A DNA stretch of 64,000 nucleotides from Spirochaetia bacterium. GTDB taxonomy: Bacteria > Spirochaetota > Spirochaetia > SZUA-6 > Bin103. Numbering within the stretch: position 1 is the first letter of the stretch; each line of letters begins with the position of its first letter. Below are positions 1 to 64,000 of the stretch, piece after piece. A model generated the notes under the pieces. That model searched no databases and was not told the origin of the DNA. It worked only from the letters and a program-made list of their open reading frames with translations. The translations under genes and the position numbers were made by a program. The DNA lies in the NCBI GenBank assembly GCA_965208575.1, contig CBDBOV010000005.1, positions 832,001-896,000 on the forward strand, in the 5' to 3' direction.

Positions 1-1
1 C

Positions 2-181
2 AAGGTGGCGATGTTCAGCACCATGTACCGCGCGCTGGCGCCGTGGCGGGATCGGGTGTTCATGTACCTGTGCATGGAGAAGCCGGCGATCTGGGAGCGC
101 GCGTTCGGCTGGCGGTTCGGCTCCAACGAGGAGTTCGAGCAGGCGTTCGCCGCCGGTACGCTGTACCGGCAGCGCGCCTGA
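2..181 (+). CDS. 3' end of a spore photoproduct lyase-like radical SAM protein (partial)
   Basis: Frame from base 2 reads KVAMFSTMYRALAPWRDRVFMYLCMEKPAIWERAFGW...RQRA-stop; YLCME..IW resembles the C-terminus of SPL-family proteins. Confidence 0.55.
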   Translation, partial: KVAMFSTMYRALAPWRDRVFMYLCMEKPAIWERAFGWRFGSNEEFEQAFAAGTLYRQRA

Positions 182-234
182 ACGGCGCGGCGTCGCGACC
201 GTGACTGCACGCGGGGAAATCGGTTCACGCGCGC

Positions 235-699
235 GTGCTGGCGCTGCTGCGGCAGGCCGGAGCGGCGTTCACCGAACGCGAGCACGAAGCCGTGCGCACC
301 AGCGAGGAGGCGGCGGCCGTGCGCGGCGCCCCGCTGCACAGCGGCGCCAAGGCGCTGGTGTTGAAGGCGGCGGACCGGTTTCTGCTGGCGGTGCTGCCGG
401 CGGACTGCTCCCTCGACAGCAGGGCGCTGCGCGGCGTCGCCGGCACCCGCCGCATCCGCTTCGCCAACCGAGAGGAATTGCTGGAGCTGACCGGACTCAC
501 GCCCGGGGCGGTGCCGCCGTTCGGCAGTCTGTTCGGCATGGAGACCGTCTGCGACCCGAAGCTGGCCGACAACGGGCAGATCAACTTCAACGCCGGCAGC
601 CACCGCCACTCGGTGCAGATCGCGTACGCCGACTGGCAGGCGATCGAGCGCCCTCGGTTGGCGGTGATCGCCGGGCGCGCCGATTCCGCGGATGCATGA
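235..699 (+). CDS. YbaK/ProX family aminoacyl-tRNA deacylase
   Basis: GAKALVLK, TGLTPGAVPPFG, INFNAGSHRHS motifs; 154 aa. Confidence 0.88.
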   Translation: MLALLRQAGAAFTEREHEAVRTSEEAAAVRGAPLHSGAKALVLKAADRFLLAVLPADCSLDSRALRGVAGTRRIRFANREELLELTGLTPGAVPPFGSLFGMETVCDPKLADNGQINFNAGSHRHSVQIAYADWQAIERPRLAVIAGRADSADA

Positions 700-1183
700 G
701 TTGTGCAGCACGATTCGGCTGGCGGCGCCGCTGGCCGAGGTGTTCGCGTTCTTTGCCGATGCCCGAAACCTGGAGGTGCTGACCCCGGGCTGGCTGCACT
801 TCCGGGTGGTTTCACAGCCGCCGCCGGCGATGGCGGCGGGTACCCGCATCGACTACCGCCTGCGCCTGCGCGGCGTGCCGGTGCGCTGGCAGAGCGAGAT
901 CACCGCCTGGGAGCCGCCGTTCCGGTTCGTGGACGAGCAACGCCGCGGTCCCTACCGGGTATGGATCCACGAGCACCGGTTCGCGGTTGAGCGGCACACC
1001 GACGGCACCGAGGTGGTGGTCGCGAGTGACAAGGTACGCTACGCGGCGCCGGGCGGGCGGCTGGTGAACCGCCTGCTGGTGGCCGGGGACCTGCGCCGCA
1101 TCTTCGCTTATCGCAGCGTCCGGCTGCGCGAGCGGTTCGGTGCGGCGGACGAGCCCGGCGCGGCAGGCGCGGCGGCGGGCTGA
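692..1183 (+). CDS. SRPBCC family protein
   Basis: EVFAFFADARNLEVLTP, WEPPFRFVDEQRRGPY..W.HEH. Confidence 0.85.
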   Translation: MHELCSTIRLAAPLAEVFAFFADARNLEVLTPGWLHFRVVSQPPPAMAAGTRIDYRLRLRGVPVRWQSEITAWEPPFRFVDEQRRGPYRVWIHEHRFAVERHTDGTEVVVASDKVRYAAPGGRLVNRLLVAGDLRRIFAYRSVRLRERFGAADEPGAAGAAAG

Positions 1184-1223
1184 AGCGCGCCTGCCGCACG
1201 ACGTGGTATAACGGAGACGACGC

Positions 1224-2033
1224 ATGCAGGAGAAACGACACCGACTGGAGGGGATTCTGTCCGGCATGGGCAGCGTTGCCGTGGCGCTGTCGGGCGGGGT
1301 GGACAGCGGCCTGCTGGCCAAGTTGGCGCACGACTGCCTGGGCGAGGCGGCGATCGCGGTGACCGCGGTGTCGCCAAGCCTGGCGGCCGAGGAGCGTGAC
1401 GCGGTGGCATCGCTGGTGGAGCGGATCGGCATCCGCCACGTGTTCCTGGACAGCCACGAGACCGAGGACCCGCGCTACCAGGAGAACGCTCCGAGCCGCT
1501 GTTACTTCTGCAAGACCAACGTGTACGACGTGCTGACCGGCTACGCCGAGGGGGAGGGCTTTCGCTACCTGATCGACGGCACCAACGCCGACGACGTGGG
1601 CGATCACCGCCCGGGGCGGCGCGCCGCCCATGAGCAGGGCGTACGCAGCCCGCTGCAGGAGGCGGCAATCAGCAAGGCTGAGGTACGCGCCATGGCACGC
1701 GAGCTGGAGCTGCCGATCTGGGACAAGCCGGCCGCGGCGTGCCTGGCCTCGCGCATCCCGTACGGCTCGCGGGTCACCGACCGGAAGCTCAGCCAGGTGG
1801 AGCGCGCCGAGGCGGTGCTGCGCGAGTTGGGGATCCGCCAGTTGCGGGTACGCCACCACGACCAGGTGGCCCGCCTGGAAGTGGAGCCCGACGACCTGAC
1901 CACGGTCATGCGGCATCGCGGCGAGATAACCGAACGGCTGCAGCGGCTCGGGTTCATATACGTGACCCTGGACCTCGCCGGGTTCCGGTCCGGCAGCCTG
2001 AACGAAGTGCTGTCGGCACCGCGTTCCGAGTGA
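1224..2033 (+). CDS. larE: ATP-dependent sulfur transferase LarE (nickel-pincer cofactor biosynthesis)
   Basis: PP-loop SGGVDS, RCYFCK, DGTNADD..DHRPG, CLASRIPYG, GFRSGSLN. Confidence 0.95.
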   Translation: MQEKRHRLEGILSGMGSVAVALSGGVDSGLLAKLAHDCLGEAAIAVTAVSPSLAAEERDAVASLVERIGIRHVFLDSHETEDPRYQENAPSRCYFCKTNVYDVLTGYAEGEGFRYLIDGTNADDVGDHRPGRRAAHEQGVRSPLQEAAISKAEVRAMARELELPIWDKPAAACLASRIPYGSRVTDRKLSQVERAEAVLRELGIRQLRVRHHDQVARLEVEPDDLTTVMRHRGEITERLQRLGFIYVTLDLAGFRSGSLNEVLSAPRSE

Positions 2034-2043
2034 CCGCGGCGCC

Positions 2044-2844
2044 GTGACCGAAGAGCTGCTCGCCGAACTGCTGGCCGCGGTGCGCGACGGCGGACTCGAC
2101 GTGGAGGCCGCCCTGGAGCGTCTGCGCGGCTTCCCGATTGACGAATCGGTGGCTGGAGCGCGCGTCGACACCCATCGCAAGCTGCGCACGGGCGCCGCGG
2201 AAGTGGTGTTCTGTCCCGGCAAGACGCCGGAGCAGGTGGCCGAGATCCTGATCCGGCTGCGCGCCCACCACGGCCGCGCGCTCGCCACCCGCGCCACTCC
2301 CGAGTTGGCCCGGCAGGTGCGCGAGCGCATCTCCGACGCGGCCTACGATTCGGTTTCCCGCCTGCTGTCGGTCGGGTGGCGGCCGGAGAGCGAAGCGGCG
2401 CGGGAAGGGGCGGACCGGGCAACGGGTGCGCATGCCGCGGTGGTGTCCGCGGGCACGTCGGACGTGCCGGTGGCGGAGGAGGCGGCGCAGACGCTGGAGT
2501 TCCTGGGCGGCCGCGTGCAGCGTTGCTACGACGTGGGGGTGGCCGGGCTGCACCGCCTGCTGGCCGTGCGGGCGCAACTGGATCGTGCCGCGGTGGTGAT
2601 CTGCGTGGCCGGCATGGAGGGCGCGCTGACCAGCGTGGTGGGCGGCCTGCTGGCGGCGCCGGTGATCGGCGTTCCCACCAGCGTCGGCTACGGCGCCCAC
2701 CTCGGCGGCGCGGCGCCGCTGCTGGCGATGCTCAACTCCTGCGCCGCCGGGGTGGCGGTGGTGAATATCGACAACGGGTTCGGCGCCGCGCTGATGGCGC
2801 ACGCCATCATCCGCCAGATCGAAGCCGCCGCCGGCTCGCCATGA
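2044..2844 (+). CDS. larB: Nickel-pincer cofactor biosynthesis carboxylase/hydrolase LarB
   Basis: AGTSDVPVAEEA, DVGVAGLHRL, AGMEGAL, PTSVGYG, VVNIDNGFGAA. Confidence 0.95.
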   Translation: MTEELLAELLAAVRDGGLDVEAALERLRGFPIDESVAGARVDTHRKLRTGAAEVVFCPGKTPEQVAEILIRLRAHHGRALATRATPELARQVRERISDAAYDSVSRLLSVGWRPESEAAREGADRATGAHAAVVSAGTSDVPVAEEAAQTLEFLGGRVQRCYDVGVAGLHRLLAVRAQLDRAAVVICVAGMEGALTSVVGGLLAAPVIGVPTSVGYGAHLGGAAPLLAMLNSCAAGVAVVNIDNGFGAALMAHAIIRQIEAAAGSP

Positions 2845-4043
2845 CGGTCGCCTACATCGACTGCATCGCCGGGGTGAGTGGCGACATGCTGCTCGGCGCG
2901 CTGCTCGACGCCGGTGTGCAAGAGGCGGAGTTGCGCGCACGGCTCGACGACCTTGCCCTGCCCGGGTTCGCCCTGTCGGCGCGCCGGGTGCAGAAGGTGG
3001 GCATCGGCGCGGTGAAGGTCGACGTGCAGGTGACCGACCATGCCACCGAGCGGCACGTGCCGGCGATCGTCGAGCTGGTCGAGCGCAGCGCGGTGGCGGA
3101 CGGCATCAAGCGGCGCGCGGGCGCCATCTTCCGCCGCCTGGGAGAGGTGGAGGCCGCGATCCACGGCACCACGCCCGAGCGCGTGCACCTGCACGAGCTG
3201 GGCGGCATCGACACCATTGTCGACGTGGTGGGCGTGCTGATCGGGTTCGAGCTGCTGGGCGTGGACCGGGTGGTGTGCTCGCCGCTGCCGCTGGCGCGCG
3301 GGTTCGTCGACGCCGCGCACGGGCGCATGCCGCTGCCCGCTCCCGCCACCGCGGCGCTCCTGGCAGGGGTGCCGGTAACCGGCGCCGAGGTGACCGGCGA
3401 ACTGGTCACGCCCACCGGCGCCGCGCTGGTGACCGCCCTGGCCACGGAGTTCGGGCCGTTGCCCGCCATGGAGCTGGCTGCCACCGGTTACGGAGCGGGC
3501 AACGCGGACCGCTCCATCCCCAACGTGGTGCGGCTGCTGGTGGGCCGTGCGACTGAGAGCAGCGGGGTGCAAGAGGAGGACGGAGTTCCCGTCGAGGGGC
3601 TGTTCATGATCGAGACCAACATCGACGACATGAACCCGGAGTGGTACGAATACGTGAGCGAGGCGCTGTTCCGCGCCGGCGCCCGGGAGGTGTTCACGCA
3701 GCCGGCGGCGATGAAAAAGAATCGGCCCGCCACCCTGTTGAGCGTGCTGTGCGAGCCCGAAGACCGCGCCGCGCTGCGCCGCATCCTGTTCCGCGAAACC
3801 ACCACCATCGGTGTGCGCGAGTATCCCGTACAGCGCTATGCACTGGAGCGCGCGGCTGCCACCGCCGACACCAGGTTCGGATCGATTCGCGTCAAGATGG
3901 TGCACGGCGCCGGCGTGGAGCGCCGCTGGACGCCGGAATACGACGACTGCCGCCGCGCCGCCGCGGCCAGCGGCGCCCCGTTGCAGGAAGTGTACCGATG
4001 CGCCCAGGAAGCGGCCCGCGAGCTGCCGCCGCCCAGCACCTGA
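2841..4043 (+). CDS. larC: Nickel insertase LarC
   Basis: ATG at 2841 overlaps the larB stop (ATGA); GVSGDMLLGALLD, VHLHELG.IDTIVDV, GELVTPTGAA, ETNIDDMNPE, MKKNRP, PEYDDC. Confidence 0.95.
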   Translation: MTVAYIDCIAGVSGDMLLGALLDAGVQEAELRARLDDLALPGFALSARRVQKVGIGAVKVDVQVTDHATERHVPAIVELVERSAVADGIKRRAGAIFRRLGEVEAAIHGTTPERVHLHELGGIDTIVDVVGVLIGFELLGVDRVVCSPLPLARGFVDAAHGRMPLPAPATAALLAGVPVTGAEVTGELVTPTGAALVTALATEFGPLPAMELAATGYGAGNADRSIPNVVRLLVGRATESSGVQEEDGVPVEGLFMIETNIDDMNPEWYEYVSEALFRAGAREVFTQPAAMKKNRPATLLSVLCEPEDRAALRRILFRETTTIGVREYPVQRYALERAAATADTRFGSIRVKMVHGAGVERRWTPEYDDCRRAAAASGAPLQEVYRCAQEAARELPPPST

Positions 4044-4122
4044 CCGGCGCCGGGCGCCGCCATCACCAGCCCGCCAGCGGCGCGGCGCCACCCGTGCCGG
4101 CGACCGCAGCCCGCGGTTGGCG

Positions 4123-5073
4123 TCAGGCGCCGCGGCGCGGCGTGGTCTGGCGGATGATGTCGTCTACCATCTCGCGGACGCCGAAGTGGGGGCGCCAGCC
4201 CAGCTCGTCCGCGATCAGGCTGCAGTCGAGCCGCCATTCACGGTAGCCGCTTACCACCTGCATGATCACGGGGTCGGGCGCGAAGCTGAACTGCGCGCCG
4301 GGCAGGGTGCGGCGCACGTGCGCGATCATCTCGCGCACCACCACCCGCCCCGAGGCCACGTTGTAGATGCGCCCCGGCGCCTGCGGTGCGGTAGCCAGGC
4401 GGGCGAGCGCGCTGACCGCGTCATCGAGGTAGACCACGGGGTACGCGGTGTCTTCGGTCACCTCGATCGCGTACGGTTCGCCGCGTGCGGCTTTCTCGGG
4501 GATCAGCGAGGTGAACATGCTCGCCGAGCCCGCCGCCTGCCGGAACGGGCCGGTGACCGCGGCCATGCGCACCGCGCGCACGTCCATGCCGTGGCGGCGC
4601 ACGTGCAGCAGCCCCATCTCCTCGGCGCAGCGCTTGGTGTACCCGTACCAGCCGTCGGGCTCGGTGGCCATGCCCTCGCGGATCGGCTGCGGCAGGCCGC
4701 GCCCGTAGACGCCGATGGTACTCGCCAGCACCACCCGCCGCTTGCCATGTTCGCGCGCCGCATCGAGCACGTGGTACGTGCCGCTCACGTTGACCGCCAT
4801 GCCGAGGACGGGGTCGTGGTCGCAGCCGGCGGTGAGCAGCCCGGCCAGGTGGACGATCGGATCGTCGCCGCCACTGGCCGCCACCGCCGCCCGCACCGCA
4901 GCGGCATCGCGGATGTCGCCGGCCATGAAGCGCATCCCCTCCGGCCACCGGGCGCCGCCCGCCGCGCCCGGCTCGGCCAGGTCGAACCCCACCACTTCGC
5001 GGCCTTCGGCGACGAACCGGCAGGCCAGCGCCCGGCCGATGAATCCGGCGCCGCCGGTAATCAGAACTGCCAC
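4123..5073 (-). CDS. NAD-dependent epimerase/dehydratase (extended SDR, threonine dehydrogenase-like)
   Basis: ITGGAGFIG, YGYTK; GTG start 6 nt after a TATGAT -10 box. Confidence 0.85.
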   Translation of the reverse strand: MAVLITGGAGFIGRALACRFVAEGREVVGFDLAEPGAAGGARWPEGMRFMAGDIRDAAAVRAAVAASGGDDPIVHLAGLLTAGCDHDPVLGMAVNVSGTYHVLDAAREHGKRRVVLASTIGVYGRGLPQPIREGMATEPDGWYGYTKRCAEEMGLLHVRRHGMDVRAVRMAAVTGPFRQAAGSASMFTSLIPEKAARGEPYAIEVTEDTAYPVVYLDDAVSALARLATAPQAPGRIYNVASGRVVVREMIAHVRRTLPGAQFSFAPDPVIMQVVSGYREWRLDCSLIADELGWRPHFGVREMVDDIIRQTTPRRGA

Positions 5074-5409
5074 GCGGTCATCATAGCGACCGTCACGTAT
5101 GCCGGCCACTCGGCTGCGGCGGGTACCGTGCAAGATACCGGCGAATGCGGACACCAAGCGGTGCGGCACCGCGGCCGTGTGCCGCAACGGGATCTACCTG
5201 TGGATCGACGGCGAGTGGCGTTGACCCGTGCCGCCACCCGTATCGCCCCCGCATCGCTCGATGCGGTTGACCCACCGTGTCCACGCACTTAGCATGCTTC
5301 GCGTCGTCTGCGGCGATGCGATAGCCCGCCGTCGGACCGTGCGAGCGCTCCTTGCGGGCCGGGTCGCACGAAGGACAGGACTGTTGTTCACGCTTATGGG
5401 GAGAATGAG

Positions 5410-6402
5410 ATGCACTTGAACGTCAAGGCAGTGTTCGTATTCGCCGTTCTGGCATCGGCCGTGGTGGCGAGCGTGGCGGCCGAGGACCGGACGACTGCCG
5501 GTCAGGTCGTGGACGATGAAACCCTCAAGGCGTTCGTCGAAGGGGCCGCGGCGGAAATCGCGGCGATCACGGACGTCGCCGCAGGCGGGCGGTTGCGAGA
5601 CAGGTTTAGAACCGACCCCGCCTGGCACGCCGGATCGATGTTCCTCATCCTGTTCACCCAGGGCGGGAACCCGTTCATCCACGGGGACGATCGCGCGGCT
5701 GAAAACAGGGACTTGTTCGCAATCGAGGACGACAACGGCTTCCGGGTGGTCGAGGCACTCCTCGCGGCCGGCGCCCGGGGCGGCGACTTCGTCCGGTATC
5801 ACGACGGCGAGCCGAAGACCGCATACGCCGTCGAATACACCTCCGGAATCAGCGGAAGACAGTTCGTGCTGGTCGGCGGCTACTCGCAGGACACCTCCCA
5901 TGCGCCGCTGCGTGTCGCGGATCTGCCGAGACCCGCCGTCACCGCATCGGAGGTCGTAGACCGCGAGACCCTGGTTGCCTTCGTCGAGGAAGCGGCCAGG
6001 GTATACAGCGAGCGCGCCCTCAATACAACAGGCTACCGAGACTTTGCCGCGGTCAGAAACGCCTTCCGGCAAGAAGGAGGGCATTGGAAGTCGGGTTCCG
6101 TCTATTTGTGGATCGTGGCGGCCGGGGACATCATCTTTTTTCACGCAACCGAGCCGTTTCGCGAAGGCAAGCCGACCGACCTGACGAGGACGGACGTCAA
6201 CGGGGTGAAGTTCGCCGAGGAACTGATCGGAGGCGCACGGCGCGAGGGCCAGAGGTTTCTTCAGTACAACTATGACGACCCGACCATCGAGGGGGACGAG
6301 GACACCGGCTCCCCGAAGCTCGGCTATGCGGTGAGCATCCCGGTATTCGCAACCGGCCAAAAGGCCGTCATCGGCTCCGGCGTCTATCTCGGCGCACGCT
6401 GA
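5410..6402 (+). CDS. Secreted protein with two single-Cache-like domains
   Basis: Signal peptide; two internal repeats (D.ETL.AFVE.AA...W..GS..L...D.NG....E.L...AR) and no cytoplasmic output domain. Confidence 0.7.
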   Translation: MHLNVKAVFVFAVLASAVVASVAAEDRTTAGQVVDDETLKAFVEGAAAEIAAITDVAAGGRLRDRFRTDPAWHAGSMFLILFTQGGNPFIHGDDRAAENRDLFAIEDDNGFRVVEALLAAGARGGDFVRYHDGEPKTAYAVEYTSGISGRQFVLVGGYSQDTSHAPLRVADLPRPAVTASEVVDRETLVAFVEEAARVYSERALNTTGYRDFAAVRNAFRQEGGHWKSGSVYLWIVAAGDIIFFHATEPFREGKPTDLTRTDVNGVKFAEELIGGARREGQRFLQYNYDDPTIEGDEDTGSPKLGYAVSIPVFATGQKAVIGSGVYLGAR

Positions 6403-6593
6403 CCTCCAGGCGGCAGAGGCTTGCGTCAAGCGGGTGGCGCGCCGGAATCGAGGCCGCGTCCGGCGAGCCGTTGACCACCACGGCAGCCGCGCTGCCGCAG
6501 CCGGCCTGTGCGGCAGCCGCCGGGCGTGCCTGATCGACGGCGAATGGTGTTAACTTGCGGTGCCGCTCTCCCCGATACCAGTAGTGAGACACC

Positions 6594-7982
6594 ATGAATA
6601 GACCGACATTTCCGGGACCTGGAGCGGTCCTGTCAACCAGAGTTCCGCAGATCGGTTCGCCCGGCCGGCAGGCCGGCGTCACGCGCGCCGCGGCGCGGGC
6701 GGCGGCGGTCGTGCTGCGGGCGGCTGCCGTTGCGCTCGCGGGCGCGGCGGCGATGCTGCCCCTGTCGTGCGCGTCTACGGACGTGGTGCCTGCCCCCGGC
6801 GCCATGGCCTCGCGCGCCGAGCATCCCGTCGCCGCCGAAGAGGTACGCGCCGTGTGGGTGGTCCGGCAATCGCTGTCCAGCCCGGCCGCCGCGCGCGAGG
6901 TGGTGGAGCAGGCCGCGGCCGGCGGATTCAACACGCTGCTGGTGCAGGTGCGCGGGCGCGGCGATGCGCTGTACCGCTCGGCACTGGAACCGCGTCCCGA
7001 GTTCCTGGACGGCCAGGGGGACTTCGATCCGCTGCAACTGGTGCTGGACGAAGCGCGCGCGCGCGGCATGGCGGTGCACGCGTGGGTGAACGCCTACCTG
7101 GTGTGGGGACCGGTCGACCCTCCGCGCCACCCCGGACACCTGGTGAACGCGCATCCCGAGTGGCTCGCGGTCCCGTATGCGTTGGGCCGCGACCTGTACC
7201 ACGTCGATCCGCGCGATCCGTCCTACGTCCGGCGCCTGATCGAATACTCCGCCGCCAACATCGAGGTGGTGGAGGGGTTGTATACCAGCCCCTCCCACCC
7301 CGGCGTGCAGGAGCGCCTGCACGCCGTCTGGATGGAACTGGCGGCCGCCTACGAGCTGGATGGCATCCACCATGACTACATCCGCTTCCCCACCTCGGCG
7401 TTCGACTATTCGCGTACCACGCTGGAGCGATTTCAGGCGTGGGTGAAGCCGCGCATCGCCGCCCACCGCCACGCCGGGCTGCTGGCGGCGGCGCGGGACG
7501 ATCCCTACGCGTTCGCCGAGGCGCTGCCCGGCCACTGGGACCGGTTCCGGCGCGACAGCGTCTCCGACCTGGTGCGCCGCGTCCATCTCGGCGCCAAGGA
7601 ACGCCGCCCCGGCCTGGTAGTGTCGGCGGCGGTGCTGCCCGAGTGGCGCGGGGCGGCGCGCTGGAATCTGCAGGCGTGGACCTCGTGGCTGGCCGAGGGC
7701 ACCCTCGACGTGGCGGTGCCGATGGCGTATACGACCGACACCGAGGAGTTCCACCGTTGGGTCGAAGCGGCCCTGGCCGCCGCCGGGTCGCCCGAGCGCG
7801 TGTGGGCCGGGGTGGGGGCGTACCGCAATCCGGTGGACCTGACCGTGGCACAGATCGACGAGGCGCGCACGATCGGCGTCGGCGGCGTCGCGGTGTTCTC
7901 CTACGACAAGCCCTCGCACACCCCGCCGCCGGATGGGGCCGCCGCGGCGCTGCACCGCATCGGTCTCGCGGCGTTTCGATAG
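6594..7982 (+). CDS. Glycosyl hydrolase-like 10 (YddW/DigH-type) lipoprotein
   Basis: EVRAVWV, GFNTLLVQVRGRGDALY, FDPL, VHAWVN, LDGIHHDYIRFP; lipobox-like LSC; true start may be downstream. Confidence 0.85.
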   Translation: MNRPTFPGPGAVLSTRVPQIGSPGRQAGVTRAAARAAAVVLRAAAVALAGAAAMLPLSCASTDVVPAPGAMASRAEHPVAAEEVRAVWVVRQSLSSPAAAREVVEQAAAGGFNTLLVQVRGRGDALYRSALEPRPEFLDGQGDFDPLQLVLDEARARGMAVHAWVNAYLVWGPVDPPRHPGHLVNAHPEWLAVPYALGRDLYHVDPRDPSYVRRLIEYSAANIEVVEGLYTSPSHPGVQERLHAVWMELAAAYELDGIHHDYIRFPTSAFDYSRTTLERFQAWVKPRIAAHRHAGLLAAARDDPYAFAEALPGHWDRFRRDSVSDLVRRVHLGAKERRPGLVVSAAVLPEWRGAARWNLQAWTSWLAEGTLDVAVPMAYTTDTEEFHRWVEAALAAAGSPERVWAGVGAYRNPVDLTVAQIDEARTIGVGGVAVFSYDKPSHTPPPDGAAAALHRIGLAAFR

Positions 7983-8040
7983 CAGCAGCGTGTTCGCGCG
8001 GCGGTTGGGCGGCGTCGACCAACCGGCGGCGGTCGCCTAT

Positions 8041-8096
8041 TGCCTCACGTAAAAATCTAACCTTACGGTGAGCGTGCCTCACGTAAGAATCTAACC
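8041..8096. repeat. Two tandem 22-bp subterminal repeats (probable transposase-binding sites)
   Basis: TGCCTCACGTAARAATCTAACC at 8041-8062 and 8075-8096; inverted counterparts at 11771-11792 and 11805-11825. Confidence 0.85.
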
Positions 8097-8147
8097 GAAA
8101 GGGAGGCGGAGAACGAGGGGGGAGCGCGAGGGGGGAGACTCATAAAT

Positions 8148-8164
8148 TGTGGATAAGTGGATAG
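8148..8164 (-). promoter_or_regulatory. Perfect DnaA box plus an overlapping degenerate box
   Basis: TGTGGATAA (=TTATCCACA) at 8148-8156 then AGTGGATAG. Confidence 0.5.
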
Positions 8165-8333
8165 GCTGCTGGGCGACCGGCCGGGTTGATTCAAGCACAC
8201 CAACGCGACCGGGGGCGTATCTGGTTGGTCGGCGCGGATGAGGAGGCGTCAACGGCAGGGAGGTGGTCGGTGCCGTGTCGTGTCGCTGACCGAAGAGGGG
8301 GCGGACGGGTCTGGAGGCGACTTCGGTGCTGGT

Positions 8334-8415
8334 GACACGGGGATGTCCAGACACCACCTCGTGTCGCGGAGAGGCCTTACAGCGCGGCTGAGGCGACATT
8401 TCTTGACGCCGACCG
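8334..8415. repeat. ~83-bp imperfect direct repeat, copy 1 (copy 2 at 10306-10388)
   Basis: GACACGGGGATGTCCAGACACCACCTCGTGTCGCGGAGAGGCCTTACAGCGCGGCTGAGGCGAC vs GACACGGGGGTATCCAGACACCACCTCGTGTCGTGGAGGGGCCTTACAGCGCGGCTGAGGCGAC; weaker similarity extends ~75 bp further. Confidence 0.85.
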
Positions 8416-8613
8416 TCTGGCTCACGGATATACGGGCGTCAGAGACGCTCAGAAGTCATTTGCCGAGCCGGGTGATGCCGCCCACGCCGCGAGCGGCGCG
8501 CAGGTTGCTGCGGAGCGCACGGAGCGAGGCGCCCCGGACAACTGCACCGAGGTGCGTTGCCCGGGGCAGGGTCATGACAATTCCCCACCGCCGGGACGGG
8601 GTAGGCGACGAGG

Positions 8614-10287
8614 TTGCGACACCGGAGCCGTCGGGATCGAACGGGGCGGAGGAGATGCTGTACCCCGCTGACGGACGGAGGGCGTAGCCCGACCGGAGTC
8701 AGCCGGCGCGGTGCCGTGGAGGCCACCGTGGACGACGCCGAGATGGCGGACCAGGCAGCCAAGCTGCTCGCTTCCGGGATGAGCGGCTCAGCCTGCGCTC
8801 GCGAACTCGGCATCCCGGTGAGCACCTTCAACGAGAACCGCCGCGCCGGCGTCATCACAGATCCCACCCGGGAGCCCGCCGCCAGCGCCGAGGTTGCGCC
8901 GGCGGCCACCACCACTGATCACCCGGTCAGCACCGCCGCCGCGGTCAGCGACCCGGCGGTCGCCACTGAGCGCGCCAGCCGCGACGCCCGCGACAAGCAC
9001 GCGCCCATGGGCCGCGCGGCGCGCGACGTGGAACGCCGCACGCTCGCCAGAGCCGGCCTGCTGACCGAGGCCACACCAGCGTTCGTCGAGCCCGCCCACG
9101 CGGTCGCTGGCGGCGGCGTGCTGGCCGCACTGGCGATGCTGCTGCGCGAGGGCCTGCTCACCGCCGCCAACCGCCTGTTCCGCCTGCCGGCCGGATTCTA
9201 CGGCCTGACCACCATCCTCCTGTTCGTCGCCTGCATGACCCTGGCCCGGGTGCGCAACCCCGAGAGCCTGCGCTACCAGGCACCCGGCGAGTGGGGCGCC
9301 ATCCTCGGCCTCGACCGCTGTCCGGAGACCAAGACGCTGCGCCGCAAGATCAGGCTGCTGGCCAGCGCCGAGCACACCGTGCGCGATTGGCAATCGGTAC
9401 TGGCGCGTACCTGGGCCAGCGAGCACGACGACGACTGGACGACGCTGGCCGTGGATGGCCACGTGAAGGTGTACACCGGGCGCAACGGGCGGTTGCCGAA
9501 ACACTTCGTCGCACGCCAGAAGCTGTGTCTGCCGGCGTCGGTGAGCTACTGGATCAACGCCCTCGGCGGCGCACCGCTGCTGTGCCTGCACAAGGCGCTG
9601 GACCCGAAGCCGGTGAATGCGATCAAGCACGACGTGGTGCCGCAGTTGCAGCACCTGGGGGTGGTGACCGAAGCGGCCCCCGACCTGACCGGAGCACCGG
9701 CCGGTACCCCGCAGCTGACCCTGGTGTTCGACCGCGAGGGCTGGAGCCCGGACCTGTTCAAGCGCCTGGCCCGGCGTGGCATCGCCTGCATCACCTGGCA
9801 CAAGAACTTCAACGGCGCGGACTGGCTGCCGGAAGACTTCCACACCTTCGAGGTACCGATCCATGGTCCCGCCGGCACCAGCACGACTGCGGTTGATCTG
9901 GCCGAGCAGCCGATCATGCTGCGCAACGGGCTGGTGGTGCGCCAGATCCGGCGGCGTCTGGCCAACGGTCGTCAGGTGGCGGTGATCACCACGCACCCGC
10001 AGATGCCGTTGGCGCAGGTCGCCGGCGCCATGTTCTCGCGCTGGTCGCAGGAGAACTTCTTCAAGTACCTGCGCGAGCAGTTCAACCTTGACGCGCTGCC
10101 GAGCCATGACCTTGCGCCGCCGGAGCCCGACGCACGGGTCGTGAACCGGTGCGCCGGGCCCTGGAAAAGAGCATCAGGCGGGTACGCAGCCGGCTGGCAG
10201 CGGTCCGCAATCGCCTCGCCGAGGCACTGCAGGGACGGCACCGGGACTCCGCCACCCGGCTTACGGTCGCGGATAAAGTTGCACTGA
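8614..10287 (+). pseudogene. Large DDE-type putative transposase, frameshifted near 10146 and C-terminally truncated
   Basis: EWGAILGLDRCPETKTLRRK, VDGHVKVYTG, VFDREGWS, MFSRWSQENFFKY; coding continues in another frame (VRRALEKSIRRVRSRL) then breaks off near 10265. Confidence 0.75.
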
Positions 10288-10305
10288 ATTGCATGGTTAT
10301 GCATA

Positions 10306-10388
10306 GACACGGGGGTATCCAGACACCACCTCGTGTCGTGGAGGGGCCTTACAGCGCGGCTGAGGCGACGTTTTCTCATCGCTGACCG
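10306..10388. repeat. ~83-bp imperfect direct repeat, copy 2
   Basis: Matches 8334-8415; contains the inverted repeat GACACGGGG...CCTCGTGTC. Confidence 0.85.
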
Positions 10389-10429
10389 CCCATTCTCCGA
10401 TTATCGACCGTCAGACCCGCCTGAGAGGG

Positions 10430-11704
10430 TCATTTTGCCGTGCGACCGCTGCCACCACGCTCCTCGCTCGGTGTTTGCACCGTGCTTGGTGCGGCCTTGG
10501 CGGTCTTGCTGACGTTCAGCTGCAGCAGATCCTCGGTCAACCTGGTCAGCTCGCGCTTGAGGGCGACCGGATTCAACGTCGCGTACTGCTGCTTGAGGCG
10601 GTTCTTCACCTTCTCGCTCACCGACTCGGAGGCCAGCATGCGGTGATACGGCGTCTGCGGGTCGTCATAGATGCGGCGCACCTTGCTGCCGGTGCGGGTT
10701 TTCTTCACCAGCTTCACCGAGGGATAGAAGAAGTTCACCAGCAGGCACAGCGGGCGGTATATCGCGTTGAGGGCAGCCAGTTCCCGGTCGGTGTCGTAAC
10801 GCAGGTGGCCGACCGCCCGTCGCACCACGTGGCCATTCTTCTGCTCGACGTAGCAGGTGTCGTTCTTGCGATGCGGGCGACCCCGAGTGAACGTGATGCC
10901 GTGCGCTTCGCAATAGCGCAGCAAATGATGATTGATGAACTCGCTGCCGTTGTCGGTGTCGATCCCCCGCATCACGATCGGCAGGCTCTGCCGGGCAGCG
11001 TCGATCGCCTCGTGGGTCCAGCGCTGCGCCTTGTTCTGCACGCCGTACAGGTCGACCCAGCCGGTGTCAACGTCGGTGATGGTGAGCGTGTGGCAGAAGT
11101 CGCCTGACGCGTTGCCGCCTTCATGGCCCACCAAGTCGATCTCGAAGAAGCCCGGCTCCTGCTCGTCCCAGTCAGCGAAGGTTCGGATCGCGATCTGATC
11201 CTTCAGGAGGGTGCCCGGCTTGGTGTGCGTGCGACCCTTCAGGCGCAGCCGTGCGCGCTCCTGCTGCAGCAGCCGGTCGATGGTCGCGGCGCTGATGGTC
11301 TGCAGCTTGCCGCGCACCGCTGCGGTCAGCTCGATCTCGCCGAACGACTCCAGCGTCGGCAGCATGGTGCGCAGCACGACCACCAGGCGCTTGCCGCACA
11401 TGCAGTCGAACACGTACCAGATCAGCTTCAGAGCGACCAGCACCTCCTGGTCGTAGCGCCGCGGTCGCACGCGGCGCTGGGCAGGCCGCGGACGCCCGAC
11501 CACCAGCTTCACCAGTGTGCCGTCGACTCGCACCATGCGGGTCCGTCCCCACCAGGTCAACAGATGGATCGCGTACTTGCGCTGGTACCCGGTCGACTCG
11601 ACGAACTCGTCGAGTATGCGCCCCTTCTCCTTCTTGCCCGCCCGACGATACCGCTGCGCGTGCTGCTCGGTGAGCTCTCGCCTTGAACTCATCTTCAACC
11701 CCAT
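10430..11704 (-). CDS. rve/integrase-core DDE transposase (ISNCY/IS481-like)
   Basis: RYRRAGKKEKGRILDEF, ISAATIDRLL, PGFFEIDLVGH, DTDNGSEFIN, FTRGRP..KND..YVEQKN. Confidence 0.9.
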   Translation of the reverse strand: MGLKMSSRRELTEQHAQRYRRAGKKEKGRILDEFVESTGYQRKYAIHLLTWWGRTRMVRVDGTLVKLVVGRPRPAQRRVRPRRYDQEVLVALKLIWYVFDCMCGKRLVVVLRTMLPTLESFGEIELTAAVRGKLQTISAATIDRLLQQERARLRLKGRTHTKPGTLLKDQIAIRTFADWDEQEPGFFEIDLVGHEGGNASGDFCHTLTITDVDTGWVDLYGVQNKAQRWTHEAIDAARQSLPIVMRGIDTDNGSEFINHHLLRYCEAHGITFTRGRPHRKNDTCYVEQKNGHVVRRAVGHLRYDTDRELAALNAIYRPLCLLVNFFYPSVKLVKKTRTGSKVRRIYDDPQTPYHRMLASESVSEKVKNRLKQQYATLNPVALKRELTRLTEDLLQLNVSKTAKAAPSTVQTPSEERGGSGRTAK

Positions 11705-11872
11705 CTCCTCCGGAACCTCCTCACGTCCCTCGGAGAGGCTCCAACCGGACCCGGAAGGTCCAGCCCGTTCGGTTAGATTTTTAGATGAGGCATGCTTTCG
11801 CTACGGTTAGATTTTCGATGAGTCAATGCGGGTCGTTGTCGCCGTTCGGCCGCCCCACTATGATGGATCACG

Positions 11873-12631
11873 ATGACTGCAGCGACCGATCGCGCCCGGC
11901 GCTACCGGCAGGACGGCATCCTGTACCCGATCGACCTGTTCAGCGGCGGCGAGATCGCCGGCTACCGGCGCGCGTTCGACCGCCTCGACGAGACCGAGGG
12001 CATCGACCGCCCGCAGGAGCGCAACCGCCAGCGCCACTTCGACCTGGAGTTCGTGTGGCGGATGGCGTCGCATCCCACGCTGATTGTGATCATGCAGGAA
12101 CTGATGGGGCCGGATCTGCTGCTGATGGCCACCGATTTCTTCGTCAAATACGGCAGTCCGGATGCCGACGCGTTCGTGGCCTGGCACCAGGACGTGACCT
12201 ACTGGGGGCTGGAGCCGCCCGACGCGCACACCGCCTGGATCGCGATCGACGACAGCGATGTCGACAACGGCAGCATGCGCGTCATCCCCGGCTCGCACCG
12301 GCGCGGCATCGTGACCCACGGCACCTCCGAGCGCGCCGGCAACGTGCTCAGCATCAACCAGGAGATCCCCGACGAGCTGGTCGACACCTCCGCCGCCGTC
12401 GACGTGGAGCTGCGCGCCGGCCAGATCTCGATCCACGACGGCCACCTGTTCCACGCCAGCCAGCCCAACCGCTCCCACCGGCGCCGCTGCGGCATGACGG
12501 TGCGCTTCATCCGTCCCGACGTGCGCCAGGCCACCGGAAACTCGCTCGGCTCCGACTGGCGTCCGATCCTGCTCGCCGGCGAGGACCGCCACCACAACTT
12601 CACCCTCGCCGAGCCTCCCTTTCCCGGCTGA
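11873..12631 (+). CDS. Phytanoyl-CoA dioxygenase (PhyH) family Fe(II)/2-oxoglutarate enzyme
   Basis: WHQD, NGSMRVIPGSH, distal H.S.PN.S..RR. Confidence 0.9.
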   Translation: MTAATDRARRYRQDGILYPIDLFSGGEIAGYRRAFDRLDETEGIDRPQERNRQRHFDLEFVWRMASHPTLIVIMQELMGPDLLLMATDFFVKYGSPDADAFVAWHQDVTYWGLEPPDAHTAWIAIDDSDVDNGSMRVIPGSHRRGIVTHGTSERAGNVLSINQEIPDELVDTSAAVDVELRAGQISIHDGHLFHASQPNRSHRRRCGMTVRFIRPDVRQATGNSLGSDWRPILLAGEDRHHNFTLAEPPFPG

Positions 12632-12644
12632 GGCAGGCCAGCCC

Positions 12645-14084
12645 TCAGCCGGTGCGATGGTCCAGGACCACCTCCTTGAGATCAGCCGCGATCTCCCGAT
12701 AGGCGGGATCTTCAACGCAGTTGTTCGATTCCCCCGGATCGCTCGTAAGGTCGTACAACTCGCAGGGCGTTTCCGAAGGCACGTGCAGGGTGAAGCGGAA
12801 GGCTTCATCGCGCACCCCGGTGAAATCGCCGATCGTCGAGAACACGTACTCGTGCCCGCCGGTGCCGCGTTCCAGCACCGGCAGCAATGACTGTCCGCGG
12901 GCGCCCTCGGGAGGCGCCACCTGCCCGATGTCCGCGATGGTCGAGACCACGTCGATCAACTGGGTGAGATCGCGGCACACCCCGCGGCTCCCGCGGTCCG
13001 GCGGACTGACGATCAGCGGAACCTGCACGGAACCCTCGTAGAAGGAGTGCTTTGCCCACAGGTGGTGTTCGCCGAGCATCTCGCCGTGGTCGGAGCTGTA
13101 GATGATCCACGTATTTGCCAGCTCTCCCTGCGCGTCGAGCGTCTCGATCACCTCGCCGATCTTCTGGTCGACGAGGGAGACGGCGCCCAGGTAGTGCCGG
13201 ATGCCCTCGCGCACGAAGTCGTCCGTCATGGTCTGCACCTGGGAGTGGGCCTTGAGCCATGCCACCCTCTGCGCCCAGACCGGGTTGGTGGCCCGCGGCA
13301 TCGTCATGTTCGGCAGTGCGATGTCGGCGTCGGCATAGTACGCGGCCCAGGTCGGGTCATCGAGCAGCGGAACGTGCGGTTGCACGAAGCCCAGGTGGAG
13401 ATAGAACGGCTTGCCGGAATCGCGCGACCTCAGCCAGCCGATCGCGTGATCGGCAATGAAGCTGGACAGCTCGCACTCCTGCGGCAGCACGCTGGTCTCG
13501 CCGCGCCAGTGGGTGGGCGTGAGCCGGAAGATCCCCCGGATCTGTTCCTGGTGCGCCTCCAGTAGCCCGCGCGCTTCCAGGAAGTCCATGTACGGGCTGT
13601 TCAGGTGGCTCGCAACATGGCTGTACCGGTCGTACTCCTCCATCACGTAATCCCACCCGAAACGCTTCAGGAAGTCCTCGAACTGCCGCGTATCGAAACG
13701 CTCGCCGCGTTCTCTCGCCTCCACGGAACCGGGCCGACCGTGATAGTGCGTCTTGCCGATCGACGCGGTCTCGTAGCCGCCGCCCCGCAGTTGCTTCATG
13801 ATCGTCGGCCAGGCGGGTTTGAACGGACTGTCGTGCACCGTGTCTCCGCGGCGAGCGGTGACATTGTCGGTGAAGCCGAGTTCATGCGCGTAGCGCCCGG
13901 TGACCATGGTGGCCCGGCACGGCATGCACACCGGACACTGCGACCAGGTCCGCTCGAAGCGCATGCCCCGATCCGCCAGCCGGTCCAGGTTCGGCGTGCG
14001 CACCAGCGGATGCCCGCCACAGCCGAGCACGTCGTGGCGGTGCTGATCGCTGAACACGAACAGGATATTGGGCTTCCTCGCCAT
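12645..14084 (-). CDS. Cys-type sulfatase (choline-sulfatase-like)
   Basis: [24 protein letters not shown] signature, SDHGEMLG. Confidence 0.9.
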   Translation of the reverse strand: MARKPNILFVFSDQHRHDVLGCGGHPLVRTPNLDRLADRGMRFERTWSQCPVCMPCRATMVTGRYAHELGFTDNVTARRGDTVHDSPFKPAWPTIMKQLRGGGYETASIGKTHYHGRPGSVEARERGERFDTRQFEDFLKRFGWDYVMEEYDRYSHVASHLNSPYMDFLEARGLLEAHQEQIRGIFRLTPTHWRGETSVLPQECELSSFIADHAIGWLRSRDSGKPFYLHLGFVQPHVPLLDDPTWAAYYADADIALPNMTMPRATNPVWAQRVAWLKAHSQVQTMTDDFVREGIRHYLGAVSLVDQKIGEVIETLDAQGELANTWIIYSSDHGEMLGEHHLWAKHSFYEGSVQVPLIVSPPDRGSRGVCRDLTQLIDVVSTIADIGQVAPPEGARGQSLLPVLERGTGGHEYVFSTIGDFTGVRDEAFRFTLHVPSETPCELYDLTSDPGESNNCVEDPAYREIAADLKEVVLDHRTG

Positions 14085-14146
14085 CGCCCCTCCTCCCTCG
14101 GGAAGTGACGATCATACTACGCCCGGTCGGAGACGAGTTGAGCAGG

Positions 14147-14175
14147 TTGACCGTGGTGCTACCCGGTAGTACCCT
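14147..14175 (+). promoter_or_regulatory. Sigma70-type promoter of the TA operon (leaderless)
   Basis: TTGACC-17bp-TACCCT, 6 nt before GTG 14182. Confidence 0.6.
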
Positions 14176-14181
14176 GCACTT

Positions 14182-14457
14182 GTGGCGGTGAAGTCCTCGA
14201 TTTCACTTACCGACGAGCAGCACGCGTTTGCGCGAGCACTGGTCGAGGCGGGGCGCTATTCCAGCGTCAGCGCCGTCCTGCAGCAGGGCGTCGAACTGCT
14301 GCGGCGGCGAATGGACGCCGAGGAGTTGGAGACCGCGGCGCTGCGCGAGCTGCTGTCCCGCCGCCGTGGCGGCGAGGTGGTCAGCGCGGAGCGGATGGAC
14401 ACCCTGCTCGGCACCATGATTGCCGGCAAGCGCCGCGCGCATGGCCTTCCGTCTTGA
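14182..14457 (+). CDS. ParD-like ribbon-helix-helix antitoxin
   Basis: SISLTDEQ...LVEAGRYSSVSAVLQQGVELL; overlaps the toxin start. Confidence 0.85.
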   Translation: MAVKSSISLTDEQHAFARALVEAGRYSSVSAVLQQGVELLRRRMDAEELETAALRELLSRRRGGEVVSAERMDTLLGTMIAGKRRAHGLPS

Positions 14458-14791
14458 GTTCGCGGCCGACGCCGAACGCGACTTCGGGCTGATATTCGAT
14501 CATCTGCTGCGCAGCTACCTCGGCTTCGGCGAGCGCCCCGAGAGCGCGCTCGATCATGCCGGGGCGCGGACACTCGATATCCGCGCGGCTGCCGAACGCA
14601 TCCTGGACGCTCCCCAGCGGGGCGAACGCAATGGCGGCGACATCCTGCCCGGGTTGCGGCACCTCGCCATCGGACGTGCGATCTACTGGTTCGACGTCGA
14701 CGAGTCGCGCGCGGCGGTGCGCGTCCTGGCCGTGTTCTTCGGCGGCCAGGATCATGTCCGCCACATGATGGCCCGGCTGCTCCAGGACTGA
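14441..14791 (+). CDS. ParE/RelE family toxin
   Basis: MAFRLEFAADAERD..LIFD, PGLRHL, VRVLAVFFGGQD. Confidence 0.85.
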   Translation: MAFRLEFAADAERDFGLIFDHLLRSYLGFGERPESALDHAGARTLDIRAAAERILDAPQRGERNGGDILPGLRHLAIGRAIYWFDVDESRAAVRVLAVFFGGQDHVRHMMARLLQD

Positions 14792-14978
14792 GGCGAGTCA
14801 GCGATCCACCGCGGCCGCGCGGTTGACGGCTGGTCGGGCGCGTGCGACAGTGGTCCTTTGAGGTTCAAGGAATACGGATGAAGCGCCGCGATACGGGCCG
14901 CAAGAAGATACTCAAGGAACCGTCGCGAGCGCGGCGTGGGCCGGTGAGTCACGCGCCGCGCGTCTCGATTGCAGATTC

Positions 14979-15054
14979 GCCGACTCTGTTTGGCCGCCTG
15001 CATTAGGGCAAGAGAGTAGGCAGGGAACGGCAATTCACTTCGCGATACTCTCGA
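14979..15054 (+). ncRNA. Candidate structured 5' leader motif, copy A
   Basis: GCCG-A-CTCTGTTT pairs with AGGCAGGG-AA-CGGC; GAGAGTA (15012-18) pairs with TACTCTC (15046-52); homologous to leaders at 31348 and 53996. Confidence 0.45.
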
Positions 15055-15082
15055 CAACGAAAGCGAGGTTACGAGATACCTG

Positions 15083-16969
15083 ATGAAACGAGTGTCAATA
15101 CTATTTGTGCTGTTGCTGCTGTTCTCGGCGGCAGCCGCGAGCGCGGACAATTACATGGAGTCGCCATCGCTGACGGCGAGAGTGAGCTCCGGTGACCTGC
15201 CTCCGGTGGAAGACCGGCTCCCGGCTCAACCCGTGGTGTTCGACGCTTCCTGGAACGACGTGCCGACGGAAGACCTGGACTTCCAGGTGGGCAAGTACGG
15301 CGGCACCCTGCGAGCCGTGCGCACCCACCCGAACTGGGATGCGGACGTGTGGGCCATGTTGAAGGAGACCCTGGTTGCGTCACCCGGCTGGATGGACGCC
15401 AATCCGAAGGACCTGCGCGGCAACGTGATCCTGGACTACGAGGTTTCCGCGGATGGCACCACCTTCACCTTCACCATGCGGGAAGGGCTGAAGTGGTCGG
15501 ACGGTGTTCCCGTTACCACCGAGGACGTGCGCTTCACCTACGAAGACGTGCACATGAACGACGAGTTGGGGGAATTCGGCTGGGACATCCTGCAACAGTG
15601 GATGAGGACCAGGAACCAACCCGACGGCGAGCCGATGCTGGTTGAGGTGATCGACGACTACACCTTCCAGGTGAGCTTTCCGGAGTCCTATCCCGGCTTC
15701 ATCAACAGCCTGGCGGTGTTCTGGGGCACCTACCGCGACTTCCTGAAGCCGAAGCATCACCTGATGAACTTCCACGCCGAGTATGCCTCCGCGGACAAGC
15801 TGGAGGACGCGCTCGCCGAGGCCGGGTTGGAAGAAGGCGAATGGTACAAGCTGTTTCTCCAGGAGGACCACAATACCTGGGAGAAGACCAACACCACCGC
15901 CGACGGTTTCCCGAGCCTGTGTCCGTGGATCATTGCCGACGTGACGCCGACGGTAACGCTGTGGGAACGCAACCCGTACTACTTCAAGGTCGACTCGGAT
16001 GGGCAACAGCTCCCCTACATCGACCGGGTGCGGTCGGAGTACGTCACCGACCGGGAGACCATCAACCTGAAGATCGTGGCCGGCGAACTGGACATAGTCG
16101 AACGCGAGGCGGGCGGACCCAACCTGCCGTTCTTCAAGGAGAACGAGGAGCGCGGCGGCTACAACGTGACCCTGCTGCAGCAGCACTTCGCCCCGGTCGA
16201 CATCTACCTGAACATGACCCACGCGGACCCGGTGTGGCGCGGGCTCGCGCAGGACCTGCGTTTTCGGCAGGCGTTGAACATGGCGATCAACCGCCAGGAC
16301 ATCATCGACAAGGTGTTCTACGGGTTCGCCTCACTGCCCGAGGTGGTGCCGAGCGCATACGACCCGGCGCGCGCGAATGCGCTCCTCGATGAAATCGGCT
16401 TGACGGCGCGCGACTCGGACGGCAACCGGTTGGGTCCGGACGGCAACCCGCTCATGATACCGATCGAGTGGGCGCCGGAGTCGCCGGACTTCCAGCCGGT
16501 GGTCGAGTTGCTGACCCGGGACTGGACGGAACTGGACCTCGACGTGACGCCGAAAGAGCTGCAGCAGGACCTGCTCCATGAGCGGGAGCGGTCGAACGAG
16601 ATCAAGATCAGCCTGAACTGGGACGACCTGGAGAAGTGGTGGCTGTTCGCCACCATCTGGGGCTCGCCGAGATTCGCCACCCATTCGTGGCACCTGTGGT
16701 ACACGAGCGGCGGCGAATCGGGGGAGCAGGGCCCCGACTGGGTGTACGAGTTCTTCGACCAGATCGCCGAGGTGCGGTCGTCTTCCTACGAGGACGCGCA
16801 GCGGCTGGTGAAGGGCGCGCAACAGATCATGTACGACAACATCCTCTACATCCCGACCGTGCAGAAGCTCAGGAAGCCGCTCCTGACTTCCGTCAACCTG
16901 GGCAACGTGCCGACCAGCGGCATGGTCCTGGTGGGCGTGAACAGCGGCGAGCAACTCTTCTTCAAGTAG
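15083..16969 (+). CDS. ABC transporter family-5 substrate-binding protein
   Basis: Signal peptide, LPPVEDRLP, GKYGGTL, REGLKWSDGVP, RNPYYFKVD..GQQLPYID, DLRFRQAL..AINR. Confidence 0.93.
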   Translation: MKRVSILFVLLLLFSAAAASADNYMESPSLTARVSSGDLPPVEDRLPAQPVVFDASWNDVPTEDLDFQVGKYGGTLRAVRTHPNWDADVWAMLKETLVASPGWMDANPKDLRGNVILDYEVSADGTTFTFTMREGLKWSDGVPVTTEDVRFTYEDVHMNDELGEFGWDILQQWMRTRNQPDGEPMLVEVIDDYTFQVSFPESYPGFINSLAVFWGTYRDFLKPKHHLMNFHAEYASADKLEDALAEAGLEEGEWYKLFLQEDHNTWEKTNTTADGFPSLCPWIIADVTPTVTLWERNPYYFKVDSDGQQLPYIDRVRSEYVTDRETINLKIVAGELDIVEREAGGPNLPFFKENEERGGYNVTLLQQHFAPVDIYLNMTHADPVWRGLAQDLRFRQALNMAINRQDIIDKVFYGFASLPEVVPSAYDPARANALLDEIGLTARDSDGNRLGPDGNPLMIPIEWAPESPDFQPVVELLTRDWTELDLDVTPKELQQDLLHERERSNEIKISLNWDDLEKWWLFATIWGSPRFATHSWHLWYTSGGESGEQGPDWVYEFFDQIAEVRSSSYEDAQRLVKGAQQIMYDNILYIPTVQKLRKPLLTSVNLGNVPTSGMVLVGVNSGEQLFFK

Positions 16970-16994
16970 CCGGAGTTCGGCTACTCGTGAACGC

Positions 16995-17025
16995 GTGGCG
17001 CCGGGGCCGGGAGCCTCGGCGCCAC
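16995..17025 (+). other. Intercistronic stem-loop between SBP and permease
   Basis: GTGGCGCCGGGGC-CGGGA-GCCTCGGCGCCAC; no U-tract. Confidence 0.6.
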
Positions 17026-17050
17026 CACCGCGGCAACACGGTAACGGAGC

Positions 17051-18049
17051 GTGGTAGGGTATATATTCGGCCGTATCCTTCAGGTCGTACCGCTGTTGAT
17101 TGCCCTGTCCATCGTCAGCTTTCTGATCATCGAGCTGCCGCCCGGCGACTACCTGACCTCCCTCATCCTGCGCCTGGAGCAGTCCGGCAAGCAACTCAAC
17201 GACGAAGAGGTGCTGCGCCTGAAGAAACAGTACGGCCTGGACCGGTCTGCCGCCGTCCGCTACTCGATGTGGATGTGGAACATCCTCAGCGAGGGGGATT
17301 TTGGCCGTTCCTTTACGTGGCAAAGACCGGTGGCCGAGGTGATCACCGAGCGCATCGTGCTGACCATGGTGATATCGATAGCCACCCTGCTGTTCACCTG
17401 GGTGGTGGCGGTGCCGGCGGGCATCTACTCGGCGGTGCGGCAGTACTCTCCGTTCGACTACGCTGCCACGTTCTTCGGCTTCATCGGGCTGTCGATCCCG
17501 AACTTCCTGCTGGCGCTGATCCTGATGTGGCTGGCGTTCAATTATCTCGACGTGGCGGTCACGGGACTGTTCTCGCCCGAGTACGCGGATTCCGACTGGA
17601 GCCTGGCCAAGGTCGGCAACATGCTCAGCCACATCTGGGTGCCGATTCTGGTCATAGGCACCGCCGGGACGGCGGGGATCATCCGGGTCATGCGGGGCTG
17701 CCTGCTGGATGAACTGCGCAAGCAGTACGTTATCACGTCGCGAGCGAAGGGGTTGGCAGAGGCCAGGCTGCTGTTCAAGTACCCGGTGCGGGTCGCGGTC
17801 AATCCGCTGATCAGCACCATCGGCTGGCTGTTGCCGGCGATCATCTCCGGCGAGACGATCACCGCGATCGTCCTGAATCTCCCGACCTCCGGGCCGATGC
17901 TGTTCCAGGCGCTGCTGGCGCAGGACACCTACCTGGCGGCGAGCTTCGTGCTGATCCTGGCATTCCTGACCATCATCGGTACCTTGATCTCGGACCTTAT
18001 GCTGGCCTGGCTGGATCCGAGAATCAGGTACGAGGGTGTTTCCCGGTGA
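17051..18049 (+). CDS. DppB/OppB-type ABC permease
   Basis: ELPPGDY, GDFGRSF, EAA-like LLDELRKQYVITSRAKGL, LDPRIRY. Confidence 0.93.
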   Translation: MVGYIFGRILQVVPLLIALSIVSFLIIELPPGDYLTSLILRLEQSGKQLNDEEVLRLKKQYGLDRSAAVRYSMWMWNILSEGDFGRSFTWQRPVAEVITERIVLTMVISIATLLFTWVVAVPAGIYSAVRQYSPFDYAATFFGFIGLSIPNFLLALILMWLAFNYLDVAVTGLFSPEYADSDWSLAKVGNMLSHIWVPILVIGTAGTAGIIRVMRGCLLDELRKQYVITSRAKGLAEARLLFKYPVRVAVNPLISTIGWLLPAIISGETITAIVLNLPTSGPMLFQALLAQDTYLAASFVLILAFLTIIGTLISDLMLAWLDPRIRYEGVSR

Positions 18050-19158
18050 GGTCGACCGCCGCTCCGACCGAGCGCGAGGAGCGTTACTACGTCGCCTCTC
18101 AGTGGAGCCTGATCTGGAGGAACTTCAAGAAGCACCGGCTCGGGTTGGCGGCGCTGCCGGTACTTGGCTGCCTGTACTTTCTGGCGGTGTTCGGCGAGTT
18201 CATCAGCGCCTACACGCCGGTGACCTACTTCCGGGACCGGGAGAACGTGCCGCCGCAGGGGATCCACTTCGTTCGCCCCGACGGTTCCTTTCAGTTGCGC
18301 CCGTTCATCTACGGGTTGACCAAGGAGATGGATCCCGACACGTTCCGGCAGGTCTACCGGCGCGATGAGACAAGCATCGTTCCGCTGCGGTTTTTCGTGG
18401 CCGGTGAACCGTACAAGATGTGGAACCTGTTCCATGCCGATCTGCACCTGTACGGCGCCGAGGGCGAAGCCGTGCTGCTGTTCGGTTCCGACCGGTTGGG
18501 ACGGGATCTCCTGACCAGGGTAATCTACGCGTCGCGCATCTCGCTGACCGTGGGGCTGGTCGGCGTGGTCATGACGTTCGTGTTCGGGATGGTTCTGGGC
18601 GGCATGTCCGGTTATTTCGGCGGTGTGGTCGACACCGTGGTGATGAGGGCGATCGACTTCGTGATCTCGTTGCCCACCATCCCCCTGTGGATGGCGCTGG
18701 CCGCGGCGCTCCCGGAGAGCTGGAGCTCGATCCAGATCTACTTCGCCATCACGCTCATCTTCTCGGTGATCGGGTGGGCCGGCCTGGCGCGCGTGATACG
18801 GGGCAAGCTGCTGGCGTTGCGGGAGGAGGACTTCGTGATGGCGGCGAAGATCGCCGGCGCCTCCAACGCCAGCATCATTGCCCGGCACCTGCTGCCGTCG
18901 TTCGCCAGCTATCTGATCGTGAACCTCACCATCGCGGTACCGTCGATGATCCTGGGCGAAACCGCGCTGAGTTTCCTCGGCCTGGGGATCCGGCCGCCGT
19001 CGGTGAGCTGGGGCACGCTGCTGCAGGACGCCCAGAAGCTGCAGGTGCTGGCCCATCAACCGTGGCTGCTGATACCGTGCATCTTCGTGATCGTGACCGT
19101 ATTGATGTACAATTTCCTCGGCGACGGACTGCGCGATGCGGCTGATCCCTATCGATAG
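18046..19158 (+). CDS. DppC/OppC-type ABC permease
   Basis: FGSDRLGRD, EDFVMAAKIAGA, ETALSFLGLG, GDGLRDAADPY. Confidence 0.93.
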   Translation: MRSTAAPTEREERYYVASQWSLIWRNFKKHRLGLAALPVLGCLYFLAVFGEFISAYTPVTYFRDRENVPPQGIHFVRPDGSFQLRPFIYGLTKEMDPDTFRQVYRRDETSIVPLRFFVAGEPYKMWNLFHADLHLYGAEGEAVLLFGSDRLGRDLLTRVIYASRISLTVGLVGVVMTFVFGMVLGGMSGYFGGVVDTVVMRAIDFVISLPTIPLWMALAAALPESWSSIQIYFAITLIFSVIGWAGLARVIRGKLLALREEDFVMAAKIAGASNASIIARHLLPSFASYLIVNLTIAVPSMILGETALSFLGLGIRPPSVSWGTLLQDAQKLQVLAHQPWLLIPCIFVIVTVLMYNFLGDGLRDAADPYR

Positions 19159-19163
19159 GATCG

Positions 19164-20741
19164 ATGACGATAATTCGGAGGAACAACTTGACGGTGGAAA
19201 ATGACGGCACGTCCAGGCAGATCGAGAGATTGGCGCGCCTGATTCCGAAGGCGAGAGAGCTGCGCGAGCAGTACCAGGAGGATCCGCACCGGCCGGCGTA
19301 CCATTTCGTCGCCCCGGAAGGCATCTGCCACCCGTTCGATCCGCAGGGGTGCATCTACTGGAAGGGCAGGTACCACATGTTCTACGCCTACCAGGTGGAG
19401 GAGGTGGGCGTGTGGGCGCACGCCTCCAGTGCCGACCTGGTGCACTGGATCCATCATCCGATACCGTTGGGGGTGTCGCCGGGAGACCCGGAGGAACAGG
19501 TGTACGCCGGCGGCTCGCTGATCGACAAGGATGGCGTGCCCACCATGATCTACCACGGGGTGAACGCCGGCACCTGCATTGCCACGAGCACCGACGATGG
19601 CTTGATCCATTGGACAAAGCACCCCGCAAATCCGGTCATCCCCAAGCCGAAGGAGGGTGAAGTGGGCCACGGCACGTACCACGTGTGGGACACCTGCGGC
19701 TGGCTGCACGGGGATACCTACTACTCCATCTGCGGGAACCACCCGTTCGAGCCGCCCAAGTCGGACGGCGACGCAGCCTACCTGTTTCGCTCCGACGACC
19801 TGGTCAACTGGGAGTACGTGCACCCATTCTACCGGTCCGACCGGCGCTGGACGGAGGAGTACGAAGACTGCTCCTGCCCCGACTTCTTTCCGATCGGCGA
19901 CAAGTACATGCTCATGTTCATCAGCCATACCCACGGCACCCAGTACTACCTCGGCAGCTACGACGGCGAGCGCTTCGTGCCCGAGCGCCATGCCCGGATG
20001 AGCTGGGCGGGCGGGCCGTTGTTCGCGCAGGAAAGCCTGCTCGATGGCGACGGCAGGCGCATCGTCTGGGCATGGGTGTTCGAGTCCCGGTCGCGGAACG
20101 CGCAACTGGCCTCCGGCTGGGCCGGGGTGATGAGCCTCCCCCGGGTGCTGTCTCTGGGCCGGGATGACACGCTGCTCATCGAACCTGCCGAGGAATTGCA
20201 GATGCTCCGGCGGAATTACCGCCGGCGGGAGGGTCTGGGCCTGGCAGAGGGATTGGAAGTGAGATTGGAGGGGATCGACGGGGACTGCCTGGAGCTCGCC
20301 CTCGACGTGGATGATCCGTCCGGTCGGAAGTTCGGCGTGATGGTGCGTTGTGCTCCGGATGGCGAAGAGCAGACCCGGATTTTGTTCGACGACGAGACAC
20401 GGACCCTGCAGGTGGACACGTCGCGTTCCAGCCTGAGCCCGGAGATCGTGCAGCCGTGGCCGCAGCACGGCACCTCGTTCTCGCCCAATCCGCTGGACGG
20501 GAGGGAAGACGTCCGGATCCAGAAGGCGCCCTTCGAGTTGGCGCCGGGCGAGCCGCTCAGACTGCGGATTTTCCTGGATCGCTCCATCCTGGAGGTGTTC
20601 GCCAACAGCCGGCAATGCGTGACGCAGCGGATCTACCCGACGCGAGGCGACAGCATGGGAGTGCGGCTGTTCAGCGAGAAGGGGCGTGTTTCGGTACGGT
20701 CCATCGAGGCCTGGGACATGGCCGCGGCCAACCCCTGGTAG
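19164..20741 (+). CDS. GH32 family glycoside hydrolase with non-canonical catalytic motifs
   Basis: HRPAYHF, PFDPQG, WAHASSADLVHW, CSCPDFF, GWAGVMSLPR, C-terminal LRIFLDRSILEVF. Confidence 0.85.
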   Translation: MTIIRRNNLTVENDGTSRQIERLARLIPKARELREQYQEDPHRPAYHFVAPEGICHPFDPQGCIYWKGRYHMFYAYQVEEVGVWAHASSADLVHWIHHPIPLGVSPGDPEEQVYAGGSLIDKDGVPTMIYHGVNAGTCIATSTDDGLIHWTKHPANPVIPKPKEGEVGHGTYHVWDTCGWLHGDTYYSICGNHPFEPPKSDGDAAYLFRSDDLVNWEYVHPFYRSDRRWTEEYEDCSCPDFFPIGDKYMLMFISHTHGTQYYLGSYDGERFVPERHARMSWAGGPLFAQESLLDGDGRRIVWAWVFESRSRNAQLASGWAGVMSLPRVLSLGRDDTLLIEPAEELQMLRRNYRRREGLGLAEGLEVRLEGIDGDCLELALDVDDPSGRKFGVMVRCAPDGEEQTRILFDDETRTLQVDTSRSSLSPEIVQPWPQHGTSFSPNPLDGREDVRIQKAPFELAPGEPLRLRIFLDRSILEVFANSRQCVTQRIYPTRGDSMGVRLFSEKGRVSVRSIEAWDMAAANPW

Positions 20742-20765
20742 GCGCGGCATCGGGAGAGCAATGCA

Positions 20766-22280
20766 ATGGAAGCACCCCGGTACTACGATCGGCGAGACAT
20801 GGCGCCGTGTTCGACGCTGCATTTCCGCCCGGAAGGGGCGCTGGTGGGGGATGCGTCGTTCTTCCGGGACGGCGACGAGTGTCACATCTTCTACCTGAGC
20901 AAGCGCAGCGACGATCCGCCGCGGCTGCCGACCTGCCAGCTCGATCACGCGGTCAGCAAGGACCTGCTGCACTGGGAGCGGCTGCCCACGGCGCTGTTTC
21001 CGGGCAAGCCGGGGGAGCCCGACGACGACGGCATCGGCGGCTGCACCATCGTCCATCGGGACGGCAGGTATCACATGTTCTACGCCGGAACCAACCCCCA
21101 GGTCACCTATCACGCGGAGAGCCGTGACCTGATCGAGTGGCGCAAGGATGCCCCGCTGGAACCGGTGATCGTGCCCGATCCGCGCTGGTACATGGCGCAC
21201 GACGCGGCGGTAGAGGATCCGTACAACGAGCGCGGCTGGCGGGATCCGTTTCTGTTTGTCGACGACAAGCGCGGGCGCTACGTGATGACGGTGACGGCAC
21301 GGCGCAACCGGGGACCGTGGCGGGAGCGGGGCTGCGTTGCCTGGGTGGTCAGCGCGGACCTCACCGGCTGGGAGGTGCAGCCGCCTCTCTACGCTCCTTC
21401 GCTGGGGATGAACCTGGAGGTTACCGAGCTGTTCGAGATGGATGGCCGCTACTACCTGATTTTCTGTCATGGCGAGACCAACACGACGCGCTACCGGGTG
21501 GCGGATCGCGTGGAGGGTCCGTACCGGTGTCCGGTGGATGACGTGCTGCTGCCGAATTACATGTACGCGCCGCGGACGATTGAACGGCACGGGAAGCGCT
21601 ACCTGATCCCCTGGGTGGCGGACCGCCTGAACGGCAGCGACGACAACCGGTCGGAGTTCGGCGCCGAAGGCGTTACCTGGGGCGGCGCGCTGGGAACCCC
21701 GCAGGAGATGCGCTGCCTCCCGGACGGCAGGCTTGCGCTGTTCTACCCGGACATCGTGGCAGGACTGTCAGGTGCGCAGACGGTAGGTGCAGGCAGCCTC
21801 GACCATCTGCAGGCCGAGCGGGGCGAGTGGCAGCGGCATGGAGAGACCGTACTGGCGTCGTGCGAGGAGGGAATGGCGCGCGGACTGGTGGCCGCGCGCG
21901 GACAGGACTTCCTGCTCTCGTGCGGTATCAAGGTGAGCCGCGGCGTGGCCGCGGGACTGATCCTGCGCGCCGGTGAAGGGGGAGAGGCCGGCTACTACCT
22001 GCGCCTGGAACCGGCACTGAAGAACGTCTCCTTGTGGAGGTATCCGCGGCCCTGGTTCTTTTCCCGGCCACTGGCGTTCCGGGTAGTGCCCGATCTGGAC
22101 TACGGGCAAACGAGAGAGGTGAAGGTAATCCTGCACCGGCACGTGCTCGACGTATACCTGGATGACCGCCACGTCCTGAGCCGCGCCGTGTACGATTACC
22201 GGGATGGGCAATTCGGATTGTTCGTGGAAGACGCCGCGGCAGAGTTCGGACCTCTTGCTGCGAATACACTCAAGGAGTGA
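20766..22280 (+). CDS. GH32-like five-bladed beta-propeller hydrolase
   Basis: VGD, HAVSKDLLHWE, WRDPF, LEV motifs; C-terminal beta-sandwich. Confidence 0.75.
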   Translation: MEAPRYYDRRDMAPCSTLHFRPEGALVGDASFFRDGDECHIFYLSKRSDDPPRLPTCQLDHAVSKDLLHWERLPTALFPGKPGEPDDDGIGGCTIVHRDGRYHMFYAGTNPQVTYHAESRDLIEWRKDAPLEPVIVPDPRWYMAHDAAVEDPYNERGWRDPFLFVDDKRGRYVMTVTARRNRGPWRERGCVAWVVSADLTGWEVQPPLYAPSLGMNLEVTELFEMDGRYYLIFCHGETNTTRYRVADRVEGPYRCPVDDVLLPNYMYAPRTIERHGKRYLIPWVADRLNGSDDNRSEFGAEGVTWGGALGTPQEMRCLPDGRLALFYPDIVAGLSGAQTVGAGSLDHLQAERGEWQRHGETVLASCEEGMARGLVAARGQDFLLSCGIKVSRGVAAGLILRAGEGGEAGYYLRLEPALKNVSLWRYPRPWFFSRPLAFRVVPDLDYGQTREVKVILHRHVLDVYLDDRHVLSRAVYDYRDGQFGLFVEDAAAEFGPLAANTLKE

Positions 22281-22382
22281 TGAACTTGGGTAAGGCGCAC
22301 CAGGGAACGGGTAGTGCGTCAGTTTACTTCGGGGAGATGGTTGACTACCTTCGGGCGTCGTCTGAACTCTGCCATGCCCCTG

Positions 22383-22589
22383 TTATCCGGTCGCTTCGCT
22401 GGGGTGGTCGATCACGTCCCCGCCCAACTCGCGCACAGCCTGCGCCACGTCCTGCACGTGGTCGCTAAGCGCATCCAGCTTTGCCCCGTGGTCGGCCAGA
22501 ATCGTGCCGTGGTCGGCCTGCGTCGCCTCCACGCGCACCAGTCGGTCCCGTAGCTCAAGCAGCAATTGGTCCCGCTCCGCGTCCGTCAT
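22383..22589 (-). CDS. Small coiled-coil hypothetical protein (68 aa)
   Basis: MTDAERDQLLLELRDRL...ADHGTIL ADHGAKL heptads; TTGCAA-18-TACATT promoter 6 nt before ATG. Confidence 0.55.
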   Translation of the reverse strand: MTDAERDQLLLELRDRLVRVEATQADHGTILADHGAKLDALSDHVQDVAQAVRELGGDVIDHPSEATG

Positions 22590-22872
22590 GCACCGAATGT
22601 ACCACTCCCTCACCAGCCGTTGCAATATCTTAGCCATTGCCCGACACTGCCTCCCACACAGCGATGGCCACTGACCCGAATGCCGGGTCGCGTGGTCGAA
22701 TAGAACAGCCCAACGGCGAGGCAGGGGTAGCTCCTTCGGCTCCGGGTGAATAGTCAGGGTCCGTTACACGCACGAGTGCGTCAGTGGTCTGTCGCCGTGT
22801 AACCTCCGGATGTCTCGGGTTGCGCCTTGAAGGGCGGGCAGAGCTGTACTACCAGGGAACGGGGGAACAGGA

Positions 22873-23616
22873 ATGGCAAGCGGTGACAGGGCTGCGCTGA
22901 TAACGGGGTCGGGCCGCAACATGGGGCGCGCGTGTGCTAAGGAGCTGGCGTCGATGGGATTCAACATCGTGGTCAACGGTTCTCGCAACAGGGACGACTG
23001 CGAGCGGGTCGCGGACGAGGTGCGGGCGATCGGCACCGACGCGCTGATCGTCATGACGGATGTCGGCGACCGGGCGGCGGTCAACGACATGGCCGACCGG
23101 GCGCTGCAGGCGTTCGGGCGCATCGACGCGCTGTACAACAACGCGGCGATCCGGCCGGGCTCCACCTTCCTCGACATGAGCGACGACGACCTGGCGCGGG
23201 TCATGAACGTGAACTTCCACGCCGCCGTCTGGCTCGCGCGCGCGTTTCTGCCCGGCATGGTCGAGAACAAGTGGGGCCGCATCGTCAACAATGCCGGCAC
23301 CAACTCGCTGCTCGGCACCGCCGGTCGGCCGCACGTTGCCATGGCCAAGCATGCCGCCTGGGGGCTGACCAAGGCCCTGTCGCGCGAGTTCGGGCCGCTG
23401 GGCGTGACCGCGAACATGATCTCTCCCGGCACCTTCCCCGACGAGGACGAGGATGCCGCGGGCTCCGAACGCTACCAGGCCCTGCTGCGGCAGATTCCGG
23501 TCGGCCGCCTCGGTGTGCCCGAGGACATCGCCGCCGTGGTCGGCTTGCTGTGCTCCGACCGGGGCGGCTTCATCAACGGCCAGTTGATCGCCGTGAACGG
23601 CGGCGTGGTCGGCTGA
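22873..23616 (+). CDS. SDR family oxidoreductase
   Basis: ITGSGRNMG, NNAA, NMISPG, GRLG.PEDIA, FINGQ.I.VNGG; catalytic YxxxK appears as V.MAK. Confidence 0.88.
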   Translation: MASGDRAALITGSGRNMGRACAKELASMGFNIVVNGSRNRDDCERVADEVRAIGTDALIVMTDVGDRAAVNDMADRALQAFGRIDALYNNAAIRPGSTFLDMSDDDLARVMNVNFHAAVWLARAFLPGMVENKWGRIVNNAGTNSLLGTAGRPHVAMAKHAAWGLTKALSREFGPLGVTANMISPGTFPDEDEDAAGSERYQALLRQIPVGRLGVPEDIAAVVGLLCSDRGGFINGQLIAVNGGVVG

Positions 23617-23722
23617 CCGCTCACGCGCTTGACGGTTGGCGGGCGTGTGATAAGGTGACTTCTTCCAACGAGCACGGGCAGCGGGATCCAGTCCCGAACC
23701 CGAGAACAAGGAGGAGTACGTT

Positions 23723-25531
23723 ATGACTCCGAGACTCATGTTGCTGACGCTGGCGTTCGCGCTGGCGGCTACCGTTGCGTTCGCCGCCGCCGACAGCGAG
23801 GAGGCGGCCGCTACCGAGAAGGAGATGGTGCTCGACCCCACCACCGGGGAGATGATCACCGCGCCCGAGTATGGCGGCACCATCACCTACGGGCGCACCG
23901 GCACCGGCGAGCACTGCGATGCCTGGGCCAACAGCGGCTGGTCGCATCACTTCGTCGGCGTGGTCACCGAGCAGCTCACCATCGCGGACTGGGGGATCGA
24001 CCGCAGCGTGAACGACCTGCGGCTCTTTTCCTATCCGTTATCCGTCATGAAGGGGCAGTTGGCCGAGCGTTGGGAAGCGCCGGATGCGACCACCTTCATC
24101 TTTCACATCCGCTCCGGCGTTCACTGGCACGACAAGGCGCCGATGAACGGTCGCGAACTGACCGCCGGCGACGTCGAGTTCAACTATCACCGCATCCTGG
24201 GGCTCGGCAGTGGCTTCACCGAAGCCTCGCCGCACGCCGGCCAATACCCCAAGATGGAATCGGTGACGGCCACCGACGCATCGACGGTGGTGTTCAAGCT
24301 GGCGGAGCCGGACCACGTCTCGCCCCTGAAGCCGGTTCCGCAATACGGCGGCGGATTCGGGCTGTTCAACATGTGGATTGCCTGGATCTACCCGCCGGAG
24401 GTGATCCAGGAGCACGGCGACATCCAGGACTGCACGAACCTGGTCGGCACCGGGCCGATGGAACTGACCGACCTGGTGGAAGGCAGCTCCGTGACCTGGA
24501 CCAGGAACCCCAACTACTGGGGGTTCGACGAGAAGTTCCCGGACAACCGCCTGCCCTACGCCGACGAGATCGTCACCCTGATCATGCCGGATCCGGCGGC
24601 GCGAATCGCGGCCCTGCGCTCGGGGCAAGTCGACATGTTGTGCAACTGCGGCGACAGCCAGTTGCGGTCGATCGACCAGGTCGACAGCCTGCAGAAGACC
24701 GATCCCCACATCCGGATGTGGGAGCGCCCCGGTCGATCCGACAACGCATTCCGGTTCATTACCGTGGGCCGGCCGCCGTTCAACGACATCCGGGTGCGCC
24801 AGGCCCTGCAGATGGCGATAGATCGGGAGACGATCGCCAACACCTACTTCAAGGGGTTTGCGGACCCCACGCCGCACGGACTTTTGCACAACGACGGCCC
24901 CTACGGGACGCCGTTCGACGAGTGGCCGGAGGAGATCGCGCAGTACTACCGCTACGATCCGGAGCGCGCCCGGCAGCTCCTGGCCGAGGCGGGCTATCCC
25001 GACGGTTTCAAGACCGAACTGAAGTACTTCGAACGCTATGACGCGAACTACGCGGAGCTGGTCATCGGCTACTGGGCTGAGATCGGCGTCGACGTCGAGA
25101 TGAGCATCCATGGCGCCGCGGAGGTTCTGGCGATCGCCCGCGAGCACACCTCGGACGGAATTGCACACGGCGAAAACTCCAACCCGACCTCGGATGTTTC
25201 AAACCTGGAGTCGTTCTACCGCTCCAATTCCCCCTACGGCTTGAACAACGATGGATTGGGCGTCAACGATCCGCACATGGACGAGCTGATCGACGCCGCC
25301 AAGGCGGCTAACACGATGGAGGACATCGTTCGGCTCACCAAGGAGGCGAATCTGTACGCGCTGGGCCAGCACTGGCACATCGACGGTCCCGGTCCGGTCC
25401 CGCAGTTCAACGTCGCCCAGCCATGGATCAAGAGCTACAACGGCGAGGTGTCGATCGGCGTTGGGCAATTCACCACGATCCTGACCCGTCTGTGGATCGA
25501 CCAGGATCTGAAGCGGGAGATGGGTTTCTGA
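23723..25531 (+). CDS. ABC transporter family-5 substrate-binding protein
   Basis: Signal peptide, KEMVLDPTTG..APEYGGT, GVHWHDKAPMNGRELTA, PFNDIRVRQALQMAID; upstream TTGACG-17-TAAGGT and AGGAGG. Confidence 0.93.
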   Translation: MTPRLMLLTLAFALAATVAFAAADSEEAAATEKEMVLDPTTGEMITAPEYGGTITYGRTGTGEHCDAWANSGWSHHFVGVVTEQLTIADWGIDRSVNDLRLFSYPLSVMKGQLAERWEAPDATTFIFHIRSGVHWHDKAPMNGRELTAGDVEFNYHRILGLGSGFTEASPHAGQYPKMESVTATDASTVVFKLAEPDHVSPLKPVPQYGGGFGLFNMWIAWIYPPEVIQEHGDIQDCTNLVGTGPMELTDLVEGSSVTWTRNPNYWGFDEKFPDNRLPYADEIVTLIMPDPAARIAALRSGQVDMLCNCGDSQLRSIDQVDSLQKTDPHIRMWERPGRSDNAFRFITVGRPPFNDIRVRQALQMAIDRETIANTYFKGFADPTPHGLLHNDGPYGTPFDEWPEEIAQYYRYDPERARQLLAEAGYPDGFKTELKYFERYDANYAELVIGYWAEIGVDVEMSIHGAAEVLAIAREHTSDGIAHGENSNPTSDVSNLESFYRSNSPYGLNNDGLGVNDPHMDELIDAAKAANTMEDIVRLTKEANLYALGQHWHIDGPGPVPQFNVAQPWIKSYNGEVSIGVGQFTTILTRLWIDQDLKREMGF

Positions 25532-25567
25532 CGCTGACGTAGCAGCTTCACTGTTGGCACTTGACCA

Positions 25568-25599
25568 AGTGGGATGGCGGTGCATGCCGCCGTCCCACT
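25568..25599 (+). other. Intercistronic stem-loop
   Basis: AGTGGGATGGCGG-TGCATG-CCGCCGTCCCACT. Confidence 0.65.
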
Positions 25600-25615
25600 G
25601 TTGAGCGTTCCTGCA

Positions 25616-26581
25616 ATGCGAACGTACATCATCCGCCGCGTCCTGCTGCTGATCCCGACGTTCCTGCTGCTGACGGTCCTGGTGTTTCTCTCGGTGCGCT
25701 TCCTGCCCGGCGATGTCGTCGACGCCATGATGGCGCGGGTGGCGCAGGACCAGGGCGGGACGGCGCACTTCGACCGCGAGGCCGTCGAGCGCATGCTCGG
25801 GCTGGACGTGCCGGCGCCGGTGCAGTACGTGCGCTGGCTGGGCGGCATCGTCCTGCGCGGCACGCTGGGCGACTCGCTGTTCGGCGGCGCCACCGTCGAG
25901 GCGAAGATCATCGGCCGGCTGGCGATTACCGTCGAGCTGGGTGTGCTGTCTATCCTCATCGGGCTGGTGATCGCCGTGCCGGTGGGCATCTACTCGGCGG
26001 TGCGGCAGGACACGGCGGCCGACTACGCCGGCCGCTCCATCGCCATCATCGGCCTGGCGACGCCCAACTTCTGGCTCGCCACCCTGGTGCTGACCTTCCC
26101 CGCCATCTGGTGGGCGTGGGCGCCGCCGCTGCGCATGGTGGCGTTCGCCGACGACCCGCTGCGCAACCTCGGCCACATGCTTGCTCCGAGCCTGATTCTG
26201 GGCACCTTCCTGTCGGCCACCGTGATGCGCATGACGCGCACCATGATGCTGGAGGTGCTGCGCCAGGACTTCATCCGCACCGCCTGGGCGAAGGGACTGC
26301 GGGAGCGTTTGATCATCCTGCGCCACGTGATCAAGAACGCGCTGATCCCGGTGGCGACGCTGATCGGCCTGCAGCTCCCGATCCTGGTCGGCGGCTCGGT
26401 GATCATGGAGAACATGTTCGCGCTGCCGGGGCTGGGGCGGCTGATGCTGGAGGCGCTGAGTGTGCGCGACTACCCGCTGGTGTCGGGCATCAACCTGTTC
26501 TTCGCCACGGCGGTGATGACGATCAACCTGTTGATTGACATCCTGTACGGCTACCTGGACCCGCGGGTGCAGTACCGGTGA
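25616..26581 (+). CDS. DppB-type ABC permease
   Basis: MRTYIIRR start, MLEVLRQDFIRTAWAKGL, YLDPRVQY. Confidence 0.93.
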   Translation: MRTYIIRRVLLLIPTFLLLTVLVFLSVRFLPGDVVDAMMARVAQDQGGTAHFDREAVERMLGLDVPAPVQYVRWLGGIVLRGTLGDSLFGGATVEAKIIGRLAITVELGVLSILIGLVIAVPVGIYSAVRQDTAADYAGRSIAIIGLATPNFWLATLVLTFPAIWWAWAPPLRMVAFADDPLRNLGHMLAPSLILGTFLSATVMRMTRTMMLEVLRQDFIRTAWAKGLRERLIILRHVIKNALIPVATLIGLQLPILVGGSVIMENMFALPGLGRLMLEALSVRDYPLVSGINLFFATAVMTINLLIDILYGYLDPRVQYR

Positions 26582-27540
26582 GCGTGCAGCCCAAGCCGCG
26601 GGCTTTTCTGCTCGACCTGCTGCGGCGGCTGGTGGGGGAGCGGCCGCTGGGAGCGGCGAGCGCGGCGGTGATCCTGCTGCTGGCGGTGGTCGCCATCCTG
26701 GCCGACGTCCTGGCGCCCTTTCCGTTCGCCGAGATGCACCTGGTCGACCGGCTGGGCGACCCTTCGGCCACCTACCTGCTGGGCACCGACCAGCTCGGCC
26801 GCGACGTGTTGAGCCGGCTGGTGTACGGCGCCCGCACCTCGCTCGGGGTGGGCTTCGCCGCTACCGTGCTGAGCACGCTGGCGGCGCTGCTGGTGGGCGG
26901 CGTGGCCGGCTTCGTGGGCGGCAAGCTGGACATCCTGGTGCAGCGCTTCGTGGACGCGTGGATGTCGTTCCCCGGCCTGCTACTGCTATTGACGATCATT
27001 ACCATCGTCGGCCAGGGCATCCTGCAGATCATCGTGGTGCTCGGGGTTACCTCCGGCATCGGCAACTCGCGGGTGATCCGCAGCGCCGTGATCGGCATCA
27101 AGGAGAACGCCTACTTCGAGAGCGCGCGCGCCATCGGCGGCAGCGTGTGGCACACGCTGCGGCGGCACGTGTGGCCCAACATCACGGCGCCGGTGATCGT
27201 GGTGTTCTCGATCACCATTGGCGGCATCATCATCGCGGAGGCCAGCCTGAGCTTCCTGGGGTTCGGGCTGCCGACCACGGTGCCGAGCTGGGGCGGCATG
27301 CTGAGCCGGGAGGGGCGCCAGTTCATGGAGATGGCGCCGCGGCTGGCGATGTGGCCGGGGGTGGCGCTGACGCTGGTGGTATACTGCCTGAACATGTTCG
27401 GCGACGCGGTGCGCGACCTGCTCGACCCGCGGCTGCGCGGCAGCGGCTCCGGCGCCGCCGGCCTCGGCACCGGCGGCATGAGCGCCCGCGCCATCGAAGG
27501 CGCCCGCCGCGCCCTGCAAAAGGCCAACCGCTCCACCTGA
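26578..27540 (+). CDS. DppC-type ABC permease
   Basis: LGTDQLGRD, AEASLSFLGFG, GDAVRDLLDPRLRG. Confidence 0.93.
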   Translation: MSVQPKPRAFLLDLLRRLVGERPLGAASAAVILLLAVVAILADVLAPFPFAEMHLVDRLGDPSATYLLGTDQLGRDVLSRLVYGARTSLGVGFAATVLSTLAALLVGGVAGFVGGKLDILVQRFVDAWMSFPGLLLLLTIITIVGQGILQIIVVLGVTSGIGNSRVIRSAVIGIKENAYFESARAIGGSVWHTLRRHVWPNITAPVIVVFSITIGGIIIAEASLSFLGFGLPTTVPSWGGMLSREGRQFMEMAPRLAMWPGVALTLVVYCLNMFGDAVRDLLDPRLRGSGSGAAGLGTGGMSARAIEGARRALQKANRST

Positions 27541-27597
27541 CACGCCGCCACGGTCATTCCGGCCCCGACCGGAACGGCAGGCGGTCAACCGACCGGC

Positions 27598-27857
27598 TCA
27601 CCGGCGGTCGTACGCCGAACGCCGGTGGGCAACACGCACAACCAGCACGATCAGCGCCGTGTGCTGCACCTCGTACACCACGCGATATTGTCCCACGCGC
27701 AGGCGGCGCAGACCGCGCAGATCGCCCTTCAGGACATCTCCTGCAGCGGGTTTTCGCGCAGGCCGTCGACGGCATGAATGATGCGCAGGCGCTCGGGCTT
27801 TGGCACACGGCGCACCTCCCTCTCAGCTTGGCGCTTGATCCGAATCGAGTAGCTCAC
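27598..27857 (-). pseudogene. RelE/StbE family toxin with a 1-nt frameshift (absent from the ORF track)
   Basis: GTG-SYSIRIKRQAEREVRRVPKPERLRIIHAVDGLRENPL, shift at CTGCAGGAGAT, then GDVLKGDLRGLRRLRVGQYRVVYEV...VRVAHRRSAY-DRR-stop; 260 nt, one short of a multiple of 3. Confidence 0.85.
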
Positions 27858-28056
27858 GCTTGACCTGATCCCAGTCCAAAACCTCGTCGGTCGGATCCTG
27901 CAATCTTGTCAGAGCAACGCCCAGATCGTCGAAATCCTCGAGATAGCGCTCCACGGCCTGGCGGACGACCTCGGCACGACTACGGTTCAGGATGCGCGCT
28001 GCCGAGTCGAGCGCTTCGACGACGGGGTCGGGCATTCGAGCAGTTACCTGGGCCAT
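27823..28056 (-). CDS. CopG/RHH antitoxin
   Basis: MAQVTARMPD..EALD..A..LNRSRAEVVRQAVERYLEDFDD; overlaps the relE start. Confidence 0.85.
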   Translation of the reverse strand: MAQVTARMPDPVVEALDSAARILNRSRAEVVRQAVERYLEDFDDLGVALTRLQDPTDEVLDWDQVKRELLDSDQAPS

Positions 28057-28172
28057 GCAGATTCCTCCGAGTAAAGTCGTTGGGATCAGAGTGATGTCGA
28101 TGCCATTATCCTCTCCGGCACCGGCTGTCGATGCGCGAAGGCGGGATGGAGCACTTCGACCGCGCGGCGGGG

Positions 28173-29240
28173 TCAGACGCCCGGGTCGCGCGAGTTCCGG
28201 AGCGCGGTAAGGAACTCCGCCTCATCGGCACAGCCCAGCGCCGCCGCCAGCAGCGCCTCCTCGGTCGCCGCGGCAATCGCTCCCGTAGCGGCGGAGAACC
28301 TCGCCGACAATTCGATGCCCCGTGACCGCAGGATCTGACGGACCATCAGCGCGCGACCCTCCGCGCGACCCTCCGCGCGACCTTCCGCGCGACCCTCAGC
28401 ACGGCCTTCCGCGCGACCTTCTTCGTGGCCTGCCGCACGCCCCGCCTCGTGGCCATGCTCGAAACCCTGGCGCCGTTGCGAGCGCAGCAGCGGGTCATCG
28501 TCCGGGCCGGTGCCTTCGCGCTCACCGAGCACCGTTGCAACCCGTTCCACCGCCGCGCTCGTCTGCGCCGACGGCACCGGCTCGTTCAGCGCCAGGTGAA
28601 TCTCCTCGGCCCGCCAGCCGGGAAACGCCCGGCTATCGGACGCGATCTGGAACCGGCCACGCTCCAGCAGGTGAATGGTCAGTCCCGGGCGGCGCCGGTG
28701 CGGGCGGCTCGGCGACGGCGTGTCCGGCACCTCCACCCACACCTCCGGGAAGCCCCACGATTCGTACAGCGCGAGCTTGCCGCGGTGCACGTCGGTGGTG
28801 TGATCCACCTCCAGCACCACGTCGGGAAAGTCGTCCTCGCCCACCACCATGGCGGCTCCCGGCAGCTTGGCGCGCGCCGGATGCAGGTACACCGACTCGT
28901 CGGCCTGCATGATGCGCCGCGGTTCGCCGCCGGGGTCGCGCAGCAGCAGGTCCATCGAGCCGTACGATTCGATCGGCGACCCGCGCACCCGGCCGACCAT
29001 CTCGGCCAGGCGCGTCACCAGGCGCGACCGGCGCTCGTGATAGGAAGTGGTGGGCTCGCTGATCCAGGCGGTCTCGGAGGCCGCGTCCCAATACTCGAGC
29101 CGCCCCTCGAAGCGTTCGATCTCGGTGCGCGGCAGGTGGACCGGCTTGCAGCCCGGAAACTCCGGCGACTGGACGGGCTCGGCGGGCCGGGGTTGCGCTG
29201 CCTGGTAGCGCCCGGTGGGCGGTGCTTTGGTGCTGGACAT
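28173..29240 (-). CDS. Uma2-family PD-(D/E)XK nuclease with RAEG repeat linker and C-terminal helical tail, copy 1
   Basis: MQADESVYL, PDVVLEVDHT, KLALYESWGFPEVW; start MSSTKAPP at 29240. Confidence 0.85.
   Translation of the reverse strand: MSSTKAPPTGRYQAAQPRPAEPVQSPEFPGCKPVHLPRTEIERFEGRLEYWDAASETAWISEPTTSYHERRSRLVTRLAEMVGRVRGSPIESYGSMDLLLRDPGGEPRRIMQADESVYLHPARAKLPGAAMVVGEDDFPDVVLEVDHTTDVHRGKLALYESWGFPEVWVEVPDTPSPSRPHRRRPGLTIHLLERGRFQIASDSRAFPGWRAEEIHLALNEPVPSAQTSAAVERVATVLGEREGTGPDDDPLLRSQRRQGFEHGHEAGRAAGHEEGRAEGRAEGRAEGRAEGRAEGRALMVRQILRSRGIELSARFSAATGAIAAATEEALLAAALGCADEAEFLTALRNSRDPGV
28352..28445 (-). repeat. 12-bp coding tandem repeat (RAEG-type)
   Basis: Imperfect CGCGACCCTCCG units encoding GHEAGRAAGHEEGRAEGRAEGRAEGRAEGRAEGRA. 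Confidence 0.85.
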
Positions 29241-29292
29241 GGCGCAGCGTAGCCCATCTCGCACGGGCGTGCAAACCAAACGTTCCAGATAC
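29241..29292 (-). promoter_or_regulatory. Conserved leaderless promoter of the Uma2 genes (also 30442-30492 and 40148-40200)
   Basis: Minus strand TATCTGGAAC...TT(G/A)CA(C/T)-17bp-TACGCT-6nt-ATG in all three copies. Confidence 0.7.
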
Positions 29293-29300
29293 GCAGGAGC

Positions 29301-29430
29301 GCGCGACCTGCACGACCCGTGGCTGCGCGGCAGCGGCTCCGGCGCCGCCGACCTCGGCACCGGCCGCATGAGCGCCCGCGCCATCGAATGCGCCCGCCGC
29401 GCCCTGCAAAAGGCCAACCGCTCCAGCTGA
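29301..29430 (+). repeat. 130-bp duplicate of the permease 3' end (27411-27540)
   Basis: Direct repeat with 6 substitutions counted by eye. Confidence 0.92.
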
Positions 29431-29469
29431 CGACGTACGCTCCGGTGACTGTCGGCTGACCGGGTGAGG

Positions 29470-30441
29470 TCAGCCGCGCTGGTCGCGCAATCGGCGGAGC
29501 GCGGCCAGGAAGTCGGTCTCATCCGTGCAGCCGAGCGCCGCCTCCAGCAGCACCTCCTCGGATGCCGCGGCGAATGCGTCGGCGGCGGCCGGGAACCTCG
29601 GCGACACCGCGATGCCCCGTGACAGCAATATCTGACGGACCATCCGCGCCCGGCCATGCTCGAACCCTTGGCGCCGTTGCGAGCGCAGCAGCGGGTCATC
29701 GTCCGGGCCGGTGCCTTCCCGCGCACCGAGCGCCGCGGCAACCCGTTCCACCGCCGCGCTCGTCTGCGCCGACGGCACCGGCTCGTTCAGCGCCAGGTGA
29801 ATCTCCTCGGCCCGCCAGCCGGGAAACGCCCGGCTCTCGGTTGCAACCCGGAACCGGCCGTGCTTGAGCAGGTGAATGGTCAGTCCCGGGCGGCGCCGGT
29901 GCGGCCGGCTCGGCGACGGCGTGTCCGGCACCTCTACCCACACTTCCGGGAAGCCCCACGACTCGTACAGCGCCAGCTTGCCGCGGTGCACGTCGGTGGT
30001 GTGATCCACCTCCAGCACGACGTCGGGAAAGTCGTCCTCGCCCACCACCATGGCGGCCCCCGGCAGCCTGGCCTGCGCGGGATGCAGGTACACCGACTCG
30101 TCGGCCTGCATGATGCGCCGCGGTTCGCCGCCGGGGTCGCGCAGCAGCAGGTCGGTCGAGCCGTACGACTCGATCGGCGAGCCGCGCACTTCGGCGATGC
30201 GCTCGGCCAAGCGCGTCAGGAGGCGCGACGGTCGCTCGTGGTAGGAGGTGGCGGGCTCGCAGATCCAGGCGGTCTCGGTGGCAGAATCCCAGTACTCGAG
30301 CCGTCCCTCGAAGCGTTCGATCTCGGTGCGCGGCAGGTGCACCGGCGTGCAGCCCGGGAACGCCGGCGGCCCGGCGGGCTCGGCGGGCCGGGGTTGCGCT
30401 GCCTGGTAGCGCCCGGTGGGCGGTGCTTTGGTGCTGGCCAT
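29470..30441 (-). CDS. Uma2-family nuclease, copy 2 (no repeat expansion)
   Basis: Near-identical core to copy 1; QGFEHGRARMVRQIL tail; start MASTKAPP. Confidence 0.85.
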   Translation of the reverse strand: MASTKAPPTGRYQAAQPRPAEPAGPPAFPGCTPVHLPRTEIERFEGRLEYWDSATETAWICEPATSYHERPSRLLTRLAERIAEVRGSPIESYGSTDLLLRDPGGEPRRIMQADESVYLHPAQARLPGAAMVVGEDDFPDVVLEVDHTTDVHRGKLALYESWGFPEVWVEVPDTPSPSRPHRRRPGLTIHLLKHGRFRVATESRAFPGWRAEEIHLALNEPVPSAQTSAAVERVAAALGAREGTGPDDDPLLRSQRRQGFEHGRARMVRQILLSRGIAVSPRFPAAADAFAAASEEVLLEAALGCTDETDFLAALRRLRDQRG

Positions 30442-30676
30442 GACGCCAGCGTAACCGATCTCGCGCAGGCATGTAAACCGAACGTTCCAGATATGCAGCT
30501 TACCCGTAGCTGCTCGATCGGCGTTCGTCCGCCATGTGGTGCCCCGGTTCAGAGCTGCTCCTCGATCCACCTGTCATCGTGCGCGCGGTACGAGTGGAGA
30601 TCACTCCATCAGTCGGACAAGCCCATGCAAAGAGCAAGCGCTCGATTGAGGCGCAGCAACTCCCGGCTGTCCAAGC

Positions 30677-31128
30677 GGCAACGTCGGCAAGCGCCTGGTG
30701 CGCGCACCCAAGATCTACATCCGCGACAGCGGCCTGGTGCACGCGCTCCTGGATGTCGCCGAATACCACGATCTGTTGGGGCACCCGGTGGTAGGGTCCA
30801 GTTGGGAGGGATTCGTGATCGAGCATCTGATCGCGCCCGCCGGCTGGCGGTGCATCCCCTACTACTACCGGACCCACTCCGGCGCCGGGATCGACCTGCT
30901 GTTCGAACGCGGTGGCCGGGTGGAGGCGGCGATCGAGATCAAGCGATCGGCGGCGGCCAGCGTGTCGCGCGGTTTTCACGCCGGCTGCGCGGTGCTGCAG
31001 CCGCGCGCAAGTACCTCGTACACGGCGCCGACGGCGCCGACGCGGACGGGGACACTTGGCCGGCGCCGGGCAGAGTGACCGTGATCGGCCTGCGCGCGCT
31101 CGCCGAGCGGCTTGCCGGGCAGGCGTGA
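30677..31128 (+). pseudogene. C-terminal fragment of an AAA+/DUF4143-type ATPase
   Basis: GNVGKRLVRAPKIYIRDSGLVHALL, GSSWEGFVIE, YYRT..G..IDLL, IEIKRS; frameshift near 31008; no N-terminus. Confidence 0.8.
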
Positions 31129-31290
31129 TACGCGGCTCATTCAAGGAATCAACTTGACCTTATGCGGGGGCGGCCGCCTCGGTGCCGACGCCGCCGGGCC
31201 GGTATAGGTGCATCGTGCCACCATCTGGAGTGGGCAAGCAGACCGGCTGCTCCAGACCCGCCGGAGTCGAACGCATCGAAAAGCGTGAAT

Positions 31291-31319
31291 TTGACAGCGT
31301 GCGGCGGGCGGCGTAAGGT
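31291..31319 (+). promoter_or_regulatory. Sigma70-type promoter of the SBP operon
   Basis: TTGACA-17bp-TAAGGT. Confidence 0.65.
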
Positions 31320-31347
31320 GGAGCGCTCAGGGATCCGGAACTTGGTG

Positions 31348-31424
31348 TGCCGCCCTCACCGACCGAGAGGCGCTCGTGACGCGAGCGCGGCGAGGGGCCG
31401 GCAAGTGGAATCGGTGCTCTCGAA
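31348..31424 (+). ncRNA. Candidate structured 5' leader motif, copy B
   Basis: TGCCG-CCCTCACC pairs with GGCGAGGG-GC-CGGCA; CGCGAGCGC (31380-88) pairs with GTGCTCTCG (31414-22). Confidence 0.45.
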
Positions 31425-31445
31425 CCAATCAACAATGGAGGAATC

Positions 31446-33290
31446 TTGATGAGATTTTCAGGAAAGGCATTCGCACTTGTGCTGGTCGTCGGCCTGGCCG
31501 CAACCGGCCTGTGGGCCGCCGGCGAAGAAGAGCAGCCGGCAGCCGCCGCCGACAAGAAGTACGTGACCGACCCGGTCACCGGCACGGTGTACTCCGCGCC
31601 GGAGTATGGCGGCACACTCATCTACGTATTCAGAAGCACGGTTGAGCCTCGTGACCCCTGGTTTGGTAGTGGAGCCGGTCAAATCATGAGTGCCCCGCTG
31701 GAGAAACTGGGCACGGTGGACTGGGCCATAGACAGGGACATGTTTCATTTCGTCGGCGGCTATGCGCCGCCGCTGTCCGCCCTTACCGGGGCGCTGGCGG
31801 AGAGCTGGGAACAGCCCGACGCCACCACCTATGTCTTCCACATCCGCCAGGGCGTCCACTGGCATGACAAGCCGCCAATGAACGGGCGGGAACTCACTGC
31901 CGAAGATGTCGAGTTCAACTTTCACCGCATGTTGGGCAACAAACTGACCGGGACCCGGTTCAGCGAAGCCGAACCTTCCCCGGCGGCAGGAGCCCTCGGA
32001 ACCTTGCCCTGGGAATCGGTAACGGCCACCGACGATGGGACGGTAGTCATGAAGCTCACGGAGCCAAGACTGCGTGCCGAACAGCATATGTTGGACCAGA
32101 GATATGTGTTCATACAGCCACCCGAGGTAATCGAGCAACACGGGGACATGCAGGATTGGAGGAATATCGTCGGTACCGGGCCCTTCATGCTGACCGACTT
32201 TGTCCCGGACAGCTCCCTGACCTTCACCAAGAATCCCAACTACTGGGGCTTCGACGAGAAGTACCCGGACAACCGCTTGCCCTACGTTGACGAGCTGAAG
32301 GCGCTGTATATGGAGGAATATGCAACCATCATGGCGGCACTGCGCTCGGGTCAGGCCGACTGCGCATGTTGGCAGGGCAACTCCCAAATAGCGACCGTAG
32401 ACCAGGCAGAGAGCCTCATGCGGACCAACCCGGAGCTGGTGGTGATCCCGTTTTTCCAGCGGGCGAATCATGGCACCAAGATCAACACGGCCAAGCCACC
32501 CTTTGACGACATCCGGGTGCGCCGGGCGATGCAGATGGCACTCGACCTTGAGACCATCAACGCTACCTACTTCAAGGGTTTTGCGGATACGACACCCATG
32601 GGGCTGGTGAACAGAGATTTCTGTGCCACGGGGTACTGCGTCCCGTTCGAAGACTGGCCCGAAGAGATCAAGCAATACTACCGGTATGACCCGGAAGGGG
32701 CCGAGAAGCTGCTCGATGAGGCTGGGCTTCCCCGTGGCACGGACGGCACCAGATTCGAAACCACCTATCTGACCATCTCGAGTCACGATGTGAGCTGGCC
32801 GGAATTATTGGGCGGATACTGGGGCGCCGTTGGCATCAAGCTCAATATTCAGCCAATCCCCATTGGTGAACTGATCCCCCGATTGACAGCGGCACGCCCG
32901 GTCCGCGCTGGCGGGGGTATTGGTGACTGGGACATGTGGGTAGGTTCTACCGGCGCCAAGGGTGAGCCGTGGCAGCAGATGTCCATGTCTTACGGCGGTT
33001 CTACCGGGTGGCACCAGATACCACAGCACGACGCGCAATATGACGCCCTGTATGACGAAATGGTAGCCGCTGCCACCGTGGCGGCGCAGACCAGGCCGAT
33101 CAGAGAGATGGACATGCGCCACCTGGAGCAGCACTGGATGATCTGGGGGCCCGAGGCTCCGCAGTTTGCCGTGCATCAGCCGTGGCTGATGGGCTATGGC
33201 GGCGAAGGCGCCTTCGGATCGCAACAGTACTTGAATGTATGGGCCCGTCTCTGGGTCGACAGCCAGCTCAAGGCAGAAATGAATCGATAG
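31446..33290 (+). CDS. ABC transporter family-5 substrate-binding protein
   Basis: Signal peptide, YVTDPVTG..APEYGGT, GVHWHDKPPMNGRE, PFDDIRVRRAMQMALD. Confidence 0.93.
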   Translation: MMRFSGKAFALVLVVGLAATGLWAAGEEEQPAAAADKKYVTDPVTGTVYSAPEYGGTLIYVFRSTVEPRDPWFGSGAGQIMSAPLEKLGTVDWAIDRDMFHFVGGYAPPLSALTGALAESWEQPDATTYVFHIRQGVHWHDKPPMNGRELTAEDVEFNFHRMLGNKLTGTRFSEAEPSPAAGALGTLPWESVTATDDGTVVMKLTEPRLRAEQHMLDQRYVFIQPPEVIEQHGDMQDWRNIVGTGPFMLTDFVPDSSLTFTKNPNYWGFDEKYPDNRLPYVDELKALYMEEYATIMAALRSGQADCACWQGNSQIATVDQAESLMRTNPELVVIPFFQRANHGTKINTAKPPFDDIRVRRAMQMALDLETINATYFKGFADTTPMGLVNRDFCATGYCVPFEDWPEEIKQYYRYDPEGAEKLLDEAGLPRGTDGTRFETTYLTISSHDVSWPELLGGYWGAVGIKLNIQPIPIGELIPRLTAARPVRAGGGIGDWDMWVGSTGAKGEPWQQMSMSYGGSTGWHQIPQHDAQYDALYDEMVAAATVAAQTRPIREMDMRHLEQHWMIWGPEAPQFAVHQPWLMGYGGEGAFGSQQYLNVWARLWVDSQLKAEMNR

Positions 33291-33329
33291 CTGCCAGGTT
33301 TCGCCGAGTCCGGCGGAACTTTGGGATGA

Positions 33330-33361
33330 GGGAGCTGGGAGGCGCCGCGCTTCCAGCTCCC
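33330..33361 (+). other. Intercistronic stem-loop
   Basis: GGGAGCTGGGAG...CTTCCAGCTCCC. Confidence 0.6.
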
Positions 33362-33478
33362 GATCCGAAAGTGCTGGCCAGCCGCCGATGGTTGAGCTTC
33401 GATTTTCATCGTATTCGTGTCACGGAGTGACCCTTGCCGCCTGTGCATTGACGGGGAAATCGTCATGAGGAGTTGGAG

Positions 33479-34492
33479 GTGAGAGCCTATATTGTCAGGC
33501 GGTTACTGCTCATCATCCCCACTCTGTTCATCCTGACCATCCTGGTCTTTCTCCTGGTCCGCTTCATCCCCGGCGATGTCATAGACATCATAGAAGGTCG
33601 CATGTTCTACGAGGGCGGCCAGACCGACGACATCGACCTGGACCGTGAAGCGGTGGAGCGTATGCTGGGATTGGACGTGCCGGTGTACGTGCAGTACGGA
33701 CGCTGGATGGGAGTGTTGCCGACCCCTCACTGGATGACCGGTGAGCCTCGCTTCAACGGTCTGTTGCAGGGCTCCCTCGGCGACTCCCTGTTCGGCGGTC
33801 TCACCGTGCGGCAGAGAATCATCGCCAGCCTGCCGGTAACGATCGAGCTCGGCCTCATAGCAATCGTGCTCGGGCAGTTGATAGCGCTGCCGGTCGGCAT
33901 CTACTCGGCGATTCGCCAGGATACGCCCGCCGACTACGCCGGTCGCACCATCGCCGTCATCGGCATGGCAACGCCCAACTTCTGGCTCGGCATCATGGTC
34001 ATGATCTTCCCGGCAATCTGGTGGGGCTGGGCGCCGCCGCTGCAATTCATTTCTCTCCTGGAAGACCCACTGGGGAATCTCGGGATTCTCATCATTCCGG
34101 GCGTCATTCTCGGCACCGCCCTGTCCGCCGGCATGATGCGGATGACGCGTACCATGATGCTGGAGGTACTCAGGCAGGACTATATCAGGACTGCCCGGTC
34201 GAAGGGCCTCAAGGACCGGGTAGTTATCATGCGACACGCCGTCAAGAATGCCCTCATCCCGATCGTTACCCTGGTAGGCATGCAGTTGCCGATCCTGGTC
34301 GGTGGCTCGGTTATCATGGAGAGCATATTCAACCTGCCGGGGTTGGGTGGTCTCCTGGTGCGTGCACTCACCGAGCGAGACTACCCGATGGTGTCCGGAG
34401 TCAACCTGGTGTTCGCCGGTGTCGTTCTGTTGAACAACCTGTTTATCGACCTGCTCTACCCCTATCTGGACCCGAGGGTGCGGTATCGATGA
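33479..34492 (+). CDS. DppB-type ABC permease
   Basis: GTG-RAYIVRR after GGAG; MLEVLRQDYIRTARSKGL; YLDPRVRY. Confidence 0.93.
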   Translation: MRAYIVRRLLLIIPTLFILTILVFLLVRFIPGDVIDIIEGRMFYEGGQTDDIDLDREAVERMLGLDVPVYVQYGRWMGVLPTPHWMTGEPRFNGLLQGSLGDSLFGGLTVRQRIIASLPVTIELGLIAIVLGQLIALPVGIYSAIRQDTPADYAGRTIAVIGMATPNFWLGIMVMIFPAIWWGWAPPLQFISLLEDPLGNLGILIIPGVILGTALSAGMMRMTRTMMLEVLRQDYIRTARSKGLKDRVVIMRHAVKNALIPIVTLVGMQLPILVGGSVIMESIFNLPGLGGLLVRALTERDYPMVSGVNLVFAGVVLLNNLFIDLLYPYLDPRVRYR

Positions 34493-35403
34493 GGCGCTCT
34501 CCGGTGCGTGACACCACCCGGCATGGCGGGCTGGCCGATTTCCTTATCAGGCTGGTCAGGGAGAAGCCGCTGGGTGCTGCCAGCGGGATCGTGGTATTGC
34601 TGTTGATTCTGGTAAGTGTCTTTGCCGATCTGCTGGCCCCTTATCCGATGGACGAACAACACCTGGTAGACCGGCTGCAGCCGCCATCGGCGCGCTATCT
34701 GCTGGGAACCGACCAGTTGGGGCGGGACTTCCTGAGTCGCCTCATCTACGCCGCTCGTCTTTCGCTGGGGGTCGGTCTGGCGGCGACCACGGTCAACGTC
34801 GTGGTCGCGTTCCTGGTCGGCGGCACCTCGGGATTCCTCGGTGGCAAGTTCGACCTGGTGGTGCAGCGGTTCGTCGATGCCTGGATGGCGTTCCCGGGAC
34901 TGCTCATACTGCTCACCGTGATGTCCATAACCGGGCCGGGTTTGCCGCAGATCATCCTGGTCCTGGGGATCTCGGGAGGCATCGCCGGCTCGCGGGTGCT
35001 GCGCAGCGCAGTCATCGGCGTGAAGGAGGGGGTCTACTTTCAGGCGGCAGAGGCGGCCGGCAGCACCAGGTGGAGCACACTCATCCGGCATGTCCTGCCC
35101 AATATCGCCGCTCCGGTGATCGTCATCTTCAGCATCAACGTCGGCGGGGTGATCATGGCCGAGGCTTCCCTGAGCTTCCTGGGATTCGGTCTGCCTGCCC
35201 AGATTCCGAGCTGGGGAGGGATGCTCAGCAGAGATGGGCGCACCCACATGGAGGTAGCCCCCTGGCTGGCGCTCTGGCCCGGTCTCTGCCTGACGGTAGT
35301 CGTGTACGTCCTGAACATGTTCGGCGATGCCATGCGCGACCTGCTCGACCCGCGGCTCAGAGGTAGTGGTGCGCGTCTCGGCGACGATTCCGCCACCTAC
35401 TGA
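34489..35403 (+). CDS. DppC-type ABC permease
   Basis: ATG overlaps the upstream stop; LGTDQLGRD, GDAMRDLLDPRLRG. Confidence 0.93.
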   Translation: MRRSPVRDTTRHGGLADFLIRLVREKPLGAASGIVVLLLILVSVFADLLAPYPMDEQHLVDRLQPPSARYLLGTDQLGRDFLSRLIYAARLSLGVGLAATTVNVVVAFLVGGTSGFLGGKFDLVVQRFVDAWMAFPGLLILLTVMSITGPGLPQIILVLGISGGIAGSRVLRSAVIGVKEGVYFQAAEAAGSTRWSTLIRHVLPNIAAPVIVIFSINVGGVIMAEASLSFLGFGLPAQIPSWGGMLSRDGRTHMEVAPWLALWPGLCLTVVVYVLNMFGDAMRDLLDPRLRGSGARLGDDSATY

Positions 35404-37382
35404 GTTGCGATCCGAGTGCGCAATACCTGGACGGCGGCATCGAGGCTGGCCGGCGACATCAGGTACAAGCCGGCCCACTCGTCGCGCGCCACCCACTCTA
35501 TCTGGCTGACCGCCAACTCCAAGCCGGCGCGGGCCTGATCGGCGGGCTGTTCGAACGCCGCCAATCGCTGCATCACCTGGTCCGGCACCTCCACCCCCGG
35601 CACGGCACCGAAGCGCTGGGCATGGGCCAGGCTGGTCAACACCATCACGCCCACGAGAATAGGGATCTCGGCACGAAACGCCTCCAGTGCGGCAAGGGCC
35701 TGCACCCGAAACACCGGCTGCGTCATGATGTAGTCGACGCCGTTGGCGACTTTGTCGCGCAACCGGCGCAACTCCCGTTGACCGTCAATCGCCTCGGGCT
35801 CGAAGCCGGCGCCGATGGTGAAGTGGGTGTGCGGGGCGTTGCTGCGCGCCAGGGGCTGGCCACCGAAGTCGACCCCGGCGTTCAGTTGGCTATGCACGCG
35901 GCTGATCAGCTCGACCGAGTCCATGTCGAACACGGCCGTCGAGGTGGGGTAGGTCGGCGACATCTTGGGCGGGTCGCCGGTTATCAACAAGACGTTGCGA
36001 ATGCGCCGTTGGTGATAGCCAATGAGCCGACTCTGAACCCCCATCGCGTTGAGGTCACGGGTCGTGAAGTGGGGGATGAACTCCAGCGGGTCCTCGTCGG
36101 ACTCCGACCAACCCAGACCGCGACGAATAAGGTCCACCAGGTCGCCGGGTGGCATAAGTGGCAGGCCGCGCGAGCCGTCGGTGATGTCTACCGCGTCGGC
36201 CAGGCCCGAGGCAGCCAGGTCGCGTACGAAATCCACCTTGCGCTGCAGCGTCACGCTGCCGACCCCGCGCGGCGGCATGAGCTCGACGCTAACCGCGAAG
36301 GCGCCGCCCTTGATCTTGCGCGTAAATCCACCGTTGGCGAGTTTTTGGGCATCGTCGGCTGGTTGGCGCGCGAGCTTGGCGAGCCCGGTAAGCCCGTCGG
36401 CCAACGTCGAGTCTGGCGCCGGCGTACCGGCCGAGCCGGCAATCGAGCTCGCGGCCACCGCCCCGCCGGCGCGCAGGTAGGAATACATCTCCCGGACGTG
36501 CGGCGGGTGCACCTCGCAACATCCGCCCACCAGCGCCGCCCCCCGCTGCACCAACTCGCGGGCGGTTCGGCCCATGTACTCAGGGTTTACCTGCGACATG
36601 AAACGCTGACCGATGCGCTCGAAGCCACCGGCATTCGGCATCGCTGAAAGGGGGATGCCTGCCTCACCTGATGCGCGTGCGGCCTGCAGGGTTGCGACGA
36701 AGGCCAGCGCCTCCCACGGTGCACAGCAGTTGACGCCCACCACGGCCGCACCCGCGGCGGTAAGCCGCTCGACGTAGGCGACCGGGTCGTGGTTCCAGCC
36801 GTTGCTGCCCTGGTTCTGGCGAATCGCCAGGTGGGCGATTACTGGCGGCGCCTGGTCGTGCGCGCGTATGAACCTTGTGAGATTTTCGAGCGCGCCAGGG
36901 CTGGAGAAGGTCTCCAGCAGCACGGCATCCACACCCTCGGCCAGCAGCGCCTCCACCTGCACGCCGTAGGCTGCCGGAACGTCAACGTCCTGGTCGTCCT
37001 GGTCGTCCTGGTTCACCGGACCGATCGACCCCAGCACCAGGGCATCCGCACCCCCGGCGGCGATTGCCTCGCGCACCAGTTGCACGGCGCGGCGGTTCAA
37101 TTCCTGAGTGCGGTCGGCAAGTCCGAATCGGGCCAGGCTTGGCTGGTTGGCGCCGAACGTGTTGGTGGCGAGCGCCGACGAACCGCCGCGCAGGTAGGCG
37201 GCATGTACGCTGCGCACCAGGTCGGGATTCTCGACGGTGAGTGCTTCGTAGACATGATTGGTCTCGGACAGCCGACCGGTCAGGGCAAACAGCAGCGAGC
37301 CGATGGCACCGTCGGCCAGCACCGGGCCGGCGGCGAGCCGGTCAGTGAGTCGGTCGGAGAGCGCAGATGCAGACGTGGCCAC
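35397..37382 (-). CDS. Bifunctional homocysteine S-methyltransferase / methylenetetrahydrofolate reductase (YitJ-like)
   Basis: LADGAIG, TNTFGAN, GVNC, PNAG, GGCC (HMT domain); VELMPP, HFTTRD.N, ITGDPP, IMTQPVF (MTHFR domain); start approximate. Confidence 0.88.
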   Translation of the reverse strand: MATSASALSDRLTDRLAAGPVLADGAIGSLLFALTGRLSETNHVYEALTVENPDLVRSVHAAYLRGGSSALATNTFGANQPSLARFGLADRTQELNRRAVQLVREAIAAGGADALVLGSIGPVNQDDQDDQDVDVPAAYGVQVEALLAEGVDAVLLETFSSPGALENLTRFIRAHDQAPPVIAHLAIRQNQGSNGWNHDPVAYVERLTAAGAAVVGVNCCAPWEALAFVATLQAARASGEAGIPLSAMPNAGGFERIGQRFMSQVNPEYMGRTARELVQRGAALVGGCCEVHPPHVREMYSYLRAGGAVAASSIAGSAGTPAPDSTLADGLTGLAKLARQPADDAQKLANGGFTRKIKGGAFAVSVELMPPRGVGSVTLQRKVDFVRDLAASGLADAVDITDGSRGLPLMPPGDLVDLIRRGLGWSESDEDPLEFIPHFTTRDLNAMGVQSRLIGYHQRRIRNVLLITGDPPKMSPTYPTSTAVFDMDSVELISRVHSQLNAGVDFGGQPLARSNAPHTHFTIGAGFEPEAIDGQRELRRLRDKVANGVDYIMTQPVFRVQALAALEAFRAEIPILVGVMVLTSLAHAQRFGAVPGVEVPDQVMQRLAAFEQPADQARAGLELAVSQIEWVARDEWAGLYLMSPASLDAAVQVLRTRIATQ

Positions 37383-37520
37383 GATGCGATGATTATGTAC
37401 CAACCAGCCGGCTATCCCCATATCCCCTTCAGGTAAGCAAGGCGTGGCACACCAACCGCCGGCAGGCCGGTTGGGCCGGAAGCGGCGCCGGAGGCGGCGG
37501 TTCCGGGGCGCTAGCGGCTG

Positions 37521-38549
37521 CTACCGGTCGCGGGTCGGATCAGGGCTGACTCGAACCAGCAGCTTACCGAAATTCCTGCCCTGCATCATGCCGATGAACG
37601 CATCGGGCGCCTTCTCCAGCCCCTCCACGAGGTCTTCGCGGTACTTGACTTGGCCACCGCGAACCCACCAGGCCAGCAGGGCCAGTGCCTCCTCGTGGCG
37701 ATCCTGATACTGACCTTGGTTCATTCCCACCATGTGGGCCAGGCCGCCCTGCACGTAGCGGTTGATGCGGGTGCCCTGCAGCGAGCCGGGCGGGTCGTTG
37801 TACTCGGCAATGGAACCGCACAGGGGAATTCGCGCGCCGCGGTTGATCTGCGCCAGCACCGCGTCCAGGACCGGCCCACCGACGTTGTCGAAGTAGACGT
37901 CGACACCGTCGGGGCAGGCCTTGGCCAGCGCCCCGTCCAGATCGCCGGCACGGTAGTTGACGGCTGCGTCAAAGCCCAGTTCCTCGACGACGTAGTCGCA
38001 CTTCTCGTCGCTGCCGGCGATACCCACCGCGCGGCAGTTCTTGATCTTGGCGATTTGTCCGACCACCGCGCCGACCGCGCCCGCTGCCGCCGAAACCACA
38101 ACCGTCTCGCCGGCGACCGGTTGGCCTACTGCCAGCAGCCCGAAATAGGCGGTCACGCCCGGCATCCCGACCACGCCCAGCGACGTCGATATCGGCACCA
38201 AGTCGGGATCCAGGACGCGCAGCTCGGCTCCCGGAGCCACGCCGTAACTCTGCCAGCCGTAACCGCCCACGTACTGGCACACCAATTGGCCGGCAGCGAA
38301 GGCCGGGTGGCGCGAGGCCACTACCTCACCGACCACGCCGCCAGACGGAACCTTGCCGACCGACTTGGGATTGCCCATCCCTCCCCTCATATAGGGGTCC
38401 AAGGACAGGTAAATGGTACGCACCATGACCTCGCCGTCACCGGGTTGGGGGAGCGGACTCTCTACCAGCTCGAAGTCGTCCGGTGCCGGCATGCCCTGTG
38501 CGACGCGGCGCAACACGATGCGTTTGTTGGTCTCAACATTTTCACCCAT
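37521..38549 (-). CDS. NADP-dependent oxidoreductase (CurA/PTGR-like MDR)
   Basis: YLSLDPYMRG, GMPGVTAYFGL, SAAAGAVG, DVYFDNVGG, NFGKLLV; TAGACT -10 box 7 nt upstream. Confidence 0.92.
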   Translation of the reverse strand: MGENVETNKRIVLRRVAQGMPAPDDFELVESPLPQPGDGEVMVRTIYLSLDPYMRGGMGNPKSVGKVPSGGVVGEVVASRHPAFAAGQLVCQYVGGYGWQSYGVAPGAELRVLDPDLVPISTSLGVVGMPGVTAYFGLLAVGQPVAGETVVVSAAAGAVGAVVGQIAKIKNCRAVGIAGSDEKCDYVVEELGFDAAVNYRAGDLDGALAKACPDGVDVYFDNVGGPVLDAVLAQINRGARIPLCGSIAEYNDPPGSLQGTRINRYVQGGLAHMVGMNQGQYQDRHEEALALLAWWVRGGQVKYREDLVEGLEKAPDAFIGMMQGRNFGKLLVRVSPDPTRDR

Positions 38550-38663
38550 GTCAGCGAGTCTACCACAACGCGCGGCAGCGGCTGAGTCCATCGGTGCGGT
38601 CAGCCGCCCGCCGCTGAGTCCATCGGGCGCCGGGCGTCCGAATCCGCGTCCAGGCGGCGCGAC

Positions 38664-38982
38664 CTGGATGAGGCTGGGTATCCGCGCGGCGCCGATGGCA
38701 CGAGATTCAAGACCACCCTGAATTACGGGGCTTGGGCAACCTTGGACTATGCAGAGATAGCTGCCGCCTACTGGGCTGCGATTGGCGTCGATGTTGAGAT
38801 TGATGCACTTACCAGTGCCGAATATCACGAGAGGCTGTGGTCGCGTACCGGGGAAGGCATTTACAGCGCCATTGCGGGTCGTCTACAGTTTCAACATGTT
38901 GGGTGATGCGATGCGCGACCTGCTCGATCCGCGGCTGCGCGGCGGGGGGCGTCTGGCTGCCGGCGGCGCCGTCTACCGTTGA
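38664..38982 (+). pseudogene. Collapsed SBP-permease operon relic (internal SBP fragment fused to last permease tail)
   Basis: LDEAGYPRGADGTRFKTTL...YAEIAAAYWAAIGVDVEI followed out of frame by VVYSFNMLGDAMRDLLDPRLRG. Confidence 0.85.
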
Positions 38983-39085
38983 CGAGTGCCCCCAGGTTCG
39001 CCGCCGCGGCGAGAATGCCGGGTCACGGGGGTACGGAGTGACGCTTGTCCGGCTGCGCGGGCGAGGTCAGCGGCGCGGGGCCGCG

Positions 39086-40147
39086 CTAGTGCCCGAGCGT
39101 GGCGAGGAACTCCGTCTCATCCGCGCAGCCGGTTGCCGCCGTCAGCAGCGCCTCATCGGATGCCGCGGCCAACGCTTCCGCAGCGGCGGAAAACCGCGCC
39201 GAAACTGTAATGCCGCGTGACTGCAGAATCTGACGGACCATCTGCGTCCGGCCTGCCGCGCGACCCGCGGCGTGGCCTTCATCCCGGCCTGCGGCACGAC
39301 CTGCCGCGTGGCCTTCAGTTCGGCCTGCCGCGCGACCTTCGGCGCGACCTTCCGCACGGCCGCGCTCGAACCCCTGGCGCCGCTGCGAACGAAGCAGCGG
39401 GTCGTCGTCCGGGCCGGTGCCTGCGCGCGCGCCGAGCGCCGCTCCGACCCGCTCCACCACGGCGCTCGTCTGCGCGGACGGCTCCGGCTCGTTCAACGCC
39501 ACGTGAATCTCATCCGCCCGCCAGCCGGGAAACGCCCGGCTCTCGGACGCAACCCGGAACCGTCCGTGCTCCAGCAGGTGAATCGTCAGCCCTGGCCGCC
39601 GCCGGTGCGGGCGGCTTGGCGACGGTGCCTCCGGCACCTCCACCCACACTTCCGGGAAGCCCCACGATTCGTACAGATCGAGCTTGCCGCGGTGTACGTC
39701 GGTGGTGTGATCTACCTCCAGCACCACGTCGGGAAAGTCGTCCTCGCCCACCACCATGGCGGCCCCCGGCAGCCTGGCGTGCGCCGGATGCAGGTACACC
39801 GACTCGTCGGCCTGCATGATGCGCCGCGGTTCGCCGCCGTGGTCGCGGAGCAGCAGGTCGGTCGAGCCGTACGACTCGATCGGCGAGCCGCGCACTTCGG
39901 CGATGCGCTCGGCCAAGCGCGTCAGGAGGCGCGACGGCCGCTCGTGGTAGGCAGTGGCGGACTCGCTGATCCAGGCGGTCTCGGTGGCCGAATCCCAATA
40001 CTCGAGCCGCCCCTCGAAGCGGTCGATCTCGGTGCGCGGCAGGTGCACCGGCGTGCAGCCCGGGAACGCCGGCGGCCCGGCGGGCTGGGCGGGCCGGGGT
40101 TGCGCTGCCTGGTAGCGCCCGGTGGGCGGTGCTTTGGTGCTGGCCAT
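39086..40147 (-). CDS. Uma2-family nuclease, copy 3, with a different repeat linker
   Basis: Same core; GRAEGRAEGRAAGRTEGHAAGRAAGRDEGHAAGRAAGRTQ-MVRQIL tail. Confidence 0.87.
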   Translation of the reverse strand: MASTKAPPTGRYQAAQPRPAQPAGPPAFPGCTPVHLPRTEIDRFEGRLEYWDSATETAWISESATAYHERPSRLLTRLAERIAEVRGSPIESYGSTDLLLRDHGGEPRRIMQADESVYLHPAHARLPGAAMVVGEDDFPDVVLEVDHTTDVHRGKLDLYESWGFPEVWVEVPEAPSPSRPHRRRPGLTIHLLEHGRFRVASESRAFPGWRADEIHVALNEPEPSAQTSAVVERVGAALGARAGTGPDDDPLLRSQRRQGFERGRAEGRAEGRAAGRTEGHAAGRAAGRDEGHAAGRAAGRTQMVRQILQSRGITVSARFSAAAEALAAASDEALLTAATGCADETEFLATLGH

Positions 40148-40467
40148 GGCGCCAGCGTAGCCGATCTCGCGCGGGAATGCAAACCGAATGTTCCAGATAC
40201 ATCGGAATTGGAGTGGAAGTTGACGGGCGCCGTTGGCCCGGTATCCATCTTCCTGGGAAAACGCTCGTCACGCGAAGGAATTGCATGGATCATTCCATGC
40301 TCCGTGGCGTGATCGACGAGCGGCTTGCCGTGCGGGCGTGATACGCGGGCGGCGGCCCTTGCCGGCCTGTCCCGATTCCCATACGGTGGGGCGGTCCGGG
40401 GCCGTGACCGCGGCGGCGCTTCTGCCGGTGACGAGTGGCGGCCCGATCATGAGACGAGGAGACGACG

Positions 40468-41310
40468 ATGGCGGGAAGACTGGCAGGCAAGGTGGCGATC
40501 GTCACCGGCGGCAACAGCGGCATGGGGGCCGGCACGGTGGAGCTGTTCGTGGCCGAAGGGGCGCGGGTGGTGATTGCCGCGCGCGGCGAGGAAGCGGGGC
40601 AGGCTCTCGCCGACCGGCTCGGTGAGAATGCGGCCTTCGTCCGCGCCGACGTTGCGGTGGAAGCCGACGTGCAGGCGCTGGTCGATGCCGCCGTGGCGCG
40701 CTGGGGGCGGGTGGACGTGCTGTTCAACAACGCCGGCATCGGGCAGGGCATCGTGCCTCCGGAAGAGTTCACGCTCGACGCCTTCAATCGCGTGATGATG
40801 ACCAATCTCGGCTCCTGTTTTCTCGGCATCAAGTACGTGGTGCCGATCATGAAGCAGCAGGGCGGCGGCAGCATCATCAACAACGGCAGCACCGCCGGCA
40901 TTACCACCGATGGCTCGGGGCCGGTGTATGCCGCGAGCAAGGCGGGCGTCATCCACATGACCAGGATCTGGGCCACGCAGTTGGCGGAGTTCGGGATCCG
41001 CGTCAACTGCATCTCGCCCGGCGCCATCGTCACGCCGATCTTCTGGGGCGGTCACCACACCGAGTCGGATGAGGAAAACGAACGGCGGTCGCAGCGGCTG
41101 ACGGAGCTGTTTGCGGCGCAGTTGCCGCTGCGGCGTGCCGGCACCTCGGAAGACATCGCGTACGCCGCCCTGTACCTGGCCGGCGACGAGAGCCGCCACA
41201 CCACCGGCCACAACTTGATGATCGATGGCGGCATCACGGTGCGTATGGCCCCGCAATCGGCCCTGGAGAAGGGCGGCAAGGAACGGGCGGAGTTTCTGCG
41301 CGGCGGCTGA
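40468..41310 (+). CDS. SDR family oxidoreductase
   Basis: TGGNSGMG, NNAG, YAASK, RVNCISPG. Confidence 0.92.
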   Translation: MAGRLAGKVAIVTGGNSGMGAGTVELFVAEGARVVIAARGEEAGQALADRLGENAAFVRADVAVEADVQALVDAAVARWGRVDVLFNNAGIGQGIVPPEEFTLDAFNRVMMTNLGSCFLGIKYVVPIMKQQGGGSIINNGSTAGITTDGSGPVYAASKAGVIHMTRIWATQLAEFGIRVNCISPGAIVTPIFWGGHHTESDEENERRSQRLTELFAAQLPLRRAGTSEDIAYAALYLAGDESRHTTGHNLMIDGGITVRMAPQSALEKGGKERAEFLRGG

Positions 41311-41325
41311 CGCGGGGGAGATAGG

Positions 41326-42243
41326 ATGAAGTTCGGGGCGCAGATCAACAGTTTCGGAGCGGACTGGGAGGCGATCAGCGCGTACATCGCCGCGCTGGAG
41401 GGCGGGCGCTGGAACAGCCTGTATATCGCCGACCACTTCCTGCCGCCGGTCGGCGACCGGGGCGAGCACAACAACGCCTTCGAGGCGTTCACCCTGCTGT
41501 CGGTGGCCGCCGGCATGACCCGCCGGGTCGAGCTCGGCACTCTGGTGCTGGGCAACACCTACCGCAACCCGGCGCTGGTGGCGAAGATGGCGGCCACGCT
41601 CGACCAGGCGTCGCGGGGGCGGGTTGTGCTGGGCATCGGCGCCGCCTGGTTCGAGCGCGAGCACGCCGCCTACGGCTGGGACTTTCCCGCCATGCGGGAA
41701 CGGTCGGACCGGCTGGAGGAAGCGTGCCGCCTGATCCGCACGCTGTTCACGGCGGACGGGCCGGTCGACTTTCAGGGCCGCTACTACCGCCTCAAGCAGG
41801 CGCCCCTGGCGCCCGGATGCTTCCGCACGCCGCACATTCCGATCATGGTCGGCGGCGTCGGCGAGCGCCGCACTTTGCGCACGCTGGCGCGCTACGGCGA
41901 CGTGTTCAACCTGAACGGCTGGACCCTCGAGATGTCGCTGCCGGAGTACCGGCGCAAGGCGGAAGTGATCGAGCGCCACTGCGCGGCGGTCGGGCGCGAC
42001 CCGGGCGAGATCCGGCACACCGTCCACATGCCGCTGCAGCTTGCGGAGGCGGGCGACCGGCCTCCCGGCGGCGGCGCGGAGTGGAAGCTCGGTCCGGGAC
42101 TGACCCCGGCGCCGGCCAGCTTCATCGTCGACCGCATCGGCGAATTCGGGCGCGCCGGGGTGGACGAGATCATCTTCCAGCCGCTCCCCGACGCCGCCTA
42201 CCTGCAGCGCGTCGAAGCTGAGATCGTCGCCGCCGTCGTCTGA
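41326..42243 (+). CDS. LLM-class (probably F420-dependent) oxidoreductase
   Basis: ADHF, LVLGNTYRNPALVAKMAATLD..S.GR..LGIGAAW. Confidence 0.9.
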   Translation: MKFGAQINSFGADWEAISAYIAALEGGRWNSLYIADHFLPPVGDRGEHNNAFEAFTLLSVAAGMTRRVELGTLVLGNTYRNPALVAKMAATLDQASRGRVVLGIGAAWFEREHAAYGWDFPAMRERSDRLEEACRLIRTLFTADGPVDFQGRYYRLKQAPLAPGCFRTPHIPIMVGGVGERRTLRTLARYGDVFNLNGWTLEMSLPEYRRKAEVIERHCAAVGRDPGEIRHTVHMPLQLAEAGDRPPGGGAEWKLGPGLTPAPASFIVDRIGEFGRAGVDEIIFQPLPDAAYLQRVEAEIVAAVV

Positions 42244-42261
42244 CGTGGCGGCGGGCGGCGG

Positions 42262-43764
42262 TCAGGGATGCCGCGGCGGCGCGCTGCGGCCGGAGTGGAC
42301 GAAGCGGTCGATCACCGCCTTCAGCTCAGCGACGATCCGGGGGTGCTCGAAGTAGAGATTGGTGGTCTCGCCGGGGTCCACGTCCAGGTCGTAGAGTTGG
42401 CCGGGTGCGTCGGGTGCCTTTTCCGGCAGGGCGTATTGCCTGAGTGCTCCCCTGGTGTAGTCGTTGCCGCCGGAGCCGCGGTGATCGAGGTACTTCCATT
42501 TGCCGCGCCGGAGCGCCAGGTAGAGGGCGGGCTCGCCGCCGGTGGCGGCGTTGCTCAGGAAGCTCTGGTGCAGCGTGTGCGCGCGCACCGCTTCGCCGGC
42601 CGGCGTTTCGCCGAGCATGGCCGGCAGGATGTCGAAGCTGTCCTCACCCGCGTCGTCGGGCAGTTCGACGCCGGTGATCGCGGCGCAGGTGGCCATCAGG
42701 TCGCACAGGCAGACGGTCTGGGAGCTCTCGCTGCCTGCGGCGATGCGCCCGGGCCAGCGCGCCACGAACGGCACCCGGTGGCCGCCTTCCCACTGGTCGC
42801 GCTTCATGCCGCGCCACGGGCGCGCGCCGTCGTGATCGTAGTCGCTACGCATGTTGACGACGCTGGTCACTTCCGGTCCGTTGTCGCTGGTCACCATCAC
42901 CAGGGTGTCGTCCGCCAGTCCGAGCCGGTCGAGGGTGGCGAGCAACTCGCCCACCACGTGGTCGAACTCGTAGATGAAGTCGCCGTGCGGGCCGGCGCCG
43001 GTCTTGCCCTGGAACGCCTTGCCGGGGAACGACGGCAGGTGCACACCCTGGGTGGAGTGAAACAGGAAGAACGGCTGTTCCGGAGACTCGGCGGCGTGGC
43101 GTTCCAGGAACTGCACGCTGCGCTCCAGGAACACCATGTCGATCTCTTCGAAGTCGAAGCCGGGCGCCAGCCAGCCGATGCGGTTGTCCCTGGCGTAAGG
43201 ATGGTCGGGCAGGCCGGCGCGGTCGTGCAGCCTGGTGGGCGGCACCGGGATGCGGTCGCCGTCGATGAACGCGTACAGGAAGTCGGTGGTCGGGCAGCAC
43301 GCGGTGCCGTAGAAGTGGTCGAAGCCGCGGTGGATCGGCGCGTCCGGGATGGCGCGCGAGTAGTCGATCCGCTCCACCGGGTCGAAGCCGTTCTCGTTGA
43401 TCGGGTTGCCGTCCCGGTCCGGGAAGCTCAGGCCCACGTGCCACTTGCCGTACAGCGCCGTTGCATACCCCAGGTCGCGCAGCATGCCGGGCAGCGTGAG
43501 GCGCGACTCCTCGATCAGGCACGGCCCGCCGGCGCCGGTGAATACGCCCGGTACGCCGGTCCGGAACTCCATGCGCCCGGTCAGCATACTGTAGCGGCTC
43601 GGCGTGCACACGGTGGCCGGGCTGTGCGCGTCGGTGAAGCTCAAGCCCTCGGCCGCGAGCCGGTCGAGGTTCGGCGTCGGCACCTTCGACTCCGGGTTGT
43701 AGCACGCCACGTCGCCGTAGCCCAGGTCGTCGGCCAGGATCAGCAGAATGTTGGGTCGTTGCAT
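42262..43764 (-). CDS. Arylsulfatase (Cys-type)
   Basis: [37 protein letters not shown]. Confidence 0.93.
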
Positions 43765-43939
43765 GGTTGCTCCTCCGCAGATTGGGACTTGAACACGATA
43801 CTACAGAGACGGTCGGCTGGCGTCGGCCGGGTCGGCCGGGGTCGGCCGGGTAGGAAAGCTTGACAGGTGGCGGGGTTGGACCTAGGGTCTGTTCATTGCG
43901 TCGGCGCCGCGCCCGGGCCTGCTTGCGCCAGATTTCTGC

Positions 43940-44337
43940 AACGTGCACCTGATCCCCGGCGTGTTCGGCAACGAGGCCGCGTTCGCCATCCACCAGACCA
44001 TCGACGATCCGGTGCTGCGCGGGTTGTTCCGCGACCTGCGCTTCCGGCAGGCGATGTCCCTGGCGAGGAGCCGCCGGACGAGATCAAGCAGCACTGGCAA
44101 TGGCGGCAGGACTGGACCAAGACCGTGTTCCGTTCCGCGGAATACGACGACCTGGCCGAGAAGATCTTCGATTTCTACGCCGAAAACCTGTTCGTGATCG
44201 GCACCGTGGGGCTGCTGCCGACGCCGTACATCGCCAAGAAGAACATCGGCAACGTACCCACGAAGTATCTGCCCGGCCTTACCGACTACGCCGGCGACCT
44301 GAACTTCTTCTCCCACCAGTTGTTCTTCAAGAACTAG
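43940..44337 (+). pseudogene. Truncated, internally deleted family-5 SBP
   Basis: DPVLRGLFRDLRFRQAMSLA joined out of frame near 44063 to GEEPP...IGNVP...QLFFKN; N-terminal two-thirds missing; TTGACA-17-TAGGGT promoter remains at 43860. Confidence 0.82.
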
Positions 44338-44352
44338 GAGTTGTGCCGGACG

Positions 44353-44383
44353 CGGCGGGGTAGTTGCATCGACTGCCCCGCCG
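44353..44383 (+). other. Intercistronic stem-loop after the SBP relic
   Basis: CGGCGGGGTAGT...ACTGCCCCGCCG. Confidence 0.6.
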
Positions 44384-44418
44384 TTTACGAAGGCCACGAC
44401 ACGGCAGTCTCCGGCTAA

Positions 44419-46397
44419 CCCGAAGTTCCAGAGCGGGAATCTTGTTAATTCGTTATTGATCTGAAAATTGCGCTCAACAGCCGATGTCCGTTACTGGCTA
44501 CACTTGGGCGCTGACCTCCAGGAGATCGAAACAGCGCTGCTGCAGCGCGGTCGGTTCGCTGTGCATGGTGAACGTGGCGCCGCTATCCACTATCCGCACG
44601 CGGTTGGCCGTCAGCGTCCCCAACTCGCTCATCAGGCTGCGAAAGCTGTGCACCGGCAGACCGTCGTCGGTACGCTTGCTCGCCGCCTTCCGGTGTGCGG
44701 CCGGTGAGCGTTCCGCCGGTTGCACCACCGACTCGCGCAGCGCCTCGCCGGCGGCGCGGTCGTGGTCGTCGAACAGCACCGGCGCCAGCTTGCTGCGCAT
44801 GTGCCACTCCACGTAGTAGGCCAGCATGCACAGGAACACGTGCGCCCGCACCCGGTCTGCGCTGCGGTGATAGATCGGTCGCACCTTCAGATCCACCGTC
44901 TTCATGCTGCGGAACGCACGTTCCACCTTGGCCAAGTCCTTGTACGCCGTCACCGTCTGCTCGGCGTCGAACAGCTCCGGCTCCACGTTGGAGCGCACGA
45001 TGTAGAGCCCGTCCAGTTCTTCCTCGGCCGCGATCTTGTCCAGGTCACGCACGAACGAGAACGAGTCGTCGGTGATGGTGGTGGTGAAATGCTTGCCCAC
45101 CTTGTAGTGGTTGATCACCTTGCCCACCCGCAGGCCGATCGCGGCGGCGCCGCGCAGCGGCTTTTTGGCGCGCTGCGTGGCCGTCACGATCGGCGTCAGT
45201 TCCTCCTCCGTGGAGGCCAGCAACTTCTGCCTCTTGCGCTGCCGTTGCTCGGCCAGGATCGGGTTGCGGCACACGATCAGCCGCTCGCCGGGGAACTCGG
45301 GTGAGCTGATCTCCGCCAGGTCACGCTCGTCGAACATGGTCTGCGCCACTTCGCCGGCCTCGATCAGCTTGCGGATGGTGGGCGCCCGCAGGGTCGTGAT
45401 CCAGCGCAGGCCGTCGATCCCCTGCAGGTCCTCGCGGATGCGCGCGCCGGTGAGCATGCCGCGGTCGCCGACCAGCACGACGCGCTGCAAGCCGAAACGG
45501 TTGCGAATCTTGTCGACCTGAGCGGCGACCGTCTTGGGGTCACTGGTGGAGCCCTCGAATACCTCGACGGCGATGGGACAGCCGTCTGCGGTACACAGCA
45601 GGCCGAACACGATCTGCAAGGTGCCGCGTTTGCCGTCGCGGCTGTGACCACGGCGCGCCAACGGGCAGGTGTGGCCATGGAAGTAACTGGAAGTCAGGTC
45701 GTACAACATGAGCGTGTTGTCATGCAGATGGCGCTTGGCCAAGCGCTGCTCGATGCCGTGCTGGCGAGCGAGCAGCCAATCCATGGCGGCATACAGCTCA
45801 TTCTCGTCGACGGCTCCCAACTGCAGCAGGTGGCCGAGGGAGGAGACGGCGCTTTCGGGGTTCAGGCCGCGAGCGGTGGCGAGTTTGGAGCGAGCGTCGA
45901 CGACGCGAGCGACGATCATGGCGACGACCAGGTCGCGTTCACGGGAGGCGGGACGAGCGACGAGGGAATGGAGGGAGAGCTTGCGGAGGGAACCGAGGAC
46001 GGCGGCGACGTGGCCGTGGGGATAGCTGCGCAAGATGGAGAGCAGTTCGTTGGGAGAGCGCAGAGCGATACCGCCGTTGAGGAGGACGCGCAAACCCTCG
46101 ACGAGGTGATCGGGCCACTTGGAGAGGTTGGCGATGGTGCGTTTTTTGACCTTGCCGTGCTGGCGGAAGGACTCGCGGAGGAGGACGGCTGGGGGAGAGT
46201 TGCGGTTGGGGACGGTGTCGATGTACATGGGCACCCTACGGAGGGAATGGTAGATCATTTAATAATTACATGTCAACCAGATGAGAGAAAATTAACGCTG
46301 AACCACAGGACTATTTACATGGACACGATTTACACCCATGAACACGCTAATTCCTGTAATAGGAAACAGTTACAAGAACGGCCTCTCAAACCTCGGG
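44419..46397 (-). mobile_element. IS1634-family insertion sequence (1979 bp) with CTAA target duplication
   Basis: IRs CCCGAAGTTCCAGAG / CCCGAGGTTTGAGAG; CTAA at 44415-18 and 46398-401. Confidence 0.88.
44498..46228 (-). CDS. IS1634-family transposase
   Basis: MYIDTVPNRNSPPAVLLRES, LYDLTSSYF, LVGDRGM, YKDLAKVERAFRSMK, RVRAHVFLCMLAY. Confidence 0.93.
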   Translation of the reverse strand: MYIDTVPNRNSPPAVLLRESFRQHGKVKKRTIANLSKWPDHLVEGLRVLLNGGIALRSPNELLSILRSYPHGHVAAVLGSLRKLSLHSLVARPASRERDLVVAMIVARVVDARSKLATARGLNPESAVSSLGHLLQLGAVDENELYAAMDWLLARQHGIEQRLAKRHLHDNTLMLYDLTSSYFHGHTCPLARRGHSRDGKRGTLQIVFGLLCTADGCPIAVEVFEGSTSDPKTVAAQVDKIRNRFGLQRVVLVGDRGMLTGARIREDLQGIDGLRWITTLRAPTIRKLIEAGEVAQTMFDERDLAEISSPEFPGERLIVCRNPILAEQRQRKRQKLLASTEEELTPIVTATQRAKKPLRGAAAIGLRVGKVINHYKVGKHFTTTITDDSFSFVRDLDKIAAEEELDGLYIVRSNVEPELFDAEQTVTAYKDLAKVERAFRSMKTVDLKVRPIYHRSADRVRAHVFLCMLAYYVEWHMRSKLAPVLFDDHDRAAGEALRESVVQPAERSPAAHRKAASKRTDDGLPVHSFRSLMSELGTLTANRVRIVDSGATFTMHSEPTALQQRCFDLLEVSAQV

Positions 46398-46407
46398 CTA
46401 ACGGCAC

Positions 46408-47406
46408 ATGGGCACCTACATCGTCCGCCGGCTGTTCTACATGGTCATCACGCTGCTGGTGACCTCGCTGATTTCGTTCACGATCATCCAGTTGCCGCCG
46501 GGCGACTACCTGACCACCTACATGGAGATGCTCAGCCGGCAGGGCCTCGACGTGACCGAGGAGCAGATCCGCTCGCTGGAAACCGAGTACGGGCTCGACC
46601 TGCCGTTCCACGCCCAGTACCTGAAGTGGCTGTGGAAGATGCTGCAGGGCGACCTGGGCAGGTCGTTCAAGTTCAACAAGCAGGTCACCACGCTGCTCGC
46701 CGAACGGGTCCCGCTCACCGTCGCCATCTCCACGCTGACGCTGATCTTCGTGTACGTGGTGGCGATCCCGATCGGCGTCTACTCGGCCACGCACCAGTAC
46801 TCCGCCGGCGACTACACCGTTACCGTGCTTGGGTTCGCGGGGCTGGCCACGCCCAACTTCCTGCTCGCCCTGGTGCTGATGTTCGTGTTCTTCAAGTTCT
46901 TCGGCCTGAGCGCCGGCGGGCTGTTCTCACCCGAGTACATCGTCGCTCCCTGGAGCCTGGGCAAGGTATGGGACCTGCTCAAGCACCTGCCGATTCCGAT
47001 CATCGTGATCGGCACCGCCGGCACCGCGAGTATCATCCGGGTGATGCGCGGCTCCCTGCTGGACGAGCTGGCGCGGCAGTACGTGATCACGGCCCGTTCC
47101 AAGGGGGTGGCGGAGAGCAGGCTGCTGTTCAAGTACCCGGTCAGGATGGCGGTGAATCCGATCATCAGCACCGTCGGATGGACGCTGCCGGTGATCGTGT
47201 CGGGCGAGACCATCACCGCCATCGTGCTCAGCCTGCCGACGGTCGGTCCGCTGCTGTTCAATGCCCTGCTGAGCCAGGACATGTACCTGGCCGGCAGCAT
47301 CGTGATGGTGCTGGTGGTCCTGACCGTGATCGGCACCTTCCTGTCCGACATCATGCTGGCCTGGATCGATCCCCGCATCCGCTACGAACGGGCCGCTTCC
47401 GCCTAG
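46408..47406 (+). CDS. DppB-type ABC permease
   Basis: QLPPGDY, LLDELARQYVITARSKG, IDPRIRY; paralogue of 17051. Confidence 0.93.
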   Translation: MGTYIVRRLFYMVITLLVTSLISFTIIQLPPGDYLTTYMEMLSRQGLDVTEEQIRSLETEYGLDLPFHAQYLKWLWKMLQGDLGRSFKFNKQVTTLLAERVPLTVAISTLTLIFVYVVAIPIGVYSATHQYSAGDYTVTVLGFAGLATPNFLLALVLMFVFFKFFGLSAGGLFSPEYIVAPWSLGKVWDLLKHLPIPIIVIGTAGTASIIRVMRGSLLDELARQYVITARSKGVAESRLLFKYPVRMAVNPIISTVGWTLPVIVSGETITAIVLSLPTVGPLLFNALLSQDMYLAGSIVMVLVVLTVIGTFLSDIMLAWIDPRIRYERAASA

Positions 47407-48513
47407 ATGAGCACGCGGGCGAACATCGAGGAAGGTTACTACGTAGCCTCGCAGTGGCAGCTCATGTGGCGCAAGTACAAGCGTCACAAGCTCGCTTTCG
47501 TGGGCATGAGCGTGCTGTCGCTGCTCTACCTGTTCGGCATCTTTTGCGAGTTCTTCGCCCCCTACGACCCGTACCAGCGCAACGCCGACTTCACCTTCGC
47601 GCCGCCGCAGCGCATCCGCTTCATCAGCAACGACGGCCTGCACCTGCGTCCGTTCGTGTACGGCTGGCAGCGCGAGCGCGACCCCGTGACGCTGCGCCCG
47701 GTGTACACCGTGGACCGCGGCGCCCGCTACCCGATCCGTTTCCTGGTGCGCGGCGACGAGTACAAGTTCTGGAACGTGGTGCGCACCGACGTCCACCTGT
47801 TCGGGGTGGCGGACGGCCAGGTGGCGTTCCTGTTCGGCACCGACAAGCTCGGCCGCGACCTGTTCTCGCGCAACCTGTACGCTTCGCGGGTGTCGCTGTC
47901 GGTGGGGCTGGTGGGGGTCGCGATCAGCTTCGTGCTCGGCTGCATTTTGGGCGGCATCTCGGGCTACTACGGCGGCGCGATCGACACCGCGATCCAGCGG
48001 GTGGTGGAGATCCTGATCTCGATTCCCACCATTCCCCTGTGGATGGCGCTGGCGGCCGCCCTGCCGGTCACCTGGTCGCCGATCGAGGTGTACTTCGGAG
48101 TGACCATCGTGCTGTCGGTGATCGGCTGGACCGGGCTGGCGCGGGTGGTGCGCGGCAAGCTGCTGGAGCTGAGGGAGGCGGACTTCGTGATGGCGGCGCA
48201 GATCGCCGGCGCCTCCGAGTCGCGCGTGATCGGCCTGCACCTGCTGCCGTCGTTCTTCAGCTACCTGATCGTCAACCTGACCCTGGCCGTTCCTTACATG
48301 ATGCTCGGCGAGACGGCGCTGAGCTTCCTGGGCCTGGGCATCCGGGCGCCCGCGGTGAGCTGGGGCGCGCTGCTCAAGGAGGGCCAGAACATCAGGACGG
48401 TGGCGCAGTCGCCCTGGCTGCTGATCCCGGGGCTGTTCGTGATCCTCTCCGTGCTCGGCTTCAACTTCGTCGGCGACGGCCTGCGCGACGCCGCCGACCC
48501 GTACAAGGAGTGA
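47407..48513 (+). CDS. DppC-type ABC permease
   Basis: FGTDKLGRD, GDGLRDAADPY; paralogue of 18046. Confidence 0.93.
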   Translation: MSTRANIEEGYYVASQWQLMWRKYKRHKLAFVGMSVLSLLYLFGIFCEFFAPYDPYQRNADFTFAPPQRIRFISNDGLHLRPFVYGWQRERDPVTLRPVYTVDRGARYPIRFLVRGDEYKFWNVVRTDVHLFGVADGQVAFLFGTDKLGRDLFSRNLYASRVSLSVGLVGVAISFVLGCILGGISGYYGGAIDTAIQRVVEILISIPTIPLWMALAAALPVTWSPIEVYFGVTIVLSVIGWTGLARVVRGKLLELREADFVMAAQIAGASESRVIGLHLLPSFFSYLIVNLTLAVPYMMLGETALSFLGLGIRAPAVSWGALLKEGQNIRTVAQSPWLLIPGLFVILSVLGFNFVGDGLRDAADPYKE

Positions 48514-48895
48514 TCATGCCGGTTGCCCTGCACCGGCCTCCGAGAGGCGGTCGAAGCGGGCGCGAAAGAACCCCGCGTCGAGCGCGGCGGTGACCTCATC
48601 CGACGCGCGCGTGACGTCCCTGGCAGCGATCGGCGAGCGATCCGCGATGTCCCACACGTGCTTGCCCCACTCCTGCAGAAAGTAGGGATAGCCCTTCGTC
48701 TCCGCGACGATCATGGCCAGGGCGTCCCGTCTTGCCGACGCCGCGCAGGCCGAGCAGCAGCAGGCTTCGCGCCGCCATCCGCCGACGGGTCCGCTCGGCA
48801 GCGATGTGGATGGTCTCCAACAGTTCGTCCCGGCCGGCCAGCTCCGGCGGCGGCACTCCCGCGCCGTGCGCGAACGGGTTCTCCAACGGATTCAC
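48514..48895 (-). pseudogene. AAA ATPase relic with a large internal deletion
   Basis: NPF..GAG.PPPELAGRD, Walker A GLRGVGKT, joined near 48725 to TKGYPYFLQEWG...FFRARFDRL; TATAAT 6 nt before GTG. Confidence 0.8.
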
Positions 48896-49038
48896 GGCAT
48901 GATTATACCGTATTTAGCGTTGTTAACGGCACCTGATAAATCCGGTAACTTCGGCATAGAGTCGCTCAGGGCTGTCGTTCCGGATCGCACGCGGGACGGG
49001 GGCCGCCGCGCTATGCGCGCGTGGGGAGGATCGGTAGG

Positions 49039-49896
49039 ATGACGCCACTCATGAACCGGCTGATCGATTCCTTCAACCGGGACGGATTTCTCGTCGTCCG
49101 CGATGCCATACCGGGCGCGGTGCTGGACGCCTTCATCGGGGTGCTGGAGGCGGAGGTGGACCGGCGCGCCGCGGCGATGTTCGAGCGCGGCGAGATCTCC
49201 GAACCCTACGCCGGCGAGCCTTTCGACACCCGCTGGTACCGCATCTGGGAGGAGCGCGGCGGTGAGCCGAAGCCGCCCACCTGGCATGCCTGCGTGTTCG
49301 GCCCGGAGCTGTACGCGCTGTGGATCCATGAGTCGGTCCTCGACGTGGTGGCGCTGGTGGTGGGCCCGGAGATCCAGGCCAGCGGCGACTACATCCTGCG
49401 CCCCAAGCTGCCGTCGCTGAACCTGCTGCCGTGGCACCAGGACTCCGGGTACATGCCGGCCACCGAGCAATATCCGTGGCCGACGGTGTGGGTGCCGTTC
49501 GTACCGGTGCACGCCGGCAACGGCGCCATGCAGTTCATCCCCGGCTCGCACCGCCAGCCGATCCAGCAGCACCGCAAGGGCGACGGCGAGGTGTACGCGA
49601 CGCCGGAGCGCGACCCGGCCGCGGGGCGCGAAGTGGTGACACCGGAGCTGGCCCCCGGCGACTTCGTGATCTTCAGCAACTACGTGTTCCACCGCTCGAC
49701 GGCCGGCCGCGATCGGTCGGTGCGCTGGTCGATCGACTTCCGGTTCAGCCCGGCCGGCACGCCGGTGGGCGACCACCTGTGGTTCCACGGCATGACGCAC
49801 GTGGTGCGCAGCGCCCGCGATCCGGGCCGGATACCGAGCTGGGACGACGTGCTGGCGCTGTGGGAGCGTAGCCCGCAGCGGGTCAAGAGCCCGTAG
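49039..49896 (+). CDS. PhyH-family dioxygenase
   Basis: PWHQD, NGAMQFIPGSH, FHRS, RWSIDFR; start uncertain (49039/49051). Confidence 0.88.
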   Translation: MTPLMNRLIDSFNRDGFLVVRDAIPGAVLDAFIGVLEAEVDRRAAAMFERGEISEPYAGEPFDTRWYRIWEERGGEPKPPTWHACVFGPELYALWIHESVLDVVALVVGPEIQASGDYILRPKLPSLNLLPWHQDSGYMPATEQYPWPTVWVPFVPVHAGNGAMQFIPGSHRQPIQQHRKGDGEVYATPERDPAAGREVVTPELAPGDFVIFSNYVFHRSTAGRDRSVRWSIDFRFSPAGTPVGDHLWFHGMTHVVRSARDPGRIPSWDDVLALWERSPQRVKSP

Positions 49897-50078
49897 CGGC
49901 GCGTGCAGACGCTGCCCAACTTCGGGCCGCACATGGTCCACACCCTGTTCATTCGAGGATCGAGCCATAGCTGCGGCCTCCGCCCCCGCGCGGGGCAGGC
50001 CGCGTGCCGCGACTCGAGCCCGATGTACGCCGCTTCGGCGCCGGCACGCCCGGCTCGTTTGGCAATGCCACGAGGGTC

Positions 50079-51065
50079 GTGAGTTTCGACCTGCTCACCC
50101 CCTACGTGACCGCGCAGGCGGTCGAATCGGTCATCGCCACGCCGGTGGACGGCGCGCTGACCGGCTATCCCAGCTACGTCAACCGCGTGTACGGATTCGG
50201 CGCCGAGGATGGCCGCCAGTACGTGGCGAAGTTCTACCGGCCCGAGCGCTGGTCGTGGCGGGCGATCGAGGAGGAGCACCGCCTGGTGGCCGCCTGCGCG
50301 GCCGAGGAGCTGCCGGTGGTGGCGCCGCTGGCGGATGACGACGGCGAGACCCTGCACACGGTGACCGCGGCGGACGGTGAGGCCGAGCAGGAGTTCCTGT
50401 TTGCCGTCTACCCCAAGCGCGGCGGGCGCAACTTCGACGCCGACCGCGACCAGGACTGGCTGCGGATCGGCGCGCTGGTGGGGCGGCTGCACGCCGTCAT
50501 GGCAGGGAGCGCGGCCCGCCACCGGCTGACCTGCACGCCGCGGGCCGCAACCGCGCGCTTCATCGAAGAGCTGTCGCGCGCGCATGTCGTGGCGCCCGAT
50601 GCCGCCGACGAGTTCTTTGAGGTGGCGGGCCGCGCCGTCGACCGGATCGCGCCGTTGTTCGAGGGCGCGGCTCTGCAGCCGGTGCACGGCGACTGCCACC
50701 GCGGCAACATCCTGGACCGTGCCGCCGGCGGCCTGCTGCTGATCGACTTCGACGACCTGATGGTGGCCCCGGCGGTGCAGGACCTGTGGCTGCTGCTGCC
50801 GGGGAGGGTGGCGGACAGCCGGCGCGAGCTGGAACTGCTGCTGGAAGGCTACGAGCAGTTCCGTCCGTTCGACCGCCGCAGTGTGCGTCTGATCGAGCCT
50901 CTGCGCGTGATGCGGATGATCTACTACCTGGCCTGGTCCGCCCTGCAGCGCCGCGACCCGGGCTTCCGGCAGGCGTTTCCACGGTGGGGCGGAGCGGCGT
51001 TCTGGGCCCAGGAAGTCGAGGACCTGCGCACCCAACTGTCCGTCATCGAATCCGAACTCGCCTGA
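50079..51065 (+). CDS. SrkA/RdoA-like Ser/Thr protein kinase
   Basis: SYVNRVY, AKFYRPERWS, HGDCHRGNIL, IDFDD, PAVQDLW, DPGF..AFP. Confidence 0.88.
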   Translation: MSFDLLTPYVTAQAVESVIATPVDGALTGYPSYVNRVYGFGAEDGRQYVAKFYRPERWSWRAIEEEHRLVAACAAEELPVVAPLADDDGETLHTVTAADGEAEQEFLFAVYPKRGGRNFDADRDQDWLRIGALVGRLHAVMAGSAARHRLTCTPRAATARFIEELSRAHVVAPDAADEFFEVAGRAVDRIAPLFEGAALQPVHGDCHRGNILDRAAGGLLLIDFDDLMVAPAVQDLWLLLPGRVADSRRELELLLEGYEQFRPFDRRSVRLIEPLRVMRMIYYLAWSALQRRDPGFRQAFPRWGGAAFWAQEVEDLRTQLSVIESELA

Positions 51066-51156
51066 CCCGTCCCCGCGCCGTGCGCTTCTGAGCGGGCCGC
51101 TTGTCTGGCATGATGGCGGAGCCGGACACCGGTTGGACCGGATGGAGGATGAGCCG

Positions 51157-51589
51157 ATGCGAGGAGTGGTGCCGCTGGGCGGGGAACGGGTCGAGGTGTG
51201 CGAGCTGCCGGACCCGCGGCCGGGGCCGGGCGAAGCGGTGGTGGCGCTGCGCAACGCCGGCATTTGCGGCAGTGACCTGCACACGGCGCACAACAGTTGG
51301 GAGGAGATCGGCGAGCGGCAGAACCTGGTGATCGGCCACGAGGCGAGTGGCGTGGTTGCGTGGTGGGGGAGGGCGTGTCCCCGGCGCTGGTCGGCACGCG
51401 GGTGTCGGTGTATCACTACCGCGGCCGATCGGCCCCGGCATCCACGTCTACTACTTCGGCATCATGTCGATGCGCTGGGAGAACATCATGGCCGCCGCCG
51501 TGATCGTCACGCTGCCGGTGATCCTGCTGTACATGCTGCTGCAGCGCTACGTGGTCAGCGGCCTCACCGGCGGCGCGGTGCGCGGATAG
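51157..51589 (+). pseudogene. Chimeric relic: Zn-dependent dehydrogenase N-terminus fused to a carbohydrate ABC permease C-terminus
   Basis: [16 protein letters not shown], frameshift, RVSVYHYRG; then [37 protein letters not shown]. Confidence 0.8.
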
Positions 51590-51616
51590 CGAGACTAGCA
51601 GTTAGGGCGCCGCTCT

Positions 51617-52021
51617 CTACAGGATCTTGATGTTGACGAGATGGTGCAGGCCGGCGTCGGATGGGTTGCGCGTGTACAACGGAAGGGCATTTGCGAGGGC
51701 GGTAGCGGCGATCAACAGATCGGCGGTGCGGCGACGTCCCGAACGACCGCTCGCCCGTAGTGCCGCGTATATGCGCCCGTACGCACGCGCGGATCTTGCG
51801 TCGAACGGCAGCGGATCCCAGTGCGTGGCGGCCCAGTGCAGGCGGTCTTGGCGCCGGGCGCGCTCCGCTTCGTCGCTCGTGGCGTGGGGACCAGCAGCCA
51901 GTTCCGCGAGAGTGACGGCGGAGATCGCGGTTTCGTCGGGCAGACGCACACCATCGATCACGTCATGATCGATCACGACGGACGTATCCAACAGGCCGCG
52001 CGCGACGGTCGACTCAGTCAT
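51617..52021 (-). CDS. VapC/PIN-domain toxin
   Basis: LLDTSVVI, ISAVTLAEL, DLLIAATA, LYTRN..D. Confidence 0.9.
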   Translation of the reverse strand: MTESTVARGLLDTSVVIDHDVIDGVRLPDETAISAVTLAELAAGPHATSDEAERARRQDRLHWAATHWDPLPFDARSARAYGRIYAALRASGRSGRRRTADLLIAATALANALPLYTRNPSDAGLHHLVNIKIL

Positions 52022-52271
52022 CGCCGTCCGTATCGATGTACGCATCGACGGAAGCATCGAGGTCGGCCCGGAAGCGCGCGGCGTCGATGCGCGGCGCGCC
52101 GCGCGCAGCCTCGACAATGACTGCGCGGGGTACGAATCTGCGCTGCGCCACGGGCCTCAATTCGGCGACTGGCGAGCCGTTCCTGGTAATGATCAGGCTC
52201 TGACCGGCCTGCACGTCGCGCAGGACGGCGGCGGACTCGTTGCGGAGCTGGCGCTGCGTGATGCTACGCAT
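52014..52271 (-). CDS. Phd/YefM family antitoxin
   Basis: ITQRQLRN, ITRNGSPVAELRP; upstream GCTACA repeats may be the operator. Confidence 0.88.
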   Translation of the reverse strand: MRSITQRQLRNESAAVLRDVQAGQSLIITRNGSPVAELRPVAQRRFVPRAVIVEAARGAPRIDAARFRADLDASVDAYIDTDGDD

Positions 52272-52408
52272 GAGCTAAGGTAGCAATTGTAGCGCAATGT
52301 AGCAACCATGCCGGCTCGACAAGATCGGTTCAGCGGCGGGCGTCTGGGCGCGTGACCCTGCTGACGACGCCGGCCCCGCTTGGACGGCTCCGGCCGGCGC
52401 GTCCGCCC

Positions 52409-53614
52409 TCAGCCGTCCGCCACCTCGAACGCCGTCACGTTGCGCGTCTCGCGGCTGAACTCCACCCCGATCAGGTGAATCGGCTCGCCCCGGCCCCGGT
52501 ACTTGTCCGCGTACCCGCGTTCCCGCAACTGCGCCAGCGCCGACCCCGGCGGCGCCATCTCCACGACCTTGAACTCGAACAGGTACACGTGGCCGCCGGT
52601 GCGCACCGCCATGTCCAGCCGCCCGTGGCTGCTCGACTCCTCCACCACGATCTCGTACCCCAGCGCCGCGAAGTAGGAGTAGACCACGCTCGCGTAGAAG
52701 CCCTCGTACTCCGCGATGGCGTTATTTGTGTACCACTGGTACGGAATGCTCGCGAAGAAGGCGTGGAACAGACCCTTCAGCGCCGCGCAGTCGTGCGCCT
52801 CCAACAGCCGCGCGAGACGCATGCTGTTGGCCGTCTGCCGCTCCGCGTCCTGCACCAGATGGCGCAGCAGATGCTCGTTCAGGCGCTGGCGTACCTCTCG
52901 GTTCGGATAGCCCAGCCGGTACAGCGCCTTGCCGCCCAACTCTTCCTCCGCCGCGATGGTCAGGTAGCCGGTCTGGAACAGCAGCGCTCCGGTGCCGATA
53001 TTGCCCACGTCGAACGCCGACAGCAGCTACTCCGTGCCCATCACCTGGTCCAGGGACACCGACGCGATCCGGCGTTCGAACAGCGTGTCCACCAGAAACG
53101 CCGGCGTCCCGGTTTCGAACCAGTGCGCCTTGAACTCGCGGCTGTCGAACAGCAACAGCACGTCGTACGGGTTGTACACCTTCTCCGCGCCGCGCCACCG
53201 GTAGCCGTTATACCACTCGCGAATCTGCCCGCGATCCAGCCCGGCAAGCTCCGGCGCAAACACGGTGTCCAGGTCGTCCTCCGTGTACCCGCAGATCCCT
53301 GAATAGCGCCGATCCAGCGTAATGTCCTTGAGGTTGTTCAAGTCGGAAAACAGACTCACCTTGGAGAACTTGCTTACCCCCGTCACGAACGTGAACCTCA
53401 CGTGCGCGTCACGCGCCTTGATCACCCCGTACAGGCCGCGCAGGTAGTCGCGGTTGGCCCGCGCAATCTCCGGCGTCTCCAGCGCATCCAGGATCGGCTT
53501 GTCGTACTCGTCCAGCAGCCGCGCGATGTAGGGCGTCTTGTCCACGTAGTAACAGTCCTCCTCGCGCACCTCGCGGAAGGTCTGCATGCCGATGGGCAGT
53601 CTGCGCCGGGTCAC
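52409..53614 (-). pseudogene. AAA-ATPase-like + PD-(D/E)XK nuclease gene with Walker A deletion and in-frame amber stop
   Basis: LPIGMQTF, YYVDKT, then directly DEYDKP (RPRRFGKS region absent); TAG at 53027-29 in frame; C-terminal GRLD...FEFK...LAQL..RGYA.KY. Confidence 0.88.
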
Positions 53615-53995
53615 GCCCCATCTTACCGCGTCGCCCGACGGATTCAAGCGTGTTGACATGATTTCCGTTTTGTGCGGTGATGGAGAAGAGAGCACGGTGA
53701 ACATTATGTTTCCACCCGTCCACCCGTCCAATCACGATAGCTCTAGCGTAGAACCCAGAAACACCGACCGACCCCACGTTGTGCGCCTCGTCCGGCCCAT
53801 ACCCGGGATCGGCGCACCTGCTTTCCGACCTGCGTCAATCCACTCATCAACTCCTGTCGCCGGTGTCCGCCGCCGGCCTTTCCCGTCAATCACATTCGCT
53901 GCGTTGACGACCACCGCCGCACGCGGCGTTCCGGGATCGGGTGCGCGCACGCGTTCAAGGAGGTGCCGTTTGTAGGATGCGGAACTGATCCGGAG

Positions 53996-54082
53996 CAGTC
54001 GCCTCGCTTTCTGGTCACCTGCGACTGCAGGTACACCTCGAGAGTAGGCGAGGGGCCCGGCTGTGAACTCGGTACTCTCGAA
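53996..54082 (+). ncRNA. Candidate structured 5' leader motif, copy C
   Basis: CAGTCG-CCTCGCTT pairs with AGGCGAGG-GGCC-CGGCTG; TCGAGAGTA (54038-46) pairs with TACTCTCGA (54073-81); TAGGAT -10 box at 53973. Confidence 0.45.
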
Positions 54083-54099
54083 TACCAGGAGTCAAACAA

Positions 54100-55911
54100 A
54101 TGCATGACGTAATGCGAACATGTCTGGCCGTGCTTTGTGGTCTCGCACTGACTGCAACCGGCCTCGGGGCAAGCCCGGCCGCGGAAGAGGCGCCGGCCGC
54201 GGCGATGGAGAAGGAGATGGTGCTCGACCCCACCACCGGCAAGATGGTGTCGGCGCCGGAGTATGGCGGGACACTCACCTGGGGCGATGCGAACGGGGCT
54301 CCGCACTGTGACCCCCACATCCATGGCTGGGGGCCACGGGCCATCGACGGCGTTGCAGAGAGGCTAGGCATCAGGGACTGGGCAGCAGATAGGAACGAAA
54401 TCAGTTTTACAGACTCCTATACTCCTCTCCGTTTCATCAGAGGGGCGCTGGCGGAAAGCTGGGAGATGGCCGACCCACTGACGTATGTCTACCACATCCG
54501 CGGGGGCGTTCGCTGGCACGACAAGGCGCCGATGAATGGTCGGGAGTTCACTGCCCAGGATGTCGTATACAACCTTCACCGTTATACGGGTTCGGGGAGC
54601 GGCTTCACCGAACCCGGGGCGGCTGGCGCACTCGCTGCGATACCGTTCGAATCGATAACGGCCAGCGACGATTCGACGGTAGTCTTCAAGCTGACGGAGC
54701 CAAAGGTAGACTTGCGGGAAGTTCTCGCCATCAACTGGCATGCCGCTATGTTACCCCCAGAGGTAATCGAGCAGCACGGCGACCTCACGGACTGCGATAA
54801 CATGGTTGGTACCGGGCCCTATATGCTGACTGAATGGGTCGAGAACAGCTCCATGACCTATTCCAAGATTCCTGACTACTGGGGCTTTGACGAAAAATAC
54901 CCGGAGAACCGCTTGCCCTACATCGACCAGATAAACCGGCTGATCATGCCGGAAAAGGAAACACAGCTGGCGGCGCTACGCTCGGGTAGGCTCGATTACA
55001 TCGGTCAGTCTGGCGGGGGTCAGTTGCAGCCGGCCCAGGTAGAGACCCTGCAGCGTACCAACCCCGAAATCGTGGTATATCCGTGGGCTTTTCGGTCGGA
55101 GACCTCTGTTGCATTCAACCTGCGCCAGCCGTCTCCCTTTCAAGACATCAGGGTGCGCAAGGCGATGCAGATGGCCATTGACCTCGAGACCATCAACAAT
55201 ACGTACTTTCGTGGCTTTGCTATGACGAAACCCCAAGGGATCATAGGAGACGGTCTGAAGGGGTTCTACATCCCATTCGAAGAGTGGCCCGAAGAGACCA
55301 GGAAAGTCTTTGCCTATGACCCGGAAGGGGCCGAAGCGTTGCTCGACGAGGCTGGGTATCCGCGCGGTGCGGATGGCATTCGATTCAAGACCGTCGTCAA
55401 CCCCGTGCCCTCATGGGATGTGGGCTATCAAGAAATAGCCGCTGAATACTGGGGTGCGATTGGCGTTGATGTAGAGGTCAGGATAACAACCGAGATCCCT
55501 CGACTGATGGCGCTGGTAACCGAAGGTACTTATGAAGGAATGGCCTATATGGATATCGGCAACGACGGCTCGATTCAATGGCTAATGAGCGTGCTTGAAA
55601 TCGGAGCGCAATGGGGCCGTACCGGACACCAGGACCCCGTGATGGACGCCATGGCGAAAGCCGCGATGGCCGCTATCACGCTCGAGGAGCAGCAACGGCT
55701 GGTGGCGGAGGCAGATATGTACTCGATCCAGCAGCATTGGTTCATATGGGGTCCTAAAGTTCCCCAGTTTGAGGCGGCGCAGCCGTGGGTGATAGGTTTT
55801 AACGGTGAAATCTGGTATACCACACATGCGCCTTTCGAGCGCCTGTGGATCGATAGTGCGCTGAAGAGTGACGTGGACCCGATAGGTTGGACAGTGGATG
55901 GGATATTGTAG
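54100..55911 (+). CDS. ABC transporter family-5 SBP whose last codons are displaced by IS3
   Basis: KEMVLDPTTG..APEYGGT etc.; native end LKSEMGF-stop resumes at 57308-57326. Confidence 0.92.
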   Translation: MHDVMRTCLAVLCGLALTATGLGASPAAEEAPAAAMEKEMVLDPTTGKMVSAPEYGGTLTWGDANGAPHCDPHIHGWGPRAIDGVAERLGIRDWAADRNEISFTDSYTPLRFIRGALAESWEMADPLTYVYHIRGGVRWHDKAPMNGREFTAQDVVYNLHRYTGSGSGFTEPGAAGALAAIPFESITASDDSTVVFKLTEPKVDLREVLAINWHAAMLPPEVIEQHGDLTDCDNMVGTGPYMLTEWVENSSMTYSKIPDYWGFDEKYPENRLPYIDQINRLIMPEKETQLAALRSGRLDYIGQSGGGQLQPAQVETLQRTNPEIVVYPWAFRSETSVAFNLRQPSPFQDIRVRKAMQMAIDLETINNTYFRGFAMTKPQGIIGDGLKGFYIPFEEWPEETRKVFAYDPEGAEALLDEAGYPRGADGIRFKTVVNPVPSWDVGYQEIAAEYWGAIGVDVEVRITTEIPRLMALVTEGTYEGMAYMDIGNDGSIQWLMSVLEIGAQWGRTGHQDPVMDAMAKAAMAAITLEEQQRLVAEADMYSIQQHWFIWGPKVPQFEAAQPWVIGFNGEIWYTTHAPFERLWIDSALKSDVDPIGWTVDGIL

Positions 55912-56098
55912 AGTGCATCTCGTTCGTTGTCAACCCACCCTCCTGGTCGAGATGATCAGGCGGCGGTAATGGGGGTGGGGTCCGGGGAGGGGGTGAGCGA
56001 GCCTGTGGATATGTGGATACTTCGTCCCCACTGCTCGCGCTCCCGTTGGTCCTCGGATGCCCTTGCACCCCATGCCAACCGCCTGCCGTTCCTGTTCG

Positions 56099-56935
56099 CT
56101 ACGCCACCTCCTGCTGTTGTTCCGCCACCCCGTCGCGGTACGCTTCCGCGGGCGTACGCCCGCCGAGCGCCGAGTGTGGTCGGGTCTCGTTGTAGAATGC
56201 CATCCACCCGTCGATCACCCGCTGCGCCTCGAAGCCATCCTCCAAATCGTGCAGGTATACCGACTCGTACTTCAGCGAGCGCCACAACCGTTCGATGAAT
56301 ACGTTATCCAGACAACGACCGCGCCCGTCCATCGAGCACCGTATCCCGGTCGCCTCCAACTGGCCGGTGAACGCGATGCTGGTGAACTGGCTGCCCTGAT
56401 CGGTGTTGAAGATCTCGGGAATGCCGAAGTCTTCCAGAGCGTCCGCCAACGCCTCCAGGCAGAAGGAGGTGTCCATCGTGTTGGACAGCCGCCAGGCCAA
56501 CACCCGCCGGCTCGCCCAGTCCATGATCGCCACCAGGTACAGAAATCCTCCCTGCACCGGGATGTAGGTCAAGTCCGCGCACCACACCTGGTTCGGGCGC
56601 TCAATCGTAAGCCCTCGCAGCAGATACGGATACACCCGATGGTCCGGGTGCGCGACGCTGGTGCGTGGCTTGCGGTAGATCGCCTCCAGCCCCAACAGCC
56701 GCATCAGCCGCCGCACCCGGTGCCGACCGACCCGCTTTCCCTCGCGTGCCAGATGGCGCATCATCTGCCGGCTGCCGTAGAACGGACATTCCAGATAAAG
56801 TTCGTCGATGCGGCGCATCAACGCGAGCGTGTCAGCGCTCTCGCCCACCGCTCGGTAGTACAGCGTCGACCGGTTCAGCCCGATCAGGCGGCACTGCCGG
56901 CTGATGCTCAGACGGTCGTGCTCGCGGTCGATCAT
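56099..56935 (-). CDS. IS3 transposase OrfB
   Basis: YGSRQM, PNQVWCADLTY, FNTDQGSQF, DNVFIERLWRSLKYE, YNETRPHS. Confidence 0.95.
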   Translation of the reverse strand: MIDREHDRLSISRQCRLIGLNRSTLYYRAVGESADTLALMRRIDELYLECPFYGSRQMMRHLAREGKRVGRHRVRRLMRLLGLEAIYRKPRTSVAHPDHRVYPYLLRGLTIERPNQVWCADLTYIPVQGGFLYLVAIMDWASRRVLAWRLSNTMDTSFCLEALADALEDFGIPEIFNTDQGSQFTSIAFTGQLEATGIRCSMDGRGRCLDNVFIERLWRSLKYESVYLHDLEDGFEAQRVIDGWMAFYNETRPHSALGGRTPAEAYRDGVAEQQQEVA

Positions 56936-56955
56936 CTCTCGTCGCTCGGCCCGGC

Positions 56956-57240
56956 TCAGCGCCCGAGCCCGCGTGCTAAAAAATCGCGCTCCACGGTCAA
57001 CTCCCCGATCTTGGCATGCAGGTCGTGAATGGTCTCATCGTGCTCCTTCTGCCGCCGGCTCCGGCCGTCGGCGAACAGGTCCCGCAGACCGGTCTGAGCC
57101 TGCCGCTTCCAACTGCTGATCTGGTTCGGATGTATTTCGTGCTTGGCCGCGATCGCCTGGATCGTACGGTCTCCCCGCAGCGCCTCCATCACTACCTTCG
57201 CCTTGAACTCCGCTGTGAACCGACGCCTCTTCGTCGCCAT
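56956..57240 (-). CDS. IS3 transposase OrfA
   Basis: RRFTAEFKAKVV, HPNQI..WK, KIGELTVERDFL; T-run near the end is a plausible -1 frameshift site. Confidence 0.93.
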   Translation of the reverse strand: MATKRRRFTAEFKAKVVMEALRGDRTIQAIAAKHEIHPNQISSWKRQAQTGLRDLFADGRSRRQKEHDETIHDLHAKIGELTVERDFLARGLGR

Positions 57241-57386
57241 CTTGCTGGCCCTCCTCGTGGCCTTGGATACACTCTACCATACCGTCCGTTTTTCCGGGAC
57301 CAGCTCAGAGCGAAATGGGATTCTGAATCAGTCGCCCCTTGGGCGGTTGAAATGGCGGCAGCGCTGCGCGCGGCTGCTCTGAGCTA

Positions 57387-57418
57387 GGGCGCCGGGAGCC
57401 TCGCGCTTCCCGGCGCCC
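57387..57418 (+). other. Intercistronic stem-loop
   Basis: GGGCGCCGGGAG...CTTCCCGGCGCCC. Confidence 0.65.
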
Positions 57419-57433
57419 ATGTACCACCAAGAT

Positions 57434-58387
57434 ATGAGAGCCTATGTCATCAGGCGCGTATTGCTGGTCATCCCCACCCTGTTCATATTGACCATCGTCG
57501 TCTTTCTCTCGGTCCGCTTCCTCCCGGGCGATGTCATAGACGCCATGGCGGGCGACTTGCAGCACTACATCGGCTTCGACCGTGCTGCTCTCGAGCGTAG
57601 GCTGGGATTGGATGTGCCGGTGCCCGTGCAGTATGGCCGCTGGATAGGGGGTGTTTTCCTGCGCGGCACCCTCGGCGAATCGCTGTGGAGCGATAGCCCG
57701 GTAGAGGAGTTGCTGAGAGGCGGACTGCCGGTAACCCTGGGGCTTGGCTTCCTGACGATCGTCATCGGGCTCGCGATCGCGCTGCCGGTCGGTATCTTCT
57801 CGGCGATTCGCCAGGGTACCGTCACCGACTACGCCGGGCGCTCGGTCGCCATCATCGGCCTGGCAACGCCCAACTTCTGGATTGCGGTCATGGTCTTGCT
57901 CTATCCGGCAATCTGGTGGGGCTGGTCGCCGCCGTTACAGTGGGTTCCGTTTACCGAAGACCCGCTGGGAAACCTCGGGGTGCTGATCATTCCCAGTCTG
58001 ATTCTGGGGACCTACCTGTCGGCCAGCACCATGCGGATGATCCGCACCACGATGCTGGAGGTGCTGCGGCAGGATTACGTGCGGACGGCCTGGTCGAAAG
58101 GGTTGCGGGAGCGGATCGTCGTGCTGCGCCATGCGGTCAAGAATGCCCTGATCCCGGTGGTTTCGCTGATCGGCCTGCAGTTGCCGATCCTGGTTGGCGG
58201 GTCGGTGATCATCGAGAACATATTCAACCTGCCGGGCGTAGGCCGGCTTATGGTAGATGCGCTGGGACGCAGAGACTACCCGGTGGTCTCGGGCGTGAAC
58301 CTGATGTTCGCCACCGGGGTCATGGCGATCAATCTGGCTACCGACCTGATGTATCCCTATCTGGACCCCCGACTCCGTTATGACTGA
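57434..58387 (+). CDS. DppB-type ABC permease
   Basis: MRAYVIRR, MLEVLRQDYVRTAWSKGL, YLDPRLRY. Confidence 0.93.
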   Translation: MRAYVIRRVLLVIPTLFILTIVVFLSVRFLPGDVIDAMAGDLQHYIGFDRAALERRLGLDVPVPVQYGRWIGGVFLRGTLGESLWSDSPVEELLRGGLPVTLGLGFLTIVIGLAIALPVGIFSAIRQGTVTDYAGRSVAIIGLATPNFWIAVMVLLYPAIWWGWSPPLQWVPFTEDPLGNLGVLIIPSLILGTYLSASTMRMIRTTMLEVLRQDYVRTAWSKGLRERIVVLRHAVKNALIPVVSLIGLQLPILVGGSVIIENIFNLPGVGRLMVDALGRRDYPVVSGVNLMFATGVMAINLATDLMYPYLDPRLRYD

Positions 58388-58393
58388 TCCGCT

Positions 58394-59269
58394 ATGAATG
58401 ATAGGCGACGCAGGTTCTTCGTCCGGCTGTGGCGGGAACGGCCGGTGGGAGCTGTCGGCGGGATTATCGTAGTGATATTGATTCTGGTGAGCATCTTTGC
58501 CGATGTTCTGGCGCCGTATCGCCCACGGGAGATAAACCTGCCGGACATCTTGCAGGGCCCGTCAGCCGCTCATCTCCTGGGCGCCGACCACCTGGGGCGC
58601 GACGTGCTGAGCCGCCTCATTCACGGGGCGCGGATCTCGATGTTCGTCGGGTTCGCCGCGACCACCCTCAACGTTGTCGTGGCCGGGCTGATCGGCGGCA
58701 CGTCGGGCTTCCTGGGCGGCAAGTTGGATCTGGTGGTGCAGCGGTTCGTCGATGCCTGGATGTCGTTCCCGGGACTGCTGCTGCTGTTGACGGTGATGTC
58801 GATAACGGGGCGGGGGATCGTGCAGCTCATCGTGGTGCTGGGCGTCGTAGGCGGCATCCCCGCCTCACGCGTGGTGCGCGGGGCTGTTATCGGGGTCAAG
58901 GAGAATGCCTACTTTCAGGCCGCGGAGGTGATCGGTTCGGCGACGTGGAAGACGCTGGTGCGCCACGTGCTGCCCAATATCGCGGCTCCGATAATCGTCA
59001 TCTTCAGCATCAACATCGGGGCGGTGATCATCACCGAGGCGTCTCTGAGCTTCCTCGGCTTCGGTCTGCCACTCCAGGTTCCCAGTTGGGGCGGCATGCT
59101 GAGCCGGGAGGGGCGCCAGTACATGGAGATGGCGCCGCGGCTGGCGCTGTGGCCCGGCCTCTGCCTGACCATCGTCGTCTACAGCCTGAACATGTTCGGC
59201 GACGCGGTGCGGGACCTGCTCGACCCGCGGCTGCGCGGCGGCGGGGGTCGTCTCGGGGCCGGATCCTGA
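58394..59269 (+). CDS. DppC-type ABC permease
   Basis: LGADHLGRD, EASLSFLGFG, GDAVRDLLDPRLRG. Confidence 0.93.
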   Translation: MNDRRRRFFVRLWRERPVGAVGGIIVVILILVSIFADVLAPYRPREINLPDILQGPSAAHLLGADHLGRDVLSRLIHGARISMFVGFAATTLNVVVAGLIGGTSGFLGGKLDLVVQRFVDAWMSFPGLLLLLTVMSITGRGIVQLIVVLGVVGGIPASRVVRGAVIGVKENAYFQAAEVIGSATWKTLVRHVLPNIAAPIIVIFSINIGAVIITEASLSFLGFGLPLQVPSWGGMLSREGRQYMEMAPRLALWPGLCLTIVVYSLNMFGDAVRDLLDPRLRGGGGRLGAGS

Positions 59270-59329
59270 TGACGAACCTGCAGCACATCGAGAACGAAGG
59301 CAGGCGTATCGAAGGGGAGTACGCGCGCG

Positions 59330-59651
59330 GCTCGGCAAACCGCTGGTCGAGGCGACGCTCGGCTTCCACGCGTTCTTCGGCGTGGCGGTCCATGCGAGCG
59401 GAGGACTCGGCGAACCGCTGGTCCATGCGGACTGACGACTCCGCCATGCGGCGGTCGAACTCTTGGCCGGACCGTTCCAGGGCCGCCGCAAATCGGTCGA
59501 GACGGCGGTCGGTCTCGCGGCGCTGCGCCACCGGATCTTCCGACTCCGGTGGCTCGCCGCTGAGCAACAGCCGGCGTATCCGCGCACACGACTCAGGGTG
59601 CTCTTCGAGCACACGGGTCAGATCCTCGATATCTGCCACCGTGAAGGACAT
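59330..59651 (-). pseudogene. Truncated coiled-coil repeat protein N-terminus
   Basis: MSFTVADIEDLTRVLEEHPE...RRLLL followed by 11-aa repeats DRRMAESSVRM/DQRFAESSARM; frame then runs antisense into the permease. Confidence 0.6.
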
Positions 59652-59720
59652 CGCAACGCGCTCCGAGTCTGCTACTCTACCCGCCCCAGGTGCCGCGGTT
59701 CAACAGCCACGACCAGCGCA

Positions 59721-59768
59721 TGGAGACGCCGGAGATCGCGCGGGACAACCGCGACAACCTGCGCGGGC
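59721..59768 (+). pseudogene. Tiny AAA-ATPase-like fragment
   Basis: ETPEIARDNRDNLRG matches ETPEIARANRDYLRG of the 52409-53614 gene. Confidence 0.55.
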
Positions 59769-59867
59769 GAGCGGCGCCTGCCGGTCGACGTGAGGCCGCG
59801 GCGGCGGGATGCAACGGGACCACACGGCGCGGATGACAGCCGCGCTCTGCTCTGCGACAATGCGCCC

Positions 59868-60050
59868 ATGGACAATGCGCCCATGTTGACCGTGCGCAAG
59901 TTCAATACCGAGGGTCCCGTCGTGGCCGCCGATCACTACCACATCCCGCCGCTGGAGCGGATCGATCTGGACGCGGTGCTCGGCCTGATCCGGGACAAGA
60001 AGTACTTCGTGCTGCACGCGCCGCGGCAGACAGGAAAGACGTCGGCGAGC
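59868..60050 (+). pseudogene. N-terminal fragment of an AAA ATPase
   Basis: RKFNTEGPV...HY.IPPL.R...YFVLHAPRQTGKTS, homology ends after Walker A. Confidence 0.78.
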
Positions 60051-60063
60051 GCCATGGTGCGCG

Positions 60064-61536
60064 TCAGATTCCACACGCCCGCCGACGTCCGGGAGCGGAA
60101 TCGCCTGGGTCAGGCGGGAGGGCGACGTCGGGGAGCGGGAAGCGGTCGCCGGTCGATGCGATCCAGTCGGAGAGCAGGCGGTGGCAGCGTTCCTTCTGCT
60201 CCTGGCAGGCGGCGTCGAACACGTAGTTGGCCTGCTCGTAGGGGTCGTTGGCGGTGTCGAACAGCATCCAGTCGCTGCCGGGGGCGCAGGCGTACTTCCA
60301 GCCGTCGCGGGTGACCACGCCGCGCCACGGCTGGCTGGTGGTGCGCGCGTGCAGCTTGGGCGGGATCTGCTGCAGGTAGGCGCTCCGCGGTTCCGCCTCG
60401 GGTTGTGGGTTTCCGCGGTACTCCGGGGCGTCGGGGCGGATGCATTGGGCGGAGTAGTCGTAGCCGGCCATGCCCTCCGGCGCGGCGATGCCGCACAGTC
60501 CGAGGCTGGTGGGGGCAATGTCGACGTGGTTGAGCGGCGCGTCGCTGACGCCGGTCCGCATGTTGTAGTCGCCGCCGGCGCGGTGCACGATGAACGGTAC
60601 CCGGATCGCCTCCTCCCACGGGGTGGATTTCCCGAACTGTCCGTGGCTGCCCATCATGTCGCCGTGGTCGGAGAAGAACACCACGTAGGTGTCGCGGTCG
60701 ACGCCCATCTCGGTGAGGGCGGTGCGGATGCGGCCGATGTTGTAGTCCAGGTTCTCGATCATGGCGTAGTACCCGGCCAGATCGAACCGCGCTCGCCGTT
60801 CGACGCGGGCGGTGACGGGCACGTTGCGGCGCAGCTCGATGGAGGCGGGATGAATGCGGGAAGCGCCGTGGGGCGGATTGGTGGGCGTCACGTTGGGGCC
60901 GTGCGGCGGCTGCACCGAGAGCACGGCAAAGAACGGCCGGTACTCGGGTCCGGCGGTGGCAGGGGTAAGTCCGCCGGCGCCCTCGCCGCTGCCTGCGGCA
61001 CCGACGTGGCGGCGCAGGTGGGCGATCAGCAGATCGCTCAAGGCGTCGGTCTCGTAGCCGGGCAGCCGTTGCGGCGTCTCGCTGCCAGTGCCGTACACGT
61101 AGCACTCGTGCTGGTTGTTGTTGTTCTCGTAGCCCATCCAGTAGCGGAAGCCGCCGCGCCGCTCCGCCGGCACGTGGTGGGTGGGGAAATTGCCGCCGTC
61201 CAGGTGCCACTTTCCGACGTAAGCGGTGTGGTAACCGGCGGCCTCGAAGGCGTGCGCCACGGTGGGGATCTCCGGCGGCAGCGGTGAGGGAGTGCGCACT
61301 GCGCCGGTCTGATGCGGGTAGCGCCCGGTCAGCAGCGCGGCCCGGAACGGCGTGCACCACGGCGCGCCGGCCACCGCTCCATCGAAGCGCATTCCCTCGC
61401 GTGCCAAGTTGTCGATGTTGGGGGTGAATACGTTCGGGTCGCCGCGGTAGCTGGTGGCGTGCGCGCGGTGCTGGTCGCCGAACACCCACAGCACGTTGGG
61501 CGGGCGAGGGTTGCGTAGCGTCAGCCGGTCGCTCAT
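60064..61536 (-). CDS. Cys-type sulfatase
   Basis: PNVLWVFGDQH, TPNIDNLA, CTPFR, GKWH, SDHGDM. Confidence 0.92.
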   Translation of the reverse strand: MSDRLTLRNPRPPNVLWVFGDQHRAHATSYRGDPNVFTPNIDNLAREGMRFDGAVAGAPWCTPFRAALLTGRYPHQTGAVRTPSPLPPEIPTVAHAFEAAGYHTAYVGKWHLDGGNFPTHHVPAERRGGFRYWMGYENNNNQHECYVYGTGSETPQRLPGYETDALSDLLIAHLRRHVGAAGSGEGAGGLTPATAGPEYRPFFAVLSVQPPHGPNVTPTNPPHGASRIHPASIELRRNVPVTARVERRARFDLAGYYAMIENLDYNIGRIRTALTEMGVDRDTYVVFFSDHGDMMGSHGQFGKSTPWEEAIRVPFIVHRAGGDYNMRTGVSDAPLNHVDIAPTSLGLCGIAAPEGMAGYDYSAQCIRPDAPEYRGNPQPEAEPRSAYLQQIPPKLHARTTSQPWRGVVTRDGWKYACAPGSDWMLFDTANDPYEQANYVFDAACQEQKERCHRLLSDWIASTGDRFPLPDVALPPDPGDSAPGRRRACGI

Positions 61537-61564
61537 GAGCCAGGTCTTGCCCGCTGGCGGGCCG

Positions 61565-62359
61565 TCAGACGCGGCCTGGGAACGAGCACCCGCGCACCTG
61601 TTTGAACGGAGGCATCTTGGGGGCGTCGGTGACCTTGATGTCCTGCCAGGAGCTGGCGCGCATGTAGTGGATGGCGTAGGCGCGCCGGCGAGTCGGCGAC
61701 GTGTTCCTGCTGCTGGTGTGCAGGGTCAGGCTGTGGTGAAAGCTGATGCCGCCGGCGGGCACCGGCACCGGCACCGCCGGCCACCGTTCCGACTCCAGGT
61801 CATCGATCAAGTGGTCCAGGCGTTCGCGCGACAGCATGCCCCAGCGGTGAGTGCCGGGTACGAAGCGCAGGCAGCCGTTGTCCAGAGTGGCGTCGTCGAT
61901 CGCCGTCCAGGCGGTCACCAGGTCCATCGGAAAGATGTCGCGCCAGGAGGCGGAGTCCTGGTGCCACGGCTGCGCGGAGCCGGTCACCGGCGACTTCATG
62001 AACAACTGGTCGCCGTACATCTTGATGTCGTCGGTGCCGAGCAGGTCGGCAACGATGTCCACCACCGCGGGATTGGTGGCGTGGCGCCACAGCAGGTCGT
62101 CGTACACCGCCATGTTGAACAGCTTGCGGGTGGCCAGCACGCGGTCGGCCACCGCCGTGGTGCCGTCGCGAAACACCGGCTCCAACTGCAGGCTGCTGTC
62201 GGGGATGTGCTCCGCCTCGCCGGCCGCGATCAGATCCGCGTGATCGCCCAGGGCGGTCACCTCGCCGGCGCTCAGCACGTTCTCTACCCTGAGAAATCCG
62301 TTGAGTTGAAACTCGGCCACTACGTCCGGGCTCAACGCCCGCACCTTCGGTTGCGTCAT
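61565..62359 (-). CDS. PhyH-family dioxygenase
   Basis: DQLFMK, PWHQD, NGCLRFVPGTH, LH.S..N.S..RR. Confidence 0.92.
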   Translation of the reverse strand: MTQPKVRALSPDVVAEFQLNGFLRVENVLSAGEVTALGDHADLIAAGEAEHIPDSSLQLEPVFRDGTTAVADRVLATRKLFNMAVYDDLLWRHATNPAVVDIVADLLGTDDIKMYGDQLFMKSPVTGSAQPWHQDSASWRDIFPMDLVTAWTAIDDATLDNGCLRFVPGTHRWGMLSRERLDHLIDDLESERWPAVPVPVPAGGISFHHSLTLHTSSRNTSPTRRRAYAIHYMRASSWQDIKVTDAPKMPPFKQVRGCSFPGRV

Positions 62360-62458
62360 ATCGGGTGCCGAGTGTAGCGAGCCCGCCGCCCGCCGTCGAC
62401 CGCACCAGATCCGTTGGATCCGTTGCGCACTTCGCGGGTCGTCGCCGCCACACGGCGG

Positions 62459-64000
62459 CTACCGCCGGCGAGGTTGGACAAGCTGCGTGTCGCGAGCCGC
62501 CGGCCGGCCGGGCGGTGCGAAGCGAATGGCCGCGTTGGCGGGCGGCGCCGCCGCATCACGGTCTACCTGACGCATGATGCCGTGCACGAATTCGTCGGCG
62601 ATAACCGGGGTGTATTCCCGCCACCGTCGCACCGGCGGCTCGTCGGCGTCACGGCGCAGGATGCGCACGCTGCCGAACGTGCGTTCCAGCGAGTATCCCG
62701 GAACCGTCAGGTCGGGGACCTCCGACACCAGGTGGCTGACCGAGGCGGCGACGGTGGCCAGGTTGCGGGCGATTCCCTCGCCCGTGTGGGCGTCGTAAAA
62801 CGGGATGGCGCGGTGCAGGTAGTAGTAGCCCGGCGTGTTGTAGTAGGGCCGATCCACCTGCCACACCGCCTCGACGCCCGGTGCGCGGGCCAGGTAGCGG
62901 TACGCGGCGAAGATCGGATCCTGGCCGCGCAGGAAGCCGGTGACCCCGGTCTCGCGCGACCACGCCTGGGACACGCGGCTCTGCGCCGGCAGAGCGTTCA
63001 GCACCCCGGCCAGCGACACGGCGGCAAACAGGGCGCCGGCCGCGATTGTCGTCCAGCGCTCCGCCGCCGGGCGCGCCGGCCGCCGGCTCGCTGCCCAGGC
63101 GGCGAGGCGCACGGTGAGGTCGGCGCCGATCAGCAGCCACAGCGGAGTGACCGCGAAGATGAAGCGGTATTCCTTGTGCGCCTGCACCGAGTGGGTCAGC
63201 AACACCAGGGCGATCAGGCCCAGAAGCAGCCCGTAACGTGCCGGCCAGCGCAGTGAGGCCGCCAGACACAGTACGCTCAACCCGCCGCCGGCGAGTGCGA
63301 ACCACCACAGGAACTGCCACGCCGGGCTCTCGGCGGTGCGCATCTCGCCAAGGATCAGGTTGAAGCGCACGTTGGTGAGGTAGGAGTGGAACAGGCCGCC
63401 GTTCCACGCCAGGGCGTCGAAGATCCCCACCACACAAAGCGCCGCCGTGGCGGTGAGCGCAAGCGACACCTTCTGCCGCGTGCGCAGGAACACGACCCCG
63501 AGCAACACCACGGCCACGGGAGCGTATTGGACCCGGATCGCCGCCACCAGCACGGCGAGCACGGCGGCCGGCCAGACCACGCGCGGGCGGTCGGGCGAGG
63601 GGTTCGCGCACAGGGCCAGCAGTCCGAGCAGCGGCGCCGTTGCCACGAACTCGGTGAGCGGCTTGTGTGCGAAGCCGGCCAGTTCGTACCAGAAGGCGCC
63701 GGCAACCAGGGCCAGGCGCGCCGAGGTCTCGCTGAAGTGGCGCCGCGCGAAGCGGTACATGCCGGCCGGGATCGCCACCGAGATGGCGCAGAACAACAGC
63801 TTGACGCCGCCCACGTACCAGGCAGGCTCGCCGTGGCCGCCCAGGTCGAACAGCGTGAGCGCGCCGGCCACGACGCCCGGCACCAGCCAGGAGCGCGCCC
63901 CGTAGAAGTACTCCCAGTAAACCACGCCGTTGCCGAACGCCAGCCGGTGGGCCGGCTCCAGGTACTGCATGATCTCGTCGGGGTGCAGCACGAAGTCGCC
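62459..64000 (-). CDS. Alg9/PIG-B-like (GT22, GT-C fold) membrane mannosyltransferase, 5' partial
   Basis: HPDEIMQYLEPAH, WEY..G.RSW, multiple TM helices, HKEYRF. Confidence 0.8.
   Translation of the reverse strand, partial: GDFVLHPDEIMQYLEPAHRLAFGNGVVYWEYFYGARSWLVPGVVAGALTLFDLGGHGEPAWYVGGVKLLFCAISVAIPAGMYRFARRHFSETSARLALVAGAFWYELAGFAHKPLTEFVATAPLLGLLALCANPSPDRPRVVWPAAVLAVLVAAIRVQYAPVAVVLLGVVFLRTRQKVSLALTATAALCVVGIFDALAWNGGLFHSYLTNVRFNLILGEMRTAESPAWQFLWWFALAGGGLSVLCLAASLRWPARYGLLLGLIALVLLTHSVQAHKEYRFIFAVTPLWLLIGADLTVRLAAWAASRRPARPAAERWTTIAAGALFAAVSLAGVLNALPAQSRVSQAWSRETGVTGFLRGQDPIFAAYRYLARAPGVEAVWQVDRPYYNTPGYYYLHRAIPFYDAHTGEGIARNLATVAASVSHLVSEVPDLTVPGYSLERTFGSVRILRRDADEPPVRRWREYTPVIADEFVHGIMRQVDRDAAAPPANAAIRFAPPGRPAARDTQLVQPRRR

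What the first reader, a model, noticed from the sequence alone, without database searches (positions are those of the whole stretch)
14979..54082. Candidate new cis-regulatory RNA: covarying pseudoknot/switch leader in front of three SBP genes
Seen: the leaders of SBPs 15083, 31446 and 54100 share the order P1a - variable hairpin(s) - P2a - P1b - short linker - P2b - RBS region. P1: GCCG.CTCTGTTT/AGGCAGGG..CGGC (A), TGCCGCCCTCACC/GGCGAGGG..CGGCA (B), CAGTCGCCTCGCTT/AGGCGAGG....CGGCTG (C). P2: GAGAGTA/TACTCTC (A), CGCGAGCGC/GTGCTCTCG (B), TCGAGAGTA/TACTCTCGA (C). Pairing is kept while sequence changes, and P2a lies in the P1 loop, giving an H-type pseudoknot or two alternative folds. The core GGC(G)AGGG-N2-4-CGGC and the ending CTCTCGA are conserved. 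B and C begin with GATCCGGA just after a -10 box. SBP A belongs to a different subfamily from B and C, so simple recent duplication does not explain it. I could not match it by eye to a known riboswitch. Inference: a riboswitch or protein-bound leader controlling an expanded uptake regulon.
Basis: partly seen in the sequence, partly recalled or inferred. Interest (0 to 1): 0.75.

Follow-up and report, generated by a model that had tools for sequence, protein, structure and literature searches.

The report
Pseudoknotted leader RNA before transporter genes
A previously uncatalogued folded RNA leader sits in front of about 80 nutrient-binding-protein genes in this sponge-associated spirochaete and its close relatives, and probably tunes how much of these proteins is made, although what it responds to is unknown.

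Summary
The three window leaders (14975-15055, 31345-31424, 53994-54082) share the order P1a, variable hairpin, P2a, P1b, linker, P2b, SD. They are the window's only three matches to a model of the family. The own genome holds about 80 copies: 82 nhmmer loci, 75 model matches. Of 78 downstream ORFs, 77 are SBP_bac_5-like. The proteins are only 47% identical at the median.

Both helices are kept by compensatory changes: 79-87% of cells pair, against 32-49% when partners are slid, with 0/500 shuffles reaching the score. No Rfam family matches.

The motif was found in 7 of 10 congeneric genomes and none of about 175 others searched.

Against: single-sequence folding energies are ordinary, the transcription start is unknown, and copies are related by duplication and recombination, because orthologues carry different leader types.

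Best reading: a new cis-acting pseudoknot leader acting on translation or mRNA stability. A metabolite riboswitch is not supported.

This scan noted an analogous leader, not this one, in another lineage.

The parts
14975..15055 (+). Leader A (type Ib), whole motif. P1a 14979-14991, inner hairpin 14996-15009, P2a 15012-15018, P1b 15018-15031, P2b 15046-15052.
   Evidence: Model R1 hit, 62.6 bits, E 2.4e-11. Sequence. Constrained folds. An orthologue in another species (86% protein identity) keeps the same leader.
14878..15006 (+). Upstream ORF of leader A (42 codons plus stop). It contains the ILKEP core of the family's short upstream ORF and runs into P1a and the inner hairpin.
   Evidence: Translation. 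Family upstream ORF seen.
15083..16969 (+). SBP A (SBP_bac_5, 628 aa). First gene of an operon with two permeases and two GH32 glycosidases.
   Evidence: Pfam.
31345..31424 (+). Leader B (type II), whole motif. P1a 31348-31360, inner hairpin 31370-31386 (its 3' arm is P2a), P2a 31380-31388, P1b 31389-31403, P2b 31414-31422.
   Evidence: Model R1 28.5 bits. Model R2 55 bits at G000:C5:863345-863424. Folds.
31446..33290 (+). SBP B (SBP_bac_5, 614 aa), followed by two permease genes.
   Evidence: Pfam.
53957..53988 (+). Upstream perfect Shine-Dalgarno (AAGGAGGTG, 53957-53965) with a tiny ORF: TTG-TAG at 53970-53975, or ATG plus 2 codons plus TGA at 53977-53988. It lies 5' of leader C.
   Evidence: Sequence. 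The same module occurs in sister copies (1-3-codon ORFs).
53994..54082 (+). Leader C (type II), whole motif. P1a 53996-54009, inner hairpin 54017-54032, P2a 54038-54046, P1b 54046-54063, P2b 54073-54081. The SD is at 54087-54091.
   Evidence: Model R1 36.4 bits. Model R2 86 bits. Constrained folds. An RNA-library contig covers 53876-54028.
54100..55911 (+). SBP C (SBP_bac_5, 603 aa). Permease genes at 57419-59269.
   Evidence: Pfam. CDS covered by contigs of 4 RNA-library runs from 3 studies.
23617..25531 (+). Control: fourth SBP_bac_5 gene (23723-25531), with a short leader that lacks the motif.
   Evidence: No model hit.

Best explanation
It is a genuine, lineage-specific, cis-acting structured mRNA leader.

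Architecture (shown by comparative evidence):
- A long helix P1 encloses a variable hairpin and the 5' strand of a second helix, P2.
- The 3' strand of P2 lies downstream of P1. The two helices therefore form an H-type pseudoknot, or at least two topologically linked helices.
- The motif ends 10-35 nt before the Shine-Dalgarno sequence of the first gene (the binding protein) of ABC-uptake operons.

Mechanism (inferred):
- It acts after transcription on the binding-protein cistron.
- The two purine strands (GAGAG in P2a, GGGAG or GAGGG in P1b) look like ribosome-binding sites. The two pyrimidine strands (P1a; CUCUC in P2b) look like anti-SD sequences.
- My preferred mechanism is a translational gate. 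The folded pseudoknot keeps the CUCUC strand locked, so the real SD is free. Unfolding lets CUCUC, or a local start-codon hairpin, reduce initiation.
- The unfolding trigger could be ribosome traffic from the perfect-SD mini-ORF that precedes most copies, temperature or Mg2+, or a trans-acting factor on the purine strand.

My odds:
- Real conserved RNA structure: about 0.85.
- Acts in cis on translation and/or stability: about 0.7.
- This particular gate: about 0.35.

The trigger is unknown. The whole 5' unit behaves as an exchangeable cassette.
For: Copy number and position:
- 82 loci and 75 model matches in the own genome.
- 78 of 82 loci are followed, in the same orientation, by an ORF of at least 150 aa that starts 0-88 nt after the motif.
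- 77 of those 78 ORFs are homologous to Pfam-confirmed SBPs.

Constraint:
- The proteins are 47% identical at the median.
- Mean pairwise identity is 0.75-0.79 in P2 and 0.71 in P1b. It is 0.40 in DNA further upstream and 0.31-0.70 at third codon positions.

Covariation:
- A2 (74 own-genome copies): 78.6% of cells paired against 33-49% when slid. Covariation score 0.216 against 0.099 or less. 0/500 shuffles reach it.
- A2 with the alternative P1 register plus P3: 85.9% against 32-46%.
- A3 (54 distinct copies from seven other genomes plus the window): 83.5% against 36-48%. P2 was not part of the search model, yet 92.4% of its cells pair.
- A4 (44 type II copies, plain MAFFT alignment): inner P1 94.4%, P2 87.3%, slid 41-48%.
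- At least six different double substitutions in P2 were seen by eye.

Strand specificity: G.U cells outnumber A.C cells 203:111, 151:70 and 71:23.

No intrinsic terminator is found, so any control is not by termination.

Hints of a gate:
- The P2b-SD duplex is better than shuffles (-5.2 against -3.3 kcal/mol, mean z -1.09; 15 of 75 leaders have at most 5 of 100 shuffles as good).
- The SD pairs mainly with P2b in 18 of 75 predicted ensembles and with P1a in 11 of 75.
- The start codon is paired in a local hairpin in 21 of 54 type I leaders, against 6.5 expected.
- In leaders A and C, the nested states holding P1 or P2 are close in energy: -22.1 against -25.0 and -35.0 against -34.5 kcal/mol.
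- In the B subgroup, P2a has a second, upstream partner.

An SD plus mini-ORF upstream was found in 49 of 80 copies by a strict pattern.
Against: - MFE z-scores of the three window motifs are ordinary (-1.25, +0.21, -1.97; the control scores -1.47).
- P1a is no more complementary to the SD than shuffles are (z 0.03).
- The P2a-P2b duplex (about -10 to -15 kcal/mol) is much stronger than P2b-SD (-5.2). Simple competition would therefore rarely close the SD.
- In 21 of 75 predicted ensembles the SD is free anyway.
- B lacks the upstream mini-ORF, and the strict pattern missed it in 31 of 80 copies.
- All copies come from one genus and are related by duplication and recombination. Cell counts therefore overstate independent events. 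Loops and linkers of the dominant type are also nearly identical, which fits concerted evolution as well as it fits function.
- The transcription start is unknown. The RNA data are assembled contigs that cannot show ends, levels or regulation.
- 106 of 183 SBP loci do without this leader.
Confidence: 0.45

Rival explanations
1. Constitutive expression cassette rather than a switch. The 5' hairpins, the upstream perfect SD with its tiny ORF (a STAB-SD-like ribosome parking site) and the pseudoknot protect the 5' part of the operon mRNA from RNases and keep the real SD accessible. The binding protein is thereby made in large excess over the permeases. No signal is sensed.
For: - The perfect SD (AGGAGGTG-like) lies 60-170 nt upstream of the real start in at least 49 of 80 copies, often with only 1-3 codons behind it.
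- STAB-SD is described as a far-upstream SD that stabilises cry3Aa mRNA (passages read in PMC12970973).
- The leader always precedes the first cistron, the binding protein.
- No ligand-pocket-like conserved junction is seen.
- The three leader types are exchanged between orthologues as if they were interchangeable.
- An AI note of this scan reports an analogous multi-copy SBP leader with an upstream SD look-alike in another phylum. That is a lead, not support.
Against: - The four-segment alternative pairings in the B subgroup, and the near-isoenergetic P1 and P2 states, look like a switch.
- Many copies pair the start codon, which is odd for a pure enhancer.
- 106 of 183 SBP loci lack the cassette.
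- Stability could not be tested.
Confidence: 0.3
2. A metabolite-binding riboswitch. The pseudoknot forms a pocket for a global signal molecule and co-regulates about 80 uptake operons.
For: - The pseudoknot topology lies next to an SD, as in SAM-II or preQ1-II type switches (recalled, not from a call).
- Both helices covary.
- Association with one gene class is strict.
- There is no Rfam match, so it would be a new class.
Against: - The nearly invariant columns are in helices.
- Junctions and the P1b-to-P2b linker differ between types: a hairpin in type I, an unrelated 10-12-nt stretch in type II.
- The variable region ranges from 0 to about 45 nt.
- The operons served have unrelated cargo.
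- The SD is not part of either helix.
- About 80-100 matches per genome is far above known classes (recalled).
Confidence: 0.12
3. No RNA-level function. The similarity is kept by repeated duplication and gene conversion of the 5' ends of a huge paralogous family, and the apparent helices are inherited.
For: - Orthologues (83-98% protein identity) have the orthologous leader as best match in only 6 of 21 pairs.
- In three pairs, homology starts only 40-55 nt inside the CDS.
- Protein identity within a leader type (0.48) equals that between types (0.47).
- Loops are as conserved as stems in the dominant type.
Against: - Conversion copies whole units and cannot create matched double substitutions. 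Yet P1 and P2 stay complementary across three very different sequence types and several subtypes.
- G.U cells outnumber A.C cells.
- Third codon positions of the adjacent signal-peptide region are less conserved than first and second positions (0.62-0.65 against 0.74-0.81). That stretch therefore shows protein-level selection, not blanket homogenisation.
- The position relative to the SD is fixed.
Confidence: 0.1
4. A DNA-level element: an operator or promoter array for a transcription factor, or a mobile repeat of the REP or MITE type.
For: - The dominant type starts with a TTGAC-like hexamer.
- There are many near-identical copies.
Against: - All 82 copies lie in one orientation relative to the gene. 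None was found elsewhere or inverted.
- Pairing tolerates G.U but not A.C.
- Compensatory changes keep RNA helices with arms 30-80 nt apart.
- No sigma-70-like site was found by consensus scan.
Confidence: 0.05

Closest known systems
H-type pseudoknot translational riboswitches (SAM-II, SAM-V, preQ1-II); features recalled, family membership tested through Rfam
   Same: A compact pseudoknot in the 5' UTR lies immediately upstream of a ribosome-binding site. There is no terminator, so any control would act on translation.
   Different: - No Rfam model matches, even at E<=10 or E<=1.
- The SD lies outside both helices.
- No conserved junction core.
- A large variable insert.
- Gene context is transporter binding proteins of mixed cargo.
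- 75-100 matches per genome.
STAB-SD 5' mRNA stabiliser of Bacillus thuringiensis cry3Aa (Agaisse & Lereclus 1996, as cited in PMC12970973; passages read)
   Same: A strong SD far upstream of the real start, in a long leader of a highly expressed gene. It is proposed to bind 30S subunits and block RNases.
   Different: - Here the SD is usually followed by a start codon and a 1-11-codon ORF.
- It is only one module of a cassette whose conserved core is a pseudoknot.
- No stability data exist.
Upstream RBS and upstream-ORF control in bacteria, by translational coupling or ribosomal occlusion (Sinorhizobium meliloti study, PMC13285730; abstract read)
   Same: Short upstream ORFs with their own SD in mRNA leaders can change translation of the main ORF.
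   Different: The upstream ORFs here end 6-70 nt before the pseudoknot and 90-170 nt before the main start. They are too far away for direct occlusion of the main RBS.
Trans-acting sRNA control of binding-protein mRNAs (GcvB in enterobacteria, AbcR1/2 in Rhizobiales; recalled, not from a call)
   Same: Post-transcriptional co-regulation of many ABC-transporter binding-protein mRNAs at or near their ribosome-binding sites.
   Different: Those are trans sRNAs that pair with unstructured target sites. Here the conserved element is a cis structure, and no antisense copy of the motif was found in the genome.
Multi-copy structured SBP leader of another uncultured lineage, noted earlier by this scan (e1-1063009; AI note, unchecked)
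   Same: An uncatalogued structured leader with an upstream SD look-alike, placed before more than 100 genes, mostly ABC binding proteins.
   Different: - Another phylum.
- A different sequence: a look-up by sequence found no look-alike of this motif.
- I did not test that note.

Membership tests
Any Rfam 15 family | Score at or above the family's gathering threshold | tested here: not met
   - 0 matches in the whole window.
- Only chance-level hits (13.4 bits or less, E 0.5 or more) at leaders A and C.
- No leader hit at E<=1 in five further loci of all types. The only hit there is a group II intron fragment outside the leader.
SAM-II / preQ1-II type pseudoknot riboswitch | H-type pseudoknot, both helices conserved | tested here: met
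   P1 and P2 interleave and both covary. Whether both form at the same time cannot be tested with these tools.
SAM-II / preQ1-II type pseudoknot riboswitch | The SD (or start) is part of a ligand-stabilised helix | tested here: not met
   The SD lies 10-35 nt 3' of P2b in the copies inspected.
Riboswitch (generic) | Conserved unpaired nucleotides forming a ligand pocket, shared by all members | tested here: not met
   The nearly invariant columns of A2 and A4 lie in P1b, P2a and P2b. Junctions differ between types.
Riboswitch (generic) | Direct ligand binding | not testable with these tools
   Needs in-line probing or ITC.
Leader-peptide transcription attenuator | Upstream ORF followed by a terminator and anti-terminator | tested here: not met
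   An upstream ORF is present in many copies, but no terminator-like site is found near A, B or C.
STAB-SD-like stabiliser | Strong SD far upstream of the start in the leader | tested here: met
   An SD of the AGGAGG, GGAGG or GGGGGT kind, followed 3-12 nt later by a start codon, was found upstream in 49 of 80 copies by a strict pattern. In C it lies at 53957-53965.
STAB-SD-like stabiliser | The SD prolongs mRNA half-life | not testable with these tools
   No raw-read or half-life data. Only contigs were available.
CsrA-controlled leader | A CsrA protein is encoded | tested here: not met
   PF02599 was not found in the own genome (95% complete). The controls respond.
Mobile intergenic repeat (REP or MITE type) | Copies in both orientations and in varied contexts | tested here: not met
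   All 82 loci point towards a downstream gene. 78 have an ORF of at least 150 aa, and 77 of those are SBP-like.

The most novel reading that the evidence does not exclude
The leaders are plug-in regulatory cassettes made of an SD-led mini-ORF, a pseudoknot and the first 14-18 codons of the signal peptide. Recombination within the conserved signal-peptide coding region shuffles them among more than 80 uptake operons. A symbiont population could thereby re-wire which transporters obey which post-transcriptional programme. The pseudoknot would be the sensor or gate of a single global signal, and this would be the largest cis-RNA regulon in one genome.
Probability: 0.2. Interest if true: 0.8.

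Novelty: new variant of a known kind. Interest (0 to 1): 0.6.

Why it matters
If it is functional, one small RNA fold governs the first cistron of roughly 80-100 nutrient-uptake operons per genome in an uncultured sponge symbiont. That is many more copies than the known cis-regulatory RNA classes reach in one genome (recalled). It gives RNA-motif hunters a new pseudoknot family with natural disrupt-and-restore variants. It also shows regulatory 5' cassettes being exchanged between orthologous genes. It could explain how a dissolved-organic-matter scavenger co-ordinates or tunes a transporter arsenal that takes up about 5% of its genome (183 loci of about 1.8 kb).

Tried and rejected
1. Rfam at gathering and permissive thresholds: nothing.

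2. Thermodynamic distinctiveness: not distinctive.

3. Sigma-70 promoter and terminator scans near A, B and C: none. This includes the TTGACA / TAAGGT pair before B that looked good by eye.

4. P1a as an anti-SD: no better than shuffles.

5. CsrA as the trans factor: the gene was not found.

6. RNA evidence:
- Only Logan contigs were available.
- They cover the SBP C CDS in 4 of 4 runs laid (3 studies).
- One 154-nt contig spans 53876-54028.
- They show no transcript ends, levels or strand. The gap over 54029-54186 is no finding.

7. Wider distribution:
- R1 found nothing in 13 genomes of the sister genus or in 17 genomes of other families of the order.
- R2 found nothing in 146 genomes of 86 other genera of the class.
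- SBP relatives at about 50% identity occur in other sponge MAGs: two unclassified low-GC MAGs, and records labelled Dehalococcoidia and Acidobacteriota. None of their loci gave an R1 match. The two unclassified MAGs show other repeated leaders by eye.

8. A first attempt to place P1a by duplex folding was swamped by GC-rich alternatives, so I replaced it with alignment columns.

9. Literature: no description of this motif was found. Supplementary files were not consulted.

10. Look-ups in this scan's notes by sequence and by words: nothing for this motif.

Full report
WHAT IS IN THE WINDOW

The window lies at G000:C5:832001-896000.

- Each leader precedes a gene that Pfam calls SBP_bac_5: 15083-16969, 31446-33290 and 54100-55911.
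- Each such gene is the first of an ABC-uptake operon with two permease genes. Operon A also carries two GH32 glycosidases, so the cargo is not uniform.
- A fourth SBP_bac_5 gene (23723-25531) has a short leader without the motif.
- The shared order is P1a, variable hairpin, P2a, P1b, linker, P2b, then the SD 10-35 nt further on. Exact coordinates are in the parts list.
- B's P2 has 8 of 9 standard pairs. The P2 helices of A and C are perfect.
- No Rfam family matches, at gathering score or at permissive E-values.

THE FAMILY IS MUCH LARGER

A strict pattern found four further copies in the genome. Iterated nhmmer found 82 loci.

- 78 of the 82 are followed in the same orientation by an ORF of at least 150 aa that starts 0-88 nt after the motif. 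72 of these ORFs are full length.
- 77 of the 78 hit one of the Pfam-confirmed SBPs by blastp.
- The four loci without an ORF, and a few with short ORFs, look truncated.
- The genome has 183 SBP_bac_5-like loci. 77 carry this leader and 106 do not. Three of those 106 gave a match with the type II model.

I fetched 80 of the 82 loci (L001-L080). I then aligned 74 distinct trimmed leaders (alignment A2). Dropped before that alignment were three truncated copies (L016, L038, L059), three exact duplicates (L015, L026, L033), and the 81st and 82nd loci, which I did not fetch.

By eye there are three sequence types:
- Type Ia is dominant. In it, P1 is short and a small hairpin P3 replaces part of the P1b partner.
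- Type Ib includes window leader A.
- Type II includes window leaders B and C.

A covariance model of A2 (R1) finds 75 matches in the own genome. It finds exactly three in the window.

IS IT MORE THAN COMMON DESCENT?

- The 72 full-length proteins are 47% identical at the median (range 21-83%).
- SBP A is only 23-26% identical to all the other leader-bearing SBPs.
- Most members of A's own subfamily lack the leader.
- Mean pairwise identity is 0.75-0.79 in the P2 strands and 0.71 in P1b. It is 0.40 in DNA further upstream and 0.31-0.70 at third codon positions.

STRUCTURE

| Alignment | Cells paired | Slid partners | Other results |
|---|---|---|---|
| A2, with P1, inner hairpin and P2 | 78.6% | 33-49% | Covariation 0.216 against 0.099 or less; 0/500 shuffles; P2 87.3% paired, with changes on both sides in 7 of 8 pairs |
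| A2, with type Ia register of P1 plus P3 | 85.9% | 32-46% | |
| A3, cross-species (61 matches, 54 distinct rows, seven other genomes plus the window) | 83.5% | 36-48% | 0/500 shuffles on all five measures; P2 was not in the model, yet 92.4% of its cells pair |
| A4, type II only (44 sequences, plain MAFFT) | Inner P1 94.4%, outer P1 76.7%, P2 87.3% | 41-48% | |

- A3 is fitted to R1's P1 and inner hairpin, so those two helices lean towards the model.
- A4 holds 21 own copies, 20 cross-species matches and three copies placed by pattern. L116 was left out because about 90 nt are inserted before its P2b.
- G.U cells outnumber A.C cells 203:111, 151:70 and 71:23. This points to the sense-strand RNA.

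Caveats:
- Cells are not independent events.
- All sequences are from one genus.
- The three window motifs fold no better than dinucleotide shuffles: z -1.25, +0.21 and -1.97. The motif-less control scores -1.47.
- The case therefore rests on comparison, not energy.

DISTRIBUTION

- Record titles call the nearest genomes 'MAG: Spirochaetia bacterium'. RNA and other runs that hold the stretch are sponge or marine metagenomes.
- R1 matches 7 of 10 other species of the genus, with 1, 4, 6, 37, 41, 78 and 102 matches. It matches 0 of 13 genomes of the sister genus and 0 of 17 from other families of the order.
- The type II model R2 matches only this genus in a class-wide sample: 3 of 4 congeners plus the own genome, and 0 of 146 genomes from 86 other genera.
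- These counts mean 'not found in those searched'.
- The close SBP family follows the same distribution.
- SBP relatives at about 50% identity occur in other sponge MAGs: two unclassified low-GC MAGs, and records labelled Dehalococcoidia and Acidobacteriota. None of their loci gave an R1 match. The two unclassified MAGs show other repeated leaders with small upstream ORFs, by eye.

OTHER MODULES OF THE LEADER

- Most dominant-type copies carry, 60-130 nt upstream of P1a, a perfect SD and an 11-codon ORF (MILKEPHARAA-like). By eye, variation is mostly at third codon positions. Its stop lies in the 5' arm of a long GC hairpin.
- Type II copies often have a perfect SD and a 1-3-codon ORF 6-70 nt before P1a. 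In leader C this module is at 53957-53988.
- In leader A the ORF is extended to 42 codons (14878-15006).
- A strict pattern finds such an upstream SD plus start in 49 of 80 copies. B has none.
- In 21 of 54 type I leaders the start codon is paired in a small local hairpin with the SD in the loop. Shuffles predict 6.5. The stems covary by eye.

RECOMBINATION

- Protein identity within a leader type (0.48) equals that between types (0.47).
- I examined 46 cross-species loci. 21 had an own-genome protein at least 75% identical (observed 83-98%). In only 6 of those 21 is the orthologue's leader the best match.
- In five pairs the leader type differs between orthologues.
- For three pairs, nucleotide homology of 87-92% begins only 40-55 nt inside the CDS and is absent upstream. 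For two others, homology runs through the leader.
- The 5' unit (leader plus the first 14-18 codons) is therefore exchanged by recombination.
- This can explain how the divergent SBP A has a type Ib leader. That association is itself conserved: an 86%-identical orthologue in another species keeps it.
- This weakens any count of sequences as independent evidence. However, conversion cannot create matched double substitutions.

MECHANISM

Shown:
- The position of the motif relative to the SD and the gene.
- The interleaved P1 and P2 topology.
- The absence of a terminator-like site.

Inferred:
- Post-transcriptional action in cis.
- The purine strands resemble SDs and the pyrimidine strands resemble anti-SDs.

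Tests of the gate idea:
- P2b pairs with the real SD somewhat better than shuffles: -5.2 against -3.3 kcal/mol, mean z -1.09, and 15 of 75 leaders have at most 5 of 100 shuffles as good. P1a does not (z 0.03).
- I folded 75 of 77 leaders (two had no start by my heuristic). The SD pairs mainly with P2b in 18, with P1a in 11, with downstream sequence in 14 and with the linker in 9. It is mostly free in 21.
- The nested states holding P1 or P2 are close in energy in A and C. They are not close in B: -33.3 against -25.4 kcal/mol.
- In the B subgroup, P2a has a second, upstream partner.

I therefore prefer a translational gate, at about 0.35. The constitutive stabiliser or enhancer reading is a close rival. 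A small-molecule riboswitch is unlikely, because there is no conserved pocket and the junctions differ between types. CsrA is not encoded.

EXPRESSION DATA

- Contigs of four RNA-library runs from three studies cover the SBP C CDS.
- One contig covers 53876-54028, which includes the upstream SD and the 5' half of the leader.
- Contigs show no ends, strand or level, and DNA carry-over is not excluded.

LITERATURE

- Four full-text searches found no description of this motif.
- I read the abstract of PMC13285730 and passages of PMC12970973 on STAB-SD.
- Supplementary files were not seen.

EARLIER NOTES OF THIS SCAN (AI notes, unchecked)

- One note describes another leader family in this same genome, with a repeat inside an upstream ORF. 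I saw such a repeat in passing in L116.
- Another describes an analogous multi-copy SBP leader with an upstream SD look-alike in a different phylum.
- Neither describes this motif.

VERDICT

- It is a new structured leader family of a known general kind.
- Its function and trigger are open.
- Interest 0.6.

Noticed in passing
Own genome, 183 loci (list); window 15083-16969, 23723-25531, 31446-33290, 54100-55911: The genome holds 183 SBP_bac_5-like loci (tblastn, at least 350 aa aligned, E<1e-20). At about 1.8 kb each, that is roughly 5% of its 6.5 Mb. They fall into at least three subfamilies: A-like, B/C-like and a fourth-SBP-like group.
   Followed up: partly
L001-L080 (own genome); window 14878-15006 and hairpin about 14926-14968: This is a second conserved module upstream of the pseudoknot in most dominant-type leaders. 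It has a perfect SD and an 11-codon ORF (MILKEPHARAA-like), with mostly third-position variation by eye. The stop codon lies in the 5' arm of a long GC hairpin. Type II leaders instead have an SD plus a 1-3-codon ORF.
   Followed up: partly
L136, L148, L146 against G000:C4:79328, C6:816403, C3:302052: Orthologous SBP genes of different species are 87-92% identical in nucleotides. Homology starts only 40-55 nt inside the CDS, and they carry different leader types. The 5' cassette (leader plus the first 14-18 codons) is swapped by recombination in the signal-peptide region.
   Followed up: partly
Type I leaders, 24 nt before to 12 nt after the start codon (e.g. L004, L025, L028, L045): A small hairpin pairs the start codon with the stretch just 5' of the SD and leaves the SD in the loop. 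It is present in 21 of 54 type I leaders, against 6.5 expected from shuffles. Different stems keep the pairing.
   Followed up: partly
window 55864-57307 (ORF 56057-57028): Contigs from two RNA-library runs of two studies join 55864 directly to 57307, skipping 1442 nt. The skipped stretch holds a 323-aa ORF with no Pfam family, lying between SBP C and its permease genes. It is probably an insertion present in this genome but not in related strains.
   Followed up: no
L025:288-351 (+), that is G000:C4:509113-509176: A sub-threshold Rfam match to group II intron domains D1-D4 (RF02005, 44.2 bits against 49 at gathering, E 2.7e-10). It is cut off by the end of the locus. It lies upstream of one SBP leader, on the opposite strand.
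   Followed up: no
window 31363-31388; also L001, L021: In the B subgroup the variable region holds a look-alike of P2b that pairs perfectly with P2a (7 bp in B, 31370-31376 with 31380-31386). P2a therefore has two alternative partners, an attenuator-like chain of complementary segments.
   Followed up: partly
L125-L200 (records OZ242383.1, CBDBHR01...): Unclassified low-GC sponge MAGs carry many SBP paralogs about 50% identical to SBP C. Their own repeated leaders contain one to three SD-led small ORFs and repeated modules. This suggests that elaborate multi-copy leaders before this SBP family recur in several lineages.
   Followed up: no
L116 (G005:C1), about 150-190 nt upstream of the SBP start: A short tandem repeat (three to four copies of a unit of about 8 nt, by eye) lies directly in front of P1a in one leader. 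The same leader also has an insertion of about 90 nt between P1b and P2b. It recalls the repeat-bearing leaders noted earlier in this genome (e1-4371048).
   Followed up: no
window 8614-10287: A 557-aa ORF matches Pfam Transposase_29 (E 5e-69).
   Followed up: no
window 19164-22280: Two GH32 glycoside hydrolase genes follow the permeases of operon A. This 'peptide-family' binding protein therefore probably serves a fructan- or sucrose-type sugar.
   Followed up: no
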